A stretch of DNA of 64,000 nucleotides. Source: Amoebophrya sp. A120 (lineage: Eukaryota; Protista; Dinoflagellata). How positions within the stretch are numbered: the stretch's first letter is position 1; the number at the start of each line of letters is the position of its first letter. The notes below the pieces were generated by a model, which was not told where the DNA came from, did no database searches, and worked only from the letters and a program-made list of their open reading frames with translations. The stretch spans positions 3,106,833 to 3,170,832 of the forward strand of contig CAJINV010000005.1 in NCBI GenBank assembly GCA_905178155.1, read 5' to 3'. Of this stretch, positions 1-64,000 are shown one piece after another. The translations under genes were made by a program, and so were the position numbers.

Positions 1-2
1 TG

Positions 3-3000
3 ATGGACAACAAGCTGTGCCGGAAGAAAAAAAGCCTCCTCGACGAACGAGGGACGGAGTTAGTGGGTATCGGCTGGTCGAGCAACAGCACGGTCTACTC
101 CGGGACCGCGAATTTGCGGACGTGTAAAAAAGTGGAGTATTACAACTACAAAAATTACAGCATTTCCAACTTCGAGGAAAGTATAATACCCAGCGGAGAT
201 CTGATGTCGAATGCAAATTTCTCCATGGGCGGCGGTAACAGCAGCAGCAACGCAAGCAAGAAGTCCTCAACAAAAGACAGCGTCGCTGCTGTCACTCTTC
301 CGCAGTTAGCGAGAGAATTGTTCCACCTCCGCCAGGACGACCCATCGGTGCCTAATTTGCTAAACCCGCAACCTGGCCTGGACATGCTCGGGAAACGGTG
401 CGACGCGATCAAGAAAACCATGAACTTGGAGGAGCTGGGGCTGCACCGTTCCGGCTACATCAAAATCTCGGTCGAAGTGTGGACCCTGTTCTGGTCCCCG
501 CACGACAGTCTGCAGGGCACGGCCTCGGTGAAAAGGGAAGAGCGGGTGTGGCTGAAGGCTAACGGGGTGGAGCTCGACGGGGTCACCATCAACGACGGCA
601 ACTGCCGAAGGACGGACGTGGGGTTCTTAGGCACGACGGGGGAAAATTTCGATAGCGACGGAGACGATTTTTCGTCCTACGCTTCCGCGCTCAAGGACGC
701 AACTGGAAGTAGTGGTGACAAAAATGATACTTCTGCCTCGCTGCAACCAGATCCCGTCACTCTGATCCAGCAATTCCCGGCGACGGCTTCCGCGGCGTAC
801 CGCATGCGTCGCTCGAGACCGCTGGCCACCTTTGCCGGCTGGCCCGCGGAGTCGGCGTATTACTTGGACGACAAAAAACATGGCGGACCGGTTTGCGTGG
901 GCATCCTTACCGGGTACGCTTTTTACAAGTATCCGAACAACATGGAGGTCGAGATCGGTGTAAGTCAGCCGGACCGGCTCAATTTCGCGCTGGACCAGTT
1001 CCACGTCGACTATGACGCCGATCAGCAAGACTTGTGGAAGAACGCCAGCCTCGGCATTCCCGAAGCGATCGTCCGTGTGGCCGAACTCGAGGCGAAGGAG
1101 CAGGGCGTGGCGGTGCAGGAGGTTCTGCAGGGAATCGATGGACTGACTTCAAATGAAACCAACACTACGAACGAGACGAATGAAACGGGATCAACTTCTC
1201 TGTTCAACGGAACAACTGACGCAGCCGCGACTTTGTTCCCGCTTCCCACGCTCGCGTTTTCGACCTACACCCAGCTGTGGAGCGCTTTTTTCGACATGTT
1301 CTACCGAAAAAACGCGACGGGGAACTTGACAGTGGACGGGAAAATTGTGGTCGCGAATAAAAGCACCGGCAACGTGGCCATCACGGATTGGAATTACACT
1401 TGGAACGAGTCATCTAGCACTCGTCGTACTGGCGATGGTTATTCCTACAACTCAAATACAGCACCAGGAATGACGAAGGGTAACAACTCTGCTCTGAACA
1501 CGACGTCCGGTGTGCCTGTCAACCAATTTTCCCCGAATTTCGGCTACAACCCCTTCGAGCAGCAATTACTCCTGCTCCAAAAAGCGCAGCGCGCCGCGTC
1601 GCAGGTTCTCTCGACGTCGCATGAGGATCAGCAGGAACATTCAAAGGTGTATTCGGATAATTCCCTTTCGAGGACGTCAACGTCAACCACGGCGGGAAGA
1701 AAAGCAAAAGACCAGAACGTCAGAGAAAACAGAAAATTGCAAAAGAAAAAAGAAAATGGAAATCTGCACCCAGTTATCGGCGCTTTGACCTCCGCACAGC
1801 AGGCGCTGGATAAACTGACGCGGCAAAGGGAGGACACCATCAAGCACAGGCGGGCACTAGACGCTGGCGACGACTATGGTGAAGACGGGAAGAAGAGTTC
1901 CGCGGCGGAAAATCGTGGCAGCGGCAGCACGGAAATAGAAAAATGGCTGAAGGACGGTGAAGACCTCGACCAAGAGAAAAAATCCGTCGTACCCACGATC
2001 GCCGGGCCGGCGGCGGTAGACAGCAGCGGGAGCGCGATACTGAATAGAAGTAAAGCTGCTGCGCAGAGAAATGGTAAGGAGACCACTCCGGGACAACTTG
2101 TAGACGGACACGAGGCAGGAGACCGCACACCACCAGTAGTTGACGAAAGCAAAAAACCGGTGCTGATCGGTGCCAAGCGAGAAGTGGAAGAATTCATTTC
2201 CGGTAATTCGAAACAGCGAGACGGACCATCATCGGAAATTGCTTCTGCTGCTGATAAAGCACCAGCATCGTCTTCCTCCTCTCTCTGGTCTGGTGTGACG
2301 GATTTGCTGGGTTTGAATGCAGGTGGACCTCCACCTCCACCAGCAGGTGCGGAGGCTCCTGCTGGTTCTGGTACCAGTAGCGAAGAAGAGAAGAAGGGTT
2401 CATCTTCTGCTACTACTTCAACCGGATTACTAGGCACTTCTTCAGTGTCGCCTAGTTCGACAGAAAATCGTGCAGATCAAATATCGTCTTCAGCCTCGAG
2501 CACTACAACTGGGGAAGAAAGCAGGAGCCATGTAGACTTGCTGTCGGGCACACTGCCGCCGGGGGGAATCGACATAAAACTCCCGGCAGACTACATGAAA
2601 AAAGATGCTCGTGGTCCCGCTGCACCGGCTCGCGCGGAGGTAAACACGCAGCAGCACGATGAAGATCAGGCACAAGAACAAAGCAAAAAGACTGCGGGAA
2701 AAAACAAATCCGAAGATGAGGAGGAAGATCATCGAATGTTGACCAGCACTACAAGGGCCGTAAAGGACGTGAAGGATACGCGTAAGGAGCAGGATCATTT
2801 TTTTCCTTCTCAGAAAGAAAAAGAGGAGGTGGAAAAGCTTGAGGACAAGATTCCAGCTGAGCGAAAGGCTGAGATCCTGCGGACGCTGACACGGGAAAGA
2901 ATAGAAGACCAGACGAGAACCTCCGGTGCAAATTTGTCAGGAGATCATGGGAAGAGAGCACAACTGAAAGGAAAAAGACATCAAAACGAAAGAGAAAGAA

Positions 3001-3848
3001 GTTCCTTTGTGCAGGACGCTGTCGCGTCGAGTTCGTCAACGTCTACTTCCGTAGTTTTTAGAAGTAAAGACGAAAACAACTACAGCAAACAACAAGAAGA
3101 TCCACGACCCCATCATCCGCAAAATGGTGAGGAGCAGACCAGCAGTGACGACAATTCCATCAAGGAGAATAAAGAACAAGTAGACGACCATGGAAGTACA
3201 ACGGCCAGCGACAGCAGCGCGCCAAGTCAACATCAAGAAGATTTTCCGCACAGCGCGCTATTTCGCGCGTTCGCACCGATCGAGGCGCTTGTGCCGGTTC
3301 CGAGAGTAATCGAGAAGACGGACGAAGAAGTAGATCATGAGCAAGCGCCGGGACGACGGGGGAAGATAGATTCTCCAACTACAACCACTTCTGAAGAAGA
3401 GCAAAGCAAAGCAGGAGAAAAGGAGGGAAGTAGTAATTATTCAAGCACAGGTGGTGCTCAGGACCTATCATTGTTGCAGAAAAAGACAACGGCCTTCGCG
3501 CACGAACAAGAGGCACGGAAGAATGTCGCTCTCGCGAAAAAAACGGCGACAACTTTGACGCACGTACAGGAGGGGCAGCGGCACCCGTTGTTTGGCTCAA
3601 CCCTGATCGACGACGCAAACAAACCAAACGAGCACAACAAGCATGAGCGGAATAATGCTGCTGCAGAAGGAGCTTCTGGTCCTTCTCAATCTCATGTGCC
3701 TTTAACCTCGCATGGGCATGTCGGCCTTAGTACTCAGCCAGAAAATAGCGCCAATGTGGACCCGGGTCATCAGCGGTTGCTCACCCGCTTGAAACATCTG
3801 GAGAATGATGTGGATAAAAAGCGGAGCGAAAAAGATAAAGGGAGATAG
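3..3848 (+). CDS. Large hypothetical protein, possibly 5'-truncated by the window edge; structured N-terminal part and Ser/Glu/Lys-rich low-complexity C-terminal two-thirds
   Basis: Uninterrupted 1281-codon ORF with many N-x-S/T sequons; no domain recognised. Confidence 0.75.
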   Translation: MDNKLCRKKKSLLDERGTELVGIGWSSNSTVYSGTANLRTCKKVEYYNYKNYSISNFEESIIPSGDLMSNANFSMGGGNSSSNASKKSSTKDSVAAVTLPQLARELFHLRQDDPSVPNLLNPQPGLDMLGKRCDAIKKTMNLEELGLHRSGYIKISVEVWTLFWSPHDSLQGTASVKREERVWLKANGVELDGVTINDGNCRRTDVGFLGTTGENFDSDGDDFSSYASALKDATGSSGDKNDTSASLQPDPVTLIQQFPATASAAYRMRRSRPLATFAGWPAESAYYLDDKKHGGPVCVGILTGYAFYKYPNNMEVEIGVSQPDRLNFALDQFHVDYDADQQDLWKNASLGIPEAIVRVAELEAKEQGVAVQEVLQGIDGLTSNETNTTNETNETGSTSLFNGTTDAAATLFPLPTLAFSTYTQLWSAFFDMFYRKNATGNLTVDGKIVVANKSTGNVAITDWNYTWNESSSTRRTGDGYSYNSNTAPGMTKGNNSALNTTSGVPVNQFSPNFGYNPFEQQLLLLQKAQRAASQVLSTSHEDQQEHSKVYSDNSLSRTSTSTTAGRKAKDQNVRENRKLQKKKENGNLHPVIGALTSAQQALDKLTRQREDTIKHRRALDAGDDYGEDGKKSSAAENRGSGSTEIEKWLKDGEDLDQEKKSVVPTIAGPAAVDSSGSAILNRSKAAAQRNGKETTPGQLVDGHEAGDRTPPVVDESKKPVLIGAKREVEEFISGNSKQRDGPSSEIASAADKAPASSSSSLWSGVTDLLGLNAGGPPPPPAGAEAPAGSGTSSEEEKKGSSSATTSTGLLGTSSVSPSSTENRADQISSSASSTTTGEESRSHVDLLSGTLPPGGIDIKLPADYMKKDARGPAAPARAEVNTQQHDEDQAQEQSKKTAGKNKSEDEEEDHRMLTSTTRAVKDVKDTRKEQDHFFPSQKEKEEVEKLEDKIPAERKAEILRTLTRERIEDQTRTSGANLSGDHGKRAQLKGKRHQNERERSSFVQDAVASSSSTSTSVVFRSKDENNYSKQQEDPRPHHPQNGEEQTSSDDNSIKENKEQVDDHGSTTASDSSAPSQHQEDFPHSALFRAFAPIEALVPVPRVIEKTDEEVDHEQAPGRRGKIDSPTTTTSEEEQSKAGEKEGSSNYSSTGGAQDLSLLQKKTTAFAHEQEARKNVALAKKTATTLTHVQEGQRHPLFGSTLIDDANKPNEHNKHERNNAAAEGASGPSQSHVPLTSHGHVGLSTQPENSANVDPGHQRLLTRLKHLENDVDKKRSEKDKGR

Positions 3849-6368
3849 CTGAAAGGCAGAGAGCAACGAGAATAAATAGCCCCGAGGTGATTTTTTTTTG
3901 TAATTTACTAAAGTGCTGTCTACTGAGTCTGTTTTTTAGGGTTGGTTTCTTTTCCTAGTCTAAGTGTCAAGTTATTTGTGTACAAAAAATTTTGGCGGGC
4001 GAAAGTAACGCTATAGATAGTGAGTGCCTACCTTTGACGAGATTGGATGAGGATAAATTGATCTCTGCCGCCAGTGCCTACAGGCGCGGCCTCAAAAAGT
4101 CATTCTTTCAATTCCAAACACGAGTACTACCACCGGTACTCCTGCTTTTACCAAACCAGTTTCAAAACAGATCGGTTTTTGCAAATCGTTTCGAACTTTT
4201 TACTGCACATATGAAGATAAATGCTTCGTAATCTTATACCCCAAAAAAAATTTTGCAAACAAAAGATGCTCTGGTGTTTTTTGAATATCTAACGACTTCT
4301 AAAATTTATTGCAACGACAAGACGCCGGGTTTCGTTTTTGGCCTAAAAATCTACCAACACATCAACGTAGTATGTAAACTTCGATGCGTTTGCTGTTTCT
4401 GTGCAGAAAACAACTCAGCAGCTGCTTTCCGAGAAAAGTGAAGGGATTCCGTACTTACTTTCACAGAAACGCTGCGTCTATCGACGTACTATGAAAAGAC
4501 GTATTGCGTTTCGTATTTTTTTGAAAGGAATAACAGACTGTAGTAAACTAGTAGGTACATCAACACCGCTAGCATCGCGTGCAGCTGAACACAGTTGCGT
4601 TTCGTAGAGCAATCCAATCATAATTTTTGACGAGCACAGTTTGCAAAGCGGTAGCGCAGGAGATGGCGATGATCCAGAACCTGCGCTGGTGCTGCGCAAG
4701 CCATTGCCATTCTAAATTTGCTGAATTCATAAAGTTTTAGTTTACGTACGTTTATCTGAAAAAGACTAAGTAAGCAGTAGGGGTTTAGCGCACTTCCACT
4801 GACAAGCACCTTCATTTTCTGCAATGAAAATCACAACCGTATTCGTAATCGACTTCCAAGAAAAAAAGGACGAGACGCACAAAAACTTCTGACGCATGTT
4901 CGAATTTTGGGAAAATTTTGCAACGATTTCGCAAAGAAAATAGTAAGAACGAACTACAGAAACCACAGTGGTTTGGATTCCAGCAAAGCATCTCTGGGAG
5001 TTCGCACTACCGGTAGGCGAACTTAGCCGGAGAGTCTAGCGACTCCGATCTGTGTCAGTTGTTTTCAGGCTTTTTTAGAACAAAAAAAGTGCATTATCGC
5101 TACTATCCCACCGTAGTCCTAAGACTTCAACAACGCCACCGCCAGAAGTTACACGCGAAGATTTTGCGACTTTATCGCTACGTCGACGTAGAAACAAAAG
5201 TGGGACGAGAAAAACTCGTGGTGAGATCCGACAATGAGAAGAAACAGCTCCGAGGATGAACATAGTAAGCTCGTATACCTCGCCTAAAAAAACGAACAGA
5301 AATTGTCGACCTTACCGTGTGACGATGCTAATTTTTCTCGAATCAATGTAGACCTGTAGCTCCTTTTTCCTTTTTCTAGCCGATAGCTTGGTTTCCGCCA
5401 CCAGTCTGCTTACTACAAGCGTTTGATCTTCCAGTTAGGAAAGTTCTGTATCTCTCAGTTTATCCGCATCTGTAGCTGTTGTAGAAGTCAGTCTCTCCGC
5501 TTTATCCTTAAGTTAGTTGCAGTCAAAGTTGTCAACACATTTTCTACACTCACTCTGTTGAAAAAGCTCTACCATTGGACGCTTTGTGCTCTCCGCCTCC
5601 GGGTGTTGAGAAGCATCTTGTTAAACACAAGAATTGTTTTTAATGGGCATGTGCTCCTGCCCGGATTGGCGTCCACACTGGCATTTGGTAGTCGCGTGCC
5701 CGCGGTGCATAGCGTTGCGTCGTTCCCTGCCCCGGTCTAGTGAGCCACATGCAAAGAGGCCACCGCCAACCACCACCCTCTGAAGAATTTTCTGTATCTG
5801 TATCTGAGCTTGAGACGTCAACCGCAGACCTGGCCAAGACATGTGGACCAAAAAATAAAAATGACATGTGGATGATGAAGACACCAAGATCCATGGCTGA
5901 GATCCTGATGATCCCGTGCAACCTGTTGATCGTGCTAAAAAGGAAATAACGGTGAGGTCCGAAAGTTTATCTGTGTGTGCTAGCCAGATGATGATGATGA
6001 TGATGTGGCGCTCATCCGCGTCTTTGGTTGACATAAGTGCAGCCACAAAATGTAAATGCGCGATCATTCTCTGCTGATCGTAAAAGAAGATCGAGATCTT
6101 GGATTTTTCGATGGTTTGTCTGCAATACAACATACAGAACGCATCGATCATCGCAGGAGGAAGATCGTTGACGCGTTTAGCCAGTCTGGTGGTCCTGGTT
6201 CCCTTAGTTCCTGAGATCGAGGAGCTCGTGAGATGAATTAGCGTTCTTACGAGGACAGAACTACCTACAAGCGCTACCATGTTGGTATGCCATGATCTAC
6301 TTCTACATCAAACTCACACGCCCGCAACAACGTTGAACAGATAAGTAGTAGTAGCCAGCACAGAAAAA

Positions 6369-8783
6369 ATGTCCCCTATCACACAAATAAACCACAACAC
6401 AACCGCCGCTGCGGTCCACGCCTTTAGGCTGCCGACTAGGAACGGGTGCTGTGTGGCTGCGGACGGAAAAAAATCTCTAATCGCCTACGGGACATACCGA
6501 CTGGAGGAGAAAGAATGGCACTGTGAGGAGAATTTTTGTCCCGAAGGCGACGATAGGGATAGTCTAAGACGGATTGATTCGACGTTTGAAAGCAAAAATC
6601 TAGTTGAAAGCAGCAACTCGCCAGAAAGAGTCCTTGCCGCAGGCAACGATCTTCCCCTCCTGGCGCGGTCCGGCTCAATATTTTCCCGCAGTCCTCGAGA
6701 AGACCCTTTCCGGGCGGGGGAGATTTATATCTACGACGATTCACATTCATCACATGGAGCGTCTTCCACCACAACCCGTTGGAACAGCTACAATTCAGAC
6801 CCCCCTTTATTGCACACGATTCCTCTCCCCGGCGGCTGCTACGACCTGACTTTCGACCGAGATTTGGAGGCCTTTCTCGCGGTCTGCACGAACGGCGACC
6901 TGTTCTTCGTCCAGATTTTTGACGCCGACGCGGATGTTGAACTCGGCACCGGCAGATGGGGAAAGGAAAACGACGAGCATGGTGCGAGTTTGATTACTGA
7001 AGTCGAACTTCGGAGGCTGCGAGAGCTGGGTGAACAAAGTCCGGGTGAGCGAAAACTTGCCCCGCGAATTAGTACCACCCCGCTGGCGGCCCAGGTTGTA
7101 CCTGCACTTGTGTGCTCGGTGCCGGTGGGGCAAAAAAATGTATGCGAAACATACGACAAAACTGGCTTGTGGTCATCATCATCCTCAGCGACTGCTTCAG
7201 CACGACCTGCAAATAGAACGCCCCCGCCGTTGCTGACCCACATTGCGACAGACGGAAATTTCGTCGCGATAACCGACCAGTCCGGGCAGGTTCACGTCGG
7301 GGACAAGTTTCGCTTGCTCGAGGTAGCGAAAACGTTGAAGAAAGATGAAGTGGCCTGTAGTTCCACGCAGCTGCGGAATGGCGGGATGAAGACGGGAAGT
7401 TGTACTGAGACCTGGAGTTGTTCCGATCTTGAAGAAAGAACTAAAAGTTGCAGCACACAAGGACCTGCGATGGACAAAATGGAAATCTTAAAACCGCAAG
7501 AACAAATACACGACTATCTCGCCCACCTGTGGAGCAGCATACAAGCCCACGCTCCCAGTACGCCCGCCTGGACTTGCGCATTTGCGCCGGAGGAGGAGGT
7601 ACCTCGAGACGAAGGAATCGATAAGAACCTTATTCCAACAAGCGCACCAACTACGACGAGAAACTCGAAAATCTTAGCGACGGGTGGTGATGACGGGCTG
7701 ATGTGCTTGCTGCGAATTGATTTCGATACGGATCTTTACATCGGTGCACAACTTCCGCTTCCGGAACAAAGCCAAACTCAAACAAAAAGCATCAAAACCG
7801 AAGAACCAGAAGTTGCCCCAGAACCCGTAGAAGATAAGTCTACTGTCCTGGCGATGTTGACGTCAACCCCCGAGAAGGAAAAAAATCAAAGCCCCTTCGA
7901 CACACAGCACGAGGACTTATTTCAAAAAAAGACAACAATTAGTTGTGTCCGCAGTATTAATATCGAGATCCGCGTGGTCGCACAGACCTCTTGTCGCCAA
8001 CACGACGCCGGGGTGACGTCTCTGGCATGGGTGGACGCCCGAACCTTGGTAACGGGGAGCTACGACGAAAAAATCAGGGTCTTCGATGTTGTTTTTCACG
8101 AACGAGACGAGTCGGATGGAGAGGTTCCTCACACAACTGACAGAACAGCTTCGATCGACACTTTGTTCGAAAGCAAACGACAGGGGGATGGCGTCTACCG
8201 GCTGCAGCTTGTGGAAGATCAAGGAACAAGAAAAGACGATGAAAACGGTGGCTCTACGTCTACTCCCGTCCGTCGCTTGTTTCTGTTCGCCGCCACCATG
8301 CGCGAAGGCTTCCAGCGGTTCACACTTAATTATGATGCCACAACAAGAACATCATCCGATGCTGGCAAAAGCAAGGCTTCTCGGCTCGAACTCTCTCCAC
8401 CGTGCGCCTGGAACGTGATCGTACAGGACGAGGACAAGAACTTGCTGGTCTGTTGTATTGGCGACCGCGTAGCTCCTCTCCAAGAATCGAGGACGAGCCC
8501 GCTGATTTCTTGCGCTAAACCGCCCCTCCAGATAACGACCTCATCGTTGAAGCCGTGGAAGATGATGAAAAGTACTGTACAAGCCAGAGAACAAGTAGAA
8601 CACGAACAAGAGCAGGAGGAGACAGACCTGTCAGAAACTGATCCGGACGACTGTCCGCTGGCTTACGGGATGACCGTGGTCGGTAAAAACCGCTTGTTTC
8701 TCACCTGCTTTCGCGAAGAGGCGTACTGCGTAAATATGGATTTTAGTGAAGTAGATGTGAACATGGATTTGGTAGCGACATGA
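6369..8783 (+). CDS. DPH7: WD40-repeat protein, DPH7/WDR85 (diphthamide pathway)-like, with long insertions
   Basis: Motifs GTYRLE, AWTCAF, LATGGDDG, HDAGVTSL, LVTGSYDEKIRVFD, GDGVYRL and C-terminal LAYG occur in the order typical of DPH7. Confidence 0.7.
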   Translation: MSPITQINHNTTAAAVHAFRLPTRNGCCVAADGKKSLIAYGTYRLEEKEWHCEENFCPEGDDRDSLRRIDSTFESKNLVESSNSPERVLAAGNDLPLLARSGSIFSRSPREDPFRAGEIYIYDDSHSSHGASSTTTRWNSYNSDPPLLHTIPLPGGCYDLTFDRDLEAFLAVCTNGDLFFVQIFDADADVELGTGRWGKENDEHGASLITEVELRRLRELGEQSPGERKLAPRISTTPLAAQVVPALVCSVPVGQKNVCETYDKTGLWSSSSSATASARPANRTPPPLLTHIATDGNFVAITDQSGQVHVGDKFRLLEVAKTLKKDEVACSSTQLRNGGMKTGSCTETWSCSDLEERTKSCSTQGPAMDKMEILKPQEQIHDYLAHLWSSIQAHAPSTPAWTCAFAPEEEVPRDEGIDKNLIPTSAPTTTRNSKILATGGDDGLMCLLRIDFDTDLYIGAQLPLPEQSQTQTKSIKTEEPEVAPEPVEDKSTVLAMLTSTPEKEKNQSPFDTQHEDLFQKKTTISCVRSINIEIRVVAQTSCRQHDAGVTSLAWVDARTLVTGSYDEKIRVFDVVFHERDESDGEVPHTTDRTASIDTLFESKRQGDGVYRLQLVEDQGTRKDDENGGSTSTPVRRLFLFAATMREGFQRFTLNYDATTRTSSDAGKSKASRLELSPPCAWNVIVQDEDKNLLVCCIGDRVAPLQESRTSPLISCAKPPLQITTSSLKPWKMMKSTVQAREQVEHEQEQEETDLSETDPDDCPLAYGMTVVGKNRLFLTCFREEAYCVNMDFSEVDVNMDLVAT

Positions 8784-9404
8784 TGTTGGTTCTTTTTTGA
8801 TCTAGATGCAAGTCGAACTAACCACGACAAGGACGATGTTTTTGAAAAAGACCGTATGCGTCATTTCGAATTTTTCGCACGGGCAAGTTCAGAAGCGACT
8901 TTATTTTCACACGATCGATGAGGTAATAAGTTAAAGTATTCCTATTGCTTTAGAACGACTCTGATGTTCGTCCATCGCGCCACTTGCTCGTTGGGTCACC
9001 ATTCAGGTGTTAGTTTGTTGCCGAAATGGTTGTTCCTAACACTTAAAATGAATCCGCCGTGTTCATCCTACAAACGAATTGTACGTAAAACGAAACTTTT
9101 TCAATGGAGCGTGAGTGAGTATGTGCTTATAAGAATTTGATCCTAAAATAAATTGTACATACTGTAAATTCAGCACCAGCTAATAACGCCTGTGTCATTT
9201 TTCGATTGAACGACTTGGCATGGAAGGAGCATGGGAGAGCAAGAGGAGTGAGACCGAGAAATGCTGAATTTTTCAAGACGCGCCAACGACTAGGGGTGAG
9301 GCATTAAATGAGGCAGTAGATGATTGTCCTCACCCTCAGATCATGTCACGAAAAAGATGGCGCTTCTATGAAGCCGGTCTGAAATTTTTGTCTTGTTTGA
9401 AAGA

Positions 9405-12400
9405 ATGAGAACCGTACGCCGAGAAGTTTCTGCAAGAACCGCGGGTGCCGTGCCCGGTACGCACTCGCGTTTTTGCAGACCCACGTTTCTTGTGCTTGCT
9501 CTTCATCTACACCTGGATTTCTTCTTTGATCCCAGCAGCCAGGCGCTGGTTCGCGCTATCCAGGCTGGTGTCGCCGAGAAAGGCGCAGCGAGTTCGCGTG
9601 CGGTCAAGACTGACGAAAGAACTGCAGATCTTCATGCTGGCGGGTCCACTACTTTTTCCCAGCAGGGTGGAGACAATTTGCACGACATCAACTATTCGCA
9701 CGGCTACAGTGAGACGGCCGGTGGGGAGGGGACACTAACGAGTGGCGGCGGCGACTCATTACAGCAGAGAAGGGTCTTGCAGCTCCACAACGACGGTGAC
9801 TCCGAGGCGTATTCTCCGGAGGAAGCCAATGATCATGATCATGCACAGGCATCATTGCCTGGAAAAGCATAGACGCAACGGCCTTCTTCCTTCGCCAAGC
9901 TCGAGGACCAGGACAAGTACTATGAAGCATTCGAACAAGCAGCTGCACCAGCTGCACGGCAACAGCCGCAAAGCGAACCAGCCCAATCAACACAGCAAGA
10001 AAAATCGACCGCTGCTTCTCAGGATCATGTTCATCAGGATCAACATGCGGAAAACGAACAACAATCGCACGGAAATTTAGTTCCTGTGGACAGCTACAGC
10101 AACAGCGCCACGAGCTTGGAGGCCCGGGTGGAGCGGGCGGAAGCGGAAATGGCGCGGATGAGACAGCAGATGCTGGAAATGGAGGAGACCAAACGGGAGC
10201 TCGCAGCTCTGAAGAACGCTTTTGGAGAGGAAACCTCGTTTGTGCGGAAAGCGCTCGCGCGCGTTCGCTGGTGCGGGGCCATCACCGTCAGCTTGATCCG
10301 CTTTCTGCTCGAGTCGTTCATTTGCTACGAACGGGTAGACACGGTGTTTGGGTTTTACCTGCTGCTCTTCGCGTACGTGTCGATGGTCAGCGGGACGTTG
10401 ATGCCCGTCAAGATGATTTTCTTCCCGCACAAAATTCTCCTGAAGATTTCCCCCCAGGGGCTGGCGCAGAAGGTGCACGCGAAGCTTTCTCCCTTGGGTG
10501 GGCGTTTTGCCGCCACGACCGGCAGCTCCTCCTCGGGGGACCATCCTGGCGGGGACAGCACATCAGAGCAGAAGCAGGAGGGCGAGGACGCTGGCGACGA
10601 GAGGACTGGTGGTAGTCTTGCAACCATGGAGGTCGGGAGGGCAACTGCTCCTGTGAATGTTAAAGCAGAGGACGAACAGCGACAGTTGCCGGAAGAAACC
10701 GGGGCCGACGCCGAAGACCTGGACAAGCCTTCAACGAGAACAGAAGGGGAGGATCAGGCCCAAGCACAAGCCCCGGAGTACGAGGAAGGCAGAATGTTTC
10801 CGCGCGGTTTCCTGGCGGCGGGCACGCTGTCCTGCGTGTGCCAAGATAGCGACAGTGCGGAGGGGAAGCTGTTCACCCTATTCCTGGTGCTGTACATGAT
10901 GGCCACCTTGGTAAGCCAGTACCCTTTTCATGCTATCCCAACAGAGAAAACGCTAGCCTGTGCTTGTAATGCAAAAGTGAATTTTTTTTTTTTTTTAGAA
11001 TTTAAATTTAAATATAAGGCAAACAAGGCCTGTCGTGCATAGCCGAAACAGCGTGGTGTCCTATGGGCCTGCCCATGACAAGTTTTTTGTTCTTGCATTG
11101 GCTCTGCTAGCTCTTTTCTCTCCGTGTGATACACCCTTACCGCTCGTTCTGCCTCTGGCGAACGGAAGAAATGGCCAGTGACCGGGGCGATCTGGCGTCG
11201 CCGCGCATGAGTTCGGATTTCGAGATCGCTTTGCGCGCCGTTTGGCTGGTGGTACCCACCTACTTCTTCGTCGTAACGGCCGTGATACAAACACACAACC
11301 CGGATACAGACGAAGTCGAGAGCAGCACCGCGGCCCGCTCGGCGGCTGTATCGCGGATCGCCGCGGCGGAGGACGGCGAGGCGGCTGAGGACACGCCCCG
11401 GACGCGCACGCGAAAGCTCCGTGCGGCGACGCGGGAGAACCGCAGAGCCCAGGTGTTTTACCTCGTGCACTGGGCCGCCGCCACCACCGCCAGCCTCACC
11501 CTCCTCGTGTTCGAGATGGTGCAGCTCTTTTGGGGCGAGCAGGTTCCCCTATCGTACCTGACCGCGGTGTTCGACACCGATGCGGTGGACCTTTTCGACC
11601 AGCTGGCCACGCTATGCATTGCAAAAATGTCTGGGTCTGGAAGGTTGCAACTTGTCATGCTGTTTTTGAACTGTAAAAAAGTTTGTATTGCATGACCAGC
11701 AAGAGGGGTACAGTTTTTGCTACACGGACAGGGCATTTCTCATGCGGAAGGTGCATCAGGAAGCCCTCTAAAAGTCTGCGATGCTAGGTTAAGCATTACA
11801 GGCATCATGGGTCATGAGAAGTATGCATGACAAATCTTGCATTCTTCCAGGCCCAGGCATTTTTGCAGTTGATACACGCGGGAGGGCTACCTGTGGCACC
11901 TGGGGTGTCTGGACTATGCGCAGACCCCGCGGCCGTGGGAGCGGCATATCAAATGTAAAAATGTCTGGGTCTGGAAGAATGCAACTTGTCATGCTGCATT
12001 TGGATTCCAGAAAAATCTGTATTGCATGAGTACCAAAAGGAATGTGATTTTTGCTACGCGGAGAGGGCATTTGTCATGCGGAATAGGCATCAAGAAGCTC
12101 TGAAAAAATCTGTCATGCCAGGGCATGCATCACAGACATCAGGGCTCATGCAAAACGTGCATGACAAGTGTCAGAATGTTCCAGACCCAGACATTTTTAC
12201 AGTTGATACGGCATACCTGGCTCCGACTCCTCGGCATCTGCCTGGCCCTTTGCTGCGCGATTTCGTTCCTCACCATGCGGGCCATCCTGAAGAAAGTGCT
12301 CCCGCCCATGCAGGATTCCTCACTGGTGCAGCTACCCTCGTCCACCTCCCGGACCACCCGAGGCCACGTATCAAAAATGCAAATATCGATCTGGGTTTGG

Positions 12401-15172
12401 AAGAAACTCTTGTGATACAACTAAAATCATCGACATTAAGATGAGAGCACATCTAAGTGCAGCCGAGCATGACCGGTTTTATTTGAGACCCTCCGTCATG
12501 ACATCAGTTGTGCGCACTACTTTCACTTTCTGCATGTACGACATCAAATGAGGCCTTTAGTCTCGTCCCAACGTGGCATCACATCAATGAAGCTGCGCTC
12601 TCGATTAATCGGTCATGCAAAAATGTTACAGATTTATTGCCCGGACCCGAATGGGCCACACATGCAATACACGTTGACCTTTTCGTCCAGGCCCAGATCA
12701 ATAGCTGCAATGGATAAGGAGGACCGCACGACGACGTCTTGTGGGCGAACACAGTGACTAGGATTAGCGTCGCGCGATGTTCGTTTCTCTCGGAAGTGCT
12801 CCTGTGCTACCTCCTCTTCGCCTTGCCGCTGATTGCCTCGCACCACATGGTATCAATTGCAAATGTGTCTAGGTTAATATCCGGATGAGTGCAGACGTTT
12901 GTCATGCGCATTTTTTCGCATGACGCAACACGCATCACAGATTTGTTGAGGGCCTCTTGATAGTACCTGTTCCGCATGAGAGATGCCCTCTCCGCGTGCC
13001 ACGAAATGGACTTCCGCTCCTCTGGCTGCTCATGCGAAAATGCCGACGTTTTCCTTTTCCTTTTGAATTTGAGAATAAATATGAAGGCAGCTGCATCACA
13101 AGTCTTGCTATCGTTCAGCCCCGGACGAGGACGTCTTTGCAATGCATACATGGTCACCCGCCACGCCCTTTCGCTGGATGACCACATGAATGCGGAGCAG
13201 CTCGCGGAAATGGTGCTCATTCGCGGTGTATCAAATGCAAAAATGTCTGGGTCTGGGAGGAAGAGGATAGAACTTTTGATGCGTGCTGTGGGTCACACAA
13301 CAATCTGTGTTGCGTGATCACCAAAAGCTGTCCTTTTTTGACCAACATGCGCGGGAGTTTCTCATGCAGGATTGGCATGATAGAGATTTCGCAGAATCTG
13401 TCATGCTAGGTCCTGCATTCCAGACCTCATGGGTCATGGAAAGGCAGCATGACAAATCTCGCAATCTCCCAGACCCAGACATTTTTACATTTGGTACGGT
13501 GTGGTGGAGCGCTACGAGCGACTTCTGCCCCCAGAGGACCTCTACACGGAAGACTTGCACAAAGTTCGGTTTTATGCATTGCAAATATGTCTGGATCTGG
13601 AGGAGTGGTGCAAGTAGAGAGAAGTGTGCTCCTGAACTCCCAAGAACATAAGTACTTCCCAACTCATCTGTCATGCGTGTTGCGGAAAAATATTCAGTTG
13701 GCGCTAGTTGAAGCGCAGCTTCTGATGCGCCTTACGCACCACAGGATCGTTCAGGTCTGATCTGCGGTGCTTGGCTGCGTGCTGACATTGGAGCTGGCAT
13801 GACAACTATTATTGGATCCAGACATATTGGCACTCGATAGGCGCCAGTCGTTCTGGGACTTTGTGTCGTACCCGGAATTTTCCGAACTCCACGAAGTCAT
13901 GGGGCGCAAGAAAGGCGAATTGGACACCCTCGCGGATAAACTGCTCATGAACCCCGCCAACCAGCTATCCTGCGCGGGAACGTGCCCACCTTCATCCCAT
14001 AGTCCAGACGCGACTCGTTCCAGACAAAAAATTGATTCAGACATTTTGCATGCAAATATGCACGACAGCTCTCTGTTGGTGGGTACGGTTTTGAGCAGCA
14101 TACCCGCGCGCCTCACACCTGTCAAAGGTTCTGGCGGACCGGAAGAAGTTCGGCGGGATGGTCCGACACATGAACACGCCATATGATGTATCATACAGAA
14201 AAAATCTAGCTGGTGCTTAGCACTACACATGTGATGCATAGAATGAATTCCTTTTTTCGCAGAAGGATCTCGCCACGGGGTAAGTAGTTCACCCATAGCA
14301 TGCTGCTTGAGACTTCTTGCAAGAGCGCTTTTTTTGCGGATCTATTTTTGCACTATGCAAGCTTTTTTCTGTGTGATAGGATGAGTGGATCGCACAAACA
14401 CGGCATATATCAAATGTAAAAATGTCTGGGTCTGGAAGATTCTGAGATTTGTCATGCAGTTTTTCCAAGCTCCGCCAAGTCTCGAATGCAGGGCCTAGCA
14501 TCACAGGTTCTGCAGCCCCTCGGTGATGCCTATTCTGCATGAGAAATGCCCCCTCGGCATGGCTAGAAATGGGGACCTTTTGCAAGTCATGCAACACAGA
14601 TTTTTGTATGATCCGCAACACGCATCACAAGTTCGCATCCTTCCAGACCCAGACATTTTTACATTTGATAGCATATGACTCGTGACTTCGCGGAACTCGC
14701 AGCGGTGCTGCGCGAAATGTTGGAGCAGAGGGACAGCTATCAAATGCAAATATGTCTGGGTCTGGAACGTTGCAGGACTTGTCATGCAAGTTTTCCATGA
14801 CCCATGAGGTCTGGAATGCGAGACCCAGCATCACAGATTCTTTGAGGTCTCTACCATGCCTTTCCTGCATGAGAAACTTCCTCTCAACTTGGTCAAAAGC
14901 GGACAGCTTTTGGCACTCACGCAACACAGATTTTTGCATCATTCAGATTTAGCATGACAAGTTGCAGTGTTCCAGACCCAGACATATTTGCATCTGATAA
15001 CAGCAAAAAAGAAAAAGCAGGATCCTATGGAGCCGCGGCGGCATATTTCCGCAACCACGTGGGGCCGAAACCACAAGCGCTTGACCACAAGCACATCAAG
15101 AATGGGAGGCAGGAGGACTTCGCGCTTGCCTTCGAAGAGGAGGACTTCGGGCCCGCTCTATCAGATCGATAG
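9405..15172 (+). CDS. Multi-exon multi-pass membrane protein of unknown function, interrupted by 11 TIR introns
   Basis: Removing each element plus 5 nt gives a continuous frame from 10086 to the stop at 15170-15172 (e.g. LFDQLAT-REGYLWHLGC...WERH-TWLRLLGIC...SHHM-VTRHALS...QRDS-KKEKAG...LSDR*). The 5' part (9405-9869) is in the same frame but separated by a TAG at 9870-9872. Confidence 0.75.
10934..11131. mobile_element. Introner/MITE intron, TIR subfamily B
   Basis: Left TATCCCAACAGAGAAAACGCTAGC vs right revcomp TATCACACGGAGAGAAAAGAGCTAGC; flanks CATGC/CACCC; removal restores frame. Confidence 0.75.
11613..11874. mobile_element. Introner/MITE intron, family A (262 bp)
   Basis: TIR TATGCATTGCAAAAATGTCTGGGTCTGGAAG...CTTCCAGGCCCAGGCATTTTTGCAGTTGATA; perfect TSD CACGC. 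Confidence 0.9.
11947..12208. mobile_element. Introner/MITE intron, family A (262 bp)
   Basis: TIR TATCAAATGTAAAAATGTCTGGGTCTGGAA; perfect TSD CGGCA. Confidence 0.9.
12369..12716. mobile_element. Introner/MITE intron, diverged family A
   Basis: Left TATCAAAAATGCAAATATCGATCTGGG vs right revcomp TATCCATTGCAGCTATTGATCTGGG; flanks CCACG/AGGAG are diverged; frame restored by element+5. Confidence 0.7.
12851..13148. mobile_element. Introner/MITE intron, family A
   Basis: TATCAATTGCAAATGTGTC...GACGTCTTTGCAATGCATA; perfect TSD CATGG. Confidence 0.85.
13229..13496. mobile_element. Introner/MITE intron, family A
   Basis: TIR TATCAAATGCAAAAATGTCTGGGTCTGGGAG; perfect TSD CGGTG. Confidence 0.9.
13573..13839. 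mobile_element. Introner/MITE intron, family A
   Basis: TATGCATTGCAAATATGTCTGGATC...GATCCAGACATATTGGCACTCGATA; flanks GGTTT/GGCGC. Confidence 0.8.
13966..14102. mobile_element. Short introner/MITE intron with a distinct TIR
   Basis: Left TATCCTGCGCGGGAACGTGCCCACC vs right revcomp TATGCTGCTCAAAACCGTACCCACC; flanks CCAGC/CCCGC. Confidence 0.75.
14189..14378. mobile_element. Introner/MITE intron, subfamily B
   Basis: TATCATACAGAAAAAA...TTTTTTCTGTGTGATA; flanks TGATG/GGATG. Confidence 0.8.
14408..14670. mobile_element. Introner/MITE intron, family A (reverse orientation)
   Basis: TIR TATCAAATGTAAAAATGTCTGGGTCTGGAA matches at both ends; perfect TSD GCATA. Confidence 0.9.
14738..14999. mobile_element. 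Introner/MITE intron, family A (reverse orientation, 262 bp)
   Basis: TIR TATCAAATGCAAATATGTCTGGGTCTGGAAC; perfect TSD ACAGC. Confidence 0.9.
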
Positions 15173-17001
15173 AGCGGGCGAAGCTGGTACAGGATTTGTA
15201 CTTTTGGTACTAAAAGGAAAATGTAGTAGGGCGGGAAAGTAGACATAAGGATTTTTTATCCACCAGCACATGGCCCAGAAATGATAATGCAGTTGTAATA
15301 GGAGCGAGAAGGAGAACGAGAAGTTGAACTTGAAGTACAACTTCAACTACCTCTACCTCAATCAGCTGCAGCTGTGGATAAAGAGCGAAGAAACTACCCT
15401 ACTTTGACGTGGTCAACAACACAGAAGTGTTTCTTCGGCAGTTGAGACAACCATAGCCAATTCACGGGCGTTTACGCTTAAGGAGAAATTTTAATTTTTG
15501 TCTTTTGAAGAAATAACTTCTGTATCGATAGGTAGCTGAATCGTGGATCAGCAAGCAACATATGAAATAGAGGACACGAAGAACGCAAAAAAGTAGATTT
15601 AAATGTTATGAACTTTGTTGGGCTTTTTTTTCAAAATTTGAGGAACTTATTTATTTATCGCAATAAAAAATCGAAATCGTGAACGACAACGAAATGGAAG
15701 TCGGTTTTTGATGTTGAGCCAGCTAGCTGTGAAAAAATATACACGACAACTACTCGGACTTGTTCATCTTCTTGCGATGAACATCATCAGTGAACTCCGA
15801 TCTTCGAGGTGTGAGCGAAGTAGAAAAATCTGTTTCGTTGGACAAGAATCAGTCATCGGTCAATATTCCACCCTACGAAGACACCGGTGGAATAAAGAAA
15901 CAGTCGGTCCAGAGCAGAAAAATTCGCGAGTACAAGTGCGTCGGCCGTACTGTTGATAGCGAACAGAGAACATACCGAATCGGAAGAAATGCTGCTACAC
16001 ATTATACAAGTGTGAAGATCCAAAAATTATTGAAGAACAAGAAACCCACAATTAATGGCGCATCGAGTAGTAAAAAGTGATCTGTTATTTTCTAGCTACG
16101 GAGCTGCATTTTTGTGCCAATTATGTTTTTGTGTTTTGCGATGGCCCAGATGATCCCCTTTTCGAAACATTGACACTTGCCACACGCACGACAGGTCCAC
16201 TGTGCTCATTTGTGATTCTTTATTTCCCTTTTTACTGAAGATCCGCCGATCGAACTTTTGTTTCTGCCAATGAATTAAGTAACGTAGACGCTGCAAATAT
16301 AGTAGAAGCAACAATCACGAGGACGAGAAGAACGAATCCCGTGAGACGTAGCGCATAGTCGTGTACTACTAGTAAAAGCGAGTCCAATTATACGTGTTTG
16401 TACTTGTCGGTTACAAGAAGGAACAAACCACAAACACGACGACCCCACTGCGGCACTAGAACTTTTCCTCTTTGTCGTTGAACCGCTGGTTGATGCTGTC
16501 CACCTACTAGAAGTGGCTTTACGTCGACCACAGAGGCAGTAAAATATTCGTCCCGCGGCATCCATCTTCGGTCCTGCTAAAGCACAAAGCACTGTGAAAA
16601 CGGTCACGCCGGTTCGGACAAGGTCATCTTCCTGCAAGCGGACCGCTCGCAACGCACGCGGGAAGAACAGGAGCAGGCTCTTTTTCGAGGAAGAAGAGAG
16701 GCGTTAAGTTTTGAATTTGCCGTCGGAGCAGTTGCAGCACGTTCGAACTAGGGCGACAGTCATCTGACGGAGAAATTACAAAGGCTGACCAAAAAAATAA
16801 TTGAAGTTGGAGCTCCACGCAGGAAGAATTTTTCCACAACCACCCTGCCACGACCCACGGAGATAAACCGTCGCGACAGGAGGAGCATAGGAGCAGAAGA
16901 ACCCACGGAATATAAACACATCGCGAACTAGAGGAACTACACACGACCTTGTTGGACTCCTTCCGCTTCACTTGTAGTACCAAAATACTAGATCGCCCAG
17001 C

Positions 17002-18668
17002 ATGGAGATCGTGATCTACCTTCTCGGCAACTGGTGTTGCATAGGGGCGGCCTCCATCATCATATACAACTTCATCATCCGCAGGGGGCACTGCAAGGAC
17101 AGCGAACGCGACCTGCAGATATCAAAAGACATGCAGCTCATGCTCTTTCTCGGGACCTTCGTCCGCTTCTACTGGTCCATGAGCCCACCACCAATCTGGT
17201 ACAGAAGATTTTTTGCTTCCGACGTTTATAATTCTTCAAATTACACTCCTGTAATGTACTCATGACACCAGAGCAGCTCGTGTGTGATTGTGCGGCAGCA
17301 GTGTCATTGCTGTCAGTCTGTAATACCTCAACAGTATCACAACACGCAGTTCATTCTAGAAGAGTCGGTGCTGCAATCTAGATGTACTGGATGCTCTTCA
17401 TTTCGCCCTCCACCGCTGATAGAGAAATACATTGCACTTCGAATATAAACTGATCTTGTTCTGCTCAGCAACAAATAAATTGGAGTGGTTTGTTTCCGAA
17501 AATACAGAGTGGTTTGTGCTTGAGTCGATTGCTTGAATTATCACAGGTCTGAGGAGCCGGTACCAATTCAATGGGTGTCAATTTTCGACCTGATTTTTTC
17601 CATTCTGATGTGGGGCCTCTGCGTGTGCTGCTCAACAGACTACGGCGTGCAGTTTATGAATTCCATGGGCGGAGTTGGCCGTGGCGGATACAACGCAGTC
17701 CCGGGACAGGCGGAGTTTGGTATTCATTGCGACTTTATCTTCCTCTCGCTCTCGACAACTTACTACGCAGATCTAGTAGCTACCATACGAACTTTTCTCG
17801 ATATGACGGAAGAGACCCGAGATTTCTTTCAGTTTTCCGGGAAGAAGTTTTCAACAAAAGTTTTTCTTTGTGTAGCCTCATGCGCTATCTATCGATCTAT
17901 TAGTAGAGGACGGCGACCGCTTGTTCCAAATCCAAAAGCATCCATTTTTTCATCGCTAACAAATCGTACGACAACAGACGGCCTGGTGCAAGACGACTCA
18001 ACTGGTTATGCGGGCGGCTCGGGCGGCGTAGGAGGTTTCGGGTCGGGCAAACCGCAAAACCAGTCGGCCCTCTACCGGTACACGCGATGGCCCTTCCTGA
18101 CCGGCGGCGCCGCGGTCACCGCTTGGCTGCTCACCCACCTGCTCCCCAGTCTGCACATGCCGGGCGCCTGGATACTAGTCGACTTCGCGGTGGTCTTCAA
18201 CATGCTCCTGGACGGCTGCGCCATGGTGCCGCAGGTGATACTCATCCACTCCAGCAGGACAAAAACTCCGGTGGAGGCCAGCCACTTCGTCGGCCTGCTC
18301 TGCCTCGGTATGGTTCAATGTTGATAGGATACGGAGCATGTGCGTTTTTGTTCTATATTATCTGCTCAACAGGAGCAGATGCCTTTGCTTGCATCACCAC
18401 CGGACTAAGTATTACGTTGCATCAAGAACTAGTACATCGAAGCATGAAGAAAGCCATCTCTTTCATTCATCACGCAGGCCGCCTACTCCGAATGATCTTC
18501 TGGCTCTGGTTGGTGCTGCACCCGGATTCCGGGCACGCAATATGGACGTTCGTCGTGCCAGATCTGCTCCACACGGTGATTATGGCAGATTACCTGTACC
18601 ACTACCTGCAGAAGCTGAAAAGGGACAGGATCGACCCCTACTTCGTCGATTATATGACTCACGTATAA
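17002..18668 (+). CDS. ER lumen protein-retaining receptor (ERD2/KDEL receptor)-like, paralog 1
   Basis: ISKDMQLMLF..RFYWS, LDGCAMVPQV, SHFVGLLCLG-RLLRMIFW, DLLHTVIMADYLYHY; GT-AG introns at 17199-17546 and 18308-18477, probably another near 17710-17977. Confidence 0.75.
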
Positions 18669-20486
18669 AAAACACACGCGATCGCGGCAGCTGCGGAATA
18701 AACATGTACGAAAGGGAAGTAAGTTGTGAGTCAAAACATTACAGATGAACACCTAACGAAAGGCGGCAAGCCCACAACTTTCAAATTTTGTACGTCGTTG
18801 GTCCTCCATTTGGGTTCACGACAAATGAATCGCTCTGTTGATTCTTCTTTTATTGTTTTATCGAAGATTACATCAAAACTAATGATAGTGTGGCGAAGTT
18901 TTTCCTGCTTCGCTTCACTTGTCCTTTTTCTTTTACAACAGGTTTGTTATACGCGTTTGTAAAAATGAATTCTTCCGCACATCACTCTATAGTGCTTCGC
19001 AGACCGGCACTGCATGACGAGCATGGGAATCGAATACTTAAATCTCTGCTGCAAACGCCCTTTGCAGCAAAGGGGGTCCAATATTCAATCCCTGGCTCTA
19101 CTTTTCCGCGCCAGCACTGGCCGACAACGGAGAATTCCAGTCAACGACGTGTGACATCTGTCGCCGAAGTTAAATTTTAAGCTACAAGGACACGGGGTAT
19201 CTTGAGATAGGAATCCAGAAAAGCGGATACTAGCCATAGATATCATCCTTTTCTGGTTCACTTCTGATAGAGCCTTGTTACAACTCATTACTAAACCCGG
19301 TGTAAGTTTTACCCTACGCAGCTCACTCGAAGACAAAGACGGCAGTTGTCTGTTCAAAGTAACAGACAGGTGAGCACGACGGAAAGTTTACTTTTACCAC
19401 CAGCTTATCCCCAGATAAAGAACGCACAACCTGTCGCCTCCTCTTTCTATTTTTCCAAAAAGAGTTCCGGACCGCACGAGCCTGCGACGCCGGGTCGTGT
19501 TTTGTCCTGCCTTTTTCTTGCGGTTTGCGTGGTTTAGTCCTACTCTTAAGGGGGGACGCGGAAATGTAGAGAATGAATCTTACGTACCTTGAATAAGATG
19601 GCTTGTCGCTACACAGATTCTAAGTAAGTACTTACTTGCTCCCCGGAACAACATGTTACACACTTTAGACTCACTTGCTCCCCGGAACATGAACATACTA
19701 CACCAGGAAATCTGCCATCCCTATTTGAGCTCCTTATCCACTTGTCCTGACAGCACCCGCGAGTAGCGTTTTCTCTGCGGTGCTCTGTTTGGGCAGGGAA
19801 GACGCAGTCGAAAAAAATTATGGTTGGAGAAAAAACAATTATACCGGGGGGCGACAGAAGACCGTGCAAGTAAAGCAAATTTCGGGCCGTACTAGAGCAA
19901 GTTCACACGACGACGACCAACAACATGCGGAAAGAGAGACGGATTTGAGGAGCGACATGCCTTGACGGCCATACACATATTCGAATCTTGAATTATCCAG
20001 CGACGCTATAGTTTTCAAACACCACCACACCCACTACCTCAACAGCGACAAAAGACCAGAAGGCGTCTGTGCTCCGTCTGTCTTCAGTTGTGAAAGAACT
20101 TGAAGAACTTCGTTAGTTGTAAAAGTACAGATGAACATCACCTGAAGAGCCTGAAGCCAGGCTGGGTACCCGATTGGGTTCGGTAATTTTTTTAGACTGT
20201 CGCCCCAGGCACCGCATCCATGCGTGTTCACCCTCACGTAGTTCCGTGCGTTGAAGAAACGAAGAAGCGCGCAAGTTATTTTTTCTTCGGTAGCTGCCGA
20301 CTGGTACTGATCATCGAAACACATAGAGAGATCACCAAACTTGATCATTACTTCGCGCGCAGCACATCTACACTCGAGATCCTTTCAACACCACACTCTG
20401 TTCGTGAGTGAGATGTAGTGTGAATTGTGGGCCAGAAGCAAGTTGGCAGAGTAGATCCAAAACTAACGAAAAGCCATACGATAATC

Positions 20487-21971
20487 ATGAGTATTCCGAA
20501 CCAGTGCAACAGTATCCCAGGCGGGTCCCGTCGTGGTCCTTGCGTTATTTTCGGAAACGGCCTCGGTTGCGACGTCGCGGATGCGGTGCCGTTTTTGGAA
20601 CAGCTGCGGGCGAGATTTCCCCACGTGGACGTCCTTACGCCCGCGGCGCCCGTTGTCCCCTGTAGAATGTGCGACTTCGAGGAGACCGCTTGCTGGTTTG
20701 ATCTGCCGAGCATGGAAGAGTGGGAAAGCCTCTCGACGCGGGAGCAGCTGGAGTTGCCTGCGCGCGATATCGGCGACAACTGCGATCGGTACTACCTAAG
20801 GACTACGCACGGGGGCAGGTGCAGCCAAGAGCCGCCGGCGGGCGGCGAGAGGCTGCGCGCTGGCCACGGGGCCCGCGAGGATCAGTGTGCCACCTCGTCA
20901 AGCGGCTGCGGGGGTCAGAGCGGCAGAGACTCGGTTATTAGCGGGGACCGCAACCTCCAGCTGCACGTCGGAAAGGAGCAAGACCCTGCCACCTGCAAGA
21001 AGATCGGACGGGATGAAGCTATACTGGATGGAACAGACGCGAAACTCGTGCGCCAAATTCTGCATGATGTTGACGACAGCTCTTGGGGTGTTATGGAAGT
21101 GCACCCGCCTGTTGTTGGGAAACACGAAACAGACAGAGATGTTGGAGAGCGGGTCGCGCCCTCTCTTGCATCACAGAAGAAAGAGAGCCCGTCCCCATCA
21201 AGTCCGCCGCGGCCGGTGTCACTCCTGTCACCCCCCTCGCCAGCATTGCATCTCCCCGCACCCCCGCCGGGTGATTGGGGTAGCGCCGTATTTGCCGGCT
21301 TTTCGCAGGGTGCAAGCATGGCCCTTTTCGCGGGTTTGCGCGGACTGATTCGGGACGTGAAGCGGCGGCAGGAGGAGAGCGGACGCGGAGAGGACGCGCC
21401 CCCCAGTGAAATAGTAGGCGATGGCAATGGCGGCGCCGCGGAAGTCAGCAAGCACCGGGCGAAGCGGGTAAAGAAGAGCCACCCGGCAGGAACAAGCAAG
21501 GAAACATCGCCTGCGCCTTCTAGTGCTGCACGGGGCTCGGATTCTGCGGGGCTGTCACGCGGGAAGTCTTCGACGAGTCCGCTTCGCCAGCGACGAGAAG
21601 CGCCCGCCGGCATTCTGGCGCTGTCCACGTATGTGCCGGCCGCGCGCGCGCTGCAGGCCGCCGCAGAGGCGGCGGGGGTGAAAAAGCAGAAAGGCAGCCC
21701 GCCGCCAAATGGCCCGCTGCCGATTCTTCTGTGCCACGGCACGGCAGACGGAGTTCTCGATCCGAAGCTGGCCGAGGAGACCAGGGCCTGGCTGCTGGAG
21801 GTGTTCGGCGCGCGGCATGTACGTGTGGAGCTCCACATCATTGAGGGCGGCGGCCACGCCTTTGGCTACAACGAGGGGGAGATAGTTGGTTCCTGGCTGC
21901 AGAAAGTTTTTCCCTTTTCGCCTCCTGGGACTCTGGTGGAAGACGAGCGAGGCGCGCGCGTGACCAAGTAG
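20487..21971 (+). CDS. Alpha/beta hydrolase, phospholipase/carboxylesterase (acyl-protein thioesterase-like)
   Basis: GFSQG nucleophile motif, WFDL, ALSTY, CHGTADGVL and GGGH; first ATG of the ORF is at 20487. Confidence 0.8.
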   Translation: MSIPNQCNSIPGGSRRGPCVIFGNGLGCDVADAVPFLEQLRARFPHVDVLTPAAPVVPCRMCDFEETACWFDLPSMEEWESLSTREQLELPARDIGDNCDRYYLRTTHGGRCSQEPPAGGERLRAGHGAREDQCATSSSGCGGQSGRDSVISGDRNLQLHVGKEQDPATCKKIGRDEAILDGTDAKLVRQILHDVDDSSWGVMEVHPPVVGKHETDRDVGERVAPSLASQKKESPSPSSPPRPVSLLSPPSPALHLPAPPPGDWGSAVFAGFSQGASMALFAGLRGLIRDVKRRQEESGRGEDAPPSEIVGDGNGGAAEVSKHRAKRVKKSHPAGTSKETSPAPSSAARGSDSAGLSRGKSSTSPLRQRREAPAGILALSTYVPAARALQAAAEAAGVKKQKGSPPPNGPLPILLCHGTADGVLDPKLAEETRAWLLEVFGARHVRVELHIIEGGGHAFGYNEGEIVGSWLQKVFPFSPPGTLVEDERGARVTK

Positions 21972-23650
21972 AACGTTGTTGCTGCTGTGTTCCGGTAGTA
22001 GAACTTACGACAGTACCTACCGATGCTTCGCCGACAGCCGTGGCCAAGCAAAAGCGTTCGCACGCGTCGGTCTAGTATGAAAGCCCCTGTTCCACCACAC
22101 ACCTCGATCGCAACTACACCAGACAATCACACGACGTGACGAACAAGATCCCCATCGACATTACTCCTGAATTACAATGAAAATAAGCAAAGCCTGTCCC
22201 AGAATGTGGACGGAGAACAGCGCCCACTCGGAATCGCGTCGCGTTCCGCCCTGAAGACGGATCCTTTTCTTTTCAGGGTTGCAAAGTTCTTTCCAAGAAA
22301 AGGCACCCTGGTTGATGTTCTCAATGTGAAGTTTTGGCAGTTCGACGGTCCCCCGGAAGATCCGCGTTGTGCCAGTCTGGCATTACGACCGGACTGCTGT
22401 TTTTGAAAGAGCTACTGTATTAAGCTAATCGACGTGTTTGCCAATTTTGGGCCACTTGGTTATCGAAGTTATCGAGTCAATTGCTGTTTTTTTTTGTTGA
22501 CAGAAGGCACGAGGGGATGATGACAGCGTAATTTTTGACATCTATTTGTCAAGAGGATCACTGTCCCTTAAGATAAAAGACCGCGAGTACAACCTCGAGA
22601 AAAATTCGAACACTTTCATACAAGGAAGGGCAGTCTACCAAGATAGAACCCCACGCCTTTCCATTTCGTTGCTCGTTGTGCTCCTTCGTCGTTCGGGCCT
22701 GCTACTTGCGCTCCGCTGACTTACTTTGGTCGTCCGGGCGTGAAGATTTGCTGACGAGTGACAAAGCTCCGGTGGCCAGGGGGGTTTGGATGACCACGCA
22801 CCGGTGAAGAAGCAGGAACGCAGTAAGTCCGGAGGCAAGTAGTGGTCAGCGGGGAAGGACATCGGGCCCCGGCTGATCAAAGCGTCCTACGTGAAAATAA
22901 ACGCTCGCGGATTGCTTGCAAGTAGTTTTACGAAGATCATCGAGAAACTACGATACAAGGCACGAAATACCAACGGTTTTGGAATAAAAGTAAAGGTAAC
23001 TTCGAGCTGCTCTCCCTACTGCTCTTGGGCTACTTTCATCGTTTGCGAAACAGGTAAACGCCGCCCAGCGACTACTTCACACACTCCTCGGTCAAGGTGA
23101 CATTAGCAAGGCAGAGAGGGTTCGGGCAAATAGAAGAAGCAGAAGAAACAAGCGGCTACACGATTCCACGCAGAGCCGCCTAGACAATTGGTCGCAACAG
23201 GGCCTAGTAATACTTCATAGGGGTGACCGTCTTGACGATTTTGGTGCACAAAATCACGATGAAGCTGTACTTCCTGCGGACCACGCCCACGTCCGGCGAA
23301 GAATAACGAGGTCCACCAACTTCTTGTAGGGAAGGCGAACAAGTAAGTAGCTCGTGCTCGTCCGGTGGTTTAGTACTATCCTCGGGGGGAGACCATCAAT
23401 CGCAACAGCGGCAGACGCAGAACGAAGAAGTTTGCAGGGACCGAGAATAAGAACCACGACGGCACTCTCGGTCCGCTTGCTGCAAGGAGCAGCAGGAAAG
23501 CAAGGAAGTGGATTTCCGAAAGGCTGCTTGGGAAGTAGTGATACCAGCACGTAGTCTTGTACAAGGGGTACTACAACGTCTTTCCTCGTCGCATCAACAG
23601 CACCTGGAAAAAATTGACCGGTTTCCAAAGCCGTAAAAGAAACCATCAAG

Positions 23651-26058
23651 ATGGAAATCCTAATTTACCTGCTCGGCAACCTGTGTTGCATTGCAGCAGC
23701 GGGGTTGCTGGCGAAGCAGCTGCTGACCAGCAATGTAAATACCGAGACGAGCCTGCACATCTCCAAAGACCTGCATATGGCGTGCTCAGCTGGAACAATC
23801 TCAACATAGAGGAATCTGTGATGCAAAGAAAACGCGGATGATCGACCTCGTCTCCTGTCTGCTCAGCATGACAAACAACTTGTGACTGCTGTAAACTGAA
23901 CCAGAGCTGAACCAGAGTTGTCCATGATTAAGAAGAATTGCCGGGCTTCAAATAAGCTGCAGTAAGTACTAGTCTTCGGCACTCCGCAATTTTTGCGTGG
24001 ATAAAAAATACCATGTGAAGATCTCTATTCACATCGTTCTTCCAGTTCAGATCGTTCCAGCTGAGTACGCCATAGTGCAGTACATGCTTTTCTTCGGCTC
24101 CGTATTCCGACTCTATTGGAGCTTGTCACCGCCGGAGATCTGGTAAAAGTTTTGAAATAGGAATAGCAAAAGAAATGTAGAAGTATATTAGTACTCGATC
24201 TCGAATTCTAATAAGTACCAGAGCCAGGCAGAGCATATCTTGAATCACTTTGCACGTGATTAACCCTCACACTCAAGGTCAGAAGAGGCCACAATAGTGC
24301 AGTATCTGTGCTTCGCTGACCTGGCCGGTACCGTCTTACTCTGGGGCCTGTGCGCCGTGCTTTCAACCAAGTTCGGGAAAAACCTCTACTGGGAACTCAC
24401 CGGCGTCCGGTCACAAGACAGCAAAGCGAAAGGTAGGTGAAATAATTTCGATGAGTTTAGCCACGAAAGTGAAAGAATACCGCTCTTCACGTTGCTTGGA
24501 TATCATATTCGCAATGTGAAGATTTGGAACTTTTTCTCAGCTTCGGCACGACTTCGCGTGTATGAAAACAATGGATATAAAAACACCACAGCGAAGAAAC
24601 CAGCGGAAGGTTTTACTGCTCTCTTGACCTGGTATCGTAGAGAGAATAACTAGAATGTCGCATCTTTGTAGTTGCAAAATTCAATGACAATCAATGAAGT
24701 AAGAACTACTTGAAGAACTACAACATTTTGAGAAATTGTGTCATGGGAAAGCCCATGGCATGCATGTTAAGACCAGACGAATCTTTTCGCGTGTTCATTT
24801 CCACGGGACAAAGCCGACATACTAGCTTTTTTCTATGTGATACCTAGCCAATACTTTCGGTAGCCGCTGGCGTTCTGGCGTGGTTAGCAACGCATGTCCT
24901 GCCGAGCTTAAGTGGACCAACAGCTTGGCCCTTCGTGGATTGGGCAGTACGTTATGAAATGTTTGTTTCAATATGCTTTTTCTTGGAAAACATATGTGAA
25001 TGAGCAAGTTTGTTGTTTGCTTGATACTTAGACTTACCAAAAATTCTGTCCAGGTTGTGTGGAACATGCTTATCGACGGAATGGCAATGATATCCAACGA
25101 AGATCGTTTGGATTCGTGTAATTGGAAATAAATCTGTATACACAGAGACCAAGAAGTTGCTCTTGCACCACTTCGTCTCATGCCGGATATCGATATTCTG
25201 CATGACAGGCTTCGTGCTTCGGGCAGCACAAAGATTGTTGTTTTTGTACAGAGGGAGGACGCTTCATTGACTTTGACTCCTTTTTGTTTTGTTGGATAAC
25301 TGCTGCCACAAATTCTGACTCTGTCCGCGTCAGAGGAAAAAACACCAAGAATAACATCGCACTTCGTTGGCTTGCTGTGCGTAGGTACTTTATTTTACAA
25401 GAAGTGCTATACTTGAACATGATGATGATAGTGGTTCGGAATTGCCTGGAAATTATCCTGACATGTTGATTCGTAAGTCATGCGAACTTCCCTTATGTAC
25501 GGAAGAACAGCTTGGATCGATTATGTCGGTCAAAAACTACAAATCAAAAAGGTCGCGTCTTGCGCATGATTTTTTGGATCTGGTTATCCACTGGGAAACA
25601 TCAGGCGGAGCAAGATTGAGTAACATATTTCGGGGTCACGTCACGTTGCTCCATTAAGTTCGGCGGGGCGAAGATCTGTCATGTTTTTGTCGAAACGCGA
25701 CGCCGACGCCGGGCCGTGAGTTCGGCGGAGCCAATCTGTCATTCAGATTTCTATGCGATTGCAAATCTAACAAATCCGTTGAGTCGACGAGTACTTTCGT
25801 TTCATCGACTTTGGCAGGCTGTCGAGGAGGTCATCTGAACGCAACTAAACATGATACTCACTTCTGCTTCCTTGCCTGTTTTCCATTCGATCCCATTTGG
25901 TGTTCCACCCAGAAGCCGGACACGCCATGTGGACTTTCATCCTGCCGGACCTGATGCACAGCGTGGTGATGGCGGACTTTTTGTACCACTACGTCCAGAA
26001 GGTAAAACGCGACGCGAAAGAAATGCTCAACTTCGGTTACGACTACGCGCACGCGTAA
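23651..26058 (+). CDS. ERD2/KDEL receptor-like, paralog 2 (highly fragmented by introns; missed by the ORF track)
   Basis: Exons align with paralog 1: MEILIYLLGNLCCI, ISKDLQYMLFFGSVFRLYWSLSPPEIW, LAWLATHVLPSL, NMLIDGMAM-LPQI, TSHFVGLLCVG-RVLRMIFWIW-LVFHPEAGHAMWTFILPDLMHSVVMADFLYHY. Confidence 0.8.
23776..24074. mobile_element. Introner/MITE intron, distinct TIR
   Basis: Left TATGGCGTGCTCAGCTGGAACAATCT vs right revcomp TATGGCGTACTCAGCTGGAACGATCT; flanks CTGCA/GTGCA. Confidence 0.9.
24633..24842. mobile_element. Introner/MITE intron, subfamily B-like
   Basis: TATCGTAGAGAGAATAACTAGAATGTCG...CGACATACTAGCTTTTTTCTATGTGATA; flanks CCTGG/CCTAG. Confidence 0.8.
25091..25298. mobile_element. Introner/MITE intron (diverged)
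   Basis: TATCCAAC...GTTGGATA; flanks AATGA/ACTGC; join AM-LPQ matches paralog AMVPQ. Confidence 0.7.
25585..25892. mobile_element. Introner/MITE intron (diverged)
   Basis: TATCCACTGGGAAACATCAGGC...GCCTGTTTTCCATTCGATC; flanks CTGGT/CCATT; join IW-LVFHP matches paralog. Confidence 0.65.
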
Positions 26059-27087
26059 GCCAGTGCAATAGAATGTGGGTGGATTGTCAAAATGACAAGA
26101 GTACTTACTTTCTTCACTTGTTCGTACTTGTTTCTCATGCGTGAAATAAGGCTAGGCCGCCGGTCTAGCCTGTTTCACAGGGAAGGCAAGTGACGCGGCT
26201 AAAGATTGCAGGCTTGTTCATTCCCATGGACGAGGCTGCTTAAAACATTGGCAGGAGTGTCTGTCTTTGCCCCAAACCGCAGGCGAACTCGACTTTGCTT
26301 ATCATGGGTAAAGTTTGCCACGCGTCGCGTGCATTTGCCGCGCCGCCAGGCTGGCGTCGTGTTTATGCGAGACAAACTGCTAATGTCCATTTTGTCGATT
26401 CCCCACCTCGCATTCGTTCCCATAACGCAGTATAAGGAGCAGGCTGACCGTCTAGTAAAACAAAAACTACCACGAGGCAGAGTCCGGATTTCCGCTTTTT
26501 CACAGAAGACGACACGACCCGGCTCCTCCTGAACCGTCTTGGAAGATGATAAAACACTACTACCTCGCGCGCACCTTAACCAGCAGACCGGCTGTTCTTG
26601 TCCTGTTCAATTTTTGCGGATTAATGTCACGAAATATCAAATATTTTTCCACAATTCCTTGCTTTTCCGCGACGCTCTGTGCCCTGTACTCCAGGCAGAG
26701 TTGGCTTCTCTTCTTTCGATGACGACAGGAGAACAAATTGTACAAAGAAAAGAAAAACTAGGACGCTTCCGATTGGAATCGTCCCTTGGTTGAAGCAATG
26801 GCCTTGGACGCAAGTATACAAACTACAAGAAACACATTCGATGCTTTTGATACACATCATTCAAAAACTCCGATAGAATCGATTTTCAAAGTTGAAAAGG
26901 TCTGGCGAAACTAAAATGATCAACTTATAAGCAGGACGACAATAAAGGAGCAGTAGCAGTACGAAGACGCTCACTTACCTTGCGAAAAAAACGCAGAAGA
27001 ATTTGTTTATTGTGCATTAGACTAGTTGCCGCAATCAGCCATGTTCCTGTCTTGTTCATACAGTACGCTTAAGAAGGCACAGATTGT

Positions 27088-28043
27088 CAGGGGTGCAGAG
27101 CTCAAAAGTCGCTCATTTTCGTTTCGCACGTCGCTCACGGTCCTCCGTGGAATTTTCTCGAGGCGAAAAAAAATGTTTTGGAACGGAAAAAGACCGCGCC
27201 GCGAGTGGCAATCTCTGCCCTTTCCACTCTGAAAAATGCCCAGCCTGTGACAGTATAGATCGGGCTTTTTCAGAAGTAATTAGCGGAAAAACAAAAGAGC
27301 AAAGTGCCGGGAAAGCGTTTTGAGACTTTTCGAAACGTTAGTCAAAAGAACGCAGCACCGCAGTCGCGCCTGCCCTCGCTTGCCCACCCTTGTTTCTGCG
27401 CGACGGCTTTTGGAGAAGCCCCGGGCCCCAATCTCTGGGGCCGCCGGCGGAATTTTCTGTGACAGAGGCTGCAGTGAGGCCTCAATTCTCTTCGACCTTT
27501 TCTCGGGCTCCGGGTCAGAAGATTTCCTCTGAGGCGCTTTTTGCGGCGCCGTGGGTCAAAAAGCGGCAGAATTTGCGCTTTTTGGGCCGCGGCGCGCCGA
27601 AAAGCGTCTCAGAGGGTGCTTCCGACTCGTGGTCCGAAAACGATTATTCCTCTAGCTCTCGCAGAGAATGTCCGCAAGCGGCTGCGGAAATTGGGCTCCG
27701 AGGTTTCCTCAGAAAATCTTTCCGTGGAAACGCACTCCGTTCGCGGAGAGCAATTGCCCAGCGAGGGCAGCTGTGGTATGCTGCAACTCGTCAATGTTTC
27801 CGAAAAATTTCAGGCGCTTTTTCTCCTATCTGCATTTGCGTACTTCGCTCTTTGCTTCTGAGAAAATCTGGTCGCCATTCTACACAGATTGGGGCTTTTT
27901 CAGAGGCAAAATGGCAAAAATAGCAACTCGCCGAGCGCTCTTTTGCCATTCCGCAAAAAAAATTTCACGTCTGGAAATTCTCACAGACGACCGTGAGCGA
28001 CGTACGAAACGAATTTGAGCGACTTTGGAGCTCTGCACCCCTG
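27088..28043. mobile_element. Intergenic non-autonomous DNA transposon with ~55-bp TIRs
   Basis: Left CAGGGGTGCAGAGCTCAAAAGTCGCTCATTTTCGTTTCGCACGTCGCTCACGGTC vs right revcomp CAGGGGTGCAGAGCTCCAAAGTCGCTCAAATTCGTTTCGTACGTCGCTCACGGTC; no TSD seen; no transposase ORF. Confidence 0.85.
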
Positions 28044-28466
28044 GGCCGCCCGTGCCTTCATAAGTACGCTTTCGTTCCTCCTGTCGTGCTTGAGCTCCTC
28101 ATGCCCAATACTAAGGCACTCGGTACTTTCAAACCTAGTCGCCCTCGGTCTGTAGTGTTACTGCTTCTTTCTCACGTTCCCTGTCCACTGACGCGAGAGT
28201 GTGTTGAATCAGGAATATTTCGAAAAGCAATACTACAGGAGATGCTTTTTCCTGTGCTAGTAACGTAAAAATCTTGATTGGAATTTACTGAATGAGGAAT
28301 TATCGTCCGCAGAAGAATTGTTGCAACAAACGGGCAAACAGATGATAAGGAAATTGCCAGGGGGGTTGCTTTAAATGAAAATTAAAATGTACAAGGGCCG
28401 CGAGTCAACAACAACGTCGTTGCTCGGTTAATATCGTTTTTTCCTTTTAAGCCAAATCGCATAGTT

Positions 28467-31400
28467 ATGGCCACCGCTAGTACACCATCCTCCTCCTCGC
28501 CCACGCCAAACGGGAGCAATTTGAGCACGCCACTTGCCCTGGATCGCGATTGTTTCGAATTCGTGAAGCGCATGCTTGTCACGTTTGCGAGCGAGCACAA
28601 CGCAGAACTGGGAGCGAGCGACACCACCGTGGCTCAGTGCCGGCACAAGGCGAACAACTATCGGCGGGAGTACGACGAGGGGCACAAGTACACTGCAGCC
28701 GGTGGAAAAAGTGACCAAAGCGGGACTTCTAAAAAAAGCGGTTTCATCTCTCGTGACAGCGACAACGGAACTTCCACGAAAAACCCTCCGGATCTTTCCT
28801 GTTTGCTGAAGGGCTGGTGCGGAGAGGAGTTTTCTTTGCTTTCGCAGTGTTGGATATGAGAGAAGTGTGCACAACAATTCCCGCTCCGCTGGTTACGCCC
28901 TAGGATTTCTTTGAAGGGCCTCGTCATGTTGGGCGATAACAAGCAGCAACAGAAATAACACGGTCTACGAATGTAGTGTCTCTCTGCCTCTCAAGAACGG
29001 GCCCAAGAACAGATTGTGATGTCGTTCGGGCTAGTACTTCCGTATCGATAATAAACCGTCGCGCTTCGCAGTGCAGGAGTGCTGTGAAGCGAATGCACAT
29101 GATCAGGTGCATCTTTGTATAATATCCTTGCAGCTAGATAAGATAAAATGCAGCGGAAGTTATTGTGCACTTTCATACCGGGCCAGCAATTTCGACAAGA
29201 CCATCTGCCGGAAAGACGTCTATCGGCTCTGTGATTGCATACGGCAGAAGTACACGAATGCCGTCCTCTTGACTACACAGCAAAATCATGCTACTGGAAC
29301 AAATGGCAATAAAGGTCCGGCAGTTGCCCGATCGATGCCGCGTTTGTGCCGAAACGATAATTTCTAAAAAAGCGGCATGCTGCAATAATTACGTTGGATA
29401 TAATCTGCTCCCGGGATTTCATCAAACTAATTTGATCCAGATGTTTTTTGTGGTGTCTCTTTCTGAACATCCCCTCGACGCAACACTCGTTCGTTGTCGA
29501 TTTTTTCCGTGCCCTTGGAGTTATGTTATTCGTAGTCGTTATTTTGTTCGACTTGCTGTACTAGCTGCGTGTCGTGCTCGTGTCCGTGTGTGCGACTGCG
29601 AACAACTGTTGTGTAGCAGAAATATTGAGAGACGAGTGATTTTGACGAGTAGAAACCGTTCCGGGCGGAGAACATCAAGTGTGGTTTACGAGGGAAGCAA
29701 TACGATGGTTGGCCAAGTAAATTACATTTTGCTTTAACACAGTGTATAAAAACCAGCACTGTGTATAAAAACAGAACAAACGCATGATCCAATAGGCTTG
29801 GGAGTACGACATCAGCAGAAACGCATGGATGTGCATCTTGCATTCTGGTATTTAAGACAAAAGAAAAACCATGTTTCACAACTTTGGCGTCGGGTACGGC
29901 ACCCCGAACCAGATCCTGCACCAGGACTATGGAGATGGGGTCGAGCACGTGGCGAGTTTTTCGAAGTCCCGTTCGCTCGTGGACGGGAACAACATTCCCA
30001 TTCGCCCGGGCGACCAGCTGGAACAGATTCGCGACTTTGAGCTGTATATGCATCACAAAAGTTGTCATTGGGTCTGGTATCTTGTCATGCTGATGCTATC
30101 GTGTGGAAGAAGGCACACGCACACGTCAAAAGACAGCTACGCACGTTTGCAAGGTTTCTCGCTACTGTGCGTTCATCGTGCCTACTGCGCATGAGAAGTC
30201 GCGGTTTCGCATGACGAAGGAGCCGCGCTTTTGCGCAATGTGCATGACAGAATCCATGACCTTGCAAGCAGCGCATTGCAAGGAAGTATGGAAACGCTCA
30301 AGTAGATCAAGACTCAGACATGTTTGCGATGCATACTCTACAAGCGGCAGCAGTTCGACGAGGCCTACCGGACCTACGAGAGTGCACAGCCCTCCATCGC
30401 TCTCATTTGTCATGCAAAATGCCGTATGTAGTTCTTCTTCTTCCTGCCTTTTGGGACAACGGGTTGCATGACACATTCAGCAAAAACATTACTACACTCG
30501 CCGCAGTACTAGCTTGCCATGCAGGCACTGGATCCATGTTAGTTCTACTTCGTTGGTCTTTCTAGCGCTGATCAACATCCCTCCCGCCTGCAAATGAGGG
30601 GAAGAGGGCGTGGCGCACGCTGATAGGACCCCGACCCTGCGGCCCGAAGAATACGGCAGCCGGGCGCGGTTGGCCGCACAGCAGCTCCTCAACGAGGTGT
30701 ATGATTTGTACAAGACTGTGAAGCGCAACGTCGAGGTTCTCGTACACGAAATCTTGCCGAAAGCGAATGAGCTACTGCTCAAGGACGGCGTGGTGCAGAA
30801 GTGCGCGGTGTTTGGGTCGGAGCGGAAGCCGCAGGTGGGCGAGTACGAAGCACTGGTAAAGAAGTACGGGACCACGTCCTCTACAGCAGGGGGAAATAAA
30901 CAAAATCAAGTTCTCGCGCTCGGCTTGTCCAAGGAGGAAAATTTACGGCGGCTGCGGGTCTTTCGCGCGGTGGAGCAGATTCAGACGTTTGTGAAAAATT
31001 GGACCGCGGACGAGGAGGACCGCGAGGAGCTGGAGAACAGCTTGTCCTATCTGGACTCGGCGGATTTGCGGAAAATCGAGAAGCTGCAGTTTGCGCTCCC
31101 AGACGCCGAGGAAGTGTTCGAGTTTGAGCACCAAGGAGTACTAAATGGTGCCCACCAAGGAGCCATGGGGAACCAAGAAATGCTGACCACGGAGCAGAAA
31201 CTCGCTCTCAACCTCGGGCGGAAGAAGGAGCGCGAGGCGTTTTACGGCAAGCAGCTGACGACGGTGTGGAAGATGCTAGAGAAACGGATCAAGCGGCCGT
31301 TCGAGGATCCGTGCCGCGGGCCGCTGCTCGCCGCCTACGGCGAAGCGGAGAAGATCGCCAACGAGTCGGTGGCGCTGCTGAAGAAAGTGACCAACGCTTA

Positions 31401-32904
31401 CGAGCAGGCTGAGCTCGCATATCCAGGAGAAAAGATTGCTCAGCATAGGTATCTATCAGGTTTGCGAAGATGCAAAAATGGATAGGACAACATGAGATTC
31501 ATAGCGTCATGGGCCGCTCCTGCCCGTGATAAATGTTGTTTGTGTATTTGTTATTGCATGCCCTGTGCTGTTTTTTCCTCTGCGATACCGCAAGGCACGG
31601 GGTTCTGGACGTGATTGGCGTGGGCGTGCCGCCCGTGAAAATCGAAAAGGACGCGAAGACCGGCTTCCTGTACCCGCGCACCGGCACGGGGTTGCCGTTG
31701 TCCTCCTCTCCTTCATCTTCGAACTCCACCTACGGCACCAGCAGGGGCGCAATCGGTACTACTAGTAGTGCTTCTCCCAGCAGCACAACAAGAACGACCG
31801 CCGGCCCCCCACCAGGCCCGCCCTTTTCGCAACTGCCGTCGGTGCCGCCAAATGACATGGACATCGAGTTTGCCATATCAAATGCAAATATGTCTGGGTC
31901 TGGAAACTTGTAATGCTGCGTTGGGAGTAGTGAATGCTCTGCAATGCACAGCCAAGCATGAGAAATACAAATATCTGCGCTTCTTTGAGTTGCGTTTTTC
32001 GCATGACAAACTGCGTCTTTGCATGACAGGCAAAGGCGTCTCTTCTTGGACACGCATCGCAAACTTTTTGGTCATGCCAGACAAGCATGACAAATCTTGC
32101 AGTCTTCCAGGCCCAGACATTTTTGCATTTGATATGCCACCGACACCCCGGACCCGTACGCAACCGAGGAGGAAACGCTGCGCGCGCACGACGACCCCTT
32201 CGGGCTGGAGGCGAAGTACTGGCACCCGCTGGACCCGTTTCACCTGCGCAAATCGCAGGAGGTCGAGCGGGAGCTGGTGGCCCGGGCGCGGTACGAGCAG
32301 GAAAGACAGACCCTGAACCAGGGCACGCCGGAGCCGGGTACCACCAGCCCCGACCGGGATTTTGCCGCCGGCAAGGACGGCAGCGAGGGCATCTCCGGGT
32401 CCACCCCACCCGCGGAACCCGACATGGCGGAGGCGCTCATGGGGAACATTTCCAACGAGAATCCGTCCACGGCCGAGTTGCAGAGTTCCGAACCGTATCA
32501 AATGCAAAAATGTCTGGGTCTGGAAACTTGTAATGCTAAAAGTGAATGAGAATGATAGACGCGCCGCAAGACGCAGCTATGCATGACAAATTTTGTGGCT
32601 GCCATGTCTTACGTATTCCGCATGGCAAGCTGCCTTTTCGCATGACACTCAGGAGGGCTCTTTCGTGCCTATGCAACACAGATTCTCGAGTCATGCCAGA
32701 CAAGCATGACAAACTTGCATTATTCCAGACCCAGACACTTTTGCACTTGATAAGCCGCAAGCGGAAAGTGGGCCGCGCGAGGAGGACGTCCCCCAGCCGT
32801 TCTCGCGCACCACACCACTGATAACCGCACCGGCCGGCCCGCAGTCCAAGCCCGGGGTGGTCATGCCGGACATCTTTCGCTCGAATCCGGCCGACATGTT
32901 CTAA
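28467..32904 (+). CDS. Multi-exon hypothetical protein; frame reconstructed from 29871 to 32904, upstream exons unresolved
   Basis: Joins DFELY-KRQQFDEAYRT-PTLRPEEY...AELA-RHGVLD...IEFA-TDTPDPY...SSEP-QAESG...NPADMF*; linkage to the 28467 ORF is assumed. Confidence 0.6.
30047..30335. mobile_element. Introner/MITE intron, diverged family A
   Basis: TATGCATCACAAA...TTTGCGATGCATA; flanks CTGTA/CTCTA. Confidence 0.8.
30375..30625. mobile_element. Introner/MITE intron, distinct TIR
   Basis: Left TACGAGAGTGCACAGCCCTC..CTCATTTG vs right revcomp TATCAGCGTGCGCCACGCCCTC..CTCATTTG; perfect TSD GGACC. Confidence 0.75.
31420..31587. mobile_element. Introner/MITE intron, subfamily B-like
   Basis: TATCCAGGAGAAAA...TTTTTTCCTCTGCGATA; flanks TCGCA/CCGCA. 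Confidence 0.75.
31876..32134. mobile_element. Introner/MITE intron, family A
   Basis: TIR TATCAAATGCAAATATGTCTGGGTCTGGAA; perfect TSD TGCCA. Confidence 0.9.
32496..32752. mobile_element. Introner/MITE intron, family A
   Basis: TIR TATCAAATGCAAAAATGTCTGGGTCTGGAA; flanks AACCG/AGCCG. Confidence 0.9.
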
Positions 32905-33931
32905 TGATGATTTTGCACCCTCTTTCTGTAGAAGCGTCTGTTGCTTCTATTGTTCTCTTCAAACTTATTTCAAGCTCAAGCAAGATTCGCACGTGGACGT
33001 GATTTTTTGTAAGATTTGGTTTCGGTAGTTTTGTCTTGCAGCAGTCGTTTCTTATTTTTGTGCGGTCGCCTATGCCACTGTTTTGACATCATTATGAAAT
33101 AAAACTTGTCTGAAGTTTTGCCGGACTGTTTTGCAGCTGTATCCTCTTGCGAGATGTGATAAACATAAACGGCCGACGACAACAAGTTGCATTTGCGATC
33201 GCCAGTCGTCGTAGGAAGTATCTACAAAATGATGTGTTGCAGTTGGATGTACACTGCGTGTTGCCCAGAACTACACGCAACCTTGAACAGGAAGGCTTTT
33301 GTCTTTCGATCTTCTCGAAGCTTGCTTCCCTGTAGTAGAAGTCGAGCAAAGTCGCAAGGATAAGGAAGTCGACCGCCGGAGTAAATATCAGAAGACGCGC
33401 ACGGGTCGTGTGGTCTTCTCGCTTTCGTTTGAAACGTTTCGACAAGTTGGAAGTAGAGCGAGCCGGGCCTCAGTTCTCTCAGCCGAGCGCGGGTAGTAGT
33501 TTTTGATAAAGCAGCACACAGACGAACACCAGGTTCGTCTTTCGTTTCGACGAGTGAAGAAACCTCGGCGCTCACAAGCAAAACAGTGCGTCATTTTTCA
33601 TCAGTTTCCATTTTTCGTACGTCGATTCCTAGCTGGTGCAGCGACAAATTCGTTTGCCCGAAGCGGGGACCCGGTCGCATGGTATATCGCTGGAAAACAA
33701 AAGTATAGCATAGGCGGAGCGACCGCAGTGGGTGATTATGCTGGGGCCACCGCCGCCTCCGTGCGTCAGGCGGAAAAAAATGTAAGTAAAAACCTTCATT
33801 CTGTCTCTTTGCGGGATTGAAAATACGAAAACCACTTTAATGCCAAATTGACTCGTGAATTGCAACTGGTGTCTTGACCCAGCTCCAAGCTTGTGCAGCC
33901 GCGGCAGTTACGAAGAAGTTTTATCGACAAA

Positions 33932-36900
33932 ATGCTGCTCTTCACCTGCGTGGTGCGGATCGGTTCTTCGTTGCTTCTCGGCCGGTGGCTTCTCGCACTG
34001 CTGCTGCACGCGGTTTTTTTGCGCGCTCGAGTGCAAAACAAGGTGGACCAGCACGTGAAAGAAGGAGAAAGGCCGGCGAAAGGGAAAGACTCGGGCTCCG
34101 GCTCCGACTCCGGTTCGGGCTCGGGGAGTGACTCGGGGTCGGGGAGTGCGGACGGTGACAGCGGGGAGGACGACAAGAAAGGCAGTAGCAGAAAAGCCGC
34201 GTCGGACGACGACAACGATAGCAGCGCCAGTGGGGAAAGCCTCGGATCAGGCGAGAGCGTATTGTATGCTGGGCAATTGATATGTTCGGATTTTTATGAT
34301 ATTTCTTTTTGGCAAGACGACTCCTGGTCTTGCGTGTTGTCGGAATGGTTATCCCAAGCCCAACTACCGTTCTCCGTAAAAATATTCCACAGGACAAGAA
34401 GTCCGGTGAAGCAAGTGAAGGCGATGACGATGACGACAACGGTGCTGCTGGTGCAGTCAAGGACGCAGTTACGGATGCCGTCGCGGAAGAGGCGACTGGC
34501 GCTGCGGTGGGAATGATGGGCGGCGGCCTGGTGATGGGCGACGGCGACGGCGATGCTCCGGTGGGCCCGGAAGGCCTCCCGCGGGGAGACGACGAGTCCG
34601 ACAGCGAGGCGGACCAACCGACCACATACCTCGGTTTGCAGAAAGTCATCAATGCTAAGGATAAGCTCTGGGACTTGATCCTTACCGACGGCCCAGATCC
34701 GCGCTTGCACCACACCGCGGGCGATGACCTACCCAATATCGCCTACAACGCGAAAGACTGGCACCGCCCCTGGCAATATCCGACGGAAAAAGTGGTTTTT
34801 TGGAAATTTTCATGAGGAGCGCCAAGCTTGTCCAAGTAAAGAAAAAGGAAAAGCAGCAGTCATTGAATCTTCCATTGGTCAACATTGACTGAGTAAGGGC
34901 TTAGCGCTCCCAATGAACAGTATCAGAAATTTCTGTTAGGGTTGCATGTGGTGCGCATGTCAAAAAGTGTGTCTGTGATATACGAACAGAAGTGTATGAA
35001 CATGTTCAACATGTTGTTGCAGAGTGCAGCGCCGTTCTTGCAGTTCTAGCTTTAGATTGATATTAGATGTATGTAGTCGAGGTTGGCAGGCCTTCTCTCC
35101 TCCTTCCAAAAGTTTCATTTTTTCAAGGCATACTTAAATCAGAGTGAGCCGACCCGGGGACGAGAGGATACCAAAGTAAGTTTTATGAGTTATCCCACTT
35201 TATTTTTTGTCATGCTCATGCGCAACCGCAAGGCAAAAAGTCCAAACATCTTGGTCTTCTTCTTCATAGATTGGGCTTCCTCAAAAAGAAAAATCATTAT
35301 GCCACATTGACTCCACTTCTGCCAGGGATCTGGGTAACTGGGCAAATTGTTTGAACACTGAGTATCTGTACCACAAGCCCGACAAAGACCCGGCGGTGAG
35401 AACGCTGAAGAAGTACAATCTGCAAGGCAAATTGTATCACTACGTTGCGGCGGGAGAGTTCGAAAAAAATGGAAACAAACACAGCGGACCCTGTCGCTTG
35501 TATTGATCTGAATTACTTATTTCAATTTCGTCTTTTGGATTTGCTAAATACTTACAGCATTTCTTCTTCTTAGACCTATTTCAGGACAGCAACATGCCCA
35601 TGCATCGTTTGTAGAATTTTTGTGCCACACTTCTTCCGACAGTTTTTGATTTTGTCGACTATTTTCTTTTGAAATTCGAAACAGATTTCTTACAAACGCC
35701 GGTTGGACCATTGCAAGAGACGACGAAGACTGGGCGTTGTTCTGCATATCGTTGGAAAAAAATGGTGTTTTAGTGCAACTTCGAAAACTTTCAAGAACTC
35801 ATCCCAAAGCATCACAAAGTTTCCCTGCAGGGAAACACAACTGGTCATGCGCAGGTAGTTCGTTTACGTAAAAAAAAAATGAATCCTGGCACATAAAAAA
35901 TGCTTGTCGGGCGCAGGCCTGGTGACTAAATACGATAGCCGTCTTCTTACGAAATTCTGCAATACAAACTCAAGCTAATATACCGATTTTTTCCTTCGAC
36001 GCCGCAACTCCGAAGAGCATTGCTCGCAGCGGTTCGCGTGCCGGCGGATGACTGAAGCCATGAGACAAGAGACCAAGGCTATCACAGCGAAAATTTCAAC
36101 TAGCGTGCGGCTATAGTAGCTGATTCATTTGATTTGTAAATGTAATACACTCATGAAAAAGAAAATCTGTGATGCGATGGTGTCTCTCTGACGAGGGATA
36201 GCATAAGTAGCCTTGTGCTGTTTGCTGGTTTAGGTTTAAGACGTGCATCAAGACGGGTGTATGTTTGTGTACTAGTCATTTTTGCATTGCAGCAAATATG
36301 CTCCGCGTCGCGCTCTTTCTTTTCCAAAGGATAAAGGTGAAGAAGCGGCAAGTCGAAAACGCGCTGGAAGGCGTGTCAGACGAGGGGGGAGGTATATTTC
36401 TGAGCACACGAATCTTTTACTAGTTGGATACGGTATCTTTTCTGACCCCACTATTCATCAATTATCTGCGATGCATAAATACAACAATATCAAGGGTACA
36501 ACTATTGATGCTGTTGTAGTAGTTTTCTACGTGCTGTACTAGCTGAAAAGAAATTTCACACGCAAAAAAATCTTCAACCCCTATGATCAGCGATCGTGGC
36601 TCGGAACAATGCGAGGCGGGCGCAGGCAAAGCGAATCACGAACGAAATGAAGCGGGAGGAAACCCTAGCTATGATCAATGCCGAGGAGGAGGACGAGTTG
36701 CGGGCCTTGACCAAGTCGAGCCGGAAGAGCGAAAGGCAAGTCAATCAGTTGGACTGGGAGCAGCGCGACGTCTACGCCATTGTGAACCGCGATAAGGACT
36801 GCAACGACGTATAGACTCAGACAATTTGATTGATGTCTAGTACTACGGTTTTCGTTTTTTAGATAGAACACTCGTCCGCCTCTCGGAAGACCAAGACGAG

Positions 36901-39900
36901 AGCGATGCCCAGTCGTCCATTTTTAAGTGGTAAAGAATCAGCATGACGATCTTGTTGATCGTGAATCATTTGAAGTCTTATTTGTTTCCAAGCTATATGT
37001 CCAAAAATAGCTCGTCGAGCGGCAGGGCAATGGTTTGAACCGTTTGGAATCTTGGGGCATCAACAGTCTGATTGCGGCCCACGCGGACGACCCGGCCCCC
37101 TGGATTTTCACCCACACGGACCGGTCAAAACTCCGGGGCCCCATGAAGATCGCGCTCGAAATCAACCCGAGCTGGATCGGCGGCAACGCCGAGCCGCCCC
37201 CCGGGGACGCCATCTCGGACCTGGAGATCAAGGGCTTTTCCCGCGTCTCCGGGACCTACAGTTTCCTCCCCTTCCCGCCGAAAGAGGCGCCCGAGGAAAG
37301 CATGAAACCAGGGCAGAAAAAAAACCGCGAGTACATGGAAACCAGGACGGGTATAGAAGTGCTGTTGGAACAGCTGTTTTTTCTTTTTTATGGATGATAT
37401 GAGTGGGCACGAGCTCGTGCTTGCCGATCGTGATTACTGAACTGCATCAAGACCATGTAGTACGTTGATTTATTGAAATTGAAATCATATGAAAAATGAT
37501 CTCTCGCCGTCCACTCACAGCGTTGCAAGCTACGGGCGCCGGCTTGGATTTTCACTTCCAGCTAATCGGGAAGGGGAAGTCAACATCGGGCGTGTTAGGG
37601 AAGAAGCCAGAGGGAAACTATCGGTTAATGAATACTCTCCGATTTTCGTACGATAAGGCCCACAAGGTGCGCAACTCCTTACTCTTCAAATCTGCGGCGT
37701 CGAGCAGCAGTAGCTCGTTTCTGGAACAAAATACAAACGAGATGAATGCAGCTCTTCCCAGGAGTTCAAAACTACTATCAGAAGACGAGGACGGCGAATT
37801 GCGCATAGAAGAAAATCATCGAGCGATGGAACAAGAAGAATCAACGGCTTCGACCCCGCCGTCTTCGTTTGCTTCGTCCAAGAGAAACAAAAAGGCCGGC
37901 AACCTGCGCGGGGCGGGCAAGAGGAAAAGTGAAATAGAAAAAGACGAGTCGCCGCTGCTGCTTTCCTCAACTTCAGTCTCCGTCTCGAACCATGATGAAA
38001 TAGAACCAGCATCGTTGTCCTTGTCCTCCGACTCCGGTGGACGATCTTCTGTTTCGAGCTCCGTCCTAGAACTCGCCGAGGAGCAAAAGCCACTCACCGG
38101 CTCGTTCGGGAGCAGCAAAGCCAGCTCGTTCGGGATTTTGGGGGGGAAGGGCAGCGACGAGAAGCAGTACCAGTGGGCAATCCAGCAGTGGTAGGCATCG
38201 CAAATGTAGTGTCTGGGTCTGGAAATAAAAAGCCAAAGTTTAATTATTGCCACGCAGGTTTTCGTTTTGCATGGCCCCCGCTCGGAAGGTCTGAATCCGG
38301 GGACGAGCATCACAAGTTTTGTGAGGGCTTTGTACTCCCTGGTTTGCATGAGAAATGGCCCTTCATGGTGGTCCAAAGTCTGCAGCTTCTACTACTTACG
38401 CATGGCAGATTTTTGTGCGACCGAAAGAGAGCGTCACAAGTGTCCTCCTTTCCGGACCCAGATATATTTGCATTCGATAGGCGGAAATCGAACAAATGGG
38501 TGGACATGGTAATCCTGCAGGCGGTATCAAGTGCAACTATGTCTGCGTCTGGATCAGGAAGATTGCAAGACGGGTACGAACAGAAAAATCTGTCATGCGT
38601 GTTGTTTGTCATGCTCATGCAAAAACGCAGCTATTCGTATGTAGTGAGGTCACCGAACGGCTCTAACCAGGGAGTTTTTTTGACAGCCAGACAGCAAAAC
38701 GGCCGCCAGTTTTCAAGCGGGCGGAAGCGTTTTTGGACATAAAAAATTTTCAATTATCAAGCGGCCGGGGCTTTGTTGTCAAACAAGCCCGAGCCAATTC
38801 TATCGATTCGCACTGGATAAAACGACGCTGGGGAGCCGGCAAAAGGCGCGCCCTTTTGAGGCGCCCGCCGCCTTGGTTTCTGGCGATTTGGGGCGCCCAA
38901 AAAGGGGCGCGCAAAAAACGCGCCCAAAATCAGAACAGCGAAACAGCATGGCACGGCCGCGATTTCGGAGCATTTTATTGGGCGGCCGCTTTCGCGGCCG
39001 CCTTTTCGCCGGTTTCAGAGCCTGGGAAGCTTTGCAAAAAGCGCCGGCGTGAAAAATAAAAACGCGAAAAAGAAGAAACGCCGAAGACGCGCAATGCCAA
39101 TCCGCATGCTATGGGCCCGATTTTTCTTCGCTTTTTGGGCGCCCCCCCTGGCACCCGGATCGGCCCCATAGCATGGGGGCTGGCCTTCGCAAAGGAATTT
39201 CGGAAATTTGCCAAAATTTGCGACGTTTATCAAGCGGCCGCCATACCGTGCGGCCTAACGTTACTCACGGCGGTATGGCGAGCCCAGAAAAAGCAAAGCC
39301 GCGGCCAAGGCGATGGCCGGCAAGAAAACGCCCACGACCTCACTACCTCCGCCCCGGCGGCTATATTTGGTAACGCAGCACTCACATGAAGATGGTAACC
39401 GTGTTGACTTTAAAGTTTGTCACAGACTTGCGCACATCACATGAGTGCAAAACAAGCTTCCCGACGAGGCAGATCGATATTTGCAGTGCATAGGCGGAAA
39501 GAAAAGGGCAAAAGAACGACCAGTTTTCCTTCAACATTGGGCGCAACTTGATCAAGTCCGGGGGCAAGACGCCCCTCTTCGAGCCGTCCCTGAGCAACAA
39601 AGAGATGCACTACCCCGCGTTTTTTGCGACCAACCACTGGCCGGACAGCGGCGGCAGTTGGACGGTGACCGACGCGGCTCTGGGCTTCATGAGCCTCACG
39701 GGTTCCTCCGCGAAGCAAGAGCTCACCTTCGAGCCCCAGGTGGAAGACGGGATCGACACGGAAGAGATTATCGAACAACGCGGCGGAAGCACCATGGGAG
39801 GTTCGCAGAGGGTCTCCCACTCCTCCTCAACCAGGTCGCGGGCGATGAGCAGCCGGCAGCAGGAGTTCGAGCAGGTGGTTCCGTTCAACTCGCCGCAAAG

Positions 39901-42863
39901 TGTATGCGAGAAAAGAACTGTGTAAGTGTAAGTCTGTGATGCAGAAAATGCAAAACAGTATAATTTTGTTATGCTGGCCAGCCAGGGTGTCCTCTTTTCA
40001 TACGTGTTTTCACGTACTAGCTGTGCATGACAGGACTTGTCTGTCATGCAGAGCGAATTTGTAATGCTGTCACCTGAAGAGGAAGACACCTACACTAACA
40101 CAGTTTTTTTCTTGCATAAAGTGCCTGCTGTCTGGAGCTGGACGTTGGAGTAGACCACAAAGAGCAAGGAGAAGAAGAAAATAACGCGCAGGTGGGCATA
40201 GAGCATGGCGTAGAAGATGTGAACAACAACAGGATCATCGGTGGCGTTGGCATCGCAGCCCCGGTTAATGACAATGAAGCCCAACAAGACGGTCGTGTGC
40301 TGCAACCGGATCTTCAGGCGAACGACGTGGAGGTACCTCCTCTTCGAAGCGGACAAAGGAAATCAGCACTAGAATCTGATGACGACGACGAGAAGAACAA
40401 GAATGAAGCGGAAATGAAAATAACTCGGGCAGGACGAGAGGAGGCGGCAGCGTCCTCGTTTGCGGAAAAGAGTGGTGAACAAGTCAAACAACCGGTAGAG
40501 GACAAACACCAACTAACCGCACCAGTTGTCGGAACTACAGCAACTACAGGCAGGAGTAGCTCGTCTACTTCATCTGCCGCCTATAAGAATTTCGCCGAGC
40601 AACGCACTGTGGAGGTGCCCGAGGTACCACCTTCGCCAAGTAGATCTGCAGCTCCTTCGTCGATTGAGCCCGGCGACTTACGAGGAACCAGCAGCAGCAG
40701 CGGACAAGATGATAGTCGTCCCACTGACGCTGGTCCGGCGACTGCTGCTCTGAACATCAAGCAGTCTCATGGTGCCAACGACCTCCAGGAGCTAGATCAC
40801 CCGGAAAGCAGCGACAGTGGGGGTGCTGCAGCAAATACGGAGGGAGCATCTCTCGAAACTCCAGTCCGATTGCTCTCCCCGGAACACATTGCGAGTTACG
40901 AAAACGTATGAATTGCAAAAATGTCTGGGTCTGGAAGATTGCCAGATTTGTCATGCAGGTTTTCCATAACCCATGAGGTTTAATATGTAGGACATAGCAT
41001 GACAGATTCTGCAAAACCTTTCCAATGCCTATCCTGCATGAGAAACTTCCTCTCGATTAGGTCAAAAGTGCACAACTTTTGGCAATCACGCAACACAGTT
41101 TTTTGCCTGATTCAGATTTAGCATGACAAGTTGCATTCTTCCAGACCCAGACATTTTTGCATTTGATAAAACGTGTTTGCCGAGGCCGTGTTGACGGTGG
41201 ATGGGGAGAAGAGCTTGGAGAATTTGGGCGTGGTGCTGAACAAAAGGACCAGCACGTATCGCAAGAAAAAAGTGTTACAGTTACACATTGTGTTGCAGGC
41301 CAAGCAAGACAGACAAGCTCTGTCATGTCGGATATGCATAGGATCCTCGTTTCATAGGTGTTTTCCCGTGGGATTTCTGCAATACAAGTTTTTTCTCTCA
41401 TGCAGAGAAATTTGTGTTGCTGAATTCACTACAAATGTGTAACTGTAAGGCTTTTTTCGTGGGATAGCACGGGCAAGAAGTTCTTTAACGATGCAAAATT
41501 CAACGATGAAGGTGATCATGAAAAAGCGTACTACAATAACGCAAAGTCACAACAAGCTTCTTCCTCCTCTTCCTCGACGTCCACAGGCATACCGAGCGGC
41601 AGTACGACTCCGTCTGGAGTAGGAAAATCCTCGTCCTCTCAGAACAAAAGGCCCGGGAGCCCCGGCGAAGAAGCTGCCGCTGGGACTGAGGATGCCTTCG
41701 CAGAGGTACAAGTACCGAAAATGCAGCCACCAGAAGCAGAACAAGCGGGTGGTAGCAGCAGCAGCACCACAACCTCCGAAGCAGTTAAGTCTGCGCCTGA
41801 TTCGGGCAAAAGTATTAAGCCACCAGAACTACAAACATCAAAACGGAGTAAACTACAGCCCCCGTCCGTTCCGAGCATGAAAATGTTCAGCGGGGGAGCT
41901 ACAACGACCGGCGCGGCGCATGCGCAGGTAAATCAAGACCAGCGAGCGCTGCAGTTGTCATTCTCACCGACGACGGACTGGGTGGACGATGTGAATTTTT
42001 GGATGACGGAGTACTGGACCGTGGTGCTGGCGCTGGGGATCCCGGCAATCATTCTCTTTGTACTCTTCCGCAACCGCAGGTGGGCGAGGACGTGGGAAAT
42101 AGTCGAGCAGGAGACAAGAAAGTCGAAACAAGACACTCGATATTTTTCACAAAGACCAGCAAATGGTGCAGCAACCGATTTGCTAGTAGAGGACGAGGAC
42201 GAAGTAGTAGATGACAGGAGAATTATGAACATCAAAGCGAAAAGTAGCAAAGAAAAAAAGGCTTCGAAAGATAGGCAGAAAAGGAATCATTTTTCCGAGG
42301 ATGATAACCTGAACTCCTCCTCCTCCTCCGTCGGTGCTTCCTCCTCCACTAGGGGACGAAATCATACGGGCAGTTCTGCGCTGCAAGGCCTCTTCGCTGG
42401 ATCATACAGCACGACTCCTTCGACCGCGGTGACGCCACGGAAACTGGACATCACGTCGAGCAGCGAGGACGGTGGAAGTAGATCCACTCTATTCGGGAGC
42501 TTTCTCAACAGCATCGGCAAAAAGATCAGTAGTGCTGGCGGTAGTCCGCGTGATCATAGTCGTGGGTCGACATCTTCGTCTAATATGCAGGGCGGAGTTG
42601 TTGATCAGCCCGGAGAGGAACTACATCGTCAAACTGGTCCCCCTGGTGAACACGACGCAAACGAATCCTCGCCCTCACCGTCTCCTGTTGCGTCCTCGTC
42701 CGAGCCGTGCGAGGAAAATGATCCTGCTGAAGCAAGCGACAGCGAAGAAGAAGATGAGGAGCAAGATAACACGATGCTGTCGAGCGTTGGGCATTTGTCT
42801 CCCATCGCTAACGCGGAGGACGAACGGCCAACGCCGCTGCGGACCTGGCGGGACATCGCTTAA
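33932..42863 (+). CDS. Very large multi-exon, probable single-pass membrane protein; frame reconstructed from ~37010 to 42863, 5' exons and their linkage tentative (may be two genes)
   Basis: Hydrophobic N-terminus, acidic/Ser-rich tracts, TM segment YWTVVLALGIPAIILFVLF followed by RNRR; joins ETRT-ALQATG (GT-AG), AIQQW-KSNKW, LQA-ERKGQ, PQS-ACCLE, YEN-VFAE, RTST-GKKF. Confidence 0.55.
34777..35132. mobile_element. Probable degenerate introner intron
   Basis: Weak TIR TATCCGACGGAAAAAGTG vs revcomp TATGCCTTGAAAAAATG; flanks GGCAA/CTTAA; join PWQ-IRVSRPG is open. Confidence 0.5.
38192..38479. mobile_element. Introner/MITE intron, family A
   Basis: TAGGCATCGCAAATGTAGTGTCTGGGTCTGGAAA...TTTCCGGACCCAGATATATTTGCATTCGATA; flanks AGTGG/GGCGG. 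Confidence 0.8.
38525..39492. mobile_element. Family A-like introner carrying a nested insertion
   Basis: TATCAAGTGCAACTATGTCTGC...GCAGATCGATATTTGCAGTGCATA; perfect TSD GGCGG; removal restores frame. Confidence 0.8.
38644..39343. mobile_element. Nested GC-rich MITE with short TIRs and possible TA target duplication
   Basis: GTAGTGAGGTC (38641-38651) and GACCTCACTAC (39336-39346) are perfect inverted repeats; internal repeat TTATCAAGCGGCCG occurs twice. Confidence 0.65.
39903..40118. mobile_element. Introner/MITE intron, subfamily B-like
   Basis: TATGCGAGAAAAGAACTGTGT...ACACAGTTTTTTTCTTGCATA; perfect TSD AAGTG. Confidence 0.85.
40907..41168. mobile_element. Introner/MITE intron, family A (reverse orientation, 262 bp)
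   Basis: TIR TATGAATTGCAAAAATGTCTGGGTCTGGAAGA; perfect TSD AAACG. Confidence 0.9.
41257..41466. mobile_element. Introner/MITE intron, subfamily B-like
   Basis: TATCGCAAGAAAAAAGTGTTACAGTTACA...TGTAACTGTAAGGCTTTTTTCGTGGGATA; perfect TSD GCACG. Confidence 0.85.
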
Positions 42864-43989
42864 GGAACATACTTATTTACACGGCGGGGGAAAGCAGCAT
42901 CGTATATAACGCAAGCGACTGCTAGCTCTCATTTCTGATGAGCAAAAGTTGTCATCGTTCCTTATCCTTCGTCCAGCAACGAATCAAAAATTAATTGATG
43001 ACTTTTGTTTTCCTGTCTTGTTTTCGGAAGTAGAGTTTTCTCTGAATATCAATATCATCTAAGATAATTGTCAATGAACCAGAACCAGAACTATACGCTT
43101 TTACATTACATTTCGGCCGATGGATCTGATTCTGAATTTGTTCGAATTTACGATTGTATCTATCTGAGGATATTGAATCTGTAGGATGAAGTTACATGTG
43201 CCGAGGAAAATATGCGTTAGAAATTTAGTCAAACGAAATAGAGGAAAGCGATGGAGGCGAAACTTGCTCCCTTTTTTTTGCCTAGCAAGCAGCAGCAAAC
43301 TTGTAAGATTTAGTGATGGTGAAGATAGAAATCGGAATCTATACCAAAAGAAACGAAAAAAGAGGAGTCCTTTTTCGAGTGCTGCGCGCGGATAGTGGTC
43401 CTCGAGCAGGATGATGATAGATTCTCTGCTGCTGCTGCTGCTATGCCTACCTTCCTGCGTTCCAAAACTTGCGCTTCTTCATACAGTAAGTTTGAAGAGA
43501 TGAACGTGAACGGATTTACTGCTTCAGCATCGTTGATCTCGATCGCTCGCACTCGCTCCGAGGAGGAACTCAAATGGCGGTAGGATGGAGAAGGTCGCAA
43601 ATTAAAAACACTGCATTCGCAACATGTATCAGGCGCTAGACTTGGAGTGGAGTCGTCATCGTCCGGTCGTATGTTTTTGAATTTCGGACACTAAATTCGA
43701 ACAAATTTTCTTTCGTCTATCCTCGTTTGTGTGTCGTCTGCGCTGTCGTCTTTGCGTCGTTGAAGCATGAGGGATTTTTACATGTCGAAGCAGTTGTTGT
43801 GTCGCATGAATTCTTTTCCTGGGGCGGTAAGCAAGTATCTATTGGCAGCAACAGCATTTATGACGCAGTACTTTGTTCGGCAGTACCGAAGTTATTTTTG
43901 TAAACTGCATTTTATATTCATTTCATCAACAGCATCGGTCGGAGCTCTTGTGTATCTGGTGTGCCTGAACCTGCATCGCAGGGTGCAAA

Positions 43990-46900
43990 ATGGACGACTT
44001 CATCGTCTTCTTTGACACCGACGGCCGCCATGAGGGACAAGAGCCAGCGCCTGTGGCGAAGAAAATCTTGCGGCAAGATCAAACTTCCCGTCCCAGCACT
44101 GCACGCGACGAAACTACAAAAACAAAATGCCACAACACGATACCTCACCTAGAGCCGGACGAGACGGTTGAAATCAAAATTTATCTCGATGCGGCAGAAA
44201 GCACGTCAATACCACGTGGTCAAGTGCACGAGCCACCTATTTTATTACCAAGCTCGGCTTCGGCTTTCTCATTGCAGGAAAAGCTGCCTCGCGACCACAC
44301 GGCGTTGACGCTTGATCACGAAGATGGTGCCAAGAGCAAAGCCACGTCCGCACGAAAAACGGATGGAGATGAGAAAAAGCCCGTCGCTGTAAAACTGAAT
44401 AGAGAAAAGTTCATTCCAACAGAAACTACTACACGCGCAAATCATGGTACTAAGGCTGTCTCACGACAAATTCTGCCTGCTTCGCCCACCCGTGTTTCCT
44501 CCTTGCCTCCAGCCTCCGCTCGTGTGAAACGGAACCGAAAGCGCTACTTCTGCTACCGCACAATCGAGTTTCTGCTCTACGACAGGGACGACGAGAAGAA
44601 GTGTTCTTTTGAAGATGGACAAGCTGGATTTCACTATCGCGATCTGGAGCTCGGGGAAGGAACAGGAGTAGGTCATATCGACGACGACGATGTTGAAAGC
44701 GAAGCCTGCAAAAAGACGCAAAATGCCTGGTTCGCGCAGAGCGTCATCAACCCAGGGAAAATAAAACCAGCAGCAAAAAGTAGAACTACAACAAAAAATA
44801 CAGAAAACAAAGGACACGACCAGCACCCGTTCGCGTTCCTGCGGAATTTCCTTTTCCTCCAGACGCTGAACCTGAGTATTCTGTTCCACATGATCAAAAG
44901 TAGCTTCATCAACGTCGACGCGATGTATGGTTTTCATCCGCAAGGCCTGTTCAGCAACGTCTTTACTTTTGCTAAGCATAAAGCCGCAACCTCGTTTCTC
45001 GCGGTCCGGACCGCGTTTCCCGCAGCCGCGGCGATGTTGCAGAAGCAGATGCAAAAAGAGGCGTTGGAGAAGCTGATGAACACAGTGAAACAATTCACGC
45101 TGGCGGAAATGAAAAAAAAAGCCAAGACGGCGGCAAAAGCGGCGGTGAACCAGGCCAAAAAGGCGGTAAAGAACGCAGCGAAGAGCGTGGCGGACTCCGC
45201 CAAGCGGAAGGCGAAGGCTGTGGTTGCGAAGGGCAAGGCCGTCGTGAAAGCGGTGAAGGCGGCTCCCGGGAAGGCTCTGAAGGCGATGAAAAGCGGTGCG
45301 GCAAAGGGCGCGAAGGCCGTGAAGGCAGGGGCCACGAAGGCCTTGGCTAAGGCCAAATACGCGGCGGGGGCGCCCCGAAGGTTTATGAGCCAGAAAAAGC
45401 AGGCCTTTAAGGACATGATGGCACGACGAGTCGCGAGAAACGCGCAGAAGAAAGTGGAGAAGGAGCAGAGGAAGGCCGCGAAGGCGGCCGCGAAAGCAGC
45501 GGCGAAGGCACTGAAGGCGTCGCGGCCGCCGAAACCGCCCCTGGGCACGCGGTTGAAGGGCGGCTTGAAGGCCGTCGGCGGAAAGGCAAAAGCCGGGATG
45601 AAGTTCCTCGGCAACAAGACGGCGGCCGGCGCGAGGGCCGCGGGTGGGAAAGTCAAGGGAGGCGCAAAGTTTGTCGGCGGGAAAGTCAAGGGAGGCGCCA
45701 AGTTTGCCGCAGCAAAGGCGAAGGCTGGTGCGGTAAAGGTGAAGGCGGCCGTCACCGGGGCGTACGCAAAGACTAAGGGTGCAATAACGGCGAAAGCGGT
45801 GGCGGCCTCGAACGCTTTGAAGGCCGTAAAGATGTACCGGAAGCAACACGGGATCGTCAGGACGGTGGGAAAGGGCATCGTGCTCGGAGCGAAGGGCACC
45901 GCCAAAGCCGCAAAGGCATCGGCCAAGGCCGTGCAGCGGGCGGCAAAGGCAGCCTACCGGGCCGGGCAAGCCGCCCACCGCGGCGCCACGAAGGCAACTA
46001 ACGGAGTCATCAAGGCAGCCGCGGCCGCGAAGCGCACCGCGAAACTCGTGCAGGCCAAGGCGGTCAAGTTCGGCGCCAAGGTGAAAGCGGTGACCGGTGG
46101 TGCCGCCAAAGGAAAGAAAGCCGCGGCGGCCGGTGGCGGCTTGTTCGCCAAAGTGAAGAAGGTGGCGAGCAAAATATCCGAATGAAATTAATAGAATGTT
46201 GTTGAAATTGTGTATATGCCAATGAATCATCGAGTGTTACCCATGCCCTTGGCCCCCGTGATGCAAATGTGTATGATGAGCAGTATGCGGATGTTACGAT
46301 CTGATTATCCTGCTGCACCAGCAGGTCTAGTAGATAAATGCCTACATGATCTCTAGCCAAAAATAGAAATAAGCTGCACAGCACAGTATAATTTCAGCAA
46401 CATTTTTCCTCGTGACGCAAAACTGGCGTGACGAGAATCTTCGAGCTGCAAGAAGCTCTGTGCGGGAGCAACGACCGAAACTTCGGGGCTATCATGGGCC
46501 TGCACCCCTGCAAGTCCGTGGAGGAAAAGTCCTGCAACTTGGTCGGCGCTATGTGTGCACAGGTAGATATAATTTGATCATAGTACGTGTACGATGCACA
46601 GGTGTAATAATGTAGTGAGAGTAGGTTAATACTAATATTAGGCACCTTCTTATTCTTTTGCCTCGGCATCACAGGCAAAACGCCCCAACTACTGCTTTTA
46701 AATCCAGGTGCCGAAAAAGCTTTTTCCTCGAATGACCGACGGGATGCGCACGAAGGTGGGGAAAAAGTGCAACACCAACGACATCACGCTCGGGGTGCCC
46801 CAGCAGATGCCCGACCACAACTGCAACGCACGGTTTCTGGACATGCCGTACATGATGAAGAACGCGGTCGCGGATTTTCAGGGCAGCGTTTACACGATGA

Positions 46901-48146
46901 TCAAGAGCAACTACTACCTCAACGCGGCCGCCCAGCTTGCGGGCATCACAAAATTCCCCGTCGACGCCACCCCGGCGCAAACCGTGTGGGGCACCGCGAT
47001 TCACGGCAAGACCGGCTCGTGGTCGATGGACAGCGGAACCCCGGAGATCTACGACCACATCTACCGAGTCCCGCAGTACCTATCAAATTTTGCAACATTG
47101 GCGTGGTGGTACTGTATGATGAAAGTACATCAAGAAAAATTAAGCTTTTTACATCGCCTCTACAATGCCGGTCGTCTTCACGAAGCTGTGTACGAGACGA
47201 GATGTAGTTGGGAAAAGAAAGGGACGCATAATATCACATCCCAACAATATGTTTTTTTTGCATGGTCATACCTTCAACCTCTACGTCTACCGCCACGCCA
47301 CATATTTGAAATCGATACCCTTTACCCGGCTTCCCCCCTGCTATGCTGGAAAAGGCGATCCCGAAGGCGATGAAAATCATGGCCGGCGAGCTGGAGTACG
47401 GCTACGTCGGCAAATATGGGAGTGTCAGGATCGAAATCGTCAAAGTTGAAATAATCTGTAATGCAAAAAAGCGATACCAGCTGGAGCCCAGTTTGCAAGT
47501 GGCGCATGACAAATTTTGGCAGCATGGAGATCCAATTTACCATGCTGTTTGAGCAGAGAAGACTGCTTTTGTCATGTTATTCTAACAGCTCTATCTCACA
47601 CCCCAAACAGGCTTATAATCGGCCTGAGTTGCCTGCTCTGCAAGACAGGCACTTTGCGTCTAGCATTTTATGCATCACAAACTATTTCAACTTTGACGAT
47701 TTCAATCCTGACGCTTCCATAGCAAAGACGACACCTACATTTGCGACTCCCGCGACAACCCGAGCCAGTGCGCCTTGATCGGTGGGGACCTGTGGAAATG
47801 CCTCAAACACTACGACGCCAAGAAGTGCCACTTTTGCGAGAACGCGGGTGACTCGCTGCGGTGCGAGGTAAGGGGATGGAACTCGCACGGGGAGTTCTGG
47901 GAGCGCGTGCCCATCTACCCCCGGGACGTGCTGGGCGAGATGTTCCGCGACGAGTGGCGCGACTTCTACGCCCGACCGCTCATGACGCAGGTGGACATTC
48001 CGAAGTCGATCACGCGGAACGTGACTAACTTCAAAACTCTGCCCTGGTACATGGTGCAGGACGCCGCGCCGGAATACGACCTAAAGTCCCGCATGTACCT
48101 GTTTCCCTTCGCCGAGGCCACGCCGACGAAGGTGCTGATGCGATAA
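43990..48146 (+). CDS. Hypothetical protein with a ~350-aa Lys/Ala-rich basic region and a Cys-containing globular C-terminal part
   Basis: 731-codon ORF continued via 46175-46417, a GT-AG intron 46563-46707, 47081-47317 and 47415-47721 (joins VASK-TGVTRIFE, MCAQ-VPKKL, YVGK-DDTYIC). Confidence 0.7.
46175..46417. mobile_element. Degenerate introner intron
   Basis: AATGTTGTTGAAATT vs AATTTCAGCAACATT inverted; perfect TSD CAAAA; right terminus eroded (GTGACG). Confidence 0.65.
47081..47317. mobile_element. Degenerate introner intron
   Basis: TATCAAATTTTGCAACATTGGCGTGG...CCACGCCACATATTTGAAATCGATA; TSD not clear; frame restored. Confidence 0.6.
47415..47721. mobile_element. Introner/MITE intron with a long (~55 bp) distinct TIR
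   Basis: Left TATGGGAGTGTCAGGATCGAAATCGTCAAAGTTGAAATA vs right revcomp TATGGAAGCGTCAGGATTGAAATCGTCAAAGTTGAAATA; perfect TSD GCAAA. Confidence 0.9.
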
Positions 48147-48980
48147 TTTTTCGCTACCGCTTTCGTCGTACTAAAAGTAAAACCAACCAAGTTGCATTTG
48201 CAAAATGAAAGGAAAATTGAATCCTACGTACGTGCTGCTCGCGTGAAGTTGTGACACCTAGTCCACTATAATTGATGAGTGCTATAATTCAATCTTACGT
48301 TTGCGTTTCTGAATTCAGTACGAGAACTACAACAGTTTCTTGTTTCTCGGTACTGTTGCTCTTTGTTCGACAAGGAGAAGGACAGTAGAACTTCGCTTCT
48401 TCCGTATACAACTGTTTCGGATTTTTGTAGAAGAACGTAAATAAGAAAGACAGATGAATCGACACGGTTTCGTAAGAAAAATAAACTGATACAGAGGAAA
48501 GCAAAAAAAAGAAACACACTGGTAGCTGGACTCTTAGTCGATGTTATTCGACATACCACTTCCTGTTCTCGCCGCTATTGCGTAGCAGCCCTACATTTGC
48601 TTTAACGAAGACATGCGGATGTTGCAACTGCCGCACAAAAAAGTAAGTACGTGCATTTGATAGCCAAGGTGCATCGTATCTATCAGCATAAAATAGTGAA
48701 CTACAGGTGGAGAGAGTGAGACAAGAGAAGCTTTTTCAGGACGAGACGCTTGTGAAAAGCGAGTGATGTCTGTTAAAACTAGCCCACAAATACGGAACAG
48801 AATAGGAAAACAATTTTTCAAGCGTTTAGTTTCTTATAACTCGCGCTGGCACTCGCAGCTCCCCCACCTGAAAGGATATCAAGGAATGTGTTGCTCCTAC
48901 TTGTTCTCACGTACCCAACTGCAACTACTAGAACCTTAACCTCGCTACAACACCCCCACCACGCCTTTTTCGATTAAAAG

Positions 48981-50099
48981 ATGCCTGTCCCTGGTTCGCC
49001 AGATCTGAGCCCCACCCCGCGGCCCGCATCCGCAGCACAACCTGTCACCTTGCGCCGCAGGACGAGTAGCATCCTGGCCGCGCACTTTCGCCTGCGCCCT
49101 TCCGAAAAGGTTTGCTGCATGTCAATCCAGCAGGCGGCGAGAACAATCTGCCTCTACTTCTGCCTCAATGGGTTTTTGACGCTCTTAACGCTGATAACGG
49201 TCGGGCCGCCGAGCAGAATGGTGTATCACGCAAACAAAGACCTTTATCCAAAGGGAGATAGCACTTTGACGAAAGTAGAACAGGGAAGGATACGGAACAA
49301 GAATGATCCTGATAATGTTAGCCCGTTCTCCAATACCGACCAGCAGGAGCAACTTCAGTCCGAACTTCATAGCATCTCCGCAACGCAACCTCACGGCAAC
49401 CTGAGAGGATCTGCTGCTAGTACAAAGAACTCGGCGCTTGGGACCGCGATAAGAGGTAGCGGCGCTAACAACGCGCCCAATACCGCAGGAGCCTCCGATC
49501 TTCCCGATGAGAACCACACGTCCGGCGGGCGCTGGGTGCATTTGAGCACCGTGACCACTTTTCTGCAGCAGCTGGACCTTCTGTTTCGCGGGATGTCGCT
49601 GTGGATCGGGGTTCGCGGGTACACCGGGTTCACCCTCCGGTTTCTGCCGAACATGCAAGTGTGCATCTGGTTCGCGATGACCTACTGTCTCCTCCCCCTG
49701 CTGCGCTACGCCCGCGCGTTTGTGATCTGCGACGAGACGCCCGAAATCGAGTGCAAGACGCTGCGGGGCTTGTTCTTCGCGGTCACGACCATCGAGCTCG
49801 GCTTCCACGCCTTTTTGGTGTACGTTCTCTGGTCGGCAAAGGAGATCGCGATACTGCAGGGCGCCCCGGAATTCCACCTGGAGGGCGAACAAGCCCGGGC
49901 GGCGGTCGGGATGCAGACGCTGCTGGCCGCGCGGGGAAGCAGCAATTTGTTCGCGCCCGTCGCGACCACGGCGGGGAACAGCAGTGAGGGCAGCAGTGGA
50001 GCGAACAACGCCAATAGTTCAACATCTCCGGGGACGAATAATCGCCCGGTGCCGGCGAGTTTTGAACCCTTCGCAGGACAGGGATATCGGCTGGAATGA
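48981..50099 (+). CDS. Hypothetical membrane protein (about 4 TM segments)
   Basis: 372-codon ORF with hydrophobic segments; C-terminal FEPFAGQGYRLE resembles an SHP-box (F-x-G-x-G-x-x-L) motif. Confidence 0.7.
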   Translation: MPVPGSPDLSPTPRPASAAQPVTLRRRTSSILAAHFRLRPSEKVCCMSIQQAARTICLYFCLNGFLTLLTLITVGPPSRMVYHANKDLYPKGDSTLTKVEQGRIRNKNDPDNVSPFSNTDQQEQLQSELHSISATQPHGNLRGSAASTKNSALGTAIRGSGANNAPNTAGASDLPDENHTSGGRWVHLSTVTTFLQQLDLLFRGMSLWIGVRGYTGFTLRFLPNMQVCIWFAMTYCLLPLLRYARAFVICDETPEIECKTLRGLFFAVTTIELGFHAFLVYVLWSAKEIAILQGAPEFHLEGEQARAAVGMQTLLAARGSSNLFAPVATTAGNSSEGSSGANNANSSTSPGTNNRPVPASFEPFAGQGYRLE

Positions 50100-51232
50100 G
50101 GTATGGCTGAAAAGAAATCATCATACAGGACGAAAGAAACCAGGTTTTGAAGTTTTTTTGCTCCCCGCCACATATTTCTGGTTATAAGAGTAAATATGTT
50201 TGTGCTGCGAGTGCGATAGGTACTTAGGTGTCGTCCAGGATCCCATTCAGTATTCTTCTGTTAGTTCTTTCTCAGTTTCACCCCCCTTTGAATTGCTTGA
50301 AAAAGTCGACTCTTTGAACGAGCTGATATCAACCGGAATTCGCATGCTTACTTATGTTTGGCGCTCGCAGTTTTCATCTCGGAAAGCGAGAATGAGATGT
50401 CGCAGAAGTGCCACATAGAATTACTTGACACTCTACCCTGCTTTTTCTGTTCTTGGCATTGACTACAGAGAAGTCAAAGTTGCTCATATAGGAGCACCCA
50501 CCATTTACATGTTCGCTGTAGTAGGAGCGATGCGGAACATTTTCCAAAATTAATTATACGTCTGCTTTTCCAAGTCAGATGAAAAAATGAAAATCGCACA
50601 CCGGCCAGCCATTTCCGAAAGGGGAGTTTTTGGAATGTGGGAATCACCATACTTACTTAATATCACACTGTTCCGAAACCGAATACAAGACGGTGGGTCG
50701 AAAAAGATTTTTACCGTCATCGTCTCACCCGCTTTTCTTTATTTGAAGGTCTGTGGATGTGGTAAAACTGAAAGTTTGTCGCAATTAAGATCTTGAGGTC
50801 GTTGTCGTATTTCTTCTCGTGGATCAGTTATGCAGTGCAAATTGTAGTACAATTTCGTGCGAGAAAAATATGTGCGATCTTGATGATCTGTCTGCATGAA
50901 TTTTGGCCGCTTGCGCTTTCTATACAAAATCAAAATGCAGATACGGCGGGATTTATCGATGTATGTATGATCTTCGTCCCAGTCTTATTGGCGCTTGTCT
51001 TCCCGGTCGTTTACGTTTTCGTTTTCATGGTCGTTTCTCTGATCCATTTTTCCTTTATTGACTCGTGTTGAGGATTAGAGAGTACTGCTCGGCTCATTCT
51101 CCCAAAATCAGAGTAATTTGAACTTTCTTCAACGAAGTAAAGTGTATTTTGTTCGCCTTTATTTTTACACACGTTTATTTGGTTTTCTAGAACTTAGAAT
51201 CGCAAAATCCCAGAGCCGTATCGCCTTCAACA

Positions 51233-53335
51233 ATGGCCTCCTCCTCCTCCTCGTCCTCGCATCACCTCCGCGCCAGCTTCGCGAAAGAGGCGCGGGTCCG
51301 GGAGCTACTTGCCTCGCCCTTCCGCAACCCGCGGCATGCCGTCGACGTGGCTTTCAAAGCGTTTCACGACCTGGGGCTGAGTGGCGACCACTTTCTGTTC
51401 AAACGCGTCAGCTTGTACTTCTTGTCGGTGAGTCTGGAAGAAAAGAAACGAACAAAACCTTTTCTGGCGTACAAAACCCTGCCGACGTCGTACGGCATAA
51501 CACCTTTGCAAGCGATAAAAAACACCCAATGCACCGCTCGCGACTGGTGTTTGCTGTTTACCATTTTCGTGAAAGCGCACGTCTGCGACCGGGAGTTGCT
51601 GCAATTTTTCAAAGACGAGGTCTTCTGTAAAAAGCAAGCTGAGGCAGCTACGGAGAGTACAAGAGATCTTGAAGTGCAGAGCGCTGAAGACCACTCCTTT
51701 TCGACAGCCTCTTCAACTTCTTCGCTTCACCGCAGACCTACATCTAGCTCCCTCGAGCAGCTGACGGAGCTCGCGCACGGGCTGCAGAGATTTTTGAAAC
51801 CCGCGGCACGAAGAGGACGGGACCACTGTGCTGCGGGTACCTCAATACCGGGTTCGACAGTCAATTTTGCTGAGGCCGAAGAACTTACTGCTGAAACTGG
51901 CGAAGACGACCACGCGCCCGACCAAGAGTTTGGCTTTCGCGAGCTCACCGTTATCGGGGGGTACTACTCCCTGTACGCCCCCGAGGAGACGCAGGTGTTC
52001 GCGGAAATCGATCGGCGCCTTGCGGAAACAGGCGCCGAGGTGTCCACCTTCGCGCTCTCGGAGCTGTGCCGCGCCTACGCGAGAGCCGGCTTTTTCAAGG
52101 CGAATTTGGGTAGTACTGGTAGTACCACTTCTGGAAAGAGCCGGACGGAGGTGGAGACAACCACTCCAGACGTTCTCTCGAAGACCAAATCAAACGAAAT
52201 AGAAACAGCGGCAAATTTCTTCGCAGCACAACGAAAATTATTGCCACAGAAAACCGAGAAAGCGACGACAATGTTGGAAAAGTTGGTCGCGAGCGAACTG
52301 CCGAAGAAGTTAGAACAAGACGCTTGCTCCGTTGAGGATTTGAGCCACTTTTGCTGGTTTTTTTCCAAACAAAAACAGATCATGGAAGAGGAGGAAGGCA
52401 GTCTTGAAGCTGTTGCTGGTAGTACACCTAGCGCGCATGGCCGAACCTCCACGCAAGAAGCTACGAAGACTACTACTTCCCATTCGCCGTCAACAATAAA
52501 AACGCAACGATTCATCTTACAGAACCAACTAGCCGATACCTGTTTGCGACAAATCAAGCAGAGACCCCAAAGTTTTCTCGCCAATCTGGATGCACTCGCA
52601 AACGTTGTTTTCTTCTGCGCGGAGAGAAAGTTGCACTGGAACGCGGTGGTCCGGTGGGCGCTGCAGGAATTGCCGGGGGGTGGACGTAGTACAACTAGCA
52701 TAAAGATGTTGAAATCCACTTCAACTGCAAGTAAAAAACCGAGTGCCAATATGAAAATCGCGTCCACAACGTTGCTGAAATTCCTGCAAGCCGCCAGCCT
52801 GGTGAAATACCCACATCTTGGCTTTTGGCAGTTTGTCAGTCGACAATTTATGGAGCGACTCAGGTTGGAGAGGATGGGAACTGAAGATCCGATGTCATCT
52901 ACTTCTGGGGCTTTTATAACTGCGCCTGGTCCTCATTTTATTTCCCATTCTTCGAGTTTGATCTCCCGCGAGGAAGCTGTGCTGATCATGCGCTGCTACA
53001 CGAAAGCCAAGATGCGGTCCGCTGCTTTGTTTCGGAGTCTGGCAATGCATCTCGTCTTACTGGCGTCGAGCTCGAGCCTGCAAGCTGGTGCAGCAAGACC
53101 TTCCGGTGGTCGTCCCTCAGGAGGTCAAAACCAATTCTCGTCAAGAATGCCCGCGTCGATGAACACACAGCAGAAGATGCTTTCTTTCTACGAGGCCATG
53201 ACCATTCTGCAGGGGTCAGAAAAGTTGGAAACCGCCCTACCTAAGAGCGTTGTGGATTTGCTGCCAAAAAGCTTCGGAAGCACCACGAAAGATCGAATTG
53301 CAGTGGACGCAATGAAAAGGGCGAGGCTCGTGTGA
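51233..53335 (+). CDS. Hypothetical alpha-helical repeat protein, possibly organellar RNA-binding (RAP/HPR/FAST-like)
   Basis: 700-codon ORF with repeated helical units such as LSELCRAYARAGF, AVLIMRCYTKAKMRSAALFRSLA and WCLLFTIFVKAHVCDRELLQF; family call is tentative. Confidence 0.55.
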   Translation: MASSSSSSSHHLRASFAKEARVRELLASPFRNPRHAVDVAFKAFHDLGLSGDHFLFKRVSLYFLSVSLEEKKRTKPFLAYKTLPTSYGITPLQAIKNTQCTARDWCLLFTIFVKAHVCDRELLQFFKDEVFCKKQAEAATESTRDLEVQSAEDHSFSTASSTSSLHRRPTSSSLEQLTELAHGLQRFLKPAARRGRDHCAAGTSIPGSTVNFAEAEELTAETGEDDHAPDQEFGFRELTVIGGYYSLYAPEETQVFAEIDRRLAETGAEVSTFALSELCRAYARAGFFKANLGSTGSTTSGKSRTEVETTTPDVLSKTKSNEIETAANFFAAQRKLLPQKTEKATTMLEKLVASELPKKLEQDACSVEDLSHFCWFFSKQKQIMEEEEGSLEAVAGSTPSAHGRTSTQEATKTTTSHSPSTIKTQRFILQNQLADTCLRQIKQRPQSFLANLDALANVVFFCAERKLHWNAVVRWALQELPGGGRSTTSIKMLKSTSTASKKPSANMKIASTTLLKFLQAASLVKYPHLGFWQFVSRQFMERLRLERMGTEDPMSSTSGAFITAPGPHFISHSSSLISREEAVLIMRCYTKAKMRSAALFRSLAMHLVLLASSSSLQAGAARPSGGRPSGGQNQFSSRMPASMNTQQKMLSFYEAMTILQGSEKLETALPKSVVDLLPKSFGSTTKDRIAVDAMKRARLV

Positions 53336-54162
53336 ATATATGGACGCACCAGAGAAAGTATTGCCTGCTGCTGTAGCTGAGCACTGCTATAATCGCTTTC
53401 GTGATCCATCAGGAGCAAGAGATCAAGCTATGTAGTGTCTTTCGCGAGTTAGACAAGAATGAAAATACGCAGACTTTTCTATATTTCTTGCCGTCTTTTC
53501 GCACTTTAATGAAGGATATAGTAACGTAGCACCAGCTACATCACCTGCGGAATTTGCAATTGCAAAAAGCAACCTGCTTTTTTTCTGCCTCTTTGTCTTT
53601 ATTTTTTAGCTGAGGCCAAAACAGATAGGACTAGGAGCTTCGCACTTAGTGCAACAGTCAGTTGTCATGATCGATGTGAAGTCATTTCGTACTCCCCCAA
53701 TTTCCGTCGTAGTCCTAGAAGAACGCAATGGGGACCTGTGAATGATCAAGGCAGCTCCCCCATCGTAGGTCGTACACATTCACTTGGTTCTGCTCGTACT
53801 TCATATCTGTGCTCGTGGTGAAAATCGCGAGTTTCGTTCATCGTTGACGTCGGGTATGTAAGTAAGTAGGCACAAACCACTGGCTCTGGGGATAGACGTG
53901 GACGTCGTAAAGTAGGTTGATCGGAAATAAACGTACATACTCGAGAATTCTTGTATTCAGCTTTTTGATTTTGTTTTCGCTATGTCAGCTCCTCTTTCAC
54001 ACAACCAGGACCGCTTTGCAATCGTTTTTTCGACACCCAGTGGAAGGTTTGTAATTTCAAAAGAACAATTTAGCAGGACGAAGCTGCTTGGAAAGTTACT
54101 CCAGAAGTAAAAAAGTAAATAAAGCGCAGTTTACTTCAAAACAAGTAGAAGCGCGAGGGAAA

Positions 54163-54949
54163 ATGATGAAGAAGATTGCTCTCGTTACCGCTGCCACCCC
54201 CCTGGGAGGGGAGTTCGCCTCTGCGCTGGTGCAGAAGCAAGCTGGGAGTGCGACGCATTTTTGGTATCAAAGCGAAGTTTTATTTAAGCTGAGAGGTCAT
54301 GATTCACACTTGGGATAACATAATGCATTATGCAGGAGAACAAGAACATAGAACGACACTGAAAGCGTGCTCACATCAATATTTCTCCGTCGTCCAGTGG
54401 TGGGCACGAACGCGTCTCGTTGCAAATGCACTCTGTGCAAGGAATTCTCATCTCTGTACCATAGAATAGATAATCCGCAAAGTCGTGAACGTGTGCGCTA
54501 CGTCTACGCAAAGCCGCGACAGCTCGCCGTGCCATGAATGCTGGCAAGATCATCCTGCGCCCCCATATCGTACATTCGTGTGCTGCTAGCTCGGCTAAAA
54601 ACTTTCGGTGCATACTTAGGCTGGGAGTGAAGCAACGCCGTCCGGCTTCATGCAGAATGAGCGCGTTGACGTTGAGCATGGCGGGAAGAAAAAGAGATTG
54701 AACAAGGGGAAGACCGAGGAGAAGAAGGTGGAGAACAAGAAGAAGAAGGTGGACGAGAAGGCCGAGAAGAAGCACGAGCGGATGGCTACCACTGCGTCTC
54801 CTGCCCCTGCGCTTACCACAAGCGAACCACCCACGACACTACAACCAGAAGCGCCCCAATATGCGCCGGAACCGGAGATACAACCAGAAGTGCCCCAATA
54901 TGCGCCGGAACCGGAGACGCCCGCGCCGGAGGTGGCAGTGTCGCAGTAA
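54163..54949 (+). CDS. Short Lys/Glu/Pro-rich protein with hydrophobic N-terminus, two exons; paralog of 62443-62853
   Basis: Spliced ATHFW-AGSEATPSGFMQNERVD aligns with ATHFWVGSESSPIGLMEVDRVD of the paralog. Confidence 0.75.
54265..54614. mobile_element. Introner/MITE intron (diverged)
   Basis: TATCAAAGCGAAGTTTT..AAGCTGAG vs CTCGGCTAAAAACTTTCGGTGCATA; flanks TTTGG/CTTAG. Confidence 0.7.
54842..54919 (+). repeat. Coding tandem duplication, 2 x 39 bp
   Basis: QPEAPQYAPEPEI / QPEVPQYAPEPET. Confidence 0.9.
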
Positions 54950-56397
54950 GACACAGCGAGACGCAAGGTGAAAATTTTCGTAGCAAGGAAGAGCGCACGT
55001 TTAATCACGCATACAGGTTTTTACAAAAAAGGAAAATCTTTCGTGTATTATTCTCTTTCCGACATTGCGGCCACTCTCTTTCTAGATGCAGAGCGAGAAT
55101 TCACATCGTGGAGTGCTCACTCACCTCCTAAGAAAGAAGTTCGTTCCGGCTACTGTGATTTACTTGCAGTTCTGTTTTCTTTGTCAATTTTGCTTTTGTT
55201 CACCAGAAAATATCGGTTTTTACTTCTGAAATTTTTATTTTTTATTGCAATTCACAAACTCAACATTTTTCAAGTTCCGCAGCATCAAGTTCAGGTTTAA
55301 GAAACTTCTCTACGATCTCTGTCGCTTGCGCAGTGAAATTTTTGCTCTGCCCGGAACGCGTACAAGACAGCGCGAAATAGTACCGGGCACTCACCGGGTC
55401 ATCAAGATGCAGAATTATAACGTACCAATATTTCGCATAGGCATAACATGGAATGCATAACCTGCTTCACACTGAGTCACTTCAGCATGCAGCATCGTCA
55501 TACTAGAAAATGTTACCCTGCACCACAAGAAGTCGATGTCGACATGGCGCAAGTGATAGGCATAACCTGCGAATTTTCTGTGCTTGCAGTACCAGACTTT
55601 TCAGGCCGTATTCAATCAGAGCAGTCGTGCGATGAACTACAGCTGAAAACACTTTTTGTTGCTACCCTGAAACCCTAATAAGACATAATGTAATTATACA
55701 ACTCAACAAGGTCAGGTGGTGCATGGTGATCGGTTGTTCGACGATTACAGGGCAGAAAAAGAAAACAAAACCTTGCTTCTGATCTGTACTTTTTGCTGCA
55801 AAACCGCAATCTTCGGTCCTTGGAGTATCGCAGTTTCATGGAAACAATGATCTGCATCTGATCGACGAGCAATTTTTGTTTAGTCAAGGCCGCCCATATG
55901 AACAATATCTGCTTTCCTCTTATTGATCCGAGGAACGCGCAGGAGCGTCTTGTCGATACAAAAATGCCTATTACATTTCTTTGGTGTCGATCAGATTTTT
56001 TGCATGTCATTTTGTCATCGGTACTTGCTCTTGTCGCCATAGCCAATTGGAGCAATGCTAATATAGCAGAGTGTAACCTAGATTGTTGGTAGATCATCTC
56101 CTTTGATAAGCGTCAATATCGCAAATGATGTCTATCCTCGTGTTTCCCATTTTCAGCAGCCATCTCTGTGACGACTTTTACCCCCGAAAAACCTCACATT
56201 TTTTTTGGAAGCGTACGTTCCTCATAGGGAACATGCCTGGTGATGTCATGACCACCGGAGTCGCGCAACATTTTGTCAGTATTTTTGAGTGATATGAATT
56301 TTATATATTATTACCCTGCGTTTCATATTTCAGTTTATCGTATTAATGTGTAAATTGAAAATTTATTTAGACCTTTTTCTTGATTTCCAATCCAGCA

Positions 56398-59300
56398 ATG
56401 AGCCTTCGGAACAAGAGTACCAGTGGTTCTGCCAACTCAGCCTTCCCGATGCAGAAGCGACAAAAGCAGCGGGAGGGCCAGGTGCTGTTCCGCATCCGGC
56501 GGGGGTTCTGCGATCTGGACGAGTCCGCGATAACCGTCACCGCGGCCGATCTGGTGGCGAAGACGGGCAGAATACGGCTCAAAACGGTCGAGGACTTACT
56601 GAAGAAAGTGGTGGTGCCGAAAATTGGTACGCACCGGGTTTTTCTGCAACTTATCTCCTTTAAGTCGGGCGAAAGGCTCCCGTTGGTGACGCCAATGGCC
56701 TACATTTTGAATCACGTGGTGAACGTCAGCTGGAAAAAGGACGCGACGGTGAGCAACGCGCAGGTGAACCTGTTCACGGAGGAACAGGATTTTTTACCCG
56801 TCGACGCGGTATTGTTGTCACCGGAAGATAGTGGGTTTCAGCAACATTATGGTACTGCATCCGCGTCCGCTTCGGAGCAAGAAGAACCAGACGTGGATCT
56901 TTGCGTGATGGTGACGCAAAAAGCATTAAATTTCGAGTGGGGCGCGACGGAAAGAGGGTTGCGGGTGAAACGCACCCCTGCGGCAGCGCCGACCGCCTTG
57001 GTGTGTAGTTTCCCGCCGAGAACGACGGGGACTACTAGTCCTGCTGAGACGAGGGAAAAAAGCGCCGCCGCATCTTCATCCGGAGAAGTGAAGGCAGCTT
57101 CTGAAGAGTCTTCTGCAAGAAAGGACACTTTTCCTGCTGGAGGAGCTCTTTCCACTGAGAGTATACCGGAACAGGATAAAGCGCCACCGAATCTTCAAGG
57201 CGGCGGGGAGAGCTCCTCACCTCTGTCGGCAAAAGCAGGTGGGAAAATGAACACCAGCAGTTCTGCTCCGCCAAACTCAATATCAAGCCCCAACAAGGAA
57301 AATAACAGTTCGTCGTCATCTCCAGCCGCGGCACCTAGCTCCGCCGAAGAGGTGTTTCAAATCAACGTGACCTCCGAAGACGCGGACAATATGCCGGAAC
57401 TGATTGGCATCCTCCTCGAAGACGCCATCACCTGCCTGCCCAAGCAAATCCGCGCCACCGCGAGTGGCGCCGAGCTGCTGCAGAAGATCCGGGCGTCCGT
57501 GTGGAAAAATCTCCCGTTTGACCTGGTCTCGCAGCCACCGTATTTGAAACTGCGGTACCGAAACATGGACAGTGACGATGATGACCATTTCGACAGCGGC
57601 TCCATGCGCCCGACAAATCTCTTTCACGTGGCCTGTTCGCTCGGGGAGCTGCAGGCGGTCTTGGAGATGCTGCTGGAGTTGTTCGAGGAACTGAAGCTGG
57701 ACGGGACGACACTGGAGAACTGCGTGAAAGAATTGTGTTCAAACGCGTTTGTAGAACAAACGGAAAGCATAAAAAGCAGTGAAGAAACAAGAAGGAAAGA
57801 AACAACTTCTGGAGTTGATGAGGACTTTGAAGAGCTGCAGGGAGCAGGCGGTGCTGAAGACGATATCGATGGTTTTATGCCCACAAATGAGACCAGCGAC
57901 GGCACGACCTCCGACGCGGCGTTGCAACAGCACTTGCTAGCTTCCGCGGTAATTACGGGACGAGTAGGAGCAACAGCCACTTATAATCCTCTATCCAGTG
58001 CCGAATCGGGCACCGCGACAGACGCGGACACCGTGCTGTCCAGGAGGGAACTACAGGCCGAGGGCCACTATTACAGTTCCACCATGGGCGAGACAACCAC
58101 GCAGTCCGAAGCAGAGCAGCCGCTTGGAGGGGCGGCTGTTAAAGTACTAGGCGAGGAAGATGGTGCACAACGTTCGCAAACGACCCTAAATAAAGATCAG
58201 GAAGAAACTAACGACTCTACAAAAGGAGCAAAGCTTGACAAGGAAGTACTAGATGCAAATCCGGCCACTACGACTTCCACTGCACCGCCGAACAAGGGCC
58301 GGGGCCGCCGAAACAACCGCCGGGGCTCGTGGAAGAAACGGCAAAAAGAAAAGGAAAAAGAGAAGAAATCGAAGGAGGAGAGCCGGTGGCAAACGTTGAG
58401 TTGCGGCAAAGAGCGGCAAAATATCACGGTGACAGACTTGGACCTCGTGCTCGGACTGTTTTTTTCCAGCGCAAGTGACCAGCTCGGGGTAAGGAGGAGT
58501 TATATTTTTCTTAGTTGTAGCTAGGCTCTTTCTCTTGTACTACGCAAAAATGAATCGCTTGTGGATGGATTTAATGACGAGCGTGCGGTGCTTTCTTTCC
58601 ATCTGTTTGATGACAGATGGTTCGAGTGTATTTCTATCGTCACGACTGGTCCTTCAAATATTGATATAAGTACCTCCCTAGAAAATCAAAACCACCACTA
58701 CGTACAGGTCTTCCGCCTACTTCTCACCGCTATCAAGGAGCTCCTAAAGCACAAGAAACTCTTCGCGCCGCAGATCACCTTTTCGGACGTTTTGAACGCA
58801 ACCATCATCGTGAAGCCGCAGGAGAGCAACGAAAACAAACAGCAGCACAAGCGCGGGCGCAATCGGATGAACAGGAGGGTGCAGCGCTTGGAAAGCTTGA
58901 AGCCTGTGGAATACATTTGGGTCAACGGGAAGATCCAAACGGTGGAACAGGAGCAGTGGCTGATGAACGAAAATATGAAAGAGCACAACAGCCCAGAGGG
59001 AACAGGCTCGAGTAGCAACTTCCACCCGCTGGCGCTGCTGAACCAAATCGTCAACGAGGAGGCGATTTGCTGTCTCAAGGAGCTCTTGGAATTCAGTCAC
59101 AAGCAGACCCAGCAGAGTTCTTCTTCATCATCCGCCTTTCCCGAGCTCATTCTGGAAACGGATTTCCAAAATCTGATAACGCGGGACTTCGCCGCCGAGT
59201 ACTACCGCAGCGGAATTCATACAAGTGCGGACGGCAGCCGGGCAAACACTGTCGGGTCTGCCGACACGCATTTGCTGCACTGGGTTCTAGAAAACGTGGA

Positions 59301-61570
59301 CGAGTGGCGGTTGCTATCCCTGGTGAAGATCCTCGCACCTACCTACGCCCGGAAGTGCAGAATGGAGCAGCGGAAGTACAAAGCAGACCACCTTGGTTTA
59401 ACACCATCGTCAAATAAGGCCAACACTTCATCTGTAGTCGCAAGAGGGCCTGGATCTGGATCTGCTTTCTCCACCGCGCCGCCCGCGGCAAAACTGGAGC
59501 AAGAAGAAGACAACTCCATACCATGGGTAGACATACACATATCTTCACGTCACGATCCTTCAGTGGCGAAGGAAAAACAAGCAGAGCAAGCGTCTGCATC
59601 TAGTTCCGCTGCGCAAGGAAATGATCAAGATGGAGCGGTTGCTAAAGATGCAACAGGAACAAACATTTCCGCTGCAGCTGCTGATGCAGTTCCAGCAGAA
59701 CCTGCAAAGGACGAAACACTTCTTCCAACATCAAGTAACAACAGCGTGGTCAAGCCGCCCAGCCCGAATCCCGTCCTCAAAGATAACTCCGTGTGCAGCT
59801 CTTGCGGGAATCAGACTGCGAGTGCAATGGAGCTCGTCACCGAGACATTCCTCTACGATTTTAAGTATAACGCGATCTACTCCCTGTGCAATCGCGTGGA
59901 CAATTTCCAGGACGCGGAAAAGGTCGTGCCGGTGTTGCGCTGCCTACACAAGAACGGGGTCAATCTGAAAGCGAAAAACAACATGATGACCCGGGAAACG
60001 GCCCTGCACAAGCTGGCGAAACGGTCGTGGGCGCGGGTGGAGGCCGGCGCGCGGATGGTGGAGGAACTCAGCCGGCTGGAACCCAGTCTTCTCAGCTGCA
60101 AAAACCTGCAGGGGTTGACGCCACTGCACCTGTGGGCGCAGCACACGAGCGGGCACTACGGGTCGAGTCACGCGAGCAGCAGCAGTTCTAGCTCCTCGTC
60201 CCGGGCGAAGATTTCCATCGAGGAGCGCGTTCTCCACGCACTCCTTCCGGCGGACAAGTTTGAGCTCTGCGAGCCGTGCGGCCACGACCAGCGCACCGTG
60301 CTGCACCGGTTGGCGACCCGGGGCCTCGCCTGGGGCGGGCGCAGCACGTGGACCGACGCGGACACGGGGGCGTCAACGTGGTCGTTGGCAGGGGTCACGG
60401 ATTTCATCTTGTTAAGAGCCGGAAGGGAATGCGCGGTAAACCTGTTGAACGCGCGGGACTGCAAACAGCGCACGGCTTTGGTCTTGGCGTGCAAAAGAGG
60501 GCACGACGAAATCGTGCGGTACTTGCTGCCGCGGATGAACCTCCGCGGGTTGCAACTCGCGGATTTGCGAAAGAAAACCGCGTACTTGTACGCGGTGCGG
60601 AGTGTGGCGCCCAAGGAGGTGCTGTACGCGTTTGAGAAAAGGCTGGCGAACGAAAAACTGCCGCTCGGGTGCAAGGACAGAGAGACAAAGGTACTTACTA
60701 CGTGGTACTTGATGGTTTTTGAAAATGTTTGCGAGTTCATTTCTCGCTTGATTTTGATATCTACGGTATGTGGCTTTGAATTGCACTCACGGTTGCAGCT
60801 TTAGTTACTGGCAAAGAACAAGCACACGGTCCTCGTCCATTTTCGAAAATACAAACTCGAACTCCACTCCAGGCCGAGCTTTCCGAAGTTCTTCGCCTAA
60901 ACGACGAGGCAACAACAGCAGCAGCGTCGGAGGAGCAGCAAGACGTCCCCGGGGGTGTTGACGTATCAACTGTAAAAATGTCTGGGTCTGGAAGATTCTG
61001 ACACTTGTCATGCACGTTTTGCATGAGCCATGATGTCTGTGATGCATCCCCTAGCCATACAGATTTTTTGAGGGCTTCTTGATGCCTATTCCGCATGACA
61101 AATGCCTTCTCAGCGTAGCAAAAACTGTATTCCCTTTGCTGCTCATGCAATACAGATTTTTTTGGAATCCAAATTCAGCATCACAAGTTCCAATCCTCCA
61201 GACCCAGAAATTTTTACAGTTGATACGACCTCTCCTTTCACGATTCGGACGGCGCGGCGTCCGATATTTCCGCCAACTTTATCCTGTGCAAAAGTATCGT
61301 ACTCGTATAAATGCAAGTCTTGCATTACAAATATTTTTCTTAAGGTAAATCAGCATGACAAATTTTATTTGTCATGCTGAGAAAATTTGTAATGCATTTA
61401 TACGAATACGATACATACTTTTGCAGTTCATAAACTTTTCTAGTTCGCAAAATTCCAGCGATGCAACGAGCGACGACGACGATGACGACGACGGGGATGA
61501 CGACAGCGACTTTTCGGACGACAGCGATGATTCCTCGGGCGATGGGGGGGACTACGATGAAGGCTGGTAG
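56398..61570 (+). CDS. Large ankyrin-repeat protein with acidic C-terminal tail
   Basis: Ankyrin motifs RETALHKLA, GLTPLHLWA, QRTVLHRLA, QRTALVLACKRGHDEIVRYLL; in-frame GT-AG intron 58489-58707 joins the two long ORFs; 3' exons joined through an unresolved intron near 60690-60805 and two introners. Confidence 0.75.
60964..61225. mobile_element. Introner/MITE intron, family A (reverse orientation, 262 bp)
   Basis: TIR TATCAACTGTAAAAATGTCTGGGTCTGGA; flanks TGACG/CGACC; close reverse-complement copy of 11947-12208. Confidence 0.9.
61280..61432. mobile_element. Short, nearly fully palindromic introner intron
   Basis: TGCAAAAG-TATCGTACTCGTATAAATGCA vs TGCATTTATACGAATACGATA..CTTTTGCA; perfect TSD AACTT. 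Confidence 0.85.
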
Positions 61571-62442
61571 ATCAACTGGATTCGAAAATCAGAATTATTC
61601 CGCGGTGTTGTAGAGTATAGTGATGGGGAAGTTTTTGCGCATGGCGTCGAGGCTTCACGTCCAATCCAAAATCAAGTGTGCCTCTACTCCGGCGAGTCTT
61701 TCTCGAAGCCGCTTGATCTGCCCTAGTGGCGTATCATCTGAAACTGTGTTCAATCCAGAGGGGCGATTGCGAGCAGCGGAAAGAGTTTCTGCTTGGAAAA
61801 ACGCCTGTCGACAGTGCCGCGCGTCTACATCTTCAACTTTGTCATCGAGGGAGACAAAGATGAGGGGGCGTTACGAGAAATTGAACATACGCGTACTAAT
61901 CAAAATCATAATCATGTGATGCTCCACTATTACGACCATTCTTCGTTCGCCTTCGTGCAGGAAAATTGACGCTTGATATTTGTCGCATTTCGTTTTCGTA
62001 TCTCGTTCGTGGGCAAAAGATTCGTCACAAAAGGACTAGCAATGAACATGAAGAAGTTTGCCTTTGCATGCGTACTATAATAACATCGTCAAGCAGTCGC
62101 GTCCATATCCATTGCAAGGAAGGACTCTGTATCTTGTTCGTTCATCATTGTTGCGTCCAAATCACCGACGTTCAAGAGACACGAAGGCTACAAATTTGTT
62201 TTCTCTGTAACTGCCGATGATAAGTAATTTCATTTGACCAAACAGGATTTGCGTATTTTTTTCCCGGGAAGACGAAGCGGAAAAACGATAAACCTCGACC
62301 AAAAAAAATCATCGTGACAAACAAGCCTGTGCCTTAGTGTACAAAAAGCCAATTCCAGAACATTTCTGTTTAGCACGTAGTACCAGTTGTGCCTACAAGC
62401 TTTGCTATTGCAGGGTTATCAAATAAGGCAAACTCCACAACA

Positions 62443-62853
62443 ATGGCAAAGATCGCGAAGATCGGCACGGCAGCCGCCGTGATTCTCCCCCTGATGGGTG
62501 GGGAGGGAGGCGTTCTCGCCGCCAAGAAGAAAACGGCCGCTACGCACTTCTGGGTCGGCAGTGAATCCTCGCCGATTGGGCTGATGGAAGTGGACCGCGT
62601 GGACAAAAAATCCGAGGGAAAGAAGAAGGAAAACAAGACGGCCGAGGGAAAAAAGGAAAAGAAGAAGAAGGAAGAGGCGGCGGAAAAGAAGAAGGAAAAG
62701 AAGAAGTCTGCGGGAGAGCTATTATTATTGCCGAAGGACATTGCGACCCAGGTGGCTACAGATGCTAGCGAGGCAAAAGGAAACGTTCAGGCCGCAGCAG
62801 GAGCGGTGCAAGGAGCGGCGCAAAGTGCGGCAACCCGGATCCATAGCAGATGA
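62443..62853 (+). CDS. Short Lys/Glu-rich protein with hydrophobic N-terminus; paralog of 54163-54949
   Basis: Shared PLxGGE, ATHFW-x-GSE and RVD motifs followed by a K/E tract; 3' end uncertain. Confidence 0.7.
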   Translation: MAKIAKIGTAAAVILPLMGGEGGVLAAKKKTAATHFWVGSESSPIGLMEVDRVDKKSEGKKKENKTAEGKKEKKKKEEAAEKKKEKKKSAGELLLLPKDIATQVATDASEAKGNVQAAAGAVQGAAQSAATRIHSR

Positions 62854-64000
62854 TGCGGGCAATCCGTTCGCACCATCTGCGCAACCTTGTGAATCTGAAA
62901 GCAAGAAAGCAGGCAAATAGCTTCGAGCGTATTCTCTTTGCTTCTTCGTCAAGTTCTCGCTTTCTTTTGTCTTCTCTTTCTTCTTCCCGAAAGAAAGCCC
63001 GATGTTGCAAAGATGGTTTATTTTTTACGTAGATGCTTATGCTTTGCGATGAGTATGTAAATGTATGTATGCTACGGAACCGGTAGTAAGAGTAACTCGC
63101 TCAACCTCAAACCCGCTGCACTGGGATCATTTTGAATGAATATTTTATTTCTACAGTTGCTCGTCAGAGATCGCCATACATGTTCCTAGTACAGTCTTCG
63201 TTGTTTTTCTCCTCAAGTAGTACTCCATCCAGACCGGGCACGAGCTGCCCTACCACTCATGAACCCCAACTGAACCATACCCATAAGTCACGTTAAAAAA
63301 TTTTATGTTTTGCAAAAAACTAAAAATGTTTAGTTTTCGCAAATACGAAGAAATTTAAATTGAAATTCAAATTTTCCCTTGCGATGCCACCCCCTACTCG
63401 ACATTCATTCTAAGTATCTGCTGCTACGTACAGCAGGAAAAATACCTAAAAATACATTTTTTCAAATCATTCCCAACCCCCCTCGACAAAAGTTTGTATG
63501 TTTCATCAACCTCTGTCGACACAAGGCACTGTTAACATACGTTGTGACAGATGATGATGGACGCGATTTTTCTTAACTTTTCCAACCTTATTTATCAAGG
63601 GGGATGACGATGAAGAACCAGGTTGGTGTTTTGGTTTTTACAAAATGGGAACATTTGTATTCCGTCCTGAGAGAATGAACGAGCGAAACCAAACCGCGCA
63701 GAGCGACATCAAAAACGAGCGAATAGGACGAGAGATTTCTCCAAAGAGAAGATATAGGTAATAAATCTTTGTTCCACTGTAATATACTCAGGTCCTGACT
63801 CCTTGCGTGACAAGTTTGCCAAAAAAAAGAGCGCCAATCTCACGTCAGCAGGTTTGCTAAAGTACATACCACTTAACGAAGGGATACCGCAGTTTTCTGC
63901 CCGTGTTCGCCCAATTCAACGTAATCTAGAAACAAAACCGATCGCTCCCCCGTAGAGCACCAATATGGGCTTCGCTCTGGACCCGTATATGCCGATCACG

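What the first reader, a model, noticed from the sequence alone, without database searches (positions are those of the whole stretch)
10934..61432. About 32 TAY...RTA MITEs act as non-canonical introns: element plus 5 nt removal restores seven genes
Seen: the elements lie in coding sequence, carry TIRs that mostly begin TAT/TAC, and are flanked by 5-bp direct repeats that differ at every site (15 perfect, e.g. CACGC, CGGCA, CATGG, GCATA, GCAAA, AACTT). Excising element plus one repeat copy opened the frame at every junction I translated, and most junctions offer no in-frame GT-AG pair. Established: introner elements with inverted and direct repeats and non-canonical splice sites have been reported in Amoebophrya, so the phenomenon is not wholly new, and its mechanism is unresolved to my knowledge. 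Inference: excision is guided by the TIR hairpin or a TIR-binding factor rather than by splice dinucleotides.
Basis: partly seen in the sequence, partly recalled or inferred. Interest (0 to 1): 0.9.

Follow-up and report, generated by a model that had tools for sequence, protein, structure and literature searches.

The report
Transposon introns cut at fixed offsets
Thirty-one small transposon-like insertions split seven genes of a marine parasite and belong to an intron class already described in this strain; the junctions that can be read fit one fixed cut position that ignores the usual AG end signal, which would give a testable rule for a splicing mechanism that is still unknown.

Summary
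I count 31 elements with inverted ends and 5-bp flanking repeats in seven genes; removing element plus 5 nt opens the frame. Deposited proteins name the organism as Amoebophrya sp. A120, and Farhat 2021 already describes these introners in that strain (TAT-starting inverted repeats, short direct repeats, RNA-seq support). The phenomenon is known.

What I add: the duplication is exactly 5 bp (109 of 126 further copies perfect) with no target preference, copies sit in both orientations, and imperfect repeats bracket the cut. Six junctions require that at least 4 bases of the upstream repeat stay in the mRNA, two that at most 4 do. One register fits all: the intron starts one base before the element (N-T-A, like this genome's G-T-A donors) and ends four bases after it, whatever the dinucleotide. 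Neighbouring AG sites are passed over. The paper left this border open; five literature searches found no statement of it.

Direct RNA evidence is thin (contig ends at three elements); most comes from transcript-based deposited proteins. A relaxed spliceosome is slightly favoured over a hairpin-guided enzyme; untested. The scan noted similar introns in other genomes.

The parts
9873..15172 (+). Host gene 1, unknown membrane-type protein, one open frame of at least 830 codons after removal of 11 elements; deposited as two pieces (P0005, P0006)
   Evidence: no Pfam hit
10934..11131 (.). Element, repeats CATGC/CACCC; 4-6 upstream repeat bases kept
   Evidence: RNA contig leaves the DNA at 10932; P0005 residues
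11613..11874 (.). Element, main family, CACGC/CACGC
11947..12208 (.). Element, main family, CGGCA/CGGCA
12369..12716 (.). Element, repeat decayed (CCACG/AGGAG); 4-5 bases kept
   Evidence: P0006
12851..13148 (.). Element, CATGG/CATGG
13229..13496 (.). Element, main family, CGGTG/CGGTG, right end GTA
13573..13839 (.). Element, GGTTT/GGCGC; 4-5 bases kept; a same-length GT-AG pair exists but gives another residue than P0006
13966..14102 (.). Element, CCAGC/CCCGC; 3-5 bases kept
14189..14378 (.). Element, TGATG/GGATG; in-frame GT-AG alternative not used by P0006
14408..14670 (.). Element, main family, GCATA/GCATA, 31-bp perfect inverted ends
14738..14999 (.). Element, main family in opposite orientation, ACAGC/ACAGC
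   Evidence: RNA contigs of X1 and X3 join the window exactly at 15000
23651..26435 (+). Host gene 2, KDEL-receptor-like (PF00810), four GT-AG introns and five elements
   Evidence: P0007
23776..24074 (.). Element, CTGCA/GTGCA; 1-5 bases kept
24633..24842 (.). Element, CCTGG/CCTAG; 4-5 bases kept; restores an invariant Trp; AG one base further not used
25091..25298 (.). Element, AATGA/ACTGC; 2-4 bases kept (upper bound of the register)
   Evidence: P0007 reads MLP
25585..25892 (.). Element found only through P0007, CTGGT/CCATT, right end ATC; at least 4 bases kept
26056..26424 (.). Element, left end TAA, ACGCG/ACGCA; at most 4 bases kept; CAG acceptor two bases on not used
   Evidence: RNA contig loose end behind 26054 continues at 26429; P0007 ends HAV
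29871..32904 (+). Host gene 3, unknown protein, 594 codons after removal of five elements
30047..30335 (.). Element, CTGTA/CTCTA
30375..30625 (.). Element, left end TAC, GGACC/GGACC
31420..31587 (.). Element, TCGCA/CCGCA
31876..32134 (.). Element, TGCCA/TGCCA
32496..32752 (.). Element, AACCG/AGCCG
33739..42863 (+). Host gene 4, unknown; 3' part from 37541 modelled stop-free over 1118 codons, 5' part unresolved
38192..38479 (.). Element, left end TAG, AGTGG/GGCGG
38525..39492 (.). Element of 968 bp with a GC-rich interior, GGCGG/GGCGG; longest Met-initiated frame 92 codons
39903..40118 (.). Element, AAGTG/AAGTG
40907..41168 (.). Element, main family, AAACG/AAACG
41257..41466 (.). Element, GCACG/GCACG
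46708..48146 (+). Host gene 5 (modelled part), unknown
47081..47317 (.). Element, no repeat left (GTACC/CCCTT)
   Evidence: sequence only
47415..47721 (.). Element of another family, GCAAA/GCAAA
54164..54949 (+). Host gene 6, 144 codons, short paralog near 62446
54265..54614 (.). Element, TTTGG/CTTAG; fewer than 4 bases kept gives a stop; AG one base further shifts the frame
   Evidence: sequence only
56398..61570 (+). Host gene 7, ankyrin-repeat protein
60964..61225 (.). Element, main family, TGACG/CGACC
61280..61432 (.). Element, AACTT/AACTT
17002..18668 (+). Control gene, KDEL-receptor-like paralog with three GT-AG introns only
   Evidence: RNA joints in X1 and X3; P0001

Best explanation
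These are Amoebophrya A120 introners: short non-coding elements with inverted ends and a 5-bp target duplication, likely spread by a DNA transposase acting in trans and likely removed from pre-mRNA at one fixed register by a relaxed spliceosome. Shown: the elements are in the DNA; deposited transcript-based proteins and RNA contigs lack element plus 5 nt; the duplication is 5 bp with no sequence preference; copies lie in both orientations. Inferred from bracketing: the intron begins one base before the left end (last base of the upstream repeat) and ends four bases after the right end, so the mRNA keeps 4 bases of the upstream copy and 1 of the downstream copy, which rebuilds the target site exactly. 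Inferred mechanism: the left end supplies U+2/A+3 of a GUA-like donor with +1 free; the right end (A at -7, U at -6 in 30 of 31) marks the acceptor by distance and no AG is needed; the stem helps to pair the two ends in young copies but is not the ruler. Because both ends carry the same terminal motif, any insertion in either orientation would be a ready-made, sequence-neutral intron.
For: Identity: 100% identical deposited proteins named Amoebophrya sp. A120; Farhat 2021 section 11 describes A120 inverted repeats as TAT + 7 nt + at least three A. Removal: P0005/P0006 skip all 11 elements of gene 1 and P0007 all 5 of gene 2; my model, built without them, gave the same 11 junctions; KDEL-receptor homologs align without gaps at four junctions. 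RNA contigs leave the DNA at 10932, join it at 15000 (two samples) and jump from 26054 to 26429, while DNA contigs run through with no other letters (pieces 11, 13, 18). Duplication length: perfect at 5 nt in 109 of 126 further copies, 0-12 of 126 at lengths 2-4 and 6-10; no base preference and 48 of 51 clearly framed flanks in frame after element+5; 27 same, 22 opposite, 7 unclear orientation among 56. Register: lower bound 4 at 10934, 12369, 13573, 24633, 25585 (deposited proteins) and 54265 (stop codon); upper bound 4 at 25091 and 26056; all 16 junctions with a deposited protein allow 4. Canonical donors all GTA (12 of 12 listed). Farhat Table S4: all nine leading A120 non-canonical motifs have T at +2, and all nine in A25 start TT, where the repeat starts TTA. 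U2, U4, U5, U6 snRNAs and 83 of 89 spliceosomal proteins were reported, U1 snRNA not found.
Against: No single junction pins the register; the upper bound rests on two junctions of one gene, and a mix of registers 4 and 5 is not excluded. Only 15 of 333 joints were displayed and none was an element joint; the RNA evidence is contig ends at three elements, from runs whose RNA status is a guess (they do show spliced GT-AG joints). Deposited proteins are gene models from transcript alignments, not reads. Fifteen elements in five genes have sequence evidence only. Canonical introns here keep an invariant AG, so one spliceosome would need two acceptor modes. A branch point at -7 is unsupported: by eye only 6 of 14 canonical introns have A there. 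Most elements (25 of 30) do fold with in-register terminal pairs, which would hide the donor. T+2/A+3 are also the transposon's own ends, so their constancy need not reflect splicing. No transposase was found; Farhat argue against general transposase mobilisation for that reason.
Confidence: 0.55

Rival explanations
1. Same elements and same fixed register, but cut by a dedicated stem-recognising nuclease/ligase or TIR-binding factor outside the spliceosome, leaving a 1-nt 5' and 4-nt 3' overhang on the stem, like the nonconventional introns of Euglena.
For: Stems join the ends in most elements (z -8.0 for 14408-14670; -3.0 for 25091-25298; in-register terminal pairs in 25 of 30). No acceptor dinucleotide; both orientations work. 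Euglena introns have a stem with a 3-nt 5' and 5-6-nt 3' overhang (PMC12501133 passages). U1 snRNA not found. Window elements lean to G-U over A-C mismatches, 22:11 in 21 elements, p=0.08.
Against: 26056-26424 folds strongly (z -5.2) but its stem is out of register with the ends, yet it is cut at the same offsets; 5 of 30 have no in-register terminal pairs. Wobble test null in 56 young copies, 33:39. The donor coincides with canonical +2/+3. Farhat found inverted repeats in only about 30% of A120 non-canonical introns in their first pass (68% by profile search).
Confidence: 0.3
2. Removal is exact but the cut slides within the repeat (registers differ between introns); the apparent single register comes from few junctions.
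For: Farhat Fig. 3 legend calls the splice sites variable relative to the hairpin. Upper bound from two junctions only.
Against: Eight bounding junctions meet at one value; junctions with almost no repeat left (12369, 25585) obey it; Table S4 donors all have T at +2.
Confidence: 0.1
3. The elements are excised at the DNA level in expressing cells (as ciliate internal eliminated sequences are), or the junctions are reverse-transcriptase jumps between repeats across a hairpin.
For: Hairpin plus short direct repeat is the known setting for template switching (recalled; one such paper seen as a search listing only). Contigs drop rare variants, so a minor excised DNA form is not excluded.
Against: DNA contigs are unbroken through seven elements with no other letters. 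Elements with 1/5 or 2/5 repeat identity are skipped as exactly as perfect ones. The register is polar to transcription. A conserved KDEL-receptor gene needs five removals to be read at all.
Confidence: 0.04

Closest known systems
Amoebophrya sp. A120 introner elements / non-canonical introns (Farhat et al. 2021, PMC7789003; read: abstract, passages, sections 11, 12, 16, 25, supplement part with Tables S4-S6 and figure legends)
   Same: Same strain by the source names of identical proteins; inverted repeats starting TAT, short direct repeats at the borders, about 240-260 nt, RNA-seq-supported removal, no transposase inside.
   Different: The paper gives direct repeats of 3-5 nt, variable splice sites and an unknown border. 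Here the duplication is uniformly 5 bp and one register fits. Figures 3 and S19-S25 are pictures I could not see; they may show part of this.
Introners of Amoebophrya A120 in the cross-species survey (Gozashti et al. 2025, PMC12130899; passages)
   Same: Diverse TIR-transposon-derived introners, tens per gene; one A120 family carries an integrase-like frame between inverted repeats, a possible kind of helper.
   Different: The passages read say nothing on splice register; no element in this window encodes such a protein.
Euglena nonconventional introns (PMC12501133 passages; PMC11282704 passages)
   Same: MITE-like origin, stem joining the ends, slidable borders resolved with non-slidable introns, longer 3' than 5' overhang.
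   Different: Signature N3CDG...CH'GN5-6|R with a purine opening the next exon; here N-TA...AT(A)-N4 with any base next; unrelated lineage.
Fritillaria borealis non-GT/AG introns (PMC13326754 passages; PMC11282704 passages; the 2019 primary paper not read)
   Same: MITE-derived introns escaping GT-AG in a genome with only a U2-type spliceosome.
   Different: They keep preferred ends (AG-AC, AG-AT) and U1 is present, with duplicated U2AF; here the acceptor has no preferred dinucleotide.
Micromonas and Aureococcus introners (through PMC11282704 and PMC7789003 passages)
   Same: Non-autonomous TIR elements whose target duplication completes the intron so that the target is rebuilt.
   Different: They use canonical splice sites; 0 of 31 here are GT-AG at the fitted register.

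Membership tests
Amoebophrya A120 introner elements | Inverted repeats at the two intron ends | tested here: met
   (8-22 of the first 22 bases complementary, ungapped)
Amoebophrya A120 introner elements | 3-5-nt direct repeat over the exon/intron borders | tested here: met
   5 nt; 22 of 31 with at least 4/5 identity; 109 of 126 perfect elsewhere
Amoebophrya A120 introner elements | Repeat starts TAT, then about 7 nt and an A tract | tested here: met
   TAT in 28 of 31 left ends; A tract seen in the main family
Amoebophrya A120 introner elements | Present in many copies | tested here: met
   main family: 142 loci, about 450 stretches estimated; other families not tested
Amoebophrya A120 introner elements | Removed from transcripts at non-GT-AG borders | tested here: met
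   16 of 31 by deposited proteins, 3 of these also by RNA contig ends; 15 untested
MITE / non-autonomous TIR DNA transposon | TIRs, constant target duplication, no coding capacity | tested here: met
   30 of 31 are 137-369 bp
MITE / non-autonomous TIR DNA transposon | Cognate autonomous element or transposase | not testable with these tools
   no whole genome held; end pattern absent from viral contigs
MITE / non-autonomous TIR DNA transposon | Filled/empty polymorphism at DNA level | not tested
   only protein-level colinearity with homologs
U2-type spliceosomal intron | GT-AG (or GC-AG) ends | tested here: not met
   0 of 31 at the fitted register; 5 of 56 other copies in any register
U2-type spliceosomal intron | Branch point and lariat; dependence on U2/U5/U6 | not testable with these tools
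   A at -7 in 30 of 31 elements but 6 of 14 canonical introns (by eye); no lariat data
Euglenid nonconventional intron | N3CDG...CH'GN5-6|R signature | tested here: not met
   ends read N-TA...AT(A)-N4, next exon base any
Euglenid nonconventional intron | Stem bringing the ends together | tested here: inconclusive
   predicted in 25 of 30, absent in 5; predictions only
DNA-level eliminated sequence | Element absent from the bulk DNA of expressing cells | tested here: not met
   DNA contigs unbroken through the elements; rare excised forms not excluded

The most novel reading that the evidence does not exclude
Amoebophrya has a second, AG-free way to end an intron: a ruler that cuts one base before and four bases after any TA...TA-ended element, shared by A120 and A25 through an N-T-A donor and run by machinery other than the normal AG-dependent second step (a rebuilt U1-less spliceosome mode or a stem-end nuclease/ligase convergent with Euglena). 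It makes every 5-bp-duplicating insertion, at any site and in either orientation, a perfect intron, which would explain tens of thousands of introners.
Probability: 0.35. Interest if true: 0.8.

Novelty: already known. Interest (0 to 1): 0.45.

Why it matters
The introns themselves are published for this strain. The open question is how they are spliced, and the published border was left undefined. A single register turns 'hundreds of splice motifs' into one rule (N-T-A donor, acceptor four bases past the element), tells which bases to mutate and where to look for a branch, would let gene finders model these genes (gene 1 is deposited in two pieces though it reads as one frame), and explains why unselective insertions are tolerated. 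If genome-wide reads confirm it, a specialist would find the loss of any acceptor dinucleotide beside ordinary GT-AG introns worth a mechanistic study.

Tried and rejected
No whole genome is held, so no genome-wide count, snRNA search or transposase search. The 2026 raw-read run X10 barely holds the stretch (125 reads, 99% running on unlike) and gave nothing. Laying a DNA run together with RNA runs drowned the joint table in repeat-to-repeat joints. No read-level view of 22400-33400 was obtained, so gene 3 has no junction evidence beyond word shares (0.58-0.59 in four RNA-like runs against 0.90 in two others, about the exon fraction). The end pattern has no match in viral contigs. A search of cluster representatives with an exon of gene 4 found nothing. 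G-U versus A-C asymmetry: not significant (four coordinates were off and were corrected). More G at intron +1 in the window (14 of 31) than in young copies (14 of 56): p=0.06, not claimed. A fixed branch-point distance shared with canonical introns: not supported. A 2-bp (TA-type) duplication: rejected and by the junction residues. My Viterbi model was right for gene 1 but wrong for parts of genes 2, 3 and 4, where it chose GT-AG shortcuts or used a wrong start; it is not evidence there. A relaxed search of 33700-37540 gave four weak candidates, none accepted. In one search, 56 of 126 elements passed the orientation filter and 51 the frame-margin filter of 2; at margin 0 the count was 65 of 87 in frame.


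Full report
What is there. The window (50% G+C) holds compact genes on the + strand. A strict scan for TAY...RTA segments with complementary ends and a flanking 5-bp repeat gave 19 hits, 13 with a perfect repeat; ten Markov shuffles gave 1-4 hits and 0-1 perfect. Relaxed scans, a gene model, reading by eye and deposited proteins brought the list to 31 elements in seven genes: 11, 5, 5, 5, 2, 1 and 2. Thirty are 137-369 bp, one is 968 bp. Fourteen have a perfect repeat; ends are TAT in 28 and ATA in 29. Element+5 nt gives stop-free models at the 26 junctions of six genes tested that way. About 1.5 kb of one gene (34800-36300) stayed unmodelled.

Whose DNA. Three exon queries returned proteins 100% identical to the window and named Amoebophrya sp. 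A120 by their sources. Farhat et al. 2021 (PMC7789003; I read the abstract, passages, sections 11, 12, 16, 25 and part of the supplement) report for this strain that over 60% of RNA-seq-supported introns are non-canonical, that introner families have inverted repeats starting TAT, then seven bases and at least three A, with 3-5-nt direct repeats, and that U1 snRNA was not found while the other snRNAs and 83 of 89 spliceosomal proteins were. These elements are those introners. The paper leaves the border 'unknown' and calls the splice sites variable relative to the hairpin. Gozashti 2025 (passages) lists A120 introners again. Five searches of the library and passages of two reviews showed no statement of the register; subscription papers are mostly outside the library and Farhat's Figures 3 and S19-S25 are pictures that I could not see.

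Are they removed from RNA? In the one read lay-out obtained (10200-26100), runs X1 and X3 show spliced GT-AG joints of the control gene, so they behave as RNA although their type is a guess; X7 behaves as DNA, with pieces 10200-11638, 12184-13252 and 14970-26100 running through seven whole elements without other letters. An X1 contig follows the window to 10932 and then leaves it with 221 letters still to go; contigs of X1 and X3 join the window exactly at 15000, the first base after element 14738-14999, with 1017 and 246 letters before; an X1 contig has a loose end behind 26054 that continues at 26429. Only 15 of 333 joints were displayed and none was an element joint, so this is evidence from contig ends at three elements. 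The rest comes from deposited proteins, which are gene models built on transcript alignments without a splice-site prior: P0005 and P0006 skip all 11 elements of gene 1, P0007 all five of gene 2. P0007 aligns with four KDEL-receptor homologs without gaps at the four junctions inside the conserved part. Fifteen elements have sequence evidence only.

Insertion side. A scan of metagenome contigs with the main end motif gave 142 loci, holding 126 distinct complete elements. The flanking repeat is perfect at 5 nt in 109 of 126 and in 0-12 at lengths 2-4 and 6-10. Using a codon model from the window, 48 of 51 clearly framed flanks are in frame after element+5 (65 of 87 with no margin); the duplicated bases show no preference; 5 of 56 oriented copies offer GT-AG in any register; 27 lie in one orientation to the gene, 22 in the other, 7 unclear. 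This is what unselective insertion by a DDE-type enzyme with a 5-bp stagger would leave (established knowledge, recalled); no such enzyme was found here, and Farhat doubt general transposase mobilisation, while Gozashti describe an A120 family with an integrase-like frame between inverted repeats.

Where the cut falls. Where the two repeat copies differ, the product tells how many bases (k) of the upstream copy are kept. Lower bounds of 4: 10934 (k 4-6; also RNA), 12369 (4-5), 13573 (4-5), 24633 (4-5), 25585 (4-7), and 54265, where fewer gives a stop. Upper bounds of 4: 25091 (2-4) and 26056 (0-4; RNA and protein agree). All 16 junctions with a deposited protein allow k=4. If the register is fixed, the intron starts one base before the element and ends four bases after it. 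No junction proves this alone and the upper bound comes from one gene. At k=4 the intron starts N-T-A (N: G 14, A 8, C 6, T 3) and ends in 12 different dinucleotides, never GT with AG. The 12 canonical donors I listed are all GTA. Farhat's Table S4 fits: the nine leading A120 non-canonical motifs start GT, CT, AT or TT, and the nine in A25 all start TT, where the repeat begins TTA. Nearby AG sites are passed over: two bases downstream at 26056 (RNA), one base downstream at 24633 and 54265 (frame), three bases upstream at 14189 (protein). In-frame GT-AG alternatives exist at 4 of the 11 junctions of gene 1 and the deposited proteins use none.

How it may work. Two readings remain. (a) A relaxed U2-type spliceosome: the donor is reduced to U+2/A+3, supplied by the left end; the acceptor is set by distance from the right end. 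For it: the match to canonical donors, the reported spliceosome, the tunicate precedent, and elements whose stem no longer reaches the ends yet keep the register (26056-26424; 5 of 30 without in-register terminal pairs). Variants at the left end touch only the third base; the one element found without my motif (25585-25892) keeps A-7/T-6 but not A-5. Against it: canonical introns keep AG, so two acceptor modes are needed; a shared branch distance is not supported (A at -7 in 6 of 14 canonical introns, by eye); the stem would hide the donor; and T+2/A+3 are also the transposon's ends. (b) A stem-end nuclease/ligase as proposed for Euglena: most elements do form a terminal stem, but the wobble test gave no strand bias in young copies (33:39) and only a hint in the window (22:11, p=0.08). 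I put (a) at 0.55 and (b) at 0.30. Variable register (0.10) and DNA excision or reverse-transcriptase artefact (0.04) are less likely: elements with almost no repeat left are skipped exactly, and the DNA holds them.

Verdict. Real, and already known in this strain. The increment is an exact 5-bp duplication, orientation independence and a candidate single splice register that I did not find in print. That makes an open mechanistic question easier to test but rests on eight bounding junctions. Earlier notes of this scan report similar odd-ended introns in other genomes (unchecked) and none in this one. Interest 0.45.

Noticed in passing
window 27088-28043: Intergenic 956-bp element that is an imperfect palindrome over its whole length, ends CAGGGGTGCAGAGCTC, unrelated to the introners; longest Met-initiated frame 116 codons; no copy in the fetched loci.
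   Followed up: partly
window 38641-39400: GC-rich interior of the 968-bp element, with a 14-bp direct repeat at 38754 and 39227; may be a second element nested in the introner; no match in window or loci.
   Followed up: partly
window 9873-15172: The gene is deposited as two proteins (P0005 partial, P0006) but reads as one open frame; exon 11136-11611 bridges them.
   Followed up: yes
window 17002-18668 and 23651-26435: Two KDEL-receptor-like paralogs 5 kb apart, 51% identical; one has only three GT-AG introns, the other four GT-AG introns and five elements. Depth differs between RNA-like runs X1 and X3.
   Followed up: partly
window 54164-54949 and about 62446-62850: Two short lysine/glutamate-rich paralogous genes sharing ATHFW-GSE; only the first carries an element at that Trp codon.
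   Followed up: partly
window 34785-35150: By eye, a possible intron with a 4-5-nt repeat (AGTG) at both borders, GT start and no AG at the frame-keeping end, and no TA ends; may be a fully decayed element. No transcript evidence.
   Followed up: no
window 14915-14996: 109 reads of run X10 and one X1 contig match this piece of an element end and share the same foreign sequence before it, suggesting an abundant transcript elsewhere that keeps part of an element.
   Followed up: no
window 1-9000, 20489-21971, 43969-46185, 48982-50100, 51234-53337: Several long genes carry no element at all while neighbours carry up to 11; insertion or retention looks clustered by gene.
   Followed up: no
canonical introns, e.g. 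17199-17547, 24143-24277, 24433-24591: All listed donors are GTA and the 3' ends are A/C-rich with little pyrimidine tract.
   Followed up: partly

What the first reader, a model, noticed from the sequence alone, without database searches (positions are those of the whole stretch)
10934..14999. Insertion hotspot: 11 consecutive TIR introns in about 4 kb of one gene, with micro-exons
Every intron I could identify in this stretch is a TIR element, from at least three TIR types. Exons are as short as about 24 nt (14384-14407). Nearby genes (3-3848, 6369-8783, 20487-21971, 51233-53335) appear uninterrupted. Inference: local hopping or a gene-specific bias. Adjacent family A TIRs could also cross-pair (e.g. 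11613 with 12208) and skip exons, so some mechanism must enforce nearest-partner pairing.
Basis: partly seen in the sequence, partly recalled or inferred. Interest (0 to 1): 0.7.

Follow-up and report, generated by a model that had tools for sequence, protein, structure and literature searches.

The report
Clustered transposon introns with fixed cuts
Eleven small transposon-derived introns, a known oddity of the marine parasite Amoebophrya, are all missing from assembled transcripts (likely RNA) of one membrane-protein gene, cut at one fixed distance from their terminal inverted repeats, and they likely pile up because new copies tend to land 40-100 bases from an existing intron, not because this gene is a unique hotspot.

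Summary
Observation confirmed. The window is Amoebophrya sp. A120. All 11 TIR elements (10934-14999) are skipped in contigs of three RNA-like runs of one sample, leaving one 829-codon open frame. They are the introner elements of Farhat 2021, and a published A120 gene has 11 introns in 3.5 kb. The density exceeds a uniform Poisson, but the site is not unique: 2 of 48 comparison loci reach 11 elements in 4.07 kb. Local hopping is not supported. Two points were not in the papers I searched. (1) All 16 nucleotide-resolved TIR junctions fit one register: intron = 1 nt + TAT...ATA element + 4 nt, removing exactly one 5-bp target duplication; published work calls the boundaries variable. (2) Elements lie 40-99 nt apart about four times more often than chance (87 of 253 gaps vs 22), nearly regardless of the previous gap, which suggests insertion beside existing introns. 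Cross-pairing of TIRs is favoured at equilibrium; folding during transcription likely favours the nearest partner. Skipping isoforms remain untested.

The parts
9405..9872 (+). 155-codon frame from ATG 9405, ending in TAG 9870-9872, in frame with the main ORF (possible lost N-terminus or upstream ORF)
   Evidence: RNA-like contigs cover the TAG with 0 other letters (table 8)
9329..10932 (+). Exon 1, about 1.6 kb and intron-free; annotated start ATG at 10149 (P0001)
10933..11135 (+). Intron 1 (203 nt): TIR element 10934-11131, degenerate TSD 3/5
11136..11611 (+). Exon 2 (476 nt), transmembrane region; the public annotation splits the gene here (P0001 / P0002)
11612..11878 (+). Intron 2 (267 nt): family A element 11613-11874, TSD 5/5
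11946..12212 (+). Intron 3 (267 nt): family A element 11947-12208, TSD 5/5; 89% like the copy at 60964
12368..12720 (+). Intron 4 (353 nt): diverged A-like element 12369-12716, TSD 1/5; allows only offsets 1 or 0
12850..13152 (+). Intron 5 (303 nt): element 12851-13148, TSD 5/5
13228..13500 (+). Intron 6 (273 nt): family A element 13229-13496, TSD 5/5
13572..13843 (+). Intron 7 (272 nt): element 13573-13839, TSD 2/5; unambiguous junction that fixes the register at 1 nt before and 4 nt after the TIRs
   Evidence: (both = 0)
13965..14106 (+). Intron 8 (142 nt): element 13966-14102, TSD 4/5
14188..14382 (+). Intron 9 (195 nt): element 14189-14378, TSD 4/5
14383..14406 (+). 24-nt micro-exon (exon 10)
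14407..14674 (+). Intron 10 (268 nt): family A element 14408-14670, opposite orientation to i2/i3/i6, TSD 5/5
14737..15003 (+). Intron 11 (267 nt): family A element 14738-14999, TSD 5/5; 81% like the copy at 40907
15004..15172 (+). Last coding exon to the stop; the transcript continues past 15600
23775..26428 (+). Control gene: 9 RNA-supported introns (4 GT-AG, 5 TIR type in the same register), unspliced in DNA run X5
38191..41470 (+). Control gene: 5 TIR introns, including a 973-nt one with a nested repeat; rule-based removal matches RNA contig lengths exactly and opens 1124 codons

Best explanation
The 11 elements are Amoebophrya A120 introner elements, non-autonomous TIR DNA transposons with 5-bp target duplications, and they are missing from the assembled, likely RNA, transcripts with cuts 1 nt before the left TIR and 4 nt after the right TIR; the TIR hairpin likely acts as the ruler, and the cluster likely grew because new insertions tend to land 40-100 nt from an existing intron. 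SHOWN: excision of all 11; one register compatible with 16 of 16 resolved junctions; 5-bp TSD; both orientations spliced; copies unrelated to their neighbours; excess of 40-99-nt gaps. INFERRED: (a) 1 + 4 nt equals one TSD, so any insertion restores the original codons, and the elements can accumulate at little cost; (b) each left TIR pairs with its own right TIR during transcription before the next element appears, which gives nearest-partner splicing; (c) the catalyst is more likely a relaxed U2/U6 spliceosome (my odds about 55%) than a hairpin endonuclease plus ligase (about 35%), because the register puts T and A at +2/+3 as in this genome's GTA donors; (d) insertion is drawn to exon edges beside introns, probably by chromatin, with exons under about 30-40 nt disfavoured, so intron-bearing genes gain more and intronless ones stay empty.
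For: Excision and frame. DNA control: run X5 is flat at about 44x, unspliced over 22900-27099, with depth 0 at all 9 joints there, and holds 0.88 of the words of 9300-15200 against 0.40-0.50 for X1-X4. Register: offsets of 2 or more are excluded by 5 junctions, offsets of 0 or less by 3; the chance under a uniform cut position is 3.0e-4, or 1.8e-3 after allowing for the choice of offset. Seven further elements agree by contig ends or exact length sums, 1487 and 482 nt. TSD: 77% of 349 elements have a perfect 5-bp repeat, other lengths are at background (the detector rewarded 5-bp matches). Spacing: 87 of 253 gaps are 40-99 nt against a null mean of 22 (maximum 35 in 500 simulations) and 28-32 in GC-restricted nulls; the hazard is 7.4/kb at 60-80 nt against 0.5-1.4/kb beyond 160 nt and 0.35/kb under 20 nt. 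P(short after short) is 0.47 against 0.42-0.47 after long. In the window's control gene 6 of 6 exons between a TIR intron and a GT-AG intron are 32-100 nt. Folding with pair span limited to 400 or 700 nt pairs 11 of 11 left TIRs with their own right TIR. Donor likeness: 23 of 23 have T, A at +2/+3 and 4 of 4 canonical donors are GTA; intron 26055 has a GTAAG start with a non-AG end at ATA+4.
Against: The RNA runs are only guessed to be RNA, come from one sample and are contigs; the 5 control junctions rest on X1 alone. Only 8 exclusions from 7 junctions fix the register. For 4 of the 16 junctions the script did not return the outer TIR, and the ends were set or by eye. The TA termini were a selection criterion, so their invariance is partly circular, and a transposase also needs them. 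G at intron +1 among mismatched TSDs is 9 against 2, p = 0.065 only. The spacing data come from a related assembly not shown to be A120 (no near-identical A120 protein), anchored on a family A copy and without RNA; removing the called elements lengthened frames clearly in only 3 or 4 of 6 dense loci. Missed elements would dilute the memory test, and between-locus dispersion is real. The crude co-transcriptional fold depends on its setting: 7 of 11 own-only with 12-bp freezing, mostly wrong with 8 bp. A stem near -45 kcal/mol would bury the donor, and U1 was not found in A120 (PMC7789003).
Confidence: 0.62

Rival explanations
1. Gene- or region-level hotspot filled towards saturation: some genes take insertions at a high rate (open chromatin, GC-rich, weakly constrained) until exons approach a minimum size, and that produces the 40-100-nt gaps.
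For: Between-locus dispersion 101 on 47 df. Random splitting with a 35-nt minimum gives a roughly similar short-gap shape. Cluster exons are GC-rich (0.61, GC3 0.77, against 0.52-0.57 in most intronless ORFs). Old and young elements are interspersed, with no edge-to-centre age gradient (p = 0.53). A renewal model calibrated to the genome-wide density gives only about 0.4-30 such clusters, while 2 of 48 anchored loci reach 11.
Against: Short gaps do not predict further short gaps. Most runs are 1-3 elements long. The first 1.6 kb of the same transcript is empty. The intronless ORF 20487-21971 has GC 0.64. GC-restricted nulls do not reproduce the peak.
Confidence: 0.25
2. Local hopping: copies re-insert next to their donor.
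For: Five family A copies lie within 3.4 kb. Same-locus pairs are marginally more alike (0.737 against 0.723).
Against: The nearest relatives of all five lie elsewhere. In-cluster against out-of-cluster permutation 83 of 210. Nearest relative in own locus 6 against 6.5 expected; adjacent non-anchor pairs share a family in 2 of 103 against 5.6% at random.
Confidence: 0.04
3. Excision by a dedicated non-spliceosomal machine (a structure-specific endonuclease and ligase) that reads the hairpin base, working like Euglena nonconventional introns.
For: No consensus at the last four intron bases or at +1. Orientation-independent. A fixed geometry like Euglena's N3CDG...CH'GN5-6 code, whose authors favour non-spliceosomal factors (PMC12501133). 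U1 not found in A120.
Against: The register aligns TA with the canonical +2/+3; a hybrid GTAAG/non-AG intron exists; 83 of 89 spliceosomal proteins are present. Tunicate TIR-derived non-canonical introns are removed by a spliceosome (as reviewed in PMC11282704).
Confidence: 0.35
4. Relaxed selection: the gene is a transcribed pseudogene or truncated paralogue that tolerated insertions.
For: In-frame TAG at 9870-9872. Paralogues carry long N-termini, and similarity starts upstream of the first ATG after the TAG. Six paralogues could cover the function.
Against: 829 codons are open through 11 junctions; 29-37% identity to paralogues in ordered blocks; GC3 0.72-0.77 in the conserved part. Several elements are old (TSD 1/5 to 3/5), whereas a single stop implies at most recent loss. 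Precise excision makes insertions nearly neutral in any gene.
Confidence: 0.07

Closest known systems
Amoebophrya A120 introner elements / non-canonical introns (Farhat et al. 2021, PMC7789003; sections 5, 10, 11, 12, 16 read in full, supplement legends by search)
   Same: Same organism; IR starts with TAT and has a later A run; direct repeats; about 240-nt length; hairpins; 29,850 repeated copies; RNA-supported.
   Different: The paper gives DRs of 3-5 nt and calls splice sites variable or unknown relative to the hairpin (IRs 1-5 nt from the sites). Here one register fits 16 of 16 junctions with a 5-bp TSD. Its main text has no hits for nucleosome, exon length or distance between. I could not see its figures.
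A120 introners in Gozashti et al. 2025 (PMC12130899; passages, Dataset S3 whole, Dataset S2 part 16 of 33)
   Same: 'Tens of introns in a single gene' from many families; the example gene has at least 34 introns, with introns 3-13 listed within 3,535 bp and 16 assigned to 7 families.
   Different: Automated TSD calls of 2-6 nt and mixed donor/acceptor dinucleotides per family in the rows seen; no common register or spacing rule seen there.
Euglena nonconventional introns (PMC12501133, passages; PMC11282704, passages)
   Same: Non-GT-AG; terminal inverted motifs at fixed offsets define the cuts; direct repeats blur the junctions; transposon origin proposed.
   Different: The code there is N3CDG...CH'GN5-6 with a purine starting the next exon. 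Here it is N1 TAT...ATA N4, with long TIRs and no purine rule; the lineage is unrelated.
MITE-type introners of Micromonas/Aureococcus and Fritillaria borealis non-canonical introns (seen only as described in PMC9860276 and PMC11282704; primary papers not read)
   Same: Non-autonomous TIR/TSD elements that make introns without changing the mRNA; chromatin-biased insertion (nucleosome linkers).
   Different: Those supply or co-opt dinucleotide splice signals. Here neither end needs one, and the gap peak is about 60-70 nt, independent of element length, with no 10-bp period.

Membership tests
Amoebophrya A120 introner elements | Located in the A120 genome | tested here: met
   P0001 and P0002 are 100% identical to window exons and named Amoebophrya sp. 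A120
Amoebophrya A120 introner elements | RNA-supported intron with non-GT-AG ends | tested here: met
   11 of 11 skipped; none is GT-AG in the fitted register; run kind is 'RNA?'
Amoebophrya A120 introner elements | Terminal inverted repeat starting TAT, able to form a hairpin | tested here: met
   11 of 11 start with TAT; the terminal pairs form in 10 of 11 single-element folds, not in i8
Amoebophrya A120 introner elements | Direct repeat of 3-5 nt at the boundaries | tested here: met
   5/5 in 6, 4/5 in 2, 3/5 or less in 3 of 11
Amoebophrya A120 introner elements | Repeated in the genome | tested here: inconclusive
   Met for the 5 family A copies (105-128 full-length hits); the other 6 had no full-length hit among 440 elements and may be singleton IEs
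MITE / non-autonomous TIR DNA transposon | Cognate autonomous transposase identified | not testable with these tools
   No whole genome held; PMC7789003 found no transposase in A120
U2-type spliceosomal intron | GT/GC donor, AG acceptor, branch point | tested here: not met
   +1 is G in 11 of 23; no AG consensus at the end; only +2/+3 TA match canonical donors
U2-type spliceosomal intron | Lariat intermediate / spliceosome dependence | not testable with these tools
   No raw reads covered the exons
Euglena nonconventional introns | N3CDG...CH'GN5-6|R signature | tested here: not met
   The signature here is N1 TAT(C/G)...(G/C)ATA N4; it works alike but is not a member
Local-hopping transposon cluster | Neighbouring copies are each other's closest relatives | tested here: not met

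The most novel reading that the evidence does not exclude
Amoebophrya A120's apparently chaotic non-canonical splice sites are one code: N|TAT...ATA|NNNN, a hairpin ruler matched exactly to the 5-bp TSD, read without U1 or an AG acceptor. Insertion is self-reinforcing: introns attract new elements to 40-100 nt from their ends. Together these turn coding genes into chains of 40-100-nt exons genome-wide, and would let tens of thousands of A120 junctions be re-annotated by rule.
Probability: 0.45. Interest if true: 0.75.

Novelty: already known. Interest (0 to 1): 0.5.

Why it matters
The system is described and these introns are already in the public gene model, so the hotspot itself is not a discovery. 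What matters is the open question of how A120 removes tens of thousands of introns that have no GT-AG and no detected U1. A single register gives that question exact substrates: synthetic N1-TIR-N4 introns, offset mutants and predicted intron ends for lariat or circle sequencing. It also explains why insertion is harmless to the protein. The 40-100-nt neighbour preference, if it holds in the full genome, would be a simple feedback explaining why intron-dense and intronless genes sit side by side. I did not find either point in 8 full-text searches. Roy et al. 2023, the figures of Farhat 2021, most of Gozashti's Dataset S2, theses and subscription papers were not seen and may bear on this.

Tried and rejected
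No whole genome is held, so the genome-wide per-gene Poisson test used published totals only; whole records behind the loci are not held either. No listed holder is on record as RNA. Raw-read RNA runs X8, X9 and X10 did not cover any exon here, so exon skipping is untested. Of 15 joints shown, 11 are the introns and 4 join element interiors (cross-mapping of repeats); 10 more were not shown, and 87 were not shown. Pfam gave nothing for P0001 or P0002. The ESM Atlas gave no usable hit for the paralogue region. The representative search found only six A120 paralogues, so the function is unknown beyond a multi-pass membrane protein. No structure was predicted. Gozashti supplements have no genome-wide positions for this gene. 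A DNA-only register test from TSD mismatch asymmetry was too weak. Helical periodicity, dependence of gap on element length and age gradients were all negative. The co-transcriptional fold was faulty (frozen pairs overwritten) and was dropped. Two element coordinates were off by 1-2 nt and were corrected. Genome-wide stop-codon reassignment as in Amoebophrya ex Karlodinium was considered for the TAG and not supported: the other long frames in the window are stop-free. Earlier scan findings: nothing in this genome.

Full report
Identity and observation. A window exon matches two proteins named Amoebophrya sp. A120 at 100%. A TIR scan recovers 11 consecutive elements from 10934 to 14999. Contigs of three RNA-like runs from one sample skip all 11, introns 2-11 within one contig, and have little or no depth inside the unique introns 4 and 5. 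Joining the exons opens one frame of 829 codons. The public annotation splits this into P0001 and P0002. Six A120 paralogues of 481-1186 aa align across both halves at 29-37%, so it is one gene of a multi-pass membrane family with no Pfam match. Run X5 behaves as DNA: flat depth near 44x, one gap-free contig over 22900-27099, and no support for the 9 joints that X1 shows there.

What the elements are. They fit the introner elements of Farhat et al. (PMC7789003): TAT-starting inverted repeats, direct repeats, about 240 nt, 29,850 repeated copies. Gozashti et al. (PMC12130899) report tens of introns in single A120 genes, and their example gene lists introns 3-13 within 3,535 bp. The system and this density are therefore known.

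Splice register. I analysed 20 nucleotide-resolved joints: 11 in the cluster and 9 in the gene at 23775-26428. Four are GT-AG. The other 16 remove the TIR element plus exactly 5 nt. For 12 the script found this directly; for i3 and i10 the outer TIR comes; for 25584 and 26055 a terminal base is mutated and I set the ends by eye. Where the two TSD copies differ, the cut can be placed. Five junctions exclude 2 or more nt before the TIR, three exclude 0 or fewer, and intron 7 allows only 1. The single common solution is 1 nt + element + 4 nt. Under a uniform cut position the chance is 3.0e-4, or 1.8e-3 allowing for the choice of offset. Seven more elements agree by contig ends or by exact length sums (1487 and 482 nt), and removing five of them opens 1124 codons. 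In the comparison loci 77% of 349 elements have a perfect 5-bp TSD. Because 1 + 4 equals one TSD, excision restores the pre-insertion sequence wherever the element lands (inference). Farhat's Fig. 3 and S23 legends call the sites variable; that is what aligner ambiguity inside a TSD would give (inference). Family A is spliced in both orientations.

Which machine. The register places T and A at +2 and +3 in 23 of 23 elements, like the 4 of 4 GTA canonical donors. One intron has a GTAAG start and a non-AG end 4 nt past ATA. +1 is G in 11 of 23; among mismatched TSDs G is on the intron side 9 times against 2 (p = 0.065). Against a spliceosome: the donor sits in a very stable stem, there is no acceptor consensus, and U1 was not detected. 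The closest functional analogue is the Euglena code, N3CDG...CH'GN5-6 (PMC12501133). I put a relaxed spliceosome at about 55% and an endonuclease plus ligase at about 35%; neither was tested.

Is it a hotspot? Under a uniform Poisson the cluster is a tail event: 0.03-0.34 expected genome-wide at the non-canonical rate and 0.9-13 at the all-intron rate. A scan of metagenome contigs with the family A TIR gave 134 stored loci (557 kb; 123 non-overlapping) of an Amoebophrya-like assembly. Its elements are as close to the window's young copies (0.80-0.94) as to each other, but no near-identical A120 protein was found, so it is a related control and not proven to be the same genome. With the same detector (0.64 false calls per 10 kb on shuffles), 2 of 48 loci of 4.07 kb or more reach 11 elements in 4.07 kb, 6 of 48 reach 8, and L056 has 21 in 7.8 kb. 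These loci are anchored on an element and lack RNA. Such clusters recur.

How clusters form. Local hopping fails. In the window, i3's nearest relative is 49 kb away (0.89) and i11's 26 kb away (0.81); permutation 83 of 210. Among 440 elements the nearest relative was in the same locus 6 times against 6.5 expected, and adjacent pairs shared a family in 2 of 103. The gaps, however, are sharply peaked: 87 of 253 are 40-99 nt against 22 expected with counts fixed per locus (maximum 35 of 500 simulations) and 28-32 in GC-restricted nulls, while only 14 are under 40 nt. The hazard falls from 7.4/kb at 60-80 nt to about 1/kb beyond 160 nt. A short gap follows a short gap 47% of the time and a long gap 42-47%. 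Gap length does not depend on element length and has no helical period. In the window's control gene all 6 exons between a TIR intron and a GT-AG intron are 32-100 nt, so the attractor may be any intron. I infer intron-centred insertion with selection against very short exons. Gene-level bias probably adds to it: dispersion is 101 on 47 df, and a renewal model calibrated to genome density gives only about 0.4-30 such clusters.

Cross-pairing. The own partner is the strongest duplex for 5 of 11 left TIRs. The tighter competitor is right TIR k with left TIR k+1 across the short exon (for example -51.9 against -45.5 kcal/mol for L3). The unconstrained fold of 11560-15050 mis-pairs 5 of 10 left TIRs. 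Limiting the span to 400 or 700 nt gives 11 of 11 own pairs. A crude sequential fold gives 7 own-only, 1 mixed and 3 unpaired with 12-bp freezing, but mostly wrong pairs with 8 bp. A 973-nt TIR intron appears to be spliced, so a size cap would not prevent 600-nt cross-pairs. First-come pairing during transcription is the likely safeguard; rare skips cannot be excluded from contigs.

Pseudogene? The gene is transcribed and spliced, but a TAG at 9870-9872 separates a 155-codon frame from the main one. It is present in the RNA-like contigs, and similarity to paralogues begins upstream of the next ATG. The protein may be N-terminally truncated or read through. This does not explain the older insertions.

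Verdict. A real and known feature. The added value is a testable splice rule and a spacing rule that I did not find in the papers searched. Papers seen: PMC7789003 abstract, sections 5, 10, 11, 12, 16 and supplement legends; PMC12130899 passages and parts of supplements; passages only of PMC9860276, PMC11282704, PMC12501133, PMC12005148, PMC12787238, PMC11453091 and PMC13326754.

Noticed in passing
window 9405-9872 and 9873-10148: In-frame TAG between a 155-codon frame with a hydrophobic leader-like start and the main ORF; present in RNA-like contigs; paralogue similarity starts before the next ATG. Recent nonsense change, readthrough or upstream ORF.
   Followed up: partly
window 11136-11611: The public annotation splits one gene into two models (P0001 partial, P0002) at a GC-rich RNA coverage gap in exon 2.
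   Followed up: yes
window 38525-39492: 968-nt TIR element carrying a nested high-copy GC-rich repeat of about 700 nt, still removed from the transcript by length sum.
   Followed up: partly
window 26055-26428: Hybrid intron: canonical-looking GTAAG start, weak TIR, non-AG end exactly 4 nt after CATA; a possible intermediate between the two intron classes.
   Followed up: partly
L056:8410-8416 and L056:9677-9683; X5 contigs table 5c: Adjacent elements only 7 nt apart with overlapping TSDs (a 2-nt exon if both are spliced by the rule), and 12-40-nt spacers between elements elsewhere in the DNA run.
   Followed up: no
L001-L134: An Amoebophrya-like assembly shares several element families with the window at up to 94% identity, yet two protein searches found no near-identical A120 protein (best A120 hit 39%). 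If it is another species, the elements moved horizontally or expanded recently in both.
   Followed up: partly
window 14915-14999 in run X8: A raw-read RNA run with no coverage of the exons has about 200 reads on a diverged family A end, i.e. an element retained in some other transcript.
   Followed up: no
window 60964-61413: Two TIR elements 69 nt apart with degenerate TSDs (3/5, 2/5); both would be further tests of the register, but no RNA was laid there.
   Followed up: no
window 17003-18669: Small membrane-protein gene that appears to have only GT-AG introns, read from sequence; it looks like an ER retention receptor family member (recalled label; Pfam gave no hit on the one ORF tested).
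   Followed up: no
window 6345-8783, 20424-21971, 58525-60804: Long intron-free frames with WD40, phospholipase/carboxylesterase and ankyrin Pfam hits. All long ORFs that look like genes are on the + strand.
   Followed up: no

Follow-up and report, generated by a model that had tools for sequence, protein, structure and literature searches.

The phenomenon described here is already known, as introners of Amoebophrya sp. A120 were reported by Farhat et al. 2021 (PMC7789003). According to the excerpted text of that study, introners are strain-specific and start with TAT in A120 and with TTA in A25, and 98.6% of the sites are canonical among introns conserved in position. Moreover, its Fig. 3 legend describes the splice sites as "variable" with respect to the hairpin, and the excerpts report no U1 snRNA and no transposase with the same ends in A120. 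TE-like open frames are present in some A120 introner families (PMC12130899), and AT5 and one further strain use canonical introns, according to an excerpt of PMC12005148. In this study, five non-canonical introns of one ERD2-like gene share with the A120 introners the organism (going by protein names), the non-canonical ends, the TAT-starting TIRs, and the strain-specific positions, and the direct repeats at the borders, which the Fig. S19 legend of PMC7789003 puts at 5 bp, are 5 nt here. The 8-20 nt end-to-end inverted repeat used to recognize A120 introners is found in i1, i4, i6, and i8 and not in i9, while all carry a direct repeat within the 3-5 nt expected at exon/intron borders, and their lengths (210-370 nt) compare with a mean of 240 nt given there for non-canonical introns. 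These five inserts are very probably non-autonomous DNA transposons (Amoebophrya introners), which would have entered the gene once an old duplication had taken place and would be spliced out at one fixed position.

The window (the whole analyzed stretch of 64,000 nucleotides) carries a pair of genes that, going by the names of matching database proteins, appear to belong to Amoebophrya sp. A120. The exon edges at the five non-canonical introns of paralog 2 are set at the common register described below.
17002..18668, + strand, CDS of paralog 1, ERD2/KDEL-receptor-like (PF00810), from contig joints and Pfam
17002-17198, 17547-17719, 17978-18307, 18478-18668, + strand, exons of paralog 1, from contig joints
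20424..21971, + strand, unrelated ORF between the paralogs, phospholipase/carboxylesterase family (PF02230, E 1.6e-10), 515 aa from stop to stop
23651..26435, + strand, CDS of paralog 2 in 10 exons, from contig joints, splicing, and Pfam
23651-23774, 24079-24142, 24278-24432, 24592-24631, 24847-24946, + strand, exons 1-5 of paralog 2, from contig joints
25054-25089, 25303-25384, 25552-25583, 25897-26054, 26429-26435, + strand, exons 6-10 of paralog 2, from contig joints

Spliced in silico from the contig joints, paralog 1 encodes 296 aa (stop ending at 18668) and paralog 2 encodes 265 aa (stop ending at 26435), which match the annotated proteins P0001 and P0133, respectively, letter for letter, and 139 of 262 aligned residues (53%) are identical between the two. 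Contigs of one sample (runs X1 and X2) skip three introns of paralog 1 and nine of paralog 2; these contigs are termed RNA-like here, no listed run with these genes being recorded as RNA. The comparison covered four of the ten runs on the list. The transcript check suggested for paralog 2 by a first-pass annotation of this DNA thus came out in its favor, as the assembled spliced contigs skip all nine introns. Raw-read RNA runs contributed two reads (X8) and none (X9), too few for any test. When the last large exon of paralog 2 served as the query, only its own protein was returned (one match among two candidates), a result of little weight for orthologs.

Both proteins score above the PF00810 cut-off of 25.6 bits (33.2 bits for paralog 1 and 38.3 bits for paralog 2), and the best PDB sequence match of the pair is KDELR2 (E 2e-5 to 2e-7). 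A fold search with a weak query model (pLDDT 56) gave KDELR for seven of the eight top matches, with E above 0.07, and gave no match at E below 0.001. Thus, the pair resembles the KDEL receptor/ERD2 family (PF00810) in profile scores and in PDB and fold matches, whereas it differs in a longer loop and several altered ligand residues. The ligand and pH-sensor residues of the KDEL receptor are H12, E127, Y158, and R169 (excerpt of PMC9220330); in the PDB-match alignments, E127 is replaced by D, Y158 by G, and R169 by V or L, and H12 aligns to C, but in an unreliable stretch at -0.5 bits. The name ERD2-like therefore fits the pair, while membership in the KDEL-binding receptors is not established because several ligand residues differ.

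Seven GT-AG introns were placed in the pair by contig joints and alignment, and were compared with those of L001, which carries a more distant homolog whose placement in the tree is not fixed and which is not a paralog-2 ortholog.
17199..17546, + strand, paralog 1, at IW/S, ancestral, common to paralog 2 and L001
17720..17977, + strand, paralog 1, phase 1, in the variable loop, a possible counterpart of 24433..24591, absent in L001
18308..18477, + strand, paralog 1, at G/R, common to paralog 2, absent in L001
24143..24277, + strand, paralog 2, at IW/S, ancestral
24433..24591, + strand, paralog 2, phase 1, in the variable loop
24947..25053, + strand, paralog 2, at WA/V, in the same column and phase in L001, absent in paralog 1
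25385..25551, + strand, paralog 2, at G/R, common to paralog 1

All seven begin with GTA. The introns at IW/S and G/R, which the first-pass annotation had described as shared, indeed occupy the same alignment column and phase in both paralogs (83.2 and 261.1), but its inventory lacked three GT-AG introns (24433-24591 and 24947-25053 in paralog 2, and 17720-17977 in paralog 1). The WA/V intron is likely of ancestral origin, with a loss in paralog 1, and paralog 1 therefore does not represent a clean ancestral state without an outgroup.

The five non-canonical introns of paralog 2, all of which are skipped in the X1/X2 contigs, are as follows.
23775..24078, + strand, introner intron i1, 304 nt; element 23776-24074 (TAT...ATA, TIR 13/14); duplication CTGCA/GTGCA
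24632..24846, + strand, introner intron i4, 215 nt; element 24633-24842, TIR 10/14; duplication CCTGG/CCTAG
25090..25302, + strand, introner intron i6, 213 nt; element 25091-25298, TIR 10/14; duplication AATGA/ACTGC
25584..25896, + strand, introner intron i8, 313 nt; element 25585-25892, TIR 10/14, right end decayed; duplication CTGGT/CCATT
26055..26428, + strand, introner-derived intron i9 of 374 nt, with GT..GC ends in the common register and a decayed TIR (6/14); duplication ACGCG/ACGCA

TIR introns had been proposed at 23776, 24633, 25091, and 25585, and all four starts hold, whereas the fifth intron (26055-26428) was missed. The proposed end of paralog 2 at 26058 was in error, since that TAA lies in i9 and the stop ends at 26435; the four-intron model with its stop at 26058 was rejected by the contig joint 26050/26425.

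Of the 14 terminal nt, 13, 10, 10, and 10 are paired in i1, i4, i6, and i8, respectively (shuffle p below 0.001 each), and an offset scan without assumed ends recovered the same pairing register for these four. The pairing of i9 (6/14, shuffle p 0.11) is no significant TIR and was not recovered by the offset scan; the scan thus fixes the element ends of i1, i4, i6, and i8 without recourse to the joint, but not those of i9. The same four start with TAT (4/5), and i9 starts with TAA and ends with ATA. Copies of the 5-nt duplication match at 4, 4, 3, 2, and 4 of 5 positions (i1, i4, i6, i8, and i9), and in 5/5 cases the intron minus its element leaves exactly 5 nt, so that the mRNA has the length of the empty site. 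It is extremely unlikely that old canonical introns were overwritten or converted by introner sequence, with an old position and a new sequence, as each intron consists of an element and exactly one 5-nt duplication, leaving no trace of an earlier intron, and as paralog 1 and L001 have empty sites there, although the GT start of i4 and i9 at the common register would agree with such a conversion.

Elsewhere in the window, a multi-copy family of ~260 nt (62-90% identical) is found. Window-wide, TAT...ATA pairs number 37, against 9-14 in five shuffles; an exact abutting 5-nt duplication accompanies 10 of these 37 unfiltered pairs, and none of 15 pre-filtered pairs has an exact duplication of 3, 4, or 6-9 nt. 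A target duplication of fixed length adjoining TIRs, as in MITEs, is therefore present. A 4-nt duplication was rejected, the window-wide element data fitting 5 nt. Only strong elements were used, because a permissive element scan was noisy (30 matches vs. 6-16 in 10 shuffles). Intron i9 is a reverse-orientation homolog of the element at 47415-47721 (global score 152 vs. a shuffle maximum of 70, n=200), while family membership within the window is weak for i1, i4, and i6 (90, 93, and 64 vs. shuffle maxima of 81, 76, and 51), and i8 has no relative among those listed in the window comparison. Six elements lie at 11.6-15.0 kb of the window. No transposase was identified in the 64-kb window.

Mismatches between the duplication copies limit the allowed cut positions and leave a single common cut. 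Within the duplication, cuts at 1-5 (i1), 4-5 (i4), 2-4 (i6), 4-5 (i8), and 0-4 (i9) are allowed, and position 4 is the only one common to all five, also without i9. The common register, N/TA...ATA-NNNN/, places the cut 1 nt upstream of TAT and 4 nt downstream of ATA, and gives +2T/+3A as in 7/7 GT-AG introns of the pair, with the 3' dinucleotides GC, TA, TG, AT, and GC; i4 and i9 then begin with GT, and i9 with GTAAG. No GT-AG option exists among the possible cuts of any of the five introns, and AG-ending cuts are available for i1 and i4. In i4 and i8, the mRNA retains the Trp codon common to paralog 1 and L001, and the intronic copy is changed. The probability that five introns share a register by chance is 0.18 (0.23 without i9); p 0.039 applies only with register 4 named beforehand, and the register came from these introns, ahead of Table S4 of PMC7789003. 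In that table, T stands second in all nine "predominant" A120 non-canonical motifs, and all nine "predominant" A25 motifs start with TT; the A120 motifs sum to ~20% of introns, with a junction placement that depends on the mapper. The five introns, at a chance level of 0.18, and the published table would fit a fixed-cut rule, and the +2T/+3A likeness to GT-AG introns, the only pointer of this kind, may indicate U2-type spliceosomal removal.

Alternatively, the gained introners may be cut at no fixed position: the hairpin would only join the ends, and the cut position within the duplication would vary from intron to intron (e.g., TG..AG for i1 and TA..AG for i4), the cut being made either by a relaxed spliceosome or via a structure-guided non-spliceosomal route. 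This account, which touches the mechanism only and not the gain, is possible but somewhat doubtful. It agrees with the variable sites and the lack of a reported U1 snRNA in the excerpts of PMC7789003, with the p of 0.18 for a register shared by chance, with the AG-ending options of i1 and i4, and with the predicted end-pairing, which amounts to 11-24 base pairs in the five elements vs. 0-10 in the seven GT-AG introns. However, a single register fits all five and yields the +2T/+3A of the GT-AG introns, T is second in all 18 predominant motifs of Table S4, and i9 is skipped despite its chance-level TIR and begins with GTAAG at that register.

As previously claimed, paralog 1 is contiguous at KDMQ, RWPF, AMVPQ, and WLWLVL. 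Gene a of L001, a genomic homolog, possesses only two GT-AG introns and is contiguous at the sites of i1, i4, i6, and i8, and gene b of L001 is also contiguous at i1; the i9 site is not alignable in L001, so the comparison covers four sites. In the tree, paralog 2 groups with an A25 protein (100/98) and paralog 1 with an AT5.2 protein (100/99), and a topology uniting both paralogs and the AT5.2 protein is rejected (p-AU 0.017), while the grouping of paralog 2 with A25 unites two longish branches (0.64 and 0.60). The AT5.2 ortholog is 83% identical to paralog 1, far closer than paralog 2. Per this tree, the gene duplication would precede the split from the A25 protein. The gain in paralog 2 is well supported by the TIR/duplication anatomy, the empty sites in paralog 1 and L001, the tree, and spliced expression, because none of the four alignable sites holds an intron in L001 and the duplication is an old one. 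Thus, the gain proposed by the first-pass annotation stands, but its number is five rather than four, and its empty site within the window is readable at the codon level only, because synonymous sites between the paralogs are saturated (pS 0.77; pN 0.37), as is dS for both pairs involving paralog 2. The 5:0 introner split (p 0.001 for at least five at a rate derived from PMC7789003; p 0.024 for the split) was not counted, because the locus was chosen for this feature.

The same evidence bears on the reverse case, in which the five introns would be ancestral and lost from paralog 1, e.g., via recombination with reverse-transcribed mRNA. Neither metagenome scan yielded genomic DNA from a paralog-2 ortholog (no relative among 306 stretches in the first, and one locus, the more distant L001, among 141 in the second), and paralog 1 does lack the WA/V intron common to paralog 2 and L001, i.e., at least one loss occurred. 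Nevertheless, such a history is very unlikely, since the four alignable sites are empty in L001 too, TIRs and 5-nt duplications are still legible although synonymous sites are saturated, paralog 1 retains the introns flanking the sites, and AT5, whose AT5.2 ortholog is so close to paralog 1, uses canonical introns like the further strain (excerpt of PMC12005148).

Of the columns without variation among 11 other full-length rows, paralog 2 keeps 40/40, compared with 91/223 elsewhere, and its reading frame is intact over 10 exons. The claim of a well-conserved spliced protein is therefore borne out, and the gene is not neutral, as the invariant columns are all kept. Accurate excision under selection holds for the selection and for the majority isoform, but rarer variants lie outside the contig evidence, because contigs drop them. 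That paralog 2 is a decaying duplicate, in which inserts were tolerated since the gene no longer matters, is hardly credible: it would suit the five inserts vs. none in paralog 1 and the longer end branch (0.64), yet the spliced contigs, the intact frame, the invariant columns, and a pN of 0.37 vs. a saturated pS speak against it, as they do against the unexpressed, neutrally evolving copy that had been named as a refuting case.

Under the introner explanation, a transposase acting in trans would insert a TAT...ATA element and duplicate 5 bp of target, and the element ends would pair within the pre-mRNA. A cut at the common register would then give an intron that starts N-T-A, like the gene's G-T-A introns, and ends without AG, and any insertion site would be tolerated because the element itself supplies +2T/+3A and a 3' end set by position. 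Subsequently, the intronic duplication copy would decay, and the exonic copy would stay under selection. It is about an even question whether A120 (and A25) splice their "signal-less" introns, which number in the tens of thousands, by a single such rule (N-T-A donor, acceptor 4 nt past the inverted repeat, no AG). If so, a spliceosome without U1 snRNA may have dropped +1G and the 3' AG, any insertion would become a clean intron, and old elements, such as i9, would drift to a canonical donor as the hairpin decays.

The five gains are among the ~30,000 introners already counted in A120 and are ordinary there, while the locus offers a tidy polarized example with a paralog and an outgroup. What is new is the detail of TAT...ATA with a 5-nt duplication and the common N/TA donor cut of all five; a useful by-product is the method, in which mismatched duplication copies reveal the cut position. 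If the rule holds genome-wide, U1-less non-canonical splicing in Amoebophrya would be directly testable, and gene prediction in Amoebophrya genomes could be corrected. In the excerpts of PMC7789003, the border relative to the hairpin is "variable" or "unknown" and gain is not separable from loss, whereas here a paralog and an outgroup gene polarize five cases, all of which fit one register. The TIR/TSD introners of Micromonas, Aureococcus, Symbiodinium, and others are likewise MITE-like inserts, and according to excerpts of PMC9860276 and PMC11282704, removal with one duplication copy restores the mRNA in the Micromonas type, as here, with splice borders drawn from the element or the duplication. 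However, the Micromonas-type examples carry or co-opt recognizable splice sites, while the present introns have no GT-AG register and a free 3' dinucleotide. The non-canonical introns that derive from transposons in Fritillaria borealis and the nonconventional euglenid introns, as far as excerpted from PMC11282704, share with this locus TIRs, duplications, non-GT-AG ends, and lineage-specific positions; unlike here, the ends in Fritillaria borealis are mostly AG-AC/AT, and the euglenid introns form a separate class with pyrimidine/purine borders.

Contigs from X1 and X2, two runs of one sample, cross three joints in paralog 1 (17002..18668, +) and nine in paralog 2 (23651..26435, +); the RNA nature of these runs was guessed by software and is supported by an 8-A loose end at 20138 together with the skipping of 12 introns. 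Once spliced, paralog 1 reads as an open frame of 296 aa and paralog 2 as one of 265 aa, 53% identical to each other, and their translations equal two proteins labelled Amoebophrya sp. A120, P0001 (296 aa, with 100% identity to the last exon of paralog 1 in a protein search) and P0133 (265 aa, retrieved with paralog 2's last large exon), a match that is not independent, since the annotation may share the transcript data. Contig depth, a poor gauge of expression, reached 150 and 115 in paralog 2 and 30 and 45 in paralog 1. Two raw-read runs contained practically no reads from this stretch. Judging from the contigs, paralog 2 has a 5' UTR of ~1.15 kb (22502-23650), and paralog 1 a 3' UTR of ~1.5 kb (18669-20138) that finishes in the 8-A loose end; low-depth contigs cover an intronless-looking, phospholipase/carboxylesterase-like frame between the paralogs (20424-21971).

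The GT-AG introns at IW/S and G/R, sites named by flanking residues, are common to both paralogs, as the first-pass annotation had proposed, and its starts for four TIR introns in paralog 2 (23776, 24633, 25091, and 25585) are correct. Its count fell short, however, because the fifth non-canonical intron (26055-26428) was overlooked; this intron moves the stop from the proposed 26058 to 26435, and the resulting protein ends in V, as do aligned relatives. Three GT-AG introns had also been overlooked.

GT-AG introns added and non-canonical introns of paralog 2, borders of the latter placed at the register common to all five
17720-17977, +, GT-AG intron of paralog 1
24433-24591, +, GT-AG intron of paralog 2
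24947-25053, +, GT-AG intron of paralog 2
23775-24078, +, non-canonical intron i1
24632-24846, +, non-canonical intron i4
25090-25302, +, non-canonical intron i6
25584-25896, +, non-canonical intron i8
26055-26428, +, non-canonical intron i9

Paralog 2 is under constraint, because it keeps 40/40 invariant columns and shows, against paralog 1, a pN of 0.37 versus a saturated pS of 0.77. Both proteins lie above the PF00810 cut-off and match KDELR2 structures in sequence, and KDELR entries top the fold search with weak matches. By sequence, they form an ERD2-like subfamily, and are not called KDEL-retrieval receptors because several ligand residues reported for KDEL receptors in the accessible text of PMC9220330 are replaced.

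The five non-canonical introns are present in paralog 2 and absent from paralog 1. A metagenome scan found one locus, L001, carrying a complete homolog of 266 aa (gene a, 4668-6195) and, in tandem, the start of a second copy (gene b, 7487-7707), truncated where the contig stops. Neither gene a nor the start of gene b showed a TIR intron; gene a is contiguous at i1, i4, i6, and i8 and gene b at i1, and the i9 site is unalignable. Since the four alignable sites are empty in two lineages (paralog 1 and L001), gain is the best reading of the TIR introns. Two GT-AG introns interrupt gene a, one at IW/S, common to all, and one at FA/V (L001 5460-5883), which shares column and phase with paralog 2 intron 24947-25053 and is missing from paralog 1; the latter intron is likely ancestral, with a likely precise loss from paralog 1. 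L001 lacks the G/R intron. Each paralog also has a phase 1 intron in the loop, where the sequences are unalignable.

In trees of 18 and 23 rows, picked from 17 and 118 search hits, paralog 1 groups with the AT5.2 protein P0002 (83% identity) and the A25 protein P0004 is the partner of paralog 2. An arrangement that instead keeps both paralogs and the AT5.2 protein together was rejected (p-AU 0.017), with the reservations that paralog 2 and P0004 sit on two longish branches and that the tested group was specified once the first tree had been seen. The duplication is therefore likely older than the A25/A120 split. At this gene, AT5.2 is 83% and A25 51% identical to A120. AT5 is reported to use canonical introns (accessible text of PMC12005148 and PMC11453091) and A25 and A120 non-canonical ones, despite AT5.2 being closer, which points to independent invasions or an AT5 annotation artefact. 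Introner repeats are described as strain-specific in Amoebophrya (text of PMC7789003). In Table S3 of that paper, the FARSA orthologs carry gene numbers that differ by 20 ids from that of paralog 1 and by 10 from that of the A25 protein, a proximity that hints that the A25 gene is syntenic.

No equivalent cut gives any of the five introns GT-AG ends, and in each the skipped stretch is the element plus 5 nt; length is restored exactly in the majority transcript. TIRs are significant in i1, i4, i6, and i8, and an unbiased offset scan regained them. No significant TIR was found in i9; it is judged to be an old element of this kind because it aligns end to end, reversed, with the intact element 47415-47721 (score 152 versus a mean of 41 and a maximum of 70 in 200 shuffles). 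The window holds 37 TAT...ATA pairs with at least 11/14 terminal bases complementary, compared with 9-14 in each of 5 shuffles; 10 of the pairs are bordered directly by a 5-nt duplication without mismatch. Eight ~260-nt elements constitute one family with 62-90% identity.

Members of the ~260-nt family, both orientations
11613-11874
11947-12208
14408-14670
14738-14999
31876-32134
32496-32752
40907-41168
60964-61225

A candidate ninth member, with GTA at its end, lies at 13229-13496. Elements are clustered, with seven strong ones within 3.4 kb (11600-15000), none in the next 7 kb examined (16500-23500), where paralog 1 and the hydrolase gene lie, and then five in paralog 2; overlapping long inverted repeats (61295-61413, 13/14; 61306-61402) occur at 61280-61432, in or beside a candidate element. 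The 5-nt duplications of the ~260-nt family are mostly exact. Because every duplication in paralog 2 has mismatches (4, 4, 3, 2, and 4 of 5 matching in i1, i4, i6, i8, and i9), its five insertions likely predate this family, which would thus be the younger one.

Where duplication copies differ, the transcript reveals the source copy of each base. The allowed cuts, in upstream-copy bases kept, are 1-5 (i1), 4-5 (i4), 2-4 (i6), 4-5 (i8), and 0-4 (i9), so that a cut after 4 bases is the sole register common to all five; taken by itself this is weak, since independent random cuts would agree on one register with p 0.18 (0.23 if i9 is left out). At register 4, the intron starts 1 base before TAT and ends 4 bases after ATA, giving AT..GC (i1), GT..TA (i4), AT..TG (i6), TT..AT (i8), and GT..GC (i9), always with +2T and +3A, the same as in 7/7 GT-AG introns of the pair. 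Support from elsewhere is given by Table S4 of PMC7789003, which lists nine of nine predominant A120 motifs as NT-NN and nine of nine A25 motifs as TT-NN, and the latter fit A25 repeats starting TTA, implying +2T/+3A there too; the text of that paper describes no clear splice signature and variable borders. A fixed N-T-A rule was not found stated in the accessible portions of PMC7789003, PMC12130899, PMC11282704, PMC9860276, PMC12005148, PMC11453091, PMC12787238, or bioRxiv 10.1101/2022.06.08.495308, and may be shown in Farhat et al. figures 3 and S19-S25 or in Roy et al. 2023. We propose, from five introns of one gene, a fixed N|TA cut register for introners, to which we give about an even chance of holding; this is the part of the result worth following.

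Judging from the TIR/duplication anatomy and the multi-copy family, insertion would be performed by a transposase acting in trans. The element ends may subsequently pair in RNA, with 11-24 predicted pairs in the five elements versus 0-10 in canonical introns, and the cut register suggests that the spliceosome could recognize N-T-A, with the acceptor defined by position. At register 4, i9 starts with GTAAG and its hairpin has decayed, which would be consistent, in this single case, with its donor drifting towards the canonical form. Because of an in-frame TAA, retention of i9 would shorten the protein by only one residue, so that its effect on the protein may be close to neutral.

According to the text of Farhat et al. 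2021 (PMC7789003), non-canonical introns exceed 60% in Amoebophrya, a parasitic dinoflagellate in which U1 snRNA was undetectable, and A120 has 29,850 introners with TAT-starting inverted repeats and 3-5 nt direct repeats. A set of five intron gains in paralog 2 by known A120 introners is well supported, and these introns are of the same kind as those introners, an already described phenomenon.
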